A DNA stretch of 63,999 bases, the filler included, from Sphaeroforma arctica JP610 (lineage: Eukaryota), in the NCBI RefSeq assembly GCF_001186125.1. It is 7 parts of 5 records of this genome, joined end to end, with 100 filler letters (N's around TTAATTAATTAA, not from the genome) between each part and the next. Parts side by side here need not be neighbours in the genome. Positions count along the whole stretch, not along the records: positions 1 to 20,052 come from NW_014040521.1; positions 20,153 to 34,129 come from NW_014040520.1; 5 more parts are not named here. One strand, written 5' to 3'. The position numbers were made by a program, and so were the translations under genes. This document shows positions 1-63,999 of the stretch, piece by piece; position 1 is the stretch's first letter, and every line of letters starts with the position of its first letter. The notes below the pieces were generated by a model. It ran no database searches and was not told the DNA's origin. It saw nothing but the letters and a program-made list of their open reading frames with translations.

Positions 1-1399
1 AAACTAAATCTTGCGCAAAAGGAGTAGTGTGCATAAAATTGAGCTGTACACGTTTCCTTCCAACGACAATATTATGACTGTATCCTCACCATCACAAACG
101 GAGTATTAAACAATCGAAACACTCACCTCATCGTCGATACTCAGACCTTTTGAAAATCCCAAGTCTTCCATAAAACTATCCACTTCGGGTCCAGCATTGT
201 AGTCAAATACAGGTGAACTCCAAGGTGACGAGGCACCCGACAACTGTGGCTGCGTGAATGCCATATATAACCTCTCACCCGTGTTTGGATTGATTGTTTG
301 GTTGCAACGTTGGTTGGTTGCCAGTGTTCGTCTGCTAGTTCTGATGATTTCTGATGATTGATTTTGAGTATATCTGAACGTTGAATCAAGTTTTGTCATG
401 TCCTAAGTGTTCGAGTCGTAATTGTAGTTGAAAATGATGATGGTATGCCTCCTAGTCATCCAATTCGTTCTAATCGCCAGTTGGCGATGTGGGCATGTGG
501 CACAAGGGTGTATATAAAAGACTGTCCGAGAGTTATTTTAAAATATAGCGCGAGTGTATTTACCTGTGTTCGCGTTGCAATCACTGTTACTCATTACCTC
601 AGTCGTGTTTATATGCCTCATCGACAATGTATCGAGTCATGGGCTGACCGCTGATTACAGTGATATATGTAATTAGGCTCATCCGCTCATGACATATTTT
701 TTTGGTCAAAACTACTGAAACTTTTTTTTTTTTAAACTGAAGGCTGACAGCAGTGACAGACGGCCTGTGGCCCTGTGAGCCCGGACTGCCCCGGAGGCCC
801 GAGGTGGAGGCCCGAGGGTCCCAGTCTCAGAGACTCACACTGGAGGGTGAGAATAAAATTATGTTGCCCAAGAGACCTCAGAGCAGCCATTTATATATAT
901 ATATTATTTTTTTTTAAATAATTGGCATTTGAAGACACCCAATATAAAATTTAAAATATTTACAAACTGAAATCAACAATCAGTTGTCAAATGTGCTGAC
1001 TGCTGAGTGCTGAGTGCTGACTGCCATAACGACGATGTTGCTAAAGAGTAAAGTTTTTTGGTTTTTATTTGTTAAATATATGTTGTGTGCATGACGTCAG
1101 CAAAGGTTTTTGACCTATGGTTTTAAGAGGAGTAAAAAAACCTAGTTACAGCTGTCAAAAGGAAGTGACGAGCGTGTTAGCAACGCGTTGTCAACCAGAA
1201 AAGAGACTCATTGATTCCAGCACTTTCAAGAATAGGACAATTCTACTCGAAGGAACTGAAGTAGAATTATTACTGGGGTGTAGACCATTGTAGAGGACGA
1301 CACAATCACCCAAATAAGAGAAATCTTGAAACCACCATATATAGAGCCACCGACACGCGCCACCTACGGATGTAGCCACCTACACACGCCACCACAATC

Positions 1400-2401
1400 A
1401 GTGCAACCTACATTTCCCAACTACGCTGGTCCAACAAGGAGATCACGGCAATGGCCCGGCGTCTATACTACTACCAATTGGTCATGGGCAAACCGCCAAT
1501 CTCAGATCGGGACAAAGCCAGACACGACAGCTTCAACCGCTGCCTTGAGTCTACACCAATCCGGCTCTGTGCTATGATTGTAGCAAATACGTACATGTTC
1601 ACATTGCTCGACTACCGCACTGACGGCTGTCTCTGCCCTACCTGCCCGGGTAGCCACAAGTTCAACACCAGCCCCTTTGCCTGCATCCATCAACTGATCC
1701 AATGCATCCTGATAGCCCAAAACTGCCTCTCATTTGCCCTGATCTCCTCCCGCAACTACAGGAGCGCCACAACTTCCATGGTATCTGGACCCTCTACGAA
1801 CACCATGGATCTTTTTTCCAGCATGTAGAACAACCCCTGTACCCACACCCGTCTCTGACATATCAACAGATGTTTCCTATACCCCGGCTAATCACGCTGT
1901 TGAAGTACTACTTCCAAATTTCGGTCCAAACCAATTTATCGCGCCTGTTGATTCCGCCTATGATACTTCCAATACAGCAAACCAGCACATACCGAGTGAA
2001 TCCGTGGTCTGGTGCGGCATCGGTTCACCCCCAACCTCGCTTCTTACCGAACTATGACGGATAACCTGGTCCTACTTGGCATTTCGTTCTCCGCACTGAC
2101 CCATTCCACAGCACTACACGATAAAGTCCCGATCCGAACCACAGAGGTAGGTACGCTATTTAGTAGGTCAGAAAGCGAATACGTGGCACACTCGATGGTG
2201 TCAGGTTTTTGTCAGCACCGGCCTGAATTGACCCAGCGCTTATCCTCCATTGTCGACTCACTTGGTCCAAGCTTCAACAGGGAATTTACTGACCACTTCT
2301 TCCCATCGATCTTCCCCGAACCACTACAGCGACTTTGAGAGCCATACCATATGTACAAACATTGTAGCTTAACTCCTTTGAAATAAATAACATTATCCCT
2401 A
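1400..2401 (+). mobile_element. Possible 3' fragment of a non-LTR retroelement (Cys-rich CLCPTC...H region, A-rich end)
   Basis: ORF pieces 1451-1828 and 2012-2338 carry a CxCPxC motif; the segment ends in AAATAAATAACATTATCCCTA. No RT motif is seen here. Confidence 0.3.
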
Positions 2402-3988
2402 CGAACAAAATATGTTCTAACCAATCACTTGGTCCCAATTTTAAATTTTGGCACTCAACCATTACTACACATATGTCTCGGACAGTGCGATGAAGTCGCT
2501 GAGTGAGGAGCTGAAGTTGAATCAGGATTTACGTTTGCAATTTTGAAGAATACAGTGTTGATATGGCGTTCGAAGCTCTTGGCGAAAGAGTAGCCCAAGT
2601 TCATATTTGTCCTCACCAGTCGTCTAGCTAGGGATAATATTATTTATTTCAAACAAACAAAAAAGATAAGTTANNNNNNNNNNNNNNNNNNNNNNNNNNN
2701 NNNNNNNNNNNNNNNNNNNNNNNNNNNNNNNNNNNNNNNNNNNNNNNNNNNNNNNNNNNNNNNNNNNNNNNNNNNNNNNNNNNNNNNNNNNNNNNNNNNN
2801 NNNNNNNNNNNNNNNNNNNNNNNNNNNNNNNNNNNNNNNNNNNNNNNNNNNNNNNNNNNNNNNNNNNNNNNNNNNNNNNNNNNNNNNNNNNNNNNNNNNN
2901 NNNNNNNNNNNNNNNNNNNNNNNNNNNNNNNNNNNNNNNNNNNNNNNNNNNNNNNNNNNNNNNNNNNNNNNNNNNNNNNNNNNNNNNNNNNNNNNNNNNN
3001 NNNNNNNNNNNNNNNNNNNNNNNNNNNNNNNNNNNNNNNNNNNNNNNNNNNNNNNNNNNNNNNNNNNNNNNNNNNNNNNNNNNNNNNNNNNNNNNNNNNN
3101 NNNNNNNNNNNNNNNNNNNNNNNNNNNNNNNNNNNNNNNNNNNNNNNNNNNNNNNNNNNNNNNNNNNNNNNNNNNNNNNNNNNNNNNNNNNNNNNNNNNN
3201 NNNNNNNNNNNNNNNNNNNNNNNNNNNNNNNNNNNNNNNNNNNNNNNNNNNNNNNNNNNNNNNNNNNNNNNNNNNNNNNNNNNNNNNNNNNNNNNNNNNN
3301 NNNNNNNNNNNNNNNNNNNNNNNNNNNNNNNNNNNNNNNNNNNNNNNNNNNNNNNNNNNNNNNNNNNNNNNNNNNNNNNNNNNNNNNNNNNNNNNNNNNN
3401 NNNNNNNNNNNNNNNNNNNNNNNNNNNNNNNNNNNNNNNNNNNNNNNNNNNNNNNNNNNNNNNNNNNNNNNNNNNNNNNNNNNNNNNNNNNNNNNNNNNN
3501 NNNNNNNNNNNNNNNNNNNNNNNNNNNNNNNNNNNNNNNNNNNNNNGGACTGCCTCTTGTTAAGAGCCTAAATATCCTCGATCACACAGGGCGTACCTCT
3601 AACTGTTCTTTATTGAATAATTTTCACTAGAAGTACTAAGTGTTCATGACCACATACCTAATTTGTAGATAGACATAATAACGTTAGTCACGTTAATACA
3701 TTAGCTGATATAAATAAAGTTCCATCTGAAGAAAAGTTAAAAAAAGAAAAAGACTTATTGGATTTTGGAGATTGGCGGGAGGATCAAAATCTATAAGTAG
3801 TAGTTCGGAGATTATAAAATTTAGTTTATAATATCCTACATCTATTAATGTCTCAAATAGGTCCAAGTAGATGAGTCATACCAAATACTCAGGCTATTGG
3901 AGCCATCAAAGTGCATTTAGAACACTTTGGAAATATTGGAAAAAGAGCTTGTAATAAATTATTTGAAATACAAATAAAAACCAATGTA

Positions 3989-5165
3989 TTATCTCAATTG
4001 ATCTTGATATTTTAGACTGACCGGAGGCCGTATTTCTACAAGGCAACCTCTGAGGTAGTCCGCAAATGGTCGCGCGGGAAGCAGGCCACAAAAGTAGAGT
4101 AAGTTTGTTTTTTGTTTGGGAAACCGAGGGTATACGGTGCCCGTGATGATGGCTGCTGCTTGGATGAGTGCTGAGTTAAAGCGCTCGAACAGGGGGTCCA
4201 ACGCATCCTTCCAAATAGGCGGAGCCCAGGCAATAATGTTCAGGCCATATGTAGTCGTGGATAGGATGAATGTTTTGAAAAGCACCAGTCGATTGCGGGG
4301 GTGTCGCCAGCTGAATTCATGGAAGCCATAAGTACGGAAAGAGGCGATACCCAGAGACAATGCTGCAACCAGGGATTACATATGTCTGGCGACGTTGATC
4401 CCTGGTATTCCGTGAGAGAGTGGGAACCCCAGATGTTTGGTGTGTTTCGGTTTGGCATGTGTGGGCGCCATCGTCAGGGGGAGGTAACGTGTGTTCCAAG
4501 GTGCGTCTGCAAGAGTCGGCGTGATAAGCTCACCATTTATACGAAAGGTTAGCACCGCGTGTCGCAAGTCGGTAGGTCGTACTCGGGGTTTAATGACACC
4601 CTATTCGAGGCCAGGTTTGCGTCCCCACGCATCAATGCCATCTAAGAAGGGCTGAAGCGGAACCAATTGAGGGGCTTGGATCCGTGTGTCATCGACAAAT
4701 AAATAAGAGCGGAGGAGCTTGGGCCGAAATTGTGCTAGCGTGACAGTTAAGGAATCCATGTAGATAATAAAGAGCTGGTGGCCGACGATTGAGCCTTGTA
4801 GGATGCCATTCGTTCTATGGAATAGAGACGAAAGCGTGCAGCGATATGTCACTCGGGTAGGGACCCTCTCAAATAGCGCGCGGAGGCAGTTAATACAGTT
4901 TTTGAGCATTCCAGCGTGGCGCAGAAGTACCCATAGGCGTGGGAGAGCAACCTTTTTTTGTATGCCTTAGTGATGTCCAAACAGACGTCGTTCCACTCCT
5001 CTTCTGACTGTGTCTCAGATTCCATGGCGGCAAGTGCTTGGGTAAAACAGGAGTACCGTGATTTGAAACCAGCTTGGGTAGTATGGGTAGCAGAGCCGGG
5101 GTGGCTTCTAATCAGATTAAGAAAGCACTTTTCAAAGATGCGTCTGACTACTGAGTTTTGGATCC
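3989..5165 (-). mobile_element. Degenerate non-LTR (LINE) reverse transcriptase
   Basis: Minus-strand translation gives RRIFEK, QAGFK, LDITKAY (then a frameshift), GILQGS and YLFVDD, followed by a thumb-like region LFKTFILSTTTYG. This is the LINE RT motif order. Confidence 0.85.
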
Positions 5166-5407
5166 AATAATTCTGATGATAGAGTGATCAGAAATATAGC
5201 GGGAATACCGGTAGGTGATACCGGGACTCCCGCGTGTGAGAGAAACGCTGAAGTAATAATTGAGTCTGGTGCAGAAAACAACAAACACAAATAAAGACTC
5301 AATGCGAGTCCCTCAGCCTAAGACTTTACCTAGCTGAGCGATTCGCATTTGAGAAGAGGTATATTGTTTCCGTTGGTCGTATCTTTCAGTCACTCTCAAA
5401 CTCTACA
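5166..5407 (+). mobile_element. 5'-truncated LTR related to the element B LTR
   Basis: Diverged reverse complement of 6698-6935; contains AATAAA and ends ...CTCTACA at 5407, abutting Gypsy RT sequence. Confidence 0.75.
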
Positions 5408-6697
5408 TACATGTACTAACGCAGCAGTTCCAACATACATTGAGCACAATCCTGGACGGACTACCAGTACATCACTACATCGATGATATAGTGATTGCCA
5501 GTGATGATTACGATGAACACAACCGTACAGTAAAGGAAGTCATCAAGCGTCTTACATACCATAGTAATAAGCTGAACCCAGCCAAGTGCCACTTCGCAAC
5601 TGCGGAGGTAATGGTACTAGGCAAGAAGGTATCAGCGCATACCATCGATGTGAATTATGTGAAACAGGCAAAGCTGCTAGATTGGCCAACCCCACAACGT
5701 TACAAGAACATAGCGTCAGCATTAGGCTTAGCAAACTATCTCCACGAGCACTTCCCCAACTATGCCCACATTGTAGCACCGCTACGGGAGCTCTGCAAAC
5801 TCAAACCGAATGAGCTAATTGGTGAACGGTGGGATATACATATGTTGTTGGAAGTTGTTTCCTAGTTACTTTGAACTAGCACAACAGATATTTGGTCTAA
5901 ATAATGTATATGTGTTTGCGGGCCCACAGAACACACAACTACCTCGATTCTGATCCACAGATGACAAGAAGGGGCGTTTAATCACGACTGGTCGTTAGCG
6001 GATGGATGGATGAACCCATCTTGGAAATTGATGCACAAGTTGCTTAGGAAGATCAAGACAGAGGAGGCATCCGCCACAGTAGGTTTACCTTGGGTGCCAC
6101 GGGCGCCATGGTTCGACTTTCTCAAGCAGCTACTTCAAGCGGAACCGGTACTGGTGCCTAGAACACCACATACATTCCTAAAGTTTGGTAAGTATGCGTG
6201 CGGCAAGACACCTTGGAGTCATACAGTGATAGTGAGACTAAGTTCATCCAATAATTCAAAACTGGATCCCCTCTTCTCACAGCGACTGAGTTTCGCAGAG
6301 CCAAGCCATATACCGTATGTAAAATATTTGGACACAGCACGAGATATATCGGTCGCCATGGCTGAAGGAGAAGGTCAGCCGTCAAGATACGCTACGCAAA
6401 GGTTTCCACCCGATGATCAGTATTGATACACGATACCCATGGGATCCAGTCTATAGCTGGGTTACATCCCGATGCCGATTCTACATCCTATACGTACTAG
6501 ATGTAGCCACGGGCTTTTCGATCCTTCGCGCCACCCCGGACAGAACCAAGGAGACAACCGTACAAGCCTTAATAGGGACTTTTGGTGCACACGGATTTCC
6601 ACACATGATACAGACGGACATAGGGTCGGAATTCACATGTAACATGATACTGGAACTTTCAGTGAAGGATGTATGGATGCTACACAAGGTGTCACCA
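5408..6697 (+). mobile_element. Ty3/Gypsy element A, pol fragment (RT YIDD - [RNase H deleted] - MTase - integrase)
   Basis: ORF 5440-5865 has HHYIDD, KCHF, VLG and WPTP. ORF 6413-6778 has VLDVATGF...QTDIGSEF (integrase core), cut off by an LTR at 6698. Confidence 0.9.
5846..6240 (+). pseudogene. Dam-like DNA N6-adenine methyltransferase domain in element A
   Basis: CWKLFPSYFELAQQIFG...VFAGPQNTQLPRF*...AFNHDWS...WMNPSW (6013-6024)...LPWVPRAPWF...TFLKFG...KTPWSHT; contains a stop and a frameshift. Confidence 0.8.
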
Positions 6698-7022
6698 TGT
6701 AGAGTATGGAGAGTAGCTGGAAGGTACGAGATAAAAGGATACAATAGACCTCTTCTCAAGTACGGTTATCTCAGCTAGGAAAAGTCCCTAGGCTGAGAGA
6801 ACCGAGCTGAGTCTTTATTTGTGTTTTCATTAGACTCAGGATTTACTTGAGTGTTTCTCTCACACGCGGAGTCCCGGTATAGCTTACCGGTTCTACCGCT
6901 AATATTTCTGATGACTCTAATATCAGAAATATTCCAACTCTAATTCCACAACTCAATATTTGATTATTCTGGGTTTTGAGATTTAGATTAGCTTCTTGAT
7001 AATCTGGTCCCTAGATGCTACA
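6698..7022 (-). mobile_element. 3' LTR of element B (325 bp)
   Basis: TGTAG...CTACA termini. On the minus strand it is preceded by a G-rich polypurine tract (plus-strand TCCCCCCAA at 7023-7031) and contains AATAAA. Confidence 0.85.
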
Positions 7023-9206
7023 TCCCCCCAACTTTATGCTTCTTAGCCTGCGTAGGTGTAGAAAGTGACATCTTACAGTACTAGATTATCTAGAAGTTGG
7101 TGTTTGTATACAGGGAAAATCTTGTCCCTTAGGGGGCATAAGATAAAATACCTGCCACCATTATCTATTACATATTACCGATTAATTAAATTTATACTAT
7201 AGCAGGAGTCCTCTACCACGCTCATCGGAGTCAGTCTTCACCGGTGCTCTCGGTTGGTCTCAACTTGGCTTAGGAAAACGCATCTTAACGGTGGCTCTGC
7301 AACCGAGTCTCTGGTCCTTGTTCCTCTGGTGTGTGGGGGGAGCATGCTTCTAGGCGAGAAAAGTGGGAGTGTCCTGTGGTATCAGTGAGACTTGCTTAGG
7401 TCCCCCGCCTCGTGCACTGTCGGTGGTTTTAGGGTTTAGGGTTTAGGGTTTTAGGGTTTTTTGTCGCTGGCTTCTTTGGCCTTGACTGCCTTTTTTTACG
7501 TCTCCGGCGTTGACGGTATGTTACCTGGGATCCATCACCTCGGATGGACGGCCTGTCGTCGACTATCGAGGAGAACTGAGTCTCTTCGTTTGGATGTACG
7601 TGATTGTTGGAAGTAAATGCTTCCGGAGCATTGGCCTTTTTTACGAGGCCAAGTAGCTCATCACTGATCGAGTCAGGATATTCGGGGGCTTTAGTCTCAT
7701 CAAGGTTACAAACAAAATACCCGTTGCCCTCCCTGCATACTATTTTGTATGGTCTGCCATTTGGTGCTGTTAACTTGTTCATTTCACCTTGATAGCGGAC
7801 CATGACAAGGTCCCCTTCGTGGAAGTTTACATACTTCTGTTGGTATTTTCGATCGTATGCTGCTCGGATCTTCTCTTGATACTGTGCAACATTGCTCTCT
7901 AGTTGTGGCCTAATGGCTTTTTCTAGATTTTGCAGTCGCTCTTCTCAAGATACTATAGTACTGGATGCGGTCACTGGCTCATTGTAGTCCGTGAGTTGAT
8001 TCTGTCTGTGACCAAAGTACACATTAAAGCGCGGTGACTTGTGTCTTCTGGATGTACGCAGATTATGGCCCATCTGTACGAATGGAAATTGTGAACACCA
8101 GTTACCTGGATTCTGTTCAACAAATTTTCATAACAGTGGCATGAGGTCTCTATGTGATCGTTCGTTCGCGCCTAAGACTTTAGGTTGATGCGGCCGAGTG
8201 ACTAAGTGTTGCATTGGCGCTTGTTCAACAACTTTTGAGAGTATGTTGTTAACATATTCCGTGCCTTGGTCTGTTTGTATGATTTGTGAAAATCCATATT
8301 CACACATAGTTGGTGCCAGTGTGCGTGCTATGATAGCCGCTGATTTGTCCATCATTGGATGCAAAATGACGTACGATGAATATACATCAAGCCATACTAA
8401 CACGTATGTGTGTCCTCTATTGGAATCCAATAGTGGCCCTATGCTGTTTACTTGGACTCTATCGCTTGGATATGCGGCTGTAATTGATTGCAAGGGGTGA
8501 AACTCCTTTTTGTGTATTTTATTTTTGAGACATGTTATACATCCGTCAATGAACTTGTGTACATGTTGTTGGATATCAGCCCAATCATGTCCATCTGCTT
8601 GCAACTAGTGTACTGTTTCCTCAGGAGTGGAATGTCCCAAGTTGTGGTATTGCTCGATGATATTCATACGTGTCTCATATTCTGTTGACTGTGGTGCGTC
8701 TCCAGAGTGAACTGGTTCTGACGCTGCAACGTGTATGGCAGGTTGTTCCCGCGTCGAGTCAAAGTATGGAGACTTAGCTCCTATCTTTGCGACTAATATG
8801 ATACCCCATGGGGTCTTGCCACAAGCCTTCTTGCCCTCTTTGAGGAACGTATTGTTTTGTGTTTTCCACTAGCATCGGGTCTTCTTCTTGTAAAGACAAG
8901 GACTTTAGAAACCACGAGGCATCGGAGTAGCATGGTATACATATCGTGATGCTGGTTACCTCTTCAATGACTTTGTCAAGGACATCAGGTATGAGTTCCC
9001 ATGGTGGATTCGCCCATGCATTCACTTCCTGCGCCCACTTTTGTTGTAGCGCATTCTGTTCTTTGATGTAGTATTTATCTGTGTGCGCATTGTGTGCCGA
9101 TGCAAACAGATCTACCGTGAACTTCCAAAACCTTCGTTCTGCTTCTTGATAGAATCTGGGGTGTAACATCCAGTCTATAGCCGATATGGTTATTGTTAGC
9201 GTGCGG
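7023..9206 (-). mobile_element. Ty3/Gypsy element B, 3' half (MTase - HHCC/DDE integrase - basic tail)
   Basis: ORF 8128-8604 has CITC, LDVYSS, QTDQGTEY and NERSH; ORF 7429-7803 has a GRPY (GPY/F-like) motif; the MTase ORF is 8774-9169. Confidence 0.9.
8780..9175 (-). pseudogene. Dam-like DNA N6-adenine methyltransferase domain in element B
   Basis: DWMLHPRFYQEAERRFWKFTVDLFASAHNAHTDKYY...NALQQKW...AWANPPW (8999-9010) ELIPDVLDKV...CIPCYSDASWF; after a frameshift, TFLKEGKKACGKTPW. Confidence 0.9.
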
Positions 9207-11097
9207 TGTGGGGGACTAATAGTAAAGTGCTAGTGTATGTAAAGTATGGTGCATTTGAATGAATTTATTTATGGTCTCACCCTCAGGTATATACTAATGG
9301 TGTTTGTACTAGTGTTCAACCACTTAGGTTGGCCAGGGTAAAAACTCATATGATCAGTATGAGAAACCTTATTCAGAACACTTTAGCTCTAGAAATAAAT
9401 ATACCATATTCTCTGTTACTACACTCAGTCTCGGACCTCGGTTCTTGGCTAGCCGGTGGCCCGTATCCTATAAATAGAATAATCTGAAGAAGAAGTCTTA
9501 TTTACTCCAAAAGGATATCCTCTCTTATATTCACGGAATAGACAAAGGTTGATGAATGGGGTAATCGAGGTTATACGTGTGAGATACGATTGCCTCTGTC
9601 AGTGAATTCTCTCTAAACAGGTTGAAAGATCGACGTCCACGGTAATCGAGCATATGATCACTTGTTCATTCTAGTGAGTATTTGTAATATAACGATCGAG
9701 TTACTTATGCGGACATAACAATTGGGTCTCTCTGGGGAGTAATTAGGATATGTTTAAGATATGAAACACGTGTAGGTTTGAGTTATCTCCCTCGAAAAGA
9801 AAGATAAAGAATTTTGTAAGATAATACAACGATATGTTTCTCTCCTCGAGAGTATAAATTTCAATACTAGCGAAATGATTAGCCAATACATAAATTACAG
9901 TGACTGATTACCCCTATACTTAAAAAGTTGTTTATATAAGGGTAGCAGTCAACAGAGGTAGGTTATTACCAGTAGATAAGTTATCATTTTAGGACAGAGA
10001 GCGGAATTGGTTCGAAAATAAAGATTGAGATGTCTGTAGGATAATATAATGAGAGTAGAAATATGATTAGCCAATGCATAAATTACAGTGACTGACTATT
10101 TCTTCAATTAAGGAAGTTGTGTATATAAGGGTAGTGTTAGAGTGCAATGTAGTAGACTTTAAATAAAGTGCAAATATCTAAAGAATAGTGCGTTCGAATG
10201 AATTTATTAATGACCTCACCCTCAGTTATATACTTATGGTGTTTGTACTAGTGTTCAACCACTTGGGCCAGCCAGGGTAAAAACTTATATGATCAGTATG
10301 AGAAACCTTATGCAGAACACTTTAGCACTCGGATATATTTTCTAGAAATAAATATATCATATTCTCTGTTATGTACACTCAGTCTCGGACCTCGGCTCTC
10401 GACTAGCCGGTGGCCTGTGTCCTATAGATATAATAATCTGAGAAGAATTCTCAAAGTACCTTTACGTTCTCTCGGGCGGAGCCACCTATACATATATTAA
10501 TTTGAGGGCAAGTCCCAAATTGCTCTCGGGCTGACGACGTAAAACATTATTAACATATTTAGAAATACGTCTACTCCTGTAGTCTCTCAGGTAGTTGTGT
10601 ATATAAGGGTAGTTGTCGACAGAGATAAGTTTTTGTCAAAAGAAAATTTATTGCCTTTAGTGTAGAGAGAGCAATGGGCCCCCTCCCCCCCCCCCCCGCC
10701 CGATAAAATAACCGCAGTCGAGGGTTGCCTATTTTTGTGTGTGAATAGCAATAGCAAGGAACGGTTCAGACCAAAAAGCTATGAAAACTCAGGGAGTTAC
10801 AGCTGTTCTATTCTACTAGGTATATAGCTAGCCTGGCAGGTTAGCTATATAATTAACTGCTTATGGTGTGGGTGGCCTTTCCTCTTATACTTTCTTTGGA
10901 GTGAACCCCGTCAGGGATGAGAGATCATAAATGACAGCGATACCCATGGGAGCCGGTGGGACCCTTTATATGGGTCAGTTGTATGGGGCAGAGCTCTTCT
11001 AAAAGGTAGTGAAGAGTTACATATGGTTGGCTTCTGTGGTTTAAAAACCAGAAATAAAGCATAAGACCAGATGCCAGCATCACTGTGAGACTCACTA
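9207..11097. repeat. ~1.9 kb non-coding, LTR-like insertion with internal direct repeats
   Basis: A ~240-bp diverged direct repeat lies at ~9258-9497 and ~10197-10451. An ATGATTAGCCAAT...TATATAAGGGTAG module recurs at ~9876 and ~10063, with its TATA end again at ~10595. The block separates elements B and C. Confidence 0.55.
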
Positions 11098-11705
11098 ATC
11101 AAACAGATCCGAAAGACTTTAATGAACCGCCGATTTTAAAGTGGATTAGTTAGCCATTAGTAAAGGCAGGTTGACCACTGACGCTGACGTACGACGTTTG
11201 GTCACCAGCTCATGTTCCCATTTATGTACCTGTTGCGTGACGTGTAGTTTGTACTTGTCTGACACAAAGTTCGTGTTTGTCGTCGAAGGCCCAAAAGTTT
11301 ATCTCGAGGTATGGGAAGGGGTACTTCACTGCCTGATAGAGTACATCGAGCCGCATCCATAATGGTCTCGTTAGCATCTAAGTACTGGCGTAGTCGTTGC
11401 CGTATATCCTCAGGTTCCGATAAGTCTGGTGCCATGCGAATGTCGATCGGTTCAAGTAGCTCATCCATAACATTCCGATTGATTTTTGGAAACGGAGTTG
11501 ATAGTCCAGTAAGACCTAAGCCCGATTCGCCCATACTATCCATTCCCAGAATTACATCAATATTATCGGGTAAATTCATATGTTCAAACGTACAATCTGC
11601 AGCAGACTTTGTACCATATTGAACCGTCGTGGCATGTGTCTTGCCGAGGCGCGGAGTGCGGGAAGCTTTGTCCGCCAAGTATATGTAACTATCCTTAGCT
11701 GGTGG

Positions 11706-11999
11706 TGTAATAGTTAGTTACGCCTTTGCTGCGGATGCCTGAGTAATAACGGAGCGGTTCGCCCCCGTATCAATGAGTGTGCGCATCGCATGTCCGTTGA
11801 CTTGTAACGTAACATATACACGGTTGTCAGTAGAGAACAATTTATTTTTTCCTGTAATAGTTAGTTACGCCTTTGCTGCGGATGCCTGAGTAATAACGGA
11901 GCGGTTCGCCCCCGTATCAATGAGTGTGCGCATCGCATGTCCGTTGACTTGTAACGTAACATATACACGGTTGTCAGTAGAGAACAATTTATTTTTTCC
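11706..11999. repeat. Exact 147-bp tandem duplication spanning the protease DTGA motif
   Basis: 11706-11852 and 11853-11999 appear identical on direct comparison; the segment is single-copy in sibling element G. Confidence 0.9.
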
Positions 12000-12510
12000 T
12001 GCAAATATTCTTGTAGCCGTTCGACCAAACGTCAAGCACATGTTTAAGTCAGACACCCCAACATATCAATTTGAGCTTGGCTTCTCTTCCCAATCCGCTG
12101 GCCCTTGCTCGGCCTCCATCAACTCATCTTCACTATCGACATACGACTCGTCGACGAAATCATGAATATGCATCACCTCACTCTCTCCTACCTCAGCTGG
12201 CGTCGGATCAGGCATATGATCACCCCCATCGACGAGATTAACTCGAGGTCGGAATGTATTACCCGGCGCCTGTTGTGTGCGCGTGGATGTTCCCCCAGCC
12301 GATGTACGGTGCGGTAGCGCACCTCCACGTTGCGTATGGCTGCCCGTGTTAGTTGATGTCGGTGCTCTCAGTAACTTAGGGCAACGTGGTGCGTGTACTG
12401 GGCCAGGAGGGAGATTCTGTTCACATGACCGACAACGAGCCCTAGGGTTTGATGCTGGCGGCGCATGCGGATTAGCTCGTGTGTTGGCCTCCACACGCGT
12501 TCGTGTGCGT

Positions 12511-12882
12511 TGTGGTCAAAACCAAGTAACACTTAATAAAGAGTGTTAAGTCTGAAATAAGTGAACTCAGTCAGAAGTGCCATTGGGAATGGCGCGCCTG
12601 CTATATTTATTAATCACGATCCTATGTGGAACGAGACTTTATATGAAAATACCTGTCTCTATGGTTTCAGATGAGTCATCACTTCTATATCAATAAATTC
12701 TCTATTCCACTAATCGCTCCGGTCCTCTGGTCCACTCCTCAAATAATCCCATAGGTCCGGTCCTCTAGTCCGGTCCTCAAATATTCTCCTAGGTCCGGTC
12801 CTCTGGTCCGGTCCTAAATTCCTCTGTAAGGTCCGGTCCTCAGATCCGGTCCTAAATATCCGCCTAGGGTACTTTGTCCACA
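12511..12882. mobile_element. Solo LTR (372 bp) with 4-bp TSD GCGT
   Basis: TGTGG...CCACA termini with GCGT on both sides; the empty site is seen in the sibling copy at ~23971-23990; internal GGTCCGGTCCTC repeats at ~12717-12856. Confidence 0.9.
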
Positions 12883-13123
12883 GCGTAAACGTGAACCCCC
12901 GGGGATTTGTAGCGGTCGGGAAAGGTTTGTCCGACGGTGTTCTTCCGCCTTGTCAATATTCACCCGAAATACATCACGTATATGTGCCGCGGAATATTCT
13001 CGCCAGTTAGGGTGCATACGAAGAGTTTCACGGTAATCTGCGCCCCCCACAGGTTGAGCATACCATGGTTGCGGTACACTTGTAGTGGATTCTCATACTG
13101 TCGCATCTCCATAAAGTCAACTT

Positions 13124-13873
13124 TGTAATAGCCGCGCCTCCACATTAGACACTATGTTATAAACGTACTCTTAAGTAGTACGTATACTAAAAACGTACTC
13201 TTAATAGTACAAGGAACTTAAGTTTCCTAAATGGTTTTTAATGATTTTACTAATTAATACTTTTTCCATTATACATTTCAGATATTTGGACGAAGCCATT
13301 AAAAGGCCTCAGTAAAATTCCAAACATAAGAGTTGGTCTAGTTCTATTAATAGAACTATATTTACTTTCCAACTTTATGTATATCTGAATACTTCGGTAG
13401 CGAGATGGCTCAACCGAATATAGGTTTCTAGGGACTATTAACGTTACCTAGTTGATTCTCCGATCAGCCAACCAGATGTGCCAGTGTGATGAAGGCTAAG
13501 TCGGTAATTCTTGATAAGTGGCAAGTTATTGATTAAGACAATAACTAAGGACATCAAGAGTATTTTTCTTTCTTTTTTTTCTTCCTTTTTTCTAAAGATA
13601 TGACTTTATGAGTCTCTCAGATTCGCCCCAACGAAACATACCATAATTTCTAATAGAGCGACAACGAAACACTAAATAAAATCCCTTCGGCGGAAACAGT
13701 ACTGAGAGGATTATATATAGGCAATGTCTCAGCCTCACTATCCCTCAGGGTATTGCTGTTTTCACGAGGCATACCTAACTTTACTAAAAGTCTCATTTCG
13801 TTTATTTACTTCGATATTTTCACGATACTTAGAATTTATCTACGCGTTTATTTACTCTAAGGCGTTAATATCG
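13124..13873 (+). mobile_element. LTR family D copy (3' end lost in N gap) inserted in element C gag
   Basis: Starts TGTAATAG and is collinear with the solo LTR at 31957-32783. Confidence 0.88.
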
Positions 13874-13893
13874 NNNNNNNNNNNNNNNNNNNN

Positions 13894-16800
13894 AGTATGT
13901 ATAGCCTCCCCTATCCGTTCTGCATATAATGTCTTTAAATTCAGAACGATCAAGAGGGGCATTAGAGTCATATCTAACTTGCGAGTATAATTTCTGTAGT
14001 CGGAATACGATTTGTGCTTATATTAAGCGCACTAGAACCATCGGGGTTATTTACCTCGTATGTTCCATTTTTAGTGTCTGCTACAGAGATTATATATGGA
14101 CCTATCCATTTAGATGTTAATACAGTAGCATCGGAATTACGTTGACGGATATTAACTCTGTCACCGACCTGATACTCTGCTATCTTCTTGGTAGTGTTCC
14201 AACGTTTTTGCCTTTTTATTAAGGCTATATTGCGTATTTCTCGCAAGCAAGGATATACAACGTTATGAATACGTTGTACCTTCTCTAACCATGGTAACTC
14301 ATGGTGATCAGGTTCGTCCTTGTTAAAGGTTATTTGTAACTCACTATATCTGCAACTAAAATAGTGAGCGAATGTAGTTCCTGTAACCGGATCAGCACAC
14401 TCGTTCATCTGTGTTTGACCCGCTTAAGGTGGTACGGCCAATCATCTGCATCATTCGTTAATGCAGTACGTAAGATCATTCGCGCCTTGCGTTTGCGGTT
14501 CATACGGCACACCTCTCTTATGGCATATGCTTGATACGAGTACTAGCGATTCCATTACGCCATCGCAGAACTCACTACCGTTATCAGTGCACATAATACC
14601 TGGCCACCCGTGGTCAGCAAAGACTTGGCAACATAATTCTGCCACGGTCTGCGTATTCTTATCCTTTAATGGATAGAGCAAGTTAAACCGTGACGGCACA
14701 TCAAAGAAGTGGCACACGTAACGGTCGCCTGTGTGCTCGGACGTGGGCAGGTCAACCAGATCAATGATGACCCTGCGCCATGGATCATCTTCAGTCACAC
14801 TTTTAAGCGGTGCGAACCCATAGCGCTTGATCTGATTGAGATCACAGTCTGTACATGACTGATATACTCTGTCAACTAAAGTTGCCAGCTTAGGGTGCGC
14901 GATCCCATAGTGCGTCTACTACGTTCTGGTGCTTCAGCTTATGATTTTGCGTCAGCCAAGCAAGAATGTTTTCATCATTCTGCTCCTCCAGAATAAAGGT
15001 AGGGTGTTGAGAATCCACTTGCGTGGCCTCTAAGTCTGTAGTGTTTCCAGACTCCTGTCCTGCTTTCGCATGAGCGTCGTTAGTGTGCTCATATGCGTTA
15101 GATACACCTGACTTATTAAATAGTCGCAATATATGTGTATACGCTTCAGGATTGTCTTTCATTAATCCCTTTAAAAATAAGGTTTGAAAGACCTCGGGGC
15201 TTGGACTTTATGTTATTAAACAGAGTCCTAGCTAGAGACTGACGCTTCTTAACAGTAGTGTCAATAGTAGATTGTATTTCTTGTGCACAGACTTCAAGTG
15301 CTGTGTTGCCTTTGAACTGCTTAACGTTCAATTTAGTGGAGAGTGGAATCTCAGATTCTTTGACCCTGCTAAGGAAGGTCTCAGAAGGGGTCCATTTGAT
15401 TGTTCCAATGGGACCTATACGACATATTATAGTATGTCTCCAGGGCGTCTTCTGGACGGCTCGAGTACCCTGATATAGGAAGGTATCTACTTCTCTATCT
15501 AAATATATTGGCTCGCATTGCATCATGCTTATTAATTTATTGAGCCATGGAACTTTACTCCGTAATGGGCAACACAACGTGATGGTAGCTTTATGTATAT
15601 GAACTTAATATAATAGCTGGGCAATTAACTGCCATGGTGGATTAGCCCACGCATTATGTTTGGAGAGGTCTATTTGAAAGGAGTCTCCCAAAGGATGATT
15701 TAAAGTCCTGTAATTCTATAGTTGTGCATTATGATGTGCAACAAACATATCTATGGTATGTGGCCTAAATATCTTTTGAGCCAGTTCAAACCACCTGGGA
15801 TTACACTTCCAGTCAGTGGCTAGTAACTCACGTACGGATTTATTATAGTCCGGTACGAAGCGTGATAACATATCCGGTAAATGGTTATGTATTCCTGGCA
15901 GATGCTGTATATCAAAATGAAACTTTGATATTGTATCATGCCAGCGACTAGTAATTGTGAGTCGGGTTTGATCTCTTTCATATATTGAAGAGATTTCTGA
16001 TCACACATCAGCGTAAATGCTGTTCCGTATAAGTAATCTCGGAAGTGTGTTAGAGTTGCCACTATGGCTAATAGCTCTTGTTTAACGGTTGGTAATTCAA
16101 CTGTGAAGCATTCATTGCTCGACTAAATAATTGTATATATCTAGGTTTGTTATCCATAACCTGATATACTACTCCTCCTAAGGCTAAGTCGGAGGCGTCC
16201 GTCGCTATTTCAAACGACACGTCATCGACAGGTCCTTGTACAACAGGGGTTTGCTGGACTGCGTGTTTGAGCGCTTTATATGCGTTATCACACTCTTTAG
16301 TCCATAAGTCTCCTAGTTTGCCTTTATGCCATCTTAAGTGTCCAAAAGGTTTAAGGTAGTCAGCTAAGTGTGGTACTCCATCTGAAAAGAAGTTTACAAA
16401 CCCACACATGCTGTTAACATCTCTTCCTGTAGTTGGTGTTCGCCAATATAACAGGTGTTCTACCTTACCGGGGTTTTAAACCCTAAAAACAGATATACGG
16501 TAGCCTAAGAGCTGTATTTCGCTCATGGCGAAGTGACATTTCTTCTCGTTAATCTTGAAGTTTTGTTCGTTGAGTCTCTGAAGGGCTCGTCTGACTAATG
16601 CGGCATGTTTGCGTTTAGTCTTAGAAAAGACGACTATGTCATCTATATAGACTTTTTTTTAGGGTTTAAACCCTTTCCTCCATTACTTGTTGGAAGAATG
16701 CTGGTAAAGAGTGTAACCCGAAAGGTGCACCTCTGAACCTGTATTGTTTATCTTTCCACGTAAAACTAAAGTATTTACAATGTGGTTCATATACCTGCAT

Positions 16801-19800
16801 TTGATGGTATCTTTGTGTAAGGTCTATAGTTGTAAATACTGTAGTACCTTTCATCCTTCGCAGTAGCTCGTTAATACAAAGTAAGTGAAAGCTATGAGTC
16901 GGCAAAAATTTATTTATTGGACTCATATCTAAACATCTCTGACTTTCTTAAACGATCCGTCAGAGTTATGTTAGTCTACGGCTAGCAGTGCCAAGTTAAC
17001 TGGCGTCTGTTGATAGTTGAATTCTATCACTCCATCTGCTAGCCATTTCTCAACTTGTTCTTTTACCACAGCCTCGTGTCTCCCGGATACACAGTTCCTT
17101 GAGGGACACTTTAACTGTGTAAAGTCCACCTTGGTTAAGTCAAGACTGGCATACCCGTCGTTCATACGGAATTTTGCCCAATCCGTGATCGCTATCTTCT
17201 TATTAACTAGAATCAGATCTATGATTTTGTTCGCAAAGTCAGGTATTAATGCCTTGACTGTGTCTGACGGGGGCTTATATGGATTCAGACAGTTATCGTC
17301 TGACTGATTCTTTAATGGATCTATGTTCCTTGGTAGACCAGTTACGGTTAAACCTAGAGTGAGTAAATCGCTCATTCCGACTATAATGTCGTACTTCTGT
17401 GACATCTTAACTATCACAGCTTGGGTAGTGATACCCCTTTATCATCGGCCAGGGAGATTTTAACATCTGTGGCCATGGTATCACACTTAGAAGTTTTATC
17501 ATCAGCTAAAATGAGGTGAGTTGTTTGTGTTCTCCTTTCGATATCTTTCATTAATGCAAAGCGATCGGATATACATGAAATTTCTGAACCAGGATCAATC
17601 AACGCAAGGATTTTATTTCCATTGCAGTATACAGGGATTATTACACGCTCATCTAAAGAGTCGTTGTATTGTCTGTGTAACGATTGTACCTGGTAGAATT
17701 TCACTCCAACTTAATGTCGGGCTTTTTGTCACAAGACTTAGTGTGATAGCCATTGGTCTTCTCACACTTGTCGCACTAAATAAGAAAGTGTGTACAGGTG
17801 GATGCATGCCTGCCATTTCAATAACCGTTAGGGGTCAATTGGTACATGTCATACCCACACTGTGGGTCGGCACATTTCTTAATGTCCTTAAATGGAGGTT
17901 CCTTGTCCTAGGATTGGGTCGCGTGGATAGAGTGGAGTCGCGAGTACGTGTATGTTGGGGTCTCTCGTTTGAGGTCTGCCTGAATACGTATCCGTGATCG
18001 GTGTGCTCCCGCGGCTTCTTAACAGCCACTTTTCCCTTCGATGTTACTCAGTGTGCGGGGAAAAGGGTGGATACAGTATCATAAAACTGTTCCCACGGAA
18101 TTCGGGATAGATTAAACTTTGTTTCATGTCCCTTGTCTCGAGCCTTAGTCGCATGTTTACGTCGCAACTCGGTGTACAGGCTCTCACGGTCGTTATTTCC
18201 TTTGTTCTTACAGAACATGTGCATAACCAGGAACTCGTACCATCGCTGTGCCTTGTCCTTCGTTATATCTGGACGTTTCAGGTCAGCATCTAGCTTCAGA
18301 ATATAACTCTGCATGGGCGTGTTCTCAACTGGTTTAGTTAAAATAGAACTCAGTCCTGGGCTACGCATGTCCTTACTTAACAAGGATGTAATCAACCAAC
18401 ACACAACTGGCCAGTCACGACAAGTGTCTAGCTCATGTTGGTGTCGCTGCAGGATCAAATAACTTGTACCTGTAGGGTCAAACGTCTGCATTAAAGCAGA
18501 GATCCATTGCTGGGGAGCGATATCATTTGTCTCCAGCATGACCGTAAACGCATTAAGCGTACGGGTTAGCGTGTCGAGGTCATGGTTGTTTATAAACTCG
18601 ACCTGCTTACTGTTGGCATCCCAGTTCGACTTAAGTCGACTGATCTGTCCTTTGTACTTCTGGTTATCCCTGTGGTCTTGTCCACGTTGGGCCTGAAGTA
18701 GCTGATCGATGTGCTTTTGCTTGATCGCAATCATATTAGTAAAATATGATACAGCCTCAGCAAGATGCGCATCGTGGGCGATTTACATTTTAATGGTATA
18801 ATCGTCGACCGATTTGATGAGTTCGGTCACCTCGTCAAAGTGAAAATCCTTTGCGGGTTGATGTAGTGCTGCGTGATCGAAGCGATTAAATTCGACTTCG
18901 TTAACACGTTTATGGGGTTGTTTATTACCCCTTGTAAAGTCCATGGTCGAGGCCTTTCGGTGCTCTGTTCCTCGGATAGTGGTTGGTATTATAATCTTGG
19001 GTGATTCATGCGTCTGGGTAACATACCCAGTCTTAACTGGTTTCCGACGATTGTCATCCCCTATGGGTAAAAGTGGCGGAGTATTTCTACCTGCCTCTGG
19101 GTCTATAATACCCTCAAGGACGGGTGACTCACGGCCGGGTGTCAGAACAGGCGAGTAATTAGCCTGAAGTTCTGGTGGTAGTACCTCGTAAGGTATAGAT
19201 ACGCTGAGCACATCTGGCTCATATGCCACAGGTGTAGCGCTCGAGTCTTTACGTTCTTCGGGCGTAATTGCCTGTCGACGTTTTGTACACTTCTGTAGGG
19301 CTTCAGTAATGCCCGGAGAAACATGCTCGCGTAAGTGCTGTGTATGTTTTCCTGATCTATACAATCGATCTACATGTTTAACAGTCAAGTCTTTCATAAG
19401 GGTAGCTAACTGATTCTTAAGATAAGTGTTTTCAGTAATTAACTTACTCGTGCGCGTTAACTTAGTAGTCTCGGACGTAGATTCGGGTTTACCACTTGAG
19501 CTTGCCTCCTCTTCTGGTTCCATTATAGGTTCCTTCTGAGATTTGTCCTTCTCCCCTATAATTGGGGACTCCCTTATAATTGGGAACTTTTCTTTCTGAG
19601 TTTCGTCAGAAGAATGGGTTGGGGCGTCTTGAGACGTGTCCCTTGTCTCACTTCTTGGCTTCGTAAATGTAAGCTTGAAGTTGAGGCAATAGTTGGCCCT
19701 CAGGCTCTGTCAGTGGGAGTAGTCTCCTTAATCGGAGAGGCTACATCCTTATCTGAAGCATTGTCCTGTTGACTATTATTGTCGGAGGCAAGAGTTTCGG

Positions 19801-20052
19801 CTACAGTGCGGTTAAACGCATCAGCAGCGGCAGCGGTTTCTCTCTCCATCTTCTTCTTTTCAGCTCTACGCTTCTTAGAAGAAGTATTGTCTTTCTTGGT
19901 CATAATATTAATTTATGACTGCTAGCTGATTTCTTAAGGACTAGCTTGGACAATTGTTTTTGTGTGGTAGTTAATCTACCTTGACGCTTAAGTAGTCTAA
20001 GTAATTAATACCTTTGCTAACTTTAAAATGTGTAAGATTCGGTCTATCAAGA
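13894..20052 (-). mobile_element. Ty3/Gypsy element E, near full length and degenerate: LTR-D end, gag, PR, RT, RH, MTase, IN
   Basis: 20031-20052 matches the reverse complement of the LTR-D 3' end. Gag pieces span 19903-17701. Motifs in order: LIDPGSEIS (PR); IDLTQRYHQ, PFGL, YIDD (RT); ATDASD (RH); NPPW (MTase); IIDLVDLP...TDNGSEF (IN); KWIGPY. Confidence 0.93.
15415..15817 (-). pseudogene. Dam-like DNA N6-adenine methyltransferase domain in element E
   Basis: TDWKCNPRWFELAQKIFRPHTIDMFVAHHNAQL*NYRTL...SFQIDLSKHNAWANPPW (15632-15643) QLIAQLL...CCPLRSKVPWL...TFLYQG...KTPWRHT. Confidence 0.9.
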
Positions 20053-20152
20053 NNNNNNNNNNNNNNNNNNNNNNNNNNNNNNNNNNNNNNNNNNNNTTAA
20101 TTAATTAANNNNNNNNNNNNNNNNNNNNNNNNNNNNNNNNNNNNNNNNNNNN
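20053..20152. other. Artificial contig linker N-TTAATTAATTAA-N (also at ~34130, 54373, 57270, 60609, 62585)
   Basis: The same ~100-bp pad with stops in all six frames occurs six times, so adjacency across these pads is not guaranteed. Confidence 0.95.
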
Positions 20153-20491
20153 CAGCACAGAGAGCTGCGAGTGTGATATACAGGTATGCGCGTGTCACAA
20201 ACAAACAATTAGAAAGACTGTATTTTATCGAGTGTATCGGACTTTTACATACACACACACTCTAGGTAACATTTGAATAGAACAGAGCAGCATAGACAAT
20301 TATTATTATATTATTGAATAGAACACACCTTTTTTGATTTAGCTTTCATGAGCAGAGACACAAGATAAATAAAACATAAGATACATATACAAAACAGTAG
20401 ACAGATACATATACAAAACATTAGACAGACAGGGGGCATGGCATACTTATGTTATTATATACTGCTTCGATGCATAAGGAACCAAATTACA
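20153..20491. mobile_element. Partial LTR-like insertion interrupting the element G integrase tail
   Basis: The integrase frame GPYVIHN breaks at a TGTAA terminus on the minus strand (plus strand ...AATTACA, 20491); AT-rich non-coding sequence follows up to the gap. Confidence 0.5.
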
Positions 20492-23400
20492 ATTATGAAT
20501 TACGTATGGACCCAACAAAGGCTTCATGGCTTTGGTGGTCGCTCCCTGTGCGAGTATCATGACAAAGTCCCCTGGCTTAAATTCAGTTAAATCAAACTTC
20601 TGCATCTGGTCAGTGGCCTCCGCCATAGCACCAGTGTATTTGATAGTTTTCTGATGAAGTTTTGGCAGGATCGTCTTCTCACGGTCATCCAATCGCTGAA
20701 GCCTTGCATCATTCGTTGTTGGAATATGATCAGGTAAGTCATCAGTCATGTCTGCAAAAGGAACATGGCGGCGACCAAAGTAAACACTAATTGGTGCTGA
20801 CTTGTGCCGACGTGATATCCGAAGGTTATGGTAAAGCATAGTACAAGGTAACGCTCATCCGACAATTCCGACAGCCAACACAAACGGCGCGTACACATTT
20901 GTGAATTCTTTATGTCGGCGCTCTGTCGCACCCAATGTTTGAGGACGGTATGGTTGAGATGTCTTGTGTATAATTCCGAGTGCTCGTGTTATAGACCTGA
21001 CAATGTTGTTGACAAATTCAGTCCCCTCATCACTTTGAGTTTTCCGAGGAAAGTCATACTCACCGAATACCGATACTAACTCTGTCGCCACCGTCTTAGC
21101 ATCTTTTGCAGGCAGCGCCCGTAGAATAGAAAATCCGGATGCCACATCCAAGACATGTAGAATAAACTTGTTGCCTTTAGTAGATGTCACTGCCATCGGA
21201 ATGGATCCATTTGAATATAATCCCATGGATAACGGACCGTGATGCTCATTAAAGGATAAAATCCCTTTTTCATAATGTCATTGCCTAAACATGTGCGATA
21301 TAGTTTAAGGACCTCTTCCGTAATTGTAAGCATTTGGTCCCAATCGTGTCCATCGTCTCGCATCTGTTGCACTGTAACCGCTGGATCAGGATGACCTCGT
21401 TCCTGAAACTGCCCAGTAAGCTATACCCGACGATTAGCTTCTTATTTCCAGGGTGATTCATTACCGTCGCCCCCGCACAAATCTCAGGTACCTGTTCCGC
21501 AATCTGGCGTGTACGTCAGGTCATGGCTGGTTGCGTCCATGTTTCTTGATAACGATTACTAGCCTCCTCACACATCGGTACTTTGAGACCCTAGTTACAC
21601 CAAAATGATGGAGAAACTTTATAGCCTATTAGAGGGCCAATGCGTACCACCACCGTATGTTGCCACGGATACATACCACACGCCTGTGTGCCATGCTTCA
21701 AGAACGTACGGGCTGTTCGCGGGATAAGCAATGGATCTGCTTGCATCATCGATAGAAGCAGAGGGAACCCGCTCGTGTGTTCAATGGGAGACACACTGTC
21801 GCGGACGCCTTGTCCTCCAATACTTTACGAAGTACCTTACGAATAAGGCGCCAAGGTGGATTCATCCATGCATTTTACTTGCTCCAGTCAAATTTAAAAG
21901 CGCCTCCGTCTTTGTCGTAAGACCAGTATTGTCGTAACTGAGCATTGTGGCTTGATGCAAAGGCGTCAACGTCGTTAGGTCCGAAATGGTTTTGAACCTG
22001 ATCAAAGAAGTCGGGATGCAACTTCCAGCACGATGTGTAGAAGATGGCTGGAAAGTTGATGTCCGCTGTGCCCTCATGGACCCGGCTCCACATGTCTGGT
22101 AATTTATTCAATTCACCTGGGACATGTGTTATCACGAAATTGAATTGCGCAATGATGTGATGCCATCGTTGCAGCATGCTGTTCAATTTCAATTGGGTGT
22201 TCATGTATATCAGCGCCTTGTGGTCCGTGTGCACAGTAAAGCGTTGGCCTATTAAATGATCATGGAAGTGGACCAATGCATATGAGCGCTAACAGTTCTT
22301 TCATTAGTGTCGCGTATATCTGCTCCGACTTGTTGAGAGTCTTCGAAAAGTACATCAGGTAGTGCTTGCGGCCGTCAAATAACTGAAATAGTGCACCTCC
22401 AATATTATAATCACTGGCATCAGTCTCTAACTCGAGTGGAACTCCTTCAACCGGAAGATTTTACCGCACCGCAGACACGATTGCTTCCTTCATCTGATCC
22501 CATGCCAGTTGATGTTTTGGCTTCCAACGATCCCCAATCGGTTCCTTCGGCTTGAGTTTCGAAAAACGATCGTAGTGGGGCCACTTTATGTGCAGAGTTA
22601 GGTAAGTGCTCATGTAGAAAGTTCGCCAACCCCAGTGCAGATGCTATGTCCCTTTGACATTGCGGCACTGGCCAGTCGATCAACCGTTGTTGCATCTCAT
22701 GATCAACGTCAATTCCTTTCGCAGAAACCTTCTTCCCCAGGACCATAACCTTGCTTACTGCAAAGTGACACTTCTTCTGGTTATGCTTAAAATTGTTCTC
22801 GGTAAGCCGTCGGATGACCTCTTTCACTGTTGCAATATGTTCCTCGTTGTTATCAGATGCAATTATAAGGTCATCGACGGAGCACTGCACGTCTAAACCC
22901 GCCATCAAGTTACTGATTGTGCGCTGGAATTGAGACGTGAGTGTCGACAATCCGAACGGAGCCGAAGTGAAGGAGTATTAGGGACTGTCCCAAGTAAACA
23001 AGAACATATGTTGTAAGTCCTCGTGTACTGGAAGGCGATGATATGCGGCCGATAAATCTAACGTGGTATAATACCGTTTGCCTTTTAAGTTACTAATAAT
23101 CTCATTGACCTTCGGTAACGTAACTGGTCTCCCGGAATAAGGGCGTTGATCTGTCGCAAATCCAAACACACCCGAACCTTAACGGGTAGATTCACAAGTT
23201 CAAACGTACAACCTGAAGCAGACTTTGTACCATATTGAACCATCGTGGCGTGTGTCTTGCCGAGGCGCGGAGTGCGGAAAGCTTTGTCCGCCAAGTATAT
23301 GTAGCTATCCTTAGCTTTGGTGTAATAGACAGTTGCGCCTGTGCTGCGGATGCCTGAGTAATAACGGAGCGGTTCGCCCCCGTATCAATGAGTGTGCGCA

Positions 23401-25184
23401 TCGCATGTCCGTTGACTTGTAACGTGACATATACATGGTTGTCAGTAGGGAACAATTTATCTTTCACTGCAAAACAATTTAATTTGCCGTTCGATCAAAT
23501 GTCACGCACACGTTTAACTCAGACACCCCAACATCTCGATTTGAGCTTGACTCCTCTTCCCAATCGGCTGGCCCTTGCTCGGCCTCCATTAACTTATCTT
23601 CACTGTCGACATATGGCTCGTCGACCACATCATGAATATGCATCACCTCATTCTCTCCGACATCTGCTAGCGTCAGATCAGGCATCTGATCACCCCAATC
23701 CACGAGATTAACTCGAGGGCGGAAGTTATTACACGACGCCTGTTGCGTGCGCGTGGATGTCCCCCCAGCCGATGTACGGTGTGGTGGCGCATCCCCATAT
23801 TGTGTATGGTTGCCCGTGTTAGTTGATGTCGGTGCTCTCAATAGCTTACGACAACGTGGTGCATGTGCTGCGCCAAGAGGGAGATTCTGCTCATATGACC
23901 GACAACGAGCCCTAGGGTTCGATACTGATGGCGCATGAGAATTAGCTCGTGTGTTCGCCTCCACACGCACTCGTGTGCGTGAACGTGATCCCCCAGGGAT
24001 TGATGTGTAGCAGTTGAGAAAGGTTCGCTCGACGGTATTCTGCCGCTTTGTCAATATTCACCCGAAATACATCACGCATTTGTGCCGCGGAATATTCTCG
24101 TCAGTTAGGGTGCATATGAAAAGTATCACGTTATCCTCCAGATCTTGTTTGTGTGTGCGTAAAATATGAGCAGTGGCGTCGTGAAACGACATGGACTGCA
24201 ATTTTTGTTCGTTTTCCACGATAAAATCCAACAACGCCTGGGTGCTCCTTCTTTCTGTAGTCTGCATATGGATCTGGTCTGGTTTGTGAAATCTTGCATT
24301 CTTATGCCAATCCAAGATAAACGCGTGCAACTGTATCTTCTGCGGATTATCAAAATAAAATACATCACGAATATTCACCCAAAATACATCACACATTTGT
24401 GCCGCGAAATATTCTCGTCAGTTAGGGTGCATACGAAGGGTATCACGGTATTATGTACCCCCCGCAGCTTGATTGATTAGGTTGAGCATACCATGGTTGC
24501 GGTATACTTGTAGCGAATTCTCATACTGTCGCATAAAGTCTACTATGCGTTCAAAATCCCGAAGTTGTGTCTCTAGCGGCACCGAAGGGTTTAGCTTCAT
24601 GCAAGCTAATACATTTTTGTATGCGTTATCCTCCAGATCTTGTTTGTGTGTGCGTACAATAGGAGCAGTGGCGTCCTGGAACGACATAGACATTATTGTT
24701 CAATTTCCACGATAAAATCCAATAACGCCTTGGATGTTCCTTCTTTCTGTAGTCTGCATATGGATCGGGTCCAAGATAAACGCGTGCAGCTGTATCTTTT
24801 GCGGATTATCCAAATAATAGCTGCCCTGTGGATTAGGTGGCCATTCCTTGGGTGTCCGTTTGTCTACCGTTATTGAGCAAGTCTTCAACGTCTCATTAGA
24901 TGTGCAAATTAAACCCTTCAACGATCGAGCTTCCTCTGTGCGCCCCTCAGCTTCTGCTTGCATCCCTCAGCTTCTGCTTGCATTATACGTTGGGTGAGAA
25001 GGAATAATTGCATTTTCATCTCTGCCGCAGTAGATTCAGTGATGCACACCTCAGTAGGTGGTGATATCTTACGCCAATCCTGCGTTTCACCGGGCTATTT
25101 TGCTTCATGTTGATAGCCCCGCTGTCAGGTATATGGTCGGTTGGTGTCGACTCTATCTGTGTTGGGTATGTTGGGTATTGGGGA
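20492..25184 (-). mobile_element. Ty3/Gypsy element G (gag with internal duplications, PR, RT, RH, MTase, IN), degenerate
   Basis: LIDTGANRS; RVCLDLRQIN; LDLSAAYH; SVDD; TDHKAL...HVPGELNKLPD (RH); NPPW; VLDVASGF...SDEGTEF...TERRH; LLGPY. Confidence 0.92.
21635..22033 (-). pseudogene. Dam-like DNA N6-adenine methyltransferase domain in element G
   Basis: Continues in frame from RNase H in ORF 21875-22276: CWKLHPDFFDQVQNHFGPNDVDAFASSHNAQLRQYWS...AFKFDWSK*NAWMNPPW (21851-21862) RLIRKVL...TFLKHG...PWQHT. Confidence 0.9.
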
Positions 25185-26085
25185 TGTAAAAATAGCGGGT
25201 TCCTAATAGTAGTTGCACAATTAACGTATTTTATAAACGTATTATCGTGTTAACGGTTTACGTATAATACTGGAATACGTTTAACGAATTGGACAAGAAC
25301 AAGAATTGAGATATTCAAGATTCTGAACATGTGATAGTACTCAGTAGAGTATGGGACTCTACTGTGGACAATTAGGTGGTTTTCCAAATATAGATTGGTT
25401 TTTCCACTGAAATTAGAATTATACATAATATTGAAATGATACAAATCTGACACCTGAAAATGACACTTTGGGAATCTCTAAATAACGGGAGTGCCACGAG
25501 AGAGGGTCTCAGGCATGAAATGGTTGTTGGTACAAACCTATGGTATAATTCGATAATAATCTCAGAGCAAGAAAATCCACGGAGAAAAGGACAGGATCAG
25601 AGTTGTTAGAATTTAGGACAACATGGTTTTGATTCCTCCTAGCCAGCCAACTAGATGTGCCCGTCTATGCCTTAAATGGGATGGAGAGCTAGGTACCAAG
25701 TGATGGGGTTTAGGTGCAGATGTATACTGCATCAGCTGGGTGTTTTAATTTTAATTTTAATTTTCTTAAGTTGGACTTAGAGATATTTTATTGGTTAGTT
25801 TGAGTAGATAATTGTTTCGAGGCGTGAAATGTAAAATATGCGGCCAATGAAATGATATCTAGTCTTAGTAACTAAAACATAAATAAATCTAGACCGAAGT
25901 AGTGAGTGATTAAAGCGGAGCATATAGACAATAGTCTCAATCTAAATCCCCTAATCTTTTGCTCATTACCAAGGGCTGAAGCTAAACTTATTTAACATTT
26001 TGCATTTTAACGTTTTAACGTAATATCTTATTAACATAAACGTCTTGGTATCGTATAGTCAGCCTAGAGGAGACTGACTTTTACA
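25185..26085 (+). repeat. 5' LTR of element F (~900 bp)
   Basis: TGTAAAA...TTTTACA terminal inverted match; the first ~305 bp are repeated at 33824-34129; shares the AGCCAACyAGATGTGCC motif with LTR-D. The right boundary is inferred because the 3' LTR runs into a gap. Confidence 0.8.
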
Positions 26086-29000
26086 TATTTTTAAGTTTAT
26101 AATACGCTATCGATATTATGACGAAAGGAAATAATAAGGCAGCGAATGTAGCTAAGGCTGCAAAAGTGGATTGGTTTACTGTAGGCGATGAAAAGCAAAA
26201 AGCACACCGGTACAACCGGTACCAACTCTGACTAAACGAAAATGTAAGAAGTTGGTTGACTCGGGTGTAGGTGCATCCGGAGGTAATGTGACTACGGAGC
26301 CGCAGAAGCCACCAGCGAAGAAGGCGAAATCTCGAAAAGGAAAAGCCGAGAAAACGCAATCCTCGGAAAATTCAACTTCAGAGGAAGTGCGACATGCACT
26401 GGAATCAGATGTATCATCTCCACCAGTGGACACGCGCAAAGCACGTAGGCGAGATCCTACTTATCACATGATAGCAAGGGATAGGAGAGCCTTCCTGAAG
26501 GACTACCAACCAATGGTACATGAATTGAGACCTACTAAGCAGCGGAAGAAAAAGCAAGCCGCAGCGAAGGATCAAAATCAGGGGAGGATGATTTGGAGGA
26601 TGAGCCAACAGCACAACCACTGTTGGATCAACCCCAAATCAACGTATCGGAATAACAACTGCGTTTCGTGGATACAGGTCCAGATGATGTGGACCATAAA
26701 TTTCACCATCAGGACGACGATTCGGACAGCAGGATTGACTCACAATTCCTGCGTTTACTCAAAACACCACTCCGACCGGCTTGGCGACAGAACTTTGATC
26801 TGGGCCATGAATATCAGACTCAGATTGATATTCAGGAGGAGGGTCAACGAGAGTTGATCCGACAGCGGGCCAACAGGGCATGGATGTTTCGAAATACGTA
26901 TGGTACGTACTTTCCGGACGTAATGAAGACCAAACCAGATGGTACCATCTCACCGAGGTATGTGACGAATGCAGCGGTAAGAAAGTTTGGGTACGATTTG
27001 TTTAGGGATACTAAATATTACAATCGGCTAAAATTAATGAAAACTGACGAATGTAAGCAAGCACACAAACATTTCCGTCAGTTTCAAAAGATACTGCCGG
27101 AGGTATTCGGAACTAGGAGAGATGGAAGTTTTGCATACTTAATTTGGTACGCAATTCGGGATTTTCTTGTAGACCTTCCCGACTTGATATCAAACCATTT
27201 GGCACTCTATCAAGCCATATTGGCGTTTGAGATGTTGTCAGACAATGGAGGGGCAAGCAGAATCCGATCTTCACCATTCGAAGCTCAATCTTCTCCTGGA
27301 TGGGACGCAACAGCAATGTCGCGAATGGCATCTGAACAGGAGCCTAATCCAAATCCACCACCGGAAGGAAATCCACAGAATGCCCCAGAGGTATTCCCGA
27401 AGGACAACCCGACCGAAGAGCCTAAACCTGATCAGGTGGAAGTTAGAAAGTCCTTGTCGTCATCGGGAGACAGTTCGCCCCCAGCGAGTATCCCAACGAC
27501 GACAAAAGATGCTGTCCCATCCGAAGCGTTCATTCACATTGAACAGGTCGATGGATCAAAGGATGAGGCAGACAACTGACTGCATGGTCAGATGCAGTTA
27601 GAAAAGAAGGGACCAGATCACTCTAGTAGTGATTTGAAAATTGCTGAATTCACTGTTCAAATGAACAAGGCCGAGACAGCTTCACTCGAGGCAATGGATC
27701 TACGTAGGATTGATGCCGCTAGTCTTTATATGACAATGGCTACGCACCTCCAGACTAAGATTGATTCAGAACTAAGAGTGATTCAGACCGAGAAGGCTGT
27801 GGAAGGCAAGAAGTTTGTAAAGGACATAGGTAAACTACCAACGACATACAGATCTGATCGAAAGGACCGGAAGGATCCAATCGATACTAGCAGTCTGGCG
27901 TTGTTATCTAGGTCTTTGAAAGAGTTTGGACAGATTATGCTTACAGCCAATCTATGGAAGAACCTATGGTTCGAAGCAGCGCAGCAGAACTTTAAGCCGT
28001 CCTCTTACAAGTATAACAAGTTAGAGAAGGCGAAACAAGCGACCACTAAGCTGAAAACGTGGAAAGTGTAGAGTGAGATGATCGTTCACTTATTTTCGAC
28101 GGATCTTCGACCGGAATTGCTTGTATCGATCATGATACCACCGGAAGAAGGAACGCCGGTGTCCCACTACTTATTAAAGTTGGACACACACATGTCACGG
28201 GCACAGACTCAAAAGATGTCACCTGACAAACTATCCATGTGTGTACTATGGGTGCAGACAATCTTTTGGTCAAACCTACATAGGAGAGATCAAGAGATTC
28301 TGTACGCCGATATGCATCAATCTTACCCGGACAAGGTACGAGAGATCTCCATCGAAGGACCTACCTACGGCATAATGAAGCTAGCGAACTGAACCTGGAC
28401 TGAATTTTACTCGAAAGCGGATCAGACGTTTACCAAACGCCCTAGTTCCGTGGTGAAAGAAGGTCAGCAGCAATCTTACCGGAGGATCAGGCAATGATCG
28501 AAACTCTCAGTCCACTAATGGAGGTCAGAAGGTACACAAAGGGGGTGACAAGGGTGGCAATAAGAACAAAAATACAAATGGTTCTGAAGGCAATAAGATC
28601 AATGTCATCCCTAAGGGTAACCAGACCAACAGAAATGAACCGCCGGCAGGCAACCTTAAGCCCAGGCATAGGGAGGCCAAGAACTGTAGTGAGACTGATT
28701 GCAATTGGCGAATGACCCGACATGAGCCGAATGGCAGATGGAATGGAAGGCACGCAGAAAGGTGTGAGCACTTTATCGAGAAGTGTGCCGACTGTACCGG
28801 GATTGGATTTTACCACAAGCATACATGCAAGGTGAAACCAAAAGTCGAAGTCAAGTGACAAACATACCGGGTCTCAAAAGGACGTACCTCAAGACGAGCG
28901 TGTAATCCTTGACATACGAGTTAACGGACATGAAATAAAAGCGTTATTAGATCCGGGCTCACAAATTTCATGTATATCCTCTAGAATCTGTAAAATGACA

Positions 29001-30709
29001 GACGTAACTCGTAAGTCAGAGCCAACTATGTTGAAGCTGGCTGATGAAAGAGATATCACTTGCAGAGAAATGACAGACCAACGAACTACAGTTACTAAGG
29101 CAGTCATATGTAGCACATCACCAGACTATGATCTCATAGTAGGTATGGGTGATTTATTGTCATTAGGTATCACAATTACAGGCTTACCTCCTAACATTGA
29201 ACCACAGAAGTATCAGTCGGACGACAAATTGTTGAAACCGGTATAAACCTTCGAAGACTGTGCAGGAGATGATCCCTCACTTCACAGAGAAACTCAAGGA
29301 CTTGATTTTCGAGAACGACAAGATTCGGATCACGGACTGGGCTAAGTTCAAATTCAATAACGGATACGTTAGTCTAGACCTGACGAGAGTAGATTTCTCG
29401 AAGCTGAAGTGTCTTACACGTAACTATGTTGCATGGCATCATGAGCAGGTCGTACGAGAACAGGTTAAGCATGGTTAGATGACGGAGTGATCGCAGTCAA
29501 CTATGAGCCGACTCCCGTCAACCTAGCGCCTTTAGCCGTCGACCAATTCAACTCTGACGGGACGCTGAAGAAAATTCGGGTATGTTTGGATATGAGCCCA
29601 ATTAACGCTTTGATACCGACACACAATTTCACCTACCAAGGATAAACGAACTACTCAGACGCATGGAGGGAGCTAAGATATTCTCCACTATCGACCTGAA
29701 GCAGGGCTATCACCAGATGAAGATCTACAAACCACACCGGAAGTATTTCACCTTTACCTGGGAGGGTCAGCAATATTCTTACAAAGGTACCCCCTTTGGG
29801 TTACACATGTTATCTGCGTTCTTTCAACAAATCATGCTAGACTTGTTTAGGGACATGGACAATGTACAAGTATACATTGATGACATTGTGGTATTCACCA
29901 AAACCAAAGAGGAGCACAACAAGGTTGTGCGAGAGGTTCTAGACAGACTCAACAAGCACAACTTTAAGGTCAGCAGTAAGAAATATCACTTCAGTGTTAA
30001 CGAGATTCAGCTGTTGGGTTACCGAGTATCCGGGGATGGAATCATGATCGATCCCGGGAAGGTCGAAAACTTGCTAGACTGGAGAACTCCTACCACGGGT
30101 AAGGATGTCAACAGCATGTGCGGATTCGGCAACTTTTTGTCTGACGGAGTACCACACCTGGCAAGTTATTTAAAGCCCTTTGGATATTTGAGATGTCATA
30201 AAGGCAAACTAGGCGCACTGTGGACCAAAGACTGTGATGACGCATTTAAGCAGCTCAAAACAGTGGTTCAACAGGCATCAGTAGTCCAGCCAGCAAAGGA
30301 TGGTATTCCATTCATGGTAGCAACAGACGCATCCGACATGGCACTCGGCGGCGTTCTGTATCAAATGATTGATGGGAAACCGAGATATGTACAGTTCTTT
30401 AGCAGAGCTATGAATTCGTCTCAGATCAATTACCCAACCGTGCAACAAGAGCTTTTGGCTATTGTTACTGCACTCACTCATTTTAAGGACTACCTATATG
30501 GCACACACTTTAACGTGCTATGTGATCAGAAGTCATTGCAACACCCAAAGGACATGAAACCTAACTCACAGTTAGTCAGTCGGTGGCATGACACGATCGC
30601 AAAATTTTCTTTCAGCATAGCACACATACCAGGTATTCACAATCACTTTCCCGACATGTTGTCTCGCTTCGTACCAGACTTTAACAAGATGGTTAGGGAG
30701 TTACTAGCT

Positions 30710-31080
30710 ACGGATTGGATGGTCAATCCTAGGTGGGTTAAGATCGCAGACAACATACATGGACCACATACCATAGATATGTTTGCCGCTCATCATAATA
30801 CGCAACTGCCGAGGTACCGGACACTGGAACATCCGAAAGGAGACGGATTCCAGATTGACTTTTAATACCACAGTTGCTAAATTATGTACATATTCAAGAT
30901 GCTACCATCACGTTGTGTTGTCCCCTAAGACACTCAGATAAATGGCTACCATAGTTGATCTCAATGATACAATGTGAGCCGATCTATGTGGATAGAAAGG
31001 TAGATACTTTCCTCTACCAGGGTACCCGGGCAGTCCAAAAGACGCCTTGGCGACATACTATTATATGTCGAATAGGTCCA
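30710..31080 (+). pseudogene. Dam-like N6-adenine methyltransferase domain in element F, catalytic NPPW segment deleted
   Basis: TDWMVNPRWVKIADNIHGPHTIDMFAAHHNTQLPRYRTL...FQIDF joins directly to LIPQLLNYVHIQDATITLCCP...TFLYQGTRAVQKTPWRHT. Element E has SKHNAWANPPWQ at this junction. Confidence 0.85.
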
Positions 31081-31956
31081 GTTGGAACAACCAAGTAGAC
31101 ACCATCCGAGACTTTCAAACAGAAGGTTGAGGAATCCAAGATTCCACTCTTGAATCCTAAGTCTCAATCAGAGACTGGGACAACACAAGCACCTGCAGTA
31201 TGTGTTACCGAGATACAGCCAAATTCAAAGGAATCAAAGAGGAGCGCAACACTAGTAAAAGCCTTCTACAACAAGATACGGTCTGACAGGGAAACTGCAT
31301 ACCAAGCAGAAACTCGATTGCTTAAGCAATTGATGAATGACTTTCCCGAGGTATATGATCATGTGACTTAACTAATGGATAGATCAAACAATAGTCGGAT
31401 TCACGATGTAGAAGCTTTAGGCGAGATTGGACAAAACGAGTCTTCGAGTCCAAGTGATGACGCGGGGGAATCCTCACCTCCTGATTTCAATGTAACAAGT
31501 AAATCACAGGAGGCGATTCTGAAGTGGCTAAGACAAAATCATGATCTTAAGCACATGGATAAGGTTATAACTGAGAAAGATTGCAAGAGGTACGGAATCG
31601 TACACCCGAACCTCAAGCAATATATATATTAGGTGTATCATGAATGTAACAACTGCGAAGTTTACCGGATCAAGCGCTACGGATACGCACCTTTACGCAG
31701 CGTATCAGAAGACGAGCCGTGGCGCCGGGTTATCATTGATTTGATTGAGCTACCCACGTCCGAACACACGAAGGATGAATATGTCTGTCACATGTTTGAT
31801 GTCGCATCAAGATATAATGTATTGTATCCGCTGAAAGATAAATCGACACAAACTGTGGCTAAGTGCATATATAAGTGCTTCGCAGATTTCGGCTGGCCAG
31901 CTATTATATGTTCCGACAACGGTAGTGAGTTTACAGAAGATGTCATGACGACACTG

Positions 31957-32783
31957 TGTAATAAGCCGGGCCTCCACATTAGACTCTATGTTATAAACGT
32001 ACTCTTAAGCAGTACGCAAATTCCTAAACGTACTCTTAATAGTACGAGGAACTCAAGTTGCCTAAACGTACTTATAATAGTACGAGGAACTCAAGTTTCC
32101 TAAATGTGCTCTTAATAGCACGAGGAACTTAAGTTTCCTAAAATGGTTTTTAATGGTTTTATTAATTTATACCTTTTCCATTTAACATATCAGATATTTG
32201 GATGAGGCCATTAAAAGGCCTCAGTAAAATACCAAACATAAAGAGTTGGTCTAGTTCTATTAATAGAACTTTATTTACTTTTCAATTTTATTTATATCTG
32301 AATACTTCGGTAGCGAGATTGCTCAACCGAATATAGGTTTCTAGGGACTATTAACGTTACCTAGTTGATCCTCCGATAAGCCAACCAGATGTGCCAGTCT
32401 GATGAAGGCTAAGTCGGTAATTCTTGATAGTGGCAAGTTATTGGTTAAGACAATAACTAAGGACGTCAAGAGTTTTTTTATTTTTTTATTTCTTTTTTCT
32501 AAAGATAGGATTTTACGAGTCTCTCGGATTCGCCCCAGAATAGAGCGACAACGAAACACTAAATAAAATCCCTTCGGCGGAAACAGTACTGAGAGGATTA
32601 TATATAGGCAATGTCTCAGCCTCACAATCCCTCAGAGTATTGCTGTTTTCACGAGGCAAACCTAACTTTATTAAATGTCTCATTTCGTTTATTTATATCG
32701 ATATATATACGATACTTAGAATTTACCTACGCGTTTATTTATTCTAAGGCATTAGTATCGCCCTTATTAGACCGAATCTTACA
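31957..32783 (+). mobile_element. Solo LTR family D (827 bp) with 4-bp TSD ACTG, inserted in the element F integrase
   Basis: TGTAA...TTACA termini flanked by ACTG at 31953-31956 and 32784-32787; the integrase frame resumes after it (LLVAVSCHKMGVPYKPQTQG). Confidence 0.93.
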
Positions 32784-33823
32784 ACTGTTACTCGTTGCGG
32801 TATCATGCCATAAGATGGGTGTCCCTTACAAGCCTCAGACACAAGGTGCGAGCGAGGTACGACACAGAAAGATGGAGTTCATGCGGGGAGCACTACTTGA
32901 TGATGCTGACATGTGGCCGTACTCAATCAATTGGGTACATACACAGATGAACGAATCCCCTGATTCAGTCACTGGTACAACACCCGCTCACTACTTCCGG
33001 GGCCGTTTTAGTGAATTACAGATCCCCTGCAACAAGGAGTCTCAAGATGATCATGTGTTACCATGGTTAGAGAAGATGCGTCGGACCAGAGATGTGGTCT
33101 ATCCTTGCTTAAGGGAGATGAAGGACATCGCTCTCAAGAAGAGACAAAAGCGAAGGAATGATACCAAGAAAATAGTCGAGTTTGAGGTAGACGATATAGT
33201 CAACAATATGGCTCGCAACTCCGATACAACTGTGCTTACGGCTAAATATATTGGATGATCTCTGTGACTGATAAGAAGAGCTGAACGTATGCAGTTAACA
33301 ATTAAGAAGATTCTAGAGAAATACAAACATAAGGATTTGACATATTACACTACGGAGTTCGCCGATGGAGCATAGTATGATCTTCCACCATCAGCATTTG
33401 ATGATCCGGATGTACTAAAGGCTTTTAATAAGAAGTTTCGCAAACGCTTACACAAAAATAAGGCTGATGCAGAAACAATCTTACCATCGAATAAGCGACC
33501 CGAGCTATCTACAGACATAATATATTCCCAGCTTTAAACAGCATGGAATGTACGTACCTCCAAAAGGCACTAAGAAACGTCCCATCCACCATCAGGGACC
33601 ACAAGGACCAAAGCCCAAACGTAATAGAGTAACCGAGTAACTTAAAACGTCTAAGTATACTTTGTTTAAGAGAATATAACATAAGCATTGAGGCCGTTAT
33701 ATGATCGAAACCCGGTTCTTTTTTTTTCGCTTGTACAATTCATGTGAGCTTTTTGAGTCTCTGTGTTAATACCACGTATAAGCCAACATTGTAATTTTCA
33801 AGCTGGGGGGGGGGGGGGGGCTA

Positions 33824-34129
33824 TGTAAAAATAGCGGGTTCCTAATAGTAGTTGCACAGTTAACGTTATAAAGGTATACACGTATTAACGTTTATACATA
33901 TAATACTGGAATACGTTTAACGAATTGTACATGAACAAGGACTGAGATATTAAAGATTCTGAACAAATGATAATACTCAGTAGAGTATGGGACTTTACTG
34001 TGGACAATTAGGTGGGTTTTCAAGCATATATTGATTTTTCCACTGAAATTAGAATTGTAGATAATATTGGTATGATACAAATCTGACACCTGCAAATGAC
34101 ACTTTGGGAATCTCTAATTAACGGGAGTA
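33824..34129 (+). repeat. 3' LTR of element F (truncated by gap)
   Basis: Follows the PPT and is homologous to 25185-25490. Confidence 0.9.
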
Positions 34130-34238
34130 NNNNNNNNNNNNNNNNNNNNNNNNNNNNNNNNNNNNNNNNNNNNTTAATTAATTAANNNNNNNNNNNNNNN
34201 NNNNNNNNNNNNNNNNNNNNNNNNNNNNNTTTATTACT

Positions 34239-34273
<35 letters not shown>

Positions 34274-34985
34274 CAAACATATATATATGTATATGTATAC
34301 ACATATATCAGTATACACACACACGCATAAAAGGCAGGTACATATGTACATAAATACGTACACACACAAGCTCATTTATATATATATATACATATATATA
34401 TATATTATATATTATATTATATATATATATATATATAATATATACTATACACTATGCATATATATATATAGATTTTTATGTGCGTGTACAAGTATATGTA
34501 TGTGTATATGTAAATATTCGGGTTTTTGTGTGTGAATATTGTCTTATATTTGTGTACTTCTAAACATATTGGTTATATGATTAAGGCATTTGCATTGTAC
34601 TACTAGCATTTGATCTGTGTACGTGCGGTGGTTCGTGAGACCTGGCTGGCTAGATTTTCTACGCAGGTTCCTGCAGTGGCACATTCTTGCAGTATCTTAA
34701 GCCCGAGCGATTTATAGTCAAAATCAGTGGGTGTCGCAACCAGCTATTTGGTAATTAAGGTTTATGTGTGTGATTGTGTATATCTTATCTTCTGGCGTTG
34801 TACAGTGTACTGGTCTGTCATCCTGCGTGAGTGTATTTTCTAGTCCTTACAAAGTTCGAGACTCGAGACAACGCACGCAATCTGCAAACACCAACGGTGT
34901 ACCCTCATCTGTACACATCCTTTGAAGCATTGGTTTTGTGTAGTTAAACCTGCCTTCGTCTGACTACTATGCGCCAAATACACAG

Positions 34986-35966
34986 CCCTTCAGGGAGCCC
35001 TCAAGTTCAACGGTGGTGGTCACATCAACCACGACATTTTCTGGACCAATTTGGCCCCAACTAACCAGGGCGGCGGCGACTTCCCTTCCGGCAAGCTGTA
35101 CGATGACCTTATCGCCAAGTGGGGTTCAGTAGAGGCCTTCCAGAAGGACATGGCTGCCAAAACCGCTGCTGTTCAGGTAGACATATATGTGGCGCATGAT
35201 GGTGTATGATTACTGTCGACGAGTGTAGTATGGTTTGTAGCCTCATCGGTGCATTGTGCTACTTGGGAGTGGACACGCCTAGGCTAGTAGACACGCCTAG
35301 GCTGAGCTTAGAGCCAGCGTGCTTGTGTCTGACATGCTCGCTGTGGAGTACCGAAATGTCGGTGAGAACCGGTGTTTTTGTGTACTTTGATATTGATCGC
35401 GAACTGTGAATACGAGACCAATACGAGTTATAGACGCGCTGCATTGTGTGGCACCCTGGTATGTGTTGTATGACACCCCGGTATGTGCAGAGTCCTCAGG
35501 GAAGAGCTGGACGAAACGTCGTCGCCATGCTGCATCCGCTACGAGAGAATTTGAATTGTTAAAATGTATATCATTGTCATTGTACTGATAACACCGCCAT
35601 AAAGCACCGTGCTGTAATTTATATGTTTCTTTAGGTAAAATCTTGAGCTGACAGAAGTGGTTGTCATAAACTTATTGAGCAGGAATAGTTTGCTTATACT
35701 ACCGTTAACCTGCACCCATTTTTCTGTAGGGATCCGGATGGGGATGGTTGGGCTACGACAAGGTGAACAAGTCCCTCAAGATTCAGACATGTGCCAATCA
35801 AGACCCTCTGGAGGCCACTACCGGGCTCATTCCTCTGCTTGGTATTGATGTGTGGGAGCACGCATACTACTTGCAGTACAAGAATGTGCGCCCCGACTAC
35901 CTGAACGAGATCTGGAAGATCGTCAACTGGCAGAATGTTGCTGAGCGATACAACAAGGCTCAGTAA
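34986..35966 (+). CDS. SOD2: Manganese superoxide dismutase, last two exons (34986-35176, 35730-35966); 5' exons not found
   Basis: [16 protein letters not shown]...VQ|GSGWGWL...NQDPL...[15 protein letters not shown], with AG/GT boundaries in frame. Confidence 0.95.
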
Positions 35967-36449
35967 ATTAGGCTGCTGAGTCTGCCTTGCCCTTAATACT
36001 GGCATGCTGTGACAAGATTTATTAACTCTTGACCGACAATAAGGGCCTTTCTAAAAGGAAATGGTAGCTGATAAACAATTATGTTATTTGAACAGTCGAT
36101 GTAATTGCACATACAGAACGAAACTCAAATACCCGAGTGCTCGTGAGAAAAATGAATAGCTCTCTAAGTCATCTGAATTTGGGTTGAGAAACAGTCGCAT
36201 GCAGACAGAAATACGTGGCAGCGTGACATGCTTATGAAATATATTCAGAGGTTGAAACCGTTGTTAAGAATATTTTTTTAGTTCTGCAAGACACATTAAT
36301 TAGGCGTACAATTGTGTCGTTTTTCAACAAGTGATAGCACAATTACTGTGTGGGATGCACCCCACTTTCCTCAGCAATCAGAAACCGAACAAGAATAGCT
36401 ATAAATATATGCCATCTTTATTATATGATGTATAGATATATAGATATAT

Positions 36450-36480
<31 letters not shown>

Positions 36481-36591
36481 CGTATATGCATACATACATA
36501 TATACAAATACACATACGCACATACATACATACATGCATACATAAATATATATATATACAAGCATACATGCATACATGCATACAAACATAC

Positions 36592-36654
<63 letters not shown>

Positions 36655-37835
36655 ATATTGAATTCCACGTTCGGCGCGTTCAAAGGCTAGCAACACGCAT
36701 GATACATAAGGAAGTTACATACTTATAAACGCCGTGCAGTAGGGTTTAGGACGGCTAGGCCCTCTGTATTGAGTCTATGACTGCATGATACATAGGGAAG
36801 TTACATGCTTATAAATGCTGTGCAGTAGGGTTTAGGACGGATAGGCCCTCTGTATTGAGTCTCTGTGGAAAGTTTGCATCTTCTCTTGGACTAGCAAGAG
36901 TTCCAGTCTTCCAGACTCCTTCGAGGGTCTCTCTGTCTCTCATGCAACAAGGATCAAGATGTAGCCTAATAAATAGCATAGCTTTCTTCTAAAAACAGAG
37001 GGATAGTAAAAAGTCAAAGTTCGATGTCCGCGCCTGAATACAAAAAAATAAATACACTCCGAGTGACCGAGTGAAAGCAGATGGCCGTGGGGCGTGGGGC
37101 GAGTAGGCGGGCGTGCTGACTGGGCTCGTTGAGCCTATGTAGCGCCCGTGCCCCTGGGCCGTGGCCGTGGGTCCATGACTCCATGTCCCATGAGTCAATG
37201 TATGTATGTACATAAATAATAGTAGAGTGTGTTAGTACTATGTACTGAGTTCTGACAGGTGACAGCTTGTGAATATATCAACTTATCAGCCGAGTCCACA
37301 ATCCACCCCTGAGGTCTGAGGAGTGAGGACTGATATGACTCAGGAGAGCCCACTGCGCCCAGGGCCCCAGCCACCCCCAAGGCCTGTGGGCTGTGGTGGG
37401 AGTTGAGACCGTGGAGTGTGGAGTCATGACTCATAACTGCACTGCTGAAGGCCTGAACCCGGAAGTGGTGACCACCAGAGTGAGTCAGTGAGACGACTCT
37501 CTGGGGAGTCTGCCAGTCTGGGCCTCTGACCCTCTGCCTGTCTGCCCTCTGGAAGTCTGGGACTCTTGGCCCTCTCGCGGGTGAGTGGACTTGTTGTGGT
37601 GATTGGTGAGTGGCTGTGGAGTGTGGAGTGTGGAGTGCGGAGGCCTGGAGTTCCACTGGAGACCACTGATCTGGATTCTGGACGGCTGGAGGGCTAAAAA
37701 TAGATATTTATTTGTAAAAAACATTTCCAAATCTGGTATCAGTTTGTATGGAAAAATTATGAATAAATAGTGGGGGCAACTAGGTCATCAAGGTCATTAT
37801 GAAATCATACGGTACGCACGAGAAGGTTATACACT

Positions 37836-38533
37836 ATGTCCAAAGTGTTGCTAAGCGTATGGGAGAAAGGGAACGTCAAGATCACAGAGAACGACCTAAT
37901 TCTCAAAGTGTACTACTTCCCCATTGGCACAGCGCGACGAATCAAACTATCAGACATTAAGGAGGTGACTGAATTGCAGACCTCACCCTGCGATGGTGCG
38001 TCTAAGGTATGGTGAAATGGAGTATATCCCCATGCTCTGATTTATCCGAGTTTATAATATTCTGTACATTGCATGAATTGGAATCGTTGTGATTGCAAGA
38101 TTAAATCTAACAGCATACGTATATACTATAAGCGCAAAGATCACTGGACGATGGCGTGTCTAAGGTATGACTGCGCACCCTCACGCTGTGGTGTATCGAG
38201 TTGGAGTCGTTCTGCACAAAATGTATAGTAATTACTGTCAATACAGACTTAGTAGCATACGTATACCGTTGTAATTCTGGTATGAAAGAAATAGCAAATA
38301 CAACACAACACTAACCGTTCTCATCATTCTCGTACACCTCTCACCAGACATGGGGCATGACGCTGTCGCCCGTCTGGTGGCACTGGCCAGGCCACTTTGT
38401 GCGGAGTGGACCTGCACTGGTCATTCGTACCACAGCGGAGTCACCCTCGTTCTTCTCACCGGCTGCCGGTATAAGCGTTGAGGCTGGGGATATAGATTAT
38501 GTAAAGGGACTGCTAACCAAGCATATGCAATGA
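37836..38533 (+). CDS. 118-aa conserved hypothetical protein (exons 37836-38006, 38348-38533), possibly a bacterial-PH-like fold
   Basis: The spliced ORF is open: MSKVLLSVWEKGNVKITENDLILKVYYFPIGTARRIKLSDIKEV...SK|TWGMTLSPVWWHW...PAAGISVEAGDIDYVKGLLTKHMQ*; GT-AG intron in phase 0. Not in the ORF track. Confidence 0.75.
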
Positions 38534-39987
38534 ATGGTACGCCTGATACGAGGTGATACCACAAAGGACATGGAGTATGTGAAGGGTTGGTGACGACTAC
38601 ATGCAGTGATTGCAACGTACTACGTAAATGCAATCAATCGCAATTTGACACGCGGTGAGATAAGCGGCCAAGTAGAGATATAGACTATATACGAGGGTTG
38701 CTAACCAAGCGCATGCAGGCAGTGTTAGGCACGTAGGAGATGAGTGACGAGACAGAGGAATTAGAGTGTGTAAGGGGACTGCTAACTTATAGTGCAAGTT
38801 AGGTAAGATACTATATAAGCACACGGAGTGGATGTTATGGTAGACACTATACGAGATTGAGTGTAACATGCACGTCGTTTGTTTGATTTCGGGGTTGCGC
38901 TCATGTAGCTAAACCTTAACTCTGGTGTCCGGGCCGTAGCACGTACTGGGTGGCAAGTGCGGATGCGCAGTGGGTGTACCATTCGATGCGTGTTGTATGT
39001 TGCCCAGAAAGGTTAGATACGAGTGACCCATGGTTTGACATACGTATCCTATCACATGTGGTTCATAGGATACGTACGTTGGTATATCCTTGTACACATA
39101 CACACCTGAGTACTCAAGCGTAGTTCAAGTTCATACGATATGATAAATTGTGCACAGCGGCGAGGGACGATGAAGTCCATATTTCTCATGCTCGGTCATC
39201 TGGACCCGTGTTGGCCCAGTTTCCGCGATTCGAATGCATCACCCACCGCAGATAATAGAGACTGTGTATCAAAAACGTGTATATGAATCCGGTGCTGACT
39301 CCCCCTTTAGACTGATTCAGCATCCAGCGTTTGTTATAGAATCTAACATGGTACATGAATAAAACTTGTATGTTGGATCATATATATCATTATGATAATC
39401 TCATACTCCTGGCCATATAGATAGGAGAATGTGCGGTGGATATGAAGCAGAGATCATGGTAGGGAGTATAGGGTTACCTCCAGTGCCAACAAAGCAGCTA
39501 AAAACCGCCCGTTGTACGTATTTGCCAATCACGAGTTTGATGGGCAACGGAATAAAAAGAAAAGTGTCTATGGTATGTTAAGTCAGATCAGGGGAATTGA
39601 GTTTAGCTCAGAATGCTTTGATTGACTAACCATGTCCCACAGTGCCACTACGCGTAGCTTGTACGCCTGCAGTAGCACGCTACATACCATGTGGACTACC
39701 GACGCGATGGGATATAAAACTACCCGACTCACGCTACTAGTCAATATCCAAGCGTCCCCATTGGTTAATAAGTCAATATTCAAGCGCTCACATTGGCTAA
39801 TAAGAATGTATTACGGCCATCCTGAAATAAATACGATAAATCCCTACCATGTCACACCCTATGTTTAAACTATACGACTATCATATGCATCACACGCAGG
39901 TGCTGGTCCATGTACGTACAACAGGGTTACAGAATTTATTATGAAACTTTGGGATCATCTACAGATGACCCTGTCCTGGTACAACAC

Positions 39988-42900
39988 TTAGGCCTTGTTG
40001 TCCCATGCCGCTCGCTCGGCGTGCTCATTCTCCAGGCGCTTTAGACCCTCAGAGAGGTAACGCTTGTCCTGGTTAGATACGATTAGGTATACGCAGCTTA
40101 TTAGTACTCTTATTATAAATAGGGTAATGGGTTGTAAAACGTACAAGTTGTATGATAATCATACCCAGACTGCTTCAGACCTGCAAGAGAGGCAATGCGT
40201 GTCCGGGTAGATAGGAATAGCGTGAAAAGCACGTGATAGTGTTCTAGTGTCACTGGCACAAATGAATCAGTTCTACGAGTAGCCTGATGTACGAGTATGA
40301 TTCGCAAGTGCTTGTGTAGCGGGACACGAAAGTCCCTCAGAGAGGCAACGCTTTCCTGGTAGGTAAGAATCGTACACAAGAGACTTAATAGTACTCCACT
40401 GCTGCTGGGGTAATGGGTCGGATATACAGGTCACTTGCAGTATAACACACAAGATACACATAGAATGCAACTAGGTATTGAGGTGCATATACATAGCCAG
40501 AATATTCTCATGAACTCTACAAAGATGCGCGGAAAACTCGAATACTCTAAAGAGACTGATAGCTTCGTACATTAGGTAGTTGACAGGCTAATGATTGTTT
40601 ACTTCTGTGTTACATGGATGGTATTTGCACACACACACACACAAAACACGATGTTTTTACATTCCTGTGTTACTCGGATAGTATTCACATACACACACAA
40701 CCTAGAAACGGAATGTTTGTACATTTCTGTGCTACATGGATAGTATCTACACACACACACAACCTCAGTAACAGAAACCACACACACACGAACTCGATCG
40801 GACAACGGAACAATACAAAACACTCACCGATTCGTCGGTGGTCCATAGCTCCTTGGGGAGGATGGCATGCTTGGCGGACAAATCCAGCGCAACCTATTGC
40901 CATTGGTAACCAAGAAATAGTAGGGTGTGAGCATGATCATGATATGCAACCTATAACCATTGACAGACAAGATAATGTAGTGTGTGAATATAAACATACT
41001 ATGAGTTGGTAGCTATATTTCACGTCTGGTCTCGGTGATGATCAGATGTGTGTAAAGGCGACGTTGTTTGCAGGTATGCTCATGTGACAGTTATATTCCT
41101 TTACAGACATTGTTACCCATATTTTTCAGATAAATAATACAAATATATTGTAAATTTAGTCATGACCTCAACGCCAGTGCAGAGTGCGGCATACGACAGC
41201 GGTTAAAATGCGAGCGGAAGTCTAACCCGAATGACTCGCATATCACGTAGATAAGTACAGACAGCCATTACAGCACGCACTAACTATGTGGTCGATTATC
41301 AAGGTGCACGTGATATGGACGTATTGCAATATATAATATATATATATATACATACACACCTACATGAAACCTACACGCACAAATTCAACACAAATTGGGA
41401 TTCTACAGCAATGGCGAGCATGTATATAAAAGGTATACACAGTTAGATATTAGTACACAAGCACACACCTTCATTCTGAACTTTCGGTCGTACTGCTCCT
41501 CGGACGAAAGGCGAGCGATGGCAGCCTTATTGTGGTTCGCCTCCTCCATACAAATATCCTCATATCTCAAACCTAATACGTAGACAATATATAAACATAT
41601 AAATAAAAAAATACAGAAAGAAATATATACATATGCGATTAGTGCCACCAAGAGACTGTTGACAACATAAGTGGACCAGCCTAGCACATTCATGTTTATG
41701 TATGTTAAATCCTACACTCGGGGGGGGGGGGGGGGTGGCACATAAGAGCACTATTCAGGTGTGTGTGTATGTTCAAACTTACAGCTGGTGGGGCATATAT
41801 TGAAGTAAATCACAAAAGTACAACTGAGCTACTGAAAGTCCCAAGCATGTCGTTGGTACAATAAGATCGAGCACGTGCAAGATCAAGTTGGAAACTACAG
41901 CACTGGGACATCGCAACGGTCATAGGCCTTACACACATGACACAAACACAATGTAGTAACCATAATACCGGTCTCATCGTATCATACTTGGGGGTCAACT
42001 GTGAGGTTATAGATCAGATAAACATCCTAATGTTTTGGATAGTCATCGAAGGTGACAAACACACTCTCGCACAAACAAATATTAATACATATACAAGTAT
42101 ATATATTGGTTACAGTCATCGAAGGTGAAAAATACATACTCGCAGATAAATATATAAGTATACATTGTTATTCAACAAGCGTGTTTCTGTAAAACAAAGA
42201 ACTGTCTAGAATAGGTATATACTAACATTAATGAAGCAAACGTGATATGGCATTATCTACGAAAGTACAGATAGCTGGGAATATCTAAACAGAAAATTAA
42301 TCCATAGCACGGCTAGCCCAATGAACTGATCTTCAGATTCAGATATAATGTTTAGGAACACGTATTAAATCAAGCACATACTAAGCATATTCGTATATAT
42401 AAATTAAGATAAGTTTATATTCACAAAAAACATCTCCATATGACATGTATACATGATATACAGAAACACAATCGTATACACATGAGGATAATATATACAA
42501 GTAAACATATATACATACATCTATATATATACACACACACACATATATATATACTTAAATACATGCAAGCACGTATGTATGAATATACATACATATACTT
42601 ATATATATATATTATTTTTATTTATACATATCGATATATATGACAATATATATATAGATAAATGCATATAAATATAACATATATGCACACATCCATACAT
42701 GCATACATATATCTATAAGTATATCCATTAAAACAGCTATAAACGAGAATATAGAAGAAATTCAACCGTCAATCTCTCCAAAAGAACCCTATAGTTATAG
42801 TTCAGTAGACATTGATATGACTACGCCAAAAACACGCAACCACTAAGGAAGATCCAATTACGATTGATTATTGCACATTCACGTGGTACATTGTATTCTG

Positions 42901-42994
42901 TAGTTGCCTATACGTACATTGTCATTCACATACCGTATTTTCTATATCCGGACTTGTTCACTGCCCAACGGCGTACAGCTTGTAGCAAACTCAT
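39988..42994 (-). CDS. UQCRB: Cytochrome b-c1 complex subunit 7 (exons 42994-42934, 41572-41469, 40893-40828, 40068-39988; 103 aa)
   Basis: MSLLQAVRRWAVNKSGYRKYG|LRYEDICMEE...AIARLSSEEQYDRKFRMK|VALDLSAKHAILPKELWT...|DKRYL...ERAAWDNKA*; all introns GT-AG and in frame. Confidence 0.93.
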
Positions 42995-43749
42995 GACTGT
43001 CTAAGTATGAATTAATAAGCTCTCGTATCAACCACGTATATGCTACTACTAGTGTTCGATGTAGTTGCACATGAGATGTATATAGTTAAAAACAGTAATA
43101 AAATATATCACAAATATGTACAGCCAGTCCTCATTCATATTTACAATCAGACAGACAGAACGGGAGTCTATTTTTAGAACTAGAACCGAGAGACTCTGAG
43201 AGTCGCAAGTGGACAGTATCTTTCTGAATTTGGGACATTTTATTTTAAAGAAAATTTAAAAAAAATAATGCTGGACCCGAATCAAAAGAAGGACAAATAA
43301 AGAGACATTCTATTTTTGAAATATCGTTGTTCTCTTGGGTTTAGGGTTGCCTATATATAATTATTTTGTGTTTTTGTTAAGGCTATGTATTTTGTATATG
43401 TATGTAGCACGTTGACATATGGTACGTTCAGATTGCTCATAGTATTTACCACTAGGGGTTTTGCATGACTCTTGCGACCGTCGCAGAGTCCTTTGCAACT
43501 GATAGAACTGATGCTGGTGACAATATCGTAGCGCACAGACCAGTTTAGTAGTGCATTAAACCGGCCCAGGGCACACCTCATTAGACAGTACAAACAAACC
43601 ATGTGACTGTTTCACACCAAGGGATACTTAGTCGAGTTTATTCGCTACCTACGGGAACATGGACTGGGGCAGTGTGTATTGCTATTGTACTGTGGAAAGA
43701 GTATTAAAGAACAGTCTGTAATTATCAGGTTAATAGTGTATAAAAATGA

Positions 43750-44235
43750 ACTTCCGAGTAGGAAGGAGTGGTGGCAATCAAAGCTAAATATAAAAATTAA
43801 TAGTGAGTAGGTATACACTTCCTAGTTGGAAGGTTTTATGACAATCAAAGCTAGATGTCAAGCTAACAGTGAATAAATATACACTCCCTAGTAGGAAGGG
43901 GTGATGACAATCAAAGCTAAATGTAAAAGTTAACAGTGAATATAGACGGAGTGGTGACTATCAAAGCTAAATGTAAAAGTTAACAGTGAATAAGTATACA
44001 CATCCTAGTAGGAATGAGTGGTGACTATCAAAGCTATATGTAATAGTTAACAGTGAATAAGTATAAACTTCCTAGTAGAAAGGAGTGGTGACTATCAAAG
44101 CTAAATGTAATAGTTAACAGTGAATAAGTATACACTTCCTAGTAGAAAGGAGTGGTGACTATCAAAGCTAAATGTCAAATAAACAGTGAGTAAATATACA
44201 CTTCCTAGTAGTAATGAGTGGTGACTATTGAAGCC
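43750..44235. repeat. ~67-bp minisatellite, about 7 copies
   Basis: Unit CTATCAAAGCTAAATGT...CCTAGTAG...GTGGTGA; copy starts at 43958, 44025, 44092 and 44159. Confidence 0.9.
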
Positions 44236-44770
44236 AAGTCAATCCGGTGAGATTATATCACTCAGATGTGTAAAACATTACACAGAATGTGCCACTCTGA
44301 ACCTTGACAATCGAACCGTCTCCTTAGGCCGACTGACTACACACACAGCAATCCACTATGGGAAACTTTGAAGCCTATGGTAATCAATAACTACTTTAAA
44401 AGTGTATGGAAATCAACAACGTTATACATATGCTCACTCTACAGTTTAGAACGGATTAACATATGTATGTCACGTATGTTTGCAGTACAGTATCCGCGAA
44501 GGTGCACTAGACTGCTTAGTTGGGCCACATTATTGCTTTATTGCTTTGTTTTTGCGGCTTCAAATAGTTAGCCTGGCGTGTTGTGATATTTTTGATAACA
44601 ATTCTGTTGAACATCTGCAATGATAAACTGTCAAAGTCAATATTTCTTGACATTTAAAATAGTCATTTGAGTACAGTGTCTGCTTTGTTTCATCGAGAAG
44701 TCTTCGGTATAGTGACACCAATCCAAACAACTAGTTAACAATTAGTTTTAATAATTAGTTCATTATTGGG

Positions 44771-45087
44771 TCACAGGGCCTGTCGGGCTCCCTCCATAGT
44801 CTGGTTGATCACATCCTGCATCATCTCTTGCGCAAACTTCAGCGCGTAGTCGCGTTCTAATTGTTCAGCCTCTTCTTTCTTCGTGCCCAATACCAGACGC
44901 TTCACTCCAGTCGCGAGTGTATTGGTACTCTTCACACTGCCGAATATATAGACGAATGGGGTTATGACGTGGTATATGAGGACATGTGTATGTATTTTAA
45001 AGTTTACCAAGTTTACTAATTGATTTGCATGTGTGTATTTACATACATACATACATACATGCATATANNNNNNNNNNNNNNNNNNNN

Positions 45088-45139
<52 letters not shown>

Positions 45140-48100
45140 AATATATACATATTACACACACATAGATTATCGCTCTTACGGCATAAAATCTACGACGAAA
45201 GCGTATAGAAACATAAAAACCCTAAACCCCAAACAACCGTAAAGGACACAAACCACACACGCACAGTACTGCAGCCTGAAGTACTTACCACTCTCCATCC
45301 TCATCGTACGCCAGGATCGCCCCACTTTCCTTGTTGCCCATCCCCTCCGCTATGCGATTGAACACGCCCAGCTCATTCACCACACCCATGGTCAGCCGAG
45401 ACTGTGATACGGTGGGCGCGTGCACACGCTCGTACGAGGACAGCTTCCATTTCTGGTCCGAGAGACTCTCGCTATCGGATGGCGACAGAGTGAGTGTCAG
45501 CGCATGAGGTACACTCGAATGGGTATGGTAAATGGAACAGGAACGGAACCGGCGAATGAAACTACACTGACTCCTAGTTTTAATGGCGAGACATTCGACC
45601 CATATCTCTCACAATGTACAGCGTATACGCCTGGATTTGGTCATGGCGCGTACAAAACATATTCCATATATGGTGATTATACCTACCTGGATACCTGCGC
45701 CAGCCGTCCGGCCTGAGCGGCGGCGATATTACTCCCCGCATCGTCCAGGTCCCAATCGGCATCTGAGTCAAAGGATCGGCGGTAGAACATCGTGGGGAAA
45801 ATCTCTTTAATCCGGTCACCCAGTTTCCTCCGATCCCTACGGGAATATGTGTGCACCGGTGTACGTGTGTGTATGCCTACGTTTAACTGGTCTGTGAATG
45901 CTATACGTTTACGTTTAACGGGTCTGTGAATGCACCGGTTTACAAATATGTTCAACGATACAATGCCAGCATAAAACCGGCGGTAGAAAATGGTGGGGAA
46001 GAACACTCTAACTCGGTCGCCCATTGTACTCTGATCTGTGCGGAGATAGGTGTGTTCGTGTGCACGTTTGTATATGTATACGTTCAATGATCTGTGCATG
46101 TACGCGTACACCTCTACATGTACCGAAGCATTACCAGTGTACTCTGATCTGTGAGGAGATAGGCGTGTACGTGTGTACGTTTGTATATGTATACGTTCAA
46201 TGATCTGTGCATGTACGCGTACACCTCTACATGTACCGAAACATTACCAGTGTACTCTGATCTGTGAGGAGATAGGCGTGTACATGTGTACGTTTGTATA
46301 TGTATACGTTCAATGATCTGTGCATGTACGCATACACCTTTACATGTACCGAAACATTACCAGTGTACTCTCTGATCTGTGAGGAGATAGGCGTGTACGT
46401 GTGTACGTTTGTATATGTATACGTTCAATGATCTGTGCATGTACGCGTACACTTCTATATGTACCGAAACATTGCCAGTGTGACATGCAAAGCAGGGTGA
46501 TAGCAATAATTACAGTAGAGCATGCCTATAAAAACCCTACGCACCTGAGCAATTGAAAACCCTACGCACCTGAGCAATTAAAACCCCTACGCACCTGAGT
46601 AATTCTCCATCCATAAATAGGCTGTCCACATCGGTCCTCTTGTCGACCACCTGCCACTCACCAACCGTTGCTACAGCTCGATCTGTGGCATTTCAGAAAG
46701 GATGACAACAACCCGTGAATACACGCACCACAGTGCAATATCACTGTCTCCAATAAGCAGGGTGGGGTACTATTAAATTTAGATGGTAGATGACCACGGG
46801 GTGATAACTGGTACATGCCCTCTATGTATGTGCACATGTCTATAGGCATACAGATAGAATACAAACGGGTGCATCATGACGTATATCGGACAGGACCTTT
46901 CTCTGCTAAAGGCCATGTTTGGTGAAACAGGGTTCGTTCCGATTTATGTCACATGACACGTTGTGTGACAACCACGTGAGAATGATTTAGTGTCACAATA
47001 GGGACAGGGTAAAAGAATTGGGAATGGATGACGTCGCAAATTAAAAACAGGTAAAACGAATGGGAATAACTGAAGTAGCAGATTGGGAACAGGGTAAAAT
47101 GATTGGGAACAGGATAAAAGAATGGGAATTATCAAATCGTGAATCAGAAATAGAATGTCAAGGAATGTGTTTATATTTGTAGTGATTCAATCGGTTATAT
47201 ATACGCTGAAAAAGGAATCCTTAGTACACTCCTTTAAAGATACAAATGAACAATACACGTACATGCACACTCTGTTACGGACAAATGACTTACTGCCATG
47301 CCATAGCTTGTCGGCCTCTTTGGCCATGGCGCCGCACAGCTGACGAAACACATCGCTGCGCAGAAACTGTTGGAAGTAGTTCTCCTCCATCACCTCGAAC
47401 GTATATCTGTACATGTTACACGTATGAGTGAGTGTGTATATCTGTACATGTTTGAGTGAGTGAGCGTGTATATATGTATACGTATGAGTGGGTGAAAGTA
47501 TATATATGTACACGTACTAGTGGGCGAGTGTGCATATATGTACACGTATGAGTTGGCGAGTGTGTACAACTGTTTAGGTGTGAGTGAGTGAATGTGTATA
47601 TCTGTACATAATAATTCACTCTTATTGAAGTATACATGATGTCGCACTCTTATTACGTAAATATAGTGATTCACACTTATCTGAGCATACATAACATTCA
47701 CTTTTATTTAATTATACTTGGTGTCTCACTTATATTCAGGAAAACATAGTGATTCACACTTATCTAAGAGTACGTAACACTCACTTTTAATTGAATTATA
47801 CATGATGTCTCACTCGTATTTACGTAAACATAGTGATTCACTCTTATCTAAGCATACTCAACATTCACTTTTATTTAATTATACATGGTGTCTCACTCAT
47901 ATTTACGTAAACATAGTGATTTACACTTATCTAAGCATACATAACATTCACTTTTATTTTAATTATACATTATGTCTCACTCTTATTTACGTAAACATAC
48001 ACCTAAGACACTGAAGACATTTACCACCACTCATACACACCCCTCACCCCCATGCAGCCTCACACACACACACACACCGTTGTGCGCCCTCGAAGCACCC

Positions 48101-49536
48101 CATCGAGGGCCCGTTCTGCCCTGATATGCTCAGCTCCACTTCTGTCCTTACGTCCGGTCCCACATTAACCGGACGGTACGCTTGCCACGACAGGAAGCGC
48201 TCGTACAGAGACATCGCACTCTCCTGCGCATCGGTCCTGAACTGCCGGGCCATTTTAGCCCTGTCCTCGTCTGGACAGGTGCGCGAGGCATCGAGACAAA
48301 CCTGTTTGGTAGGTGGGTATAAGGAGAGTGGGTATAGGGAGTTGACTGGGAATATACGAGTATGCGGGGGCGGACCTGGGGCGTGGGCTGGGATTCGAAA
48401 TACACGTTCAATCTCCGGTGAAGTACGTTTACGCATTCAATGAATGCGCACAATCGGTACAGGTGACCCATGTACAACGTACTACATACTCTGATGTTAT
48501 CTCTGATATTGAGCTGTGCTCCAATGTGTGGTAATCTCAGAGTACTACATATACTGAGGTGTTTTCGCATCAGCACCACATATGCTGAGGTGTTCTCGCA
48601 TTAAACTCAAAGCACCACATATACTGAGGTGATCGGACTGTCCTATTGACAAAGTTTCGGGGCATGTCCGGAATGTCAGGGCGGAGGTGCAGAGGCATTA
48701 AATACCTTGTGCTGGTACAGCAGATCTTTGAAATTGCGTGCACTCAGCCAAAACGACAGCAGGTCTTTCGGCTCCGTCTACATACAGCGGAGAGTGAGGC
48801 AAAAACAGGACAGTGGGTGTTAACAACAGGACAGTGTGTGTTAACAACAGGGCAGGTGTTACAGTTACAGCGGACATTAGAGGAAAAACAGGACAGTGGG
48901 CGTTAACAATGTGTTAACAACAGGACAGTGTGTGCTAACAACAGGACAGTGGGTGTTAACAACAGGACAGGTGGTACAAATATAGAAGAGGATGTTGCAA
49001 CCACAGGGCACGGTGGTACTGCAATAGCTATGGGTGGTGAGAAATGGAATAGGATGCCACAAGAACAGGAAAACGGGGCCATGTACCGAGATAGTATTGC
49101 TTTGTAACTTTAAAACTTTAACTTTATAACTTTACGACTTTATAACTTTATTACTTGACTCAGATGGTGTTCGGTACATCTTGGCGTTAGAATACACAAC
49201 CGAGTCACAACGAATCATTGAGTTCAGGTCCGCCGGCTCGGTCTGAGTGCTACGAAAACTACAAAGCTGAATGAAGTATGACAGTTTATAATGATGGTAC
49301 AACAAGCGCGTGCGTGGGTTGGCATCACGTTTACTTCTTTCCTTAAGATGCCTACTCATGTAGTAGCTCATATATGGTAAGAGATGACGCAGCACTTTCC
49401 GTTTATATGCGGTAGTATGCAGACATACAGCATACGGGCACAGACACGGACACAGAAACAGACACAGACACAGACGCAGTCACAGACGTAGACACAGACA
49501 CAGACACAGAAACAGACAGAGACACAGAAACAGACA

Positions 49537-49623
<87 letters not shown>

Positions 49624-51417
49624 CATATATATATATATATACAAATATGTTCGGATTCACAAACATACACTCACATTAAATCAACCGCTGTACTTAAAAG
49701 GTACACACCCGAGTGACTTGCACCACACATCCACATACCCCCTCAAACGGCACCGCCTTAGCCGATGACATGTAGGCAGTGAAGTGTGTTAGCAGATGAT
49801 CGTTGTTCAGTAGGTCTAATAAGGTGTATGTTTCACCGGATAGCTCCTGGAGGGGTGGTATATAGTCAGTATATCAGTGTTCCTATATATGCACACAGTT
49901 ATAAATGCTTGCCTGTGGTTCTGCGTCGGGTCTGCGATGAATTCGTGGACACTTGCGCGAGTAGATAGCTGTGATTGTACAAAGTCAATGGCTGTGATTG
50001 ACAAGAATGTGTCAGTGATTGACAAGAATGTGTCAGTGATTGACAAGAATGTATCAGTGATTGACAAGAATGTGTCAGTGATTAACAAGAATGTGCCACT
50101 CATAGCGATGTATGATGACTTTACGATATGTGCTTTAACTAGTTAACTAGAAGCCTTATCGACGATATGTTTTGGTTTTGCCTTTATATTATTTTTATAT
50201 TTAACCGCAGCTCTGAGCTCATAATATGTTCTTTTATTGAAATAATCTCATACACAAGGTGACACATATATTTCAGAACATGTTGCCGCAGCTCTCAACA
50301 CGTCACACACTAAACAGAACGGATGAAAAATAAAATAAAATAAAATGAATAATAAAGAATAGGCCATAAATATCTGCTACAATTACTTCAAGATAATAAA
50401 CACGTGAGCATTTGTTGCATGTATAGCAACTATATATGATGGTGATGGTCGTTAACGTCACTGTCTGTGTGTGACATGCACAACTATATATAACAGTGCC
50501 CATTCGCGTTACAAGTGTATGCGCGTAGTGTATGTCCCCGTCTTTGTGACACTTATGTAAATTTTCACCTGTCATATATTGTACAGCTTAATACCACAGC
50601 CCACAATTTCCAAATAAGAGCATGTCATGACCCACAAACCCTAAACCCGGCAATTATTGACTGTACAGCGCAGACATACCTCGAGTAGATAGGAGCTGTA
50701 GAACGGGCTGGATTGATATCTGCTGAAGTATACTCGGTCCAACGTACGGAAGCACAGCTCCTGCAGTCAGAAAGAGACAACCAGATACATGCATGCACAC
50801 TTTATTTTTTAGACAGGTCAGTTGGGCNNNNNNNNNNNNNNNNNNNNNNNNNNNNNNNNNNNNNNNNNNNNNNNNNNNNNNNNNNNNNNNNNNNNNNNNN
50901 NNNNNNNNNNNNNNNNNNNNNNNNNNNNNNNNNNNNNNNNNNNNNNNNNNNNNNNNNNNNNNNNNNNNNNNNNNNNNNNNNNNNNNNNNNNNNNNNNNNN
51001 NNNNNNNNNNNNNNNNNNNNNNNNNNNNNNNNNNNNNNNNNNNNNNNNNNNNNNNNNNNNNNNNNNNNNNNNNNNNNNNNNNNNNNNNNNNNNNNNNNNN
51101 NNNNNNNNNNNNNNNNNNNNNNNNNNNNNNNNNNNNNNNNNNNNNNNNNNNNNNNNNNNNNNNNNNNNNNNNNNNNNNNNNNNNNNNNNNNNNNNNNNNN
51201 NNNNNNNNNNNNNNNNNNNNNNNNNNNNNNNNNNNNNNNNNNNNNNNNNNNNNNNNNNNNNNNNNNNNNNNNNNNNNNNNNNNNNNNNNNNNNNNNNNNN
51301 NNNNNNNNNNNNNNNNNNNNNNNNNNNNNNNNNNNNNNNNNNNNNNNNNNNNNNNNNNNNNNNNNNNNNNNNNNNNNNNNNNNNNNNNNNNNNNNNNNNN
51401 NNNNNNNNNNNNNNNNN

Positions 51418-51507
<90 letters not shown>

Positions 51508-63999: not shown

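What the first reader, a model, noticed from the sequence alone, without database searches (positions are those of the whole stretch)
5846..31080. Ty3/Gypsy LTR retrotransposons carrying a Dam-like N6-adenine DNA methyltransferase upstream of the DDE integrase
Seen: five copies (5846-6240 +, 8780-9175 -, 15415-15817 -, 21635-22033 -, 30710-31080 +) from at least three diverged families have the same ~130-aa domain just before integrase. In E, F and G it follows RNase H directly, and in F and G it is in frame with it. It contains W-x-h-[HNF]-P, a SAM-binding-like DxFA-x-x-N, a catalytic motif (NPPW in B, E and G; NPSW in A; deleted in F), CxP...W and TFL..G....PW. Established: [DNS]PP[YFW] is motif IV of N6-A/N4-C amino-methyltransferases, and a phage-Dam-like MT domain after RNase H is typical of DIRS (tyrosine-recombinase) retroelements. 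These elements instead have a protease, an HHCC-DDE integrase, direct LTRs and a PPT, i.e. Metaviridae architecture, where I am not aware of such a domain being standard. Inference: a Gypsy lineage captured the MTase and kept it under selection. It may deposit 6mA on its own cDNA, for example to mimic active chromatin, evade silencing or mark self.
Basis: partly seen in the sequence, partly recalled or inferred. Interest (0 to 1): 0.92.

Follow-up and report, generated by a model that had tools for sequence, protein, structure and literature searches.

The report
Dead gypsy retrotransposons carrying adenine methylase
Five broken copies of gypsy-type jumping genes, in what is likely the one-celled animal relative Sphaeroforma, carry a real, conserved domain predicted to methylate adenine; a 2026 preprint already described such elements in that organism, and what the domain methylates is still untested.

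Summary
Five decayed Ty3/Gypsy copies carry a Dam-family (PF05869) domain before integrase, in frame after RNase H in E, F and G. One label is swapped: F keeps NPPW and G has lost it. No copy is intact, but intact relatives encode protease–RT–RNase H–Dam–integrase in one frame. The domain is as constrained as RT (pN/pS 0.22 vs 0.23).

It is not new. A flanking host exon is identical to Sphaeroforma arctica, and RT and Dam trees place the copies with Abeoforma elements. This is the "Ichthyosporean DAM-LTR lineage" of a May 2026 preprint (10.64898/2026.05.21.726589). This scan also met DAM-LTRs on other DNA.

Three small additions:
(1) The lineage carries a divergent C-terminal chromodomain, which the preprint says it lacks.
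(2) The modelled domain's closest solved structure is the RNA cap methyltransferase PCIF1, not E. coli or T4 Dam, so an RNA substrate stays open.
(3) Two database Copia polyproteins also carry the domain.

Most likely mechanism (inferred, about 45%): the domain methylates adenines on the element's own reverse-transcription intermediate, seeding a host-maintained permissive 6mA mark.

The parts
5353..5832 (+). Copy A: reverse transcriptase fragment (RNase H missing)
   Evidence: Pfam RVT_1 E 5e-11; tblastn with P0016
5846..6243 (+). Copy A: Dam-like domain; one stop, one frameshift, motif IV reads NPSW (6007-6024)
6353..6730 (+). Copy A: integrase core fragment
   Evidence: Pfam rve E 7e-6
7492..7599 (-). 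Copy B: remnant of the C-terminal chromodomain-like stretch, middle deleted relative to P0016
   Evidence: profile score not significant, iE 0.61
7528..8856 (-). Copy B: integrase region (zinc finger, core, C-terminal part), 65% identical to P0016
   Evidence: Pfam rve E 1.5e-11, Integrase_H2C2 E 0.01
8779..9187 (-). Copy B: Dam-like domain, NPPW intact (8999-9016), frameshift near 8855; RT and RNase H absent upstream
   Evidence: Pfam Dam E 2e-14; PHROG 111 DNA methyltransferase E 8e-15
13983..14915 (-). Copy E: integrase
   Evidence: Pfam rve E 8e-7; tblastn with P0026, 51%
15410..15820 (-). Copy E: Dam-like domain, full length in one frame, NPPW intact (15632-15649), two stops
15823..17710 (-). 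Copy E: protease, RT and RNase H, with several frameshifts
20031..20052 (-). Copy E: last 22 nt of the 5' LTR (ends TTACA); the rest is lost in an assembly gap
   Evidence: same end as the solo LTR 31957-32783
20498..21429 (-). Copy F: integrase
   Evidence: Pfam rve E 9e-11
21630..22036 (-). Copy F: Dam-like domain in frame after RNase H, NPPW present (21851-21868), one stop and one frameshift
22040..23494 (-). Copy F: protease, RT and RNase H
25185..26085 (+). Copy G: 5' LTR, 901 nt, TGTAAAA...TTTTACA
   Evidence: first 310 nt are 89% identical to the 3' LTR
26192..28389 (+). Copy G: long gag-position frames (no Pfam hit; gag identity inferred from position)
28836..30706 (+). Copy G: aspartic protease, RT, RNase H
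   Evidence: best PDB sequence match Ty3-G Gag-Pol E 6e-57
30707..31080 (+). Copy G: Dam-like domain in frame after RNase H; 37-nt deletion removes motif IV; one stop
31528..33255 (+). Copy G: integrase (zinc finger and core), interrupted by a solo LTR
   Evidence: Pfam rve E 7e-12
31957..32783 (+). Solo LTR, 827 nt, TGTAA...TTACA, with 4-bp target-site duplication ACTG, nested in G's integrase; same end as E's 5' LTR
   Evidence: public contigs join across it, skips 831
33292..33447 (+). Copy G: divergent chromodomain-like stretch at the integrase C-terminus, one stop
   Evidence: profile A2 iE 1.3e-8; the 34-aa open piece alone has no Pfam hit
33805..33820 (+). Copy G: polypurine tract (G16), 3 nt before the 3' LTR
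33824..34129 (+). Copy G: 3' LTR, cut by the assembly gap at 34130
35730..35963 (+). Host gene exon (Mn superoxide dismutase), used to place the host lineage
   Evidence: 100% identical over 78 aa to P0189, named Sphaeroforma arctica by its source; next best identity among the 120 listed is 87%

Best explanation
These are five decayed copies of Ty3/Gypsy retrotransposons whose Pol carries a Dam/PCIF1-type methyltransferase-fold domain between RNase H and integrase; in active relatives the domain likely methylates adenines on the element's own nucleic acid during reverse transcription, which would seed a 6mA mark that the host keeps on the new insertion.

Shown here: the domain, the Gypsy architecture, membership in the ichthyosporean DAM-LTR clade, purifying selection, and a retained NPP[W/F] motif in intact relatives. 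Confidence in this part is about 0.95.

Inferred: the domain is about 135 aa with no separate target-recognition domain, so it would be held on its substrate by the adjoining RT/RNase H. It would then act on the RNA:DNA hybrid or nascent cDNA inside the particle rather than on free duplex DNA. After integration the host ApT methylase AMT1 would maintain the mark and favour transcription. This is the preprint's model; about 0.45.

A divergent chromodomain on the integrase may steer integration (inferred).
For: Identity: Pfam Dam E 2e-14. Intact 1288-aa relatives have protease-RT-RNase H-Dam-integrase in one frame and are 63-66% identical to B's domain.

Trees: RTs of A, E, F and G lie in a starred clade (100/99) with Abeoforma whisleri proteins P0002 and P0024. 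All five domains lie in a starred clade (99/93) with the same proteins and S. arctica SARC_00333 and SARC_09892.

Selection: E vs G pN/pS is Dam 0.22 (95% 0.14-0.32), RT 0.23, RNase H 0.20, integrase 0.26; A vs F is Dam 0.37, RT 0.40. NPP[W/F] is present in 16 of 16 non-window clade members shown.

Structure: the model (pLDDT 93) matches N6-adenine methyltransferases.

Preprint: S. arctica and A. whisleri DAM-LTRs are more often 6mA-marked and more expressed than other LTRs.
Against: No activity has been shown. The preprint's E. coli expression of DIRS and DAM-LTR domains gave no rise in 6mA. Its 6mA enrichment is a correlation and was scored at ApT, the host AMT1 motif, so it could follow transcription rather than cause it.

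The best structural match is an RNA enzyme, PCIF1 (Z 10.4 vs 8.3 for T4 Dam). Iyer et al. 2016 judged DIRS copies of the domain likely inactive.

DIRS elements keep the domain in hosts without AMT1, which the AMT1-seeding model does not explain. Synonymous sites are saturated, so the pN/pS values are rough.
Confidence: 0.45

Rival explanations
1. The domain is a PCIF1-like RNA methyltransferase. It would mark the element's own transcript (cap-adjacent or internal N6-methyladenosine) or the RNA primer, to protect it or to sort it between translation and packaging. The 6mA seen on insertions would be a by-product of transcription.
For: The top Foldseek hits (ranks 1-6, E 3e-5 to 9e-4, TM 0.61-0.66) are PCIF1/CAPAM, then KsgA/Dim1; E. 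coli Dam is rank 47. VIA-align ranks PCIF1 first, Z 10.4, rmsd 2.9, 138 aligned. 16 of 77 aligned relatives also score on Pfam PCIF1_WW at E<=10, best 1e-4. Iyer et al. 2016 put the DIRS domain in the PCIF1 clade. The DNA assay in E. coli was negative.
Against: By sequence the domain is much closer to phage DNA methylases: 75 of 77 hit Pfam Dam and PHROG 111 gives E 8e-15. My PDB sequence search with the family profile found no relative, so PCIF1 may only be the nearest solved fold. The domain lacks PCIF1's large helical insert. A shared fold shows no substrate.
Confidence: 0.25
2. The domain is kept for a non-catalytic job, such as binding nucleic acid or SAM, or spacing and folding within Pol.
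For: The enzyme assay was negative. Iyer et al. 2016 predicted inactivity in DIRS. Unchecked scan notes report other lineages that keep the domain without the catalytic motif (a lead only).
Against: In this clade NPP[W/F] and the DxFA stretch are retained across members that are often only 30-45% identical to copy B. D32, A35, N39, P67 and P68 are nearly invariant in 77 relatives.
Confidence: 0.17
3. The domain is a free, sequence-specific duplex-DNA methylase that marks integrated copies or host DNA, like phage Dam.
For: Its sequence kin are phage DNA methyltransferases.
Against: It has no target-recognition domain. The E. coli genomic DNA assay was negative. GATC is neither enriched nor depleted in the element region (250 observed vs 246 expected; a weak test).
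Confidence: 0.1
4. The arrangement is an artefact: DIRS fragments nested into Gypsy copies, or an assembly chimera.
For: The region is a nest of broken, interleaved elements with assembly gaps.
Against: The same junction occurs in three lineages and in intact single-frame relatives from independent sources. No tyrosine recombinase was hit in 224 open frames scanned. RT and Dam trees recover the same clade.
Confidence: 0.01

Closest known systems
Ichthyosporean DAM-LTR lineage (Fernandez-Moreno et al., bioRxiv 10.64898/2026.05.21.726589; Pirum gemmata, Abeoforma whisleri, Sphaeroforma arctica)
   Same: Ty3/Gypsy organisation with a Dam-family domain and NPP catalytic triplet; same host lineage; RT and Dam group with A. 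whisleri and S. arctica proteins.
   Different: The preprint says this lineage lacks chromodomains. Here 8 of 8 clade members that reach the C-terminus, including A. whisleri P0024, carry a divergent chromodomain-like stretch. The window copies are all broken. The preprint's sequences and supplements were not available, so identity with its named families was not tested.
DIRS1-type tyrosine-recombinase retrotransposon MT domain
   Same: Homologous domain in the same place, after RNase H.
   Different: DIRS have a separate RT clade and a tyrosine recombinase. They lack the protease and DDE integrase seen here (the last point recalled, consistent).
PCIF1/CAPAM cap-specific adenosine N6-methyltransferase (6IRW, 6IRX)
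   Same: Closest solved fold; placed in one clade with the DIRS domain by Iyer et al. 2016.
   Different: 16-18% identity; no WW domain and no helical insert; substrate of the element's domain unknown.
Phage Dam-family DNA N6-adenine methyltransferases (Pfam PF05869, PHROG 111)
   Same: Best sequence profiles.
   Different: Embedded in a polyprotein. It is not the E. coli/T4 Dam type with an inserted target-recognition domain (T4 Dam Z 8.3, 107 aligned).
Chromoviruses (Ty3/Gypsy with an integrase chromodomain)
   Same: Chromodomain-like fold at the integrase C-terminus.
   Different: The aromatic cage is incomplete, as in group II chromodomains. The RT tree held no named chromovirus, so phylogenetic membership was not tested.

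Membership tests
Ty3/Gypsy LTR retrotransposon | Pol order protease-RT-RNase H-integrase | tested here: met
   E, F and G show this order with Dam inserted before integrase
Ty3/Gypsy LTR retrotransposon | RT of Ty3/Gypsy type, not DIRS | tested here: met
   Best PDB match Ty3-G E 6e-57. The tree separates 32 LTR-type rows from 26 DIRS-like rows at 98/97. DIRS labels were inferred from architecture; no named DIRS reference was included.
Ty3/Gypsy LTR retrotransposon | DDE integrase with zinc finger | tested here: met
   Pfam rve in 5 of 5 copies; H2C2 weak in B, E 0.01; H..H..C..C in 4 of 4 intact relatives checked
Ty3/Gypsy LTR retrotransposon | Direct LTRs with TG...CA ends, PPT, target-site duplication | tested here: met
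   G LTR pair 89% over 310 nt, TG...CA on the 5' LTR, G16 PPT; solo LTR with 4-bp TSD. Shown for 1 of 5 copies plus the solo LTR.
Ty3/Gypsy LTR retrotransposon | Primer binding site after the 5' LTR | tested here: inconclusive
   No TGG-type site follows the LTR in G or E; self-priming complementarity is not above shuffles, 263/500 and 41/500
DIRS retrotransposon | Tyrosine recombinase | tested here: not met
   0 of 224 open frames hit a phage-integrase family; tblastn with a DIRS-type recombinase fragment gave no hit. Frames under 62 aa were not scanned, bar one.
Dam-family N6-adenine methyltransferase (PF05869) | Profile score above the curated cut-off | tested here: met
   Copy B 54 bits vs 28.1; intact relatives 40-56 bits
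Dam-family N6-adenine methyltransferase (PF05869) | Motif IV [DNS]PP[YFW] | tested here: met
   NPPW in 3 of 5 window copies (B, E, F), NPSW in A, deleted in G; NPP[W/F] in 16 of 16 clade relatives
Dam-family N6-adenine methyltransferase (PF05869) | Rossmann-type SAM methyltransferase fold | tested here: met
   Model of P0017's domain, pLDDT 93; top hits are N6-adenine methyltransferases
Dam-family N6-adenine methyltransferase (PF05869) | Methyl transfer to adenine in DNA | not testable with these tools
   The preprint's E. coli assay was negative
Ichthyosporean DAM-LTR lineage | Ichthyosporean host | tested here: met
   Host exon 100% identical to the S. arctica protein over 78 aa
Ichthyosporean DAM-LTR lineage | Dam domain in one clade with Abeoforma and Sphaeroforma DAM-LTR domains | tested here: met
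   21-row clade at 99/93; RT clade at 100/99
Ichthyosporean DAM-LTR lineage | No chromodomain (as stated in the preprint) | tested here: not met
   A divergent chromodomain is found in G and in clade members, including the A. whisleri ones. I read this as a correction to the description, not as non-membership.
Ichthyosporean DAM-LTR lineage | 6mA enrichment and expression of insertions | not testable with these tools
   No modification data were available here
Chromodomain | Sequence and fold likeness to HP1-type chromodomains | tested here: met
   Profile of 10 segments hits HP1 at E 4e-11. 8 of 10 match Pfam Chromo at E<=10, best 4e-6. All 40 fold-search rows shown are chromodomain-containing chains, E from 0.03.
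Chromodomain | Complete aromatic cage (HP1 Y24, W45, Y48) | tested here: not met
   Read from alignments: W45 is W in 9 of 10; the Y24 position is aromatic in 6 of 10; the KGY loop is not kept. G has no aromatic residue at Y24 and F at W45.

The most novel reading that the evidence does not exclude
The so-called Dam domain of these Gypsy elements, and of DIRS, is a PCIF1-like RNA methyltransferase that marks the element's own transcript, not its DNA. Ichthyosporean DAM-LTRs are cryptic chromodomain-bearing elements. The same enzyme has also been captured by Copia elements, which I did not find described.
Probability: 0.2. Interest if true: 0.72.

Novelty: already known. Interest (0 to 1): 0.27.

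Why it matters
The architecture, lineage and likely host are already in print, so the finding adds examples, not a new system. The remaining value is in three points. The domain's substrate is an open question, and intact natural relatives (P0016, P0017, P0026) make it testable. The structural link to PCIF1 suggests an RNA or hybrid substrate that the published assay did not try. The overlooked chromodomain means this lineage pairs a predicted methyl writer with a possible chromatin reader, like the green-algal DAM-chromoviruses. If a retrotransposon wrote its own activating mark, it would be a clear case of a mobile element exploiting host epigenetics.

Tried and rejected
Whole-genome search for intact copies was not possible: no genome is held for this window.

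PDB sequence search with the 77-row Dam alignment found no relative; 2 chance rows at E>=0.3.

Expression: no RNA holder was listed among 24 runs. Runs guessed to be RNA are contigs only, so nothing is concluded. Laid contigs show that the E and G families are multi-copy. At position 15605, inside one of E's in-domain stops, nearly all family depth reads another letter, so that stop looks private to this copy. They could not show what other copies hold across G's deletion.

Self-priming instead of a tRNA primer site: not above shuffles. 4-mer bias as a sign of a target motif: GATC observed/expected 1.02; nothing notable except mild CGCG depletion.

dN/dS proper: dS was saturated in 6 of 8 comparisons, so pN/pS is reported. 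The two between-lineage Dam pairs gave higher values, 0.53 and 0.57.

G's chromodomain piece alone (34 aa) has no Pfam hit. B's remnant is not significant. The chromodomain fold search had no match at E<=0.001.

RT tree: 9 of 63 database RT rows were left out as near-duplicates or short pieces. Copy B was read in a wrong frame in the alignment and corrected for the tree.

The repeat 13120-13873 was considered as E's 3' LTR and rejected because it lies on the opposite strand. The protease at 11158-12065 was considered as B's own and rejected: it belongs to an F-like fragment, 85-99% to 23179-24534.

Literature searches that found no earlier description of a Copia-Dam, of a chromodomain in this lineage, or of a PCIF1-like activity test. 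The library lacks most subscription journals, and the preprint's figures and supplement were not seen.
Full report
OBSERVATION. Six-frame translation and tblastn find the domain at all five stated places. A profile of relatives finds these five loci and nothing else in the window. Copy B's open frame scores 54 bits on Pfam Dam PF05869 (cut-off 28.1, E 2e-14) and E 8e-15 on PHROG 111, DNA methyltransferase.

ANATOMY. The left half of the window is a nest of decayed LTR elements. G is the most complete: a 901-nt 5' LTR (25185-26085, TG...CA), gag-position frames, protease, RT, RNase H, Dam, integrase, a G16 polypurine tract, and a 3' LTR from 33824 that is 89% identical over 310 nt and cut by an assembly gap. 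An 827-nt solo LTR with a 4-bp target-site duplication interrupts G's integrase, and its end matches the end of E's 5' LTR. E and F show protease-RT-RNase H-Dam-integrase. A lacks RNase H, and B is a Dam-integrase fragment. All five copies have an rve integrase core, and 0 of 224 scanned open frames hit a tyrosine recombinase. No tRNA-type primer site was seen.

RELATIVES. Intact single-frame polyproteins with the same order exist. P0016 and P0017 (1288 aa) are 63-66% identical to B's domain. P0026 is the relative of E and G. The named relatives come from Abeoforma whisleri (P0002, P0024, P0025) and Sphaeroforma arctica (P0018, P0019). A host SOD exon beside the nest is 100% identical over 78 aa to the S. 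arctica protein, so the host is that species or a very close relative.

TREES. In the RT tree (58 rows; 9 of 63 database rows left out as duplicates or fragments) A, E, F and G fall in a starred 16-row clade (100/99) with the Abeoforma elements. That clade is separate from 26 DIRS-like rows (98/97). The DIRS label is inferred from architecture, with no named reference. G's best PDB sequence match is Ty3-G (E 6e-57). In the Dam tree (56 rows) all five copies lie in one starred clade (99/93) with the same relatives, in three lineages: A+F, B, and E+G. Deeper nodes are weak, so I did not test the donor.

SELECTION. Between E and G, pN/pS is 0.22 for the domain (95% 0.14-0.32), 0.23 for RT, 0.20 for RNase H and 0.26 for integrase. 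Between A and F it is 0.37 versus 0.40 for RT. Between-lineage Dam pairs give 0.53 and 0.57, and synonymous sites are saturated, so the values are rough. NPP[W/F] is kept in 16 of 16 clade relatives shown. The breaks look post-insertional: at one of E's stops nearly all family contig depth reads another letter.

STRUCTURE. The model of P0017's domain (pLDDT 93) matches N6-adenine methyltransferases. The six best Foldseek rows are PCIF1/CAPAM (E 3e-5, TM 0.66), followed by KsgA/Dim1, with E. coli Dam at rank 47. VIA-align gives PCIF1 Z 10.4 (rmsd 2.9, 138 aligned), DIMT1 9.4 and T4 Dam 8.3. Iyer et al. 2016 (PMC4738411; passages read) already placed the DIRS domain in the PCIF1 clade and thought it inactive. 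The 2026 preprint does not mention PCIF1. By sequence the domain is closer to phage DNA methylases: 75 of 77 relatives hit Dam and 16 of 77 hit PCIF1_WW weakly. The substrate is therefore open.

WHAT IS KNOWN. Fernandez-Moreno et al., bioRxiv 10.64898/2026.05.21.726589 (whole main text read; figures and supplement not seen, and they may bear on the chromodomain and Copia points) describe DAM-LTRs as the first Dam domains in non-DIRS LTR elements. One of their five lineages is ichthyosporean, in Pirum, Abeoforma and S. arctica. They report more 6mA and more expression on these elements than on other LTRs. Their E. coli methylation assay was negative. Their model has the domain marking reverse-transcribed intermediates that host AMT1 then maintains. 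De Mendoza et al. 2018 (PMC5890265; passages) cite the DIRS precedent. The scan's own notes list 23 findings of this kind in at least 3 genomes; I had found the preprint, before that look-up.

ADDITION 1, CHROMODOMAIN. The preprint states that the ichthyosporean lineage lacks chromodomains. Yet the 8 RT-clade members that reach the C-terminus all end in a chromodomain-like stretch. I picked 10 such segments by eye. Their profile hits HP1 at E 4e-11, and 8 of 10 match Pfam Chromo at E<=10, best 4e-6. The model of P0016's segment (pLDDT 76) returns chromodomain-containing chains in all 40 rows shown, though at E>=0.03. The profile finds G at 33292-33447 (iE 1e-8), while G's open piece alone has no Pfam hit. 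In full-length proteins the score falls below usual thresholds (P0016 E 0.015), which likely explains the miss. The aromatic cage is incomplete, as in group II chromodomains (PMC3350952; passages), so histone reading is not assured.

ADDITION 2, COPIA. Two database polyproteins, P0121 and P0142, have the RVT_2 type of RT and a Dam domain with NPPW. The preprint's main text never says copia, and searches found no description. This lies outside the window and rests on protein records only.

MECHANISM. Shown: a conserved, predicted-catalytic N6-adenine methyltransferase fold, fused after RNase H in a Gypsy Pol. Inferred: lacking its own target-recognition domain, it acts on nucleic acid held by RT/RNase H during reverse transcription and seeds 6mA that the host maintains (0.45). 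Rivals: RNA methylation, PCIF1-like (0.25); a non-catalytic role (0.17); free duplex-DNA methylation (0.10); artefact (0.01).

VERDICT. Novelty: already known. Interest 0.27, for the open substrate question and the small corrections.

Noticed in passing
database proteins P0121 (Dam 656-727 of 1838 aa) and P0142 (Dam 619-684 of 2098 aa): Copia-type polyproteins (RVT_2, Pol_BBD, SH3_retrovirus) carry a Dam domain with NPPW: after the protease barrel in P0121 and before it in P0142. The two domains are sisters (100/97). The P0121 cluster has members from two sources. Not in the preprint's main text or in searches.
   Followed up: partly
database proteins P0092 and P0135: Long Gypsy-like polyproteins with an exonuclease/endonuclease/phosphatase domain followed by Dam upstream of a very divergent RT. 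The preprint mentions Euglena DAM-LTRs with LINE-like RT but not this domain.
   Followed up: no
window 31957-32783 and 13120-13873: A high-copy LTR: a solo copy with a 4-bp target-site duplication inside G's integrase, and a second 89% identical copy next to an assembly gap. Its end matches E's 5' LTR.
   Followed up: partly
window 26086-26110 (+) and just below 20031 (-): Neither 5' LTR is followed by a TGG-type tRNA primer site; both are followed by a similar T-rich stretch. The priming mode is unexplained; self-priming was not above chance.
   Followed up: partly
window 11158-13106: 5' fragment (gag-protease) of an F-like element, 85-99% identical to 23179-24534, with a perfect 147-nt tandem duplication at 11706-11999.
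   Followed up: partly
window 4604-4966 (-): A further weak RT fragment (Pfam RVT_1 E 6e-4) on the strand opposite copy A.
   Followed up: no
window 5166-5408 and 6697-6933: An inverted pair, 76% identical over 248 nt, brackets copy A and may explain its truncation.
   Followed up: no
window 34964-62583: Intron-rich host genes: Mn-SOD (34964-35963 +), cytochrome bc1 14-kDa subunit (41406-41711 -), RGS-like pieces (47190-48436 -), a Rad51-like piece (54693-54974 -), PPR repeats (57754-59600 +) and cyclophilin (62287-62583 +).
   Followed up: no
window 7430-7460 (-): A short run of telomere-like CCCTAAA repeats lies just after copy B's integrase end.
   Followed up: no
window gaps at 20053, 34130, 54373, 57270, 60609, 62585: Each gap is two runs of 44 N, 12 nt apart; in the two gaps read (20053, 34130) the spacer is TTAATTAATTAA, an assembly linker rather than biology.
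   Followed up: no
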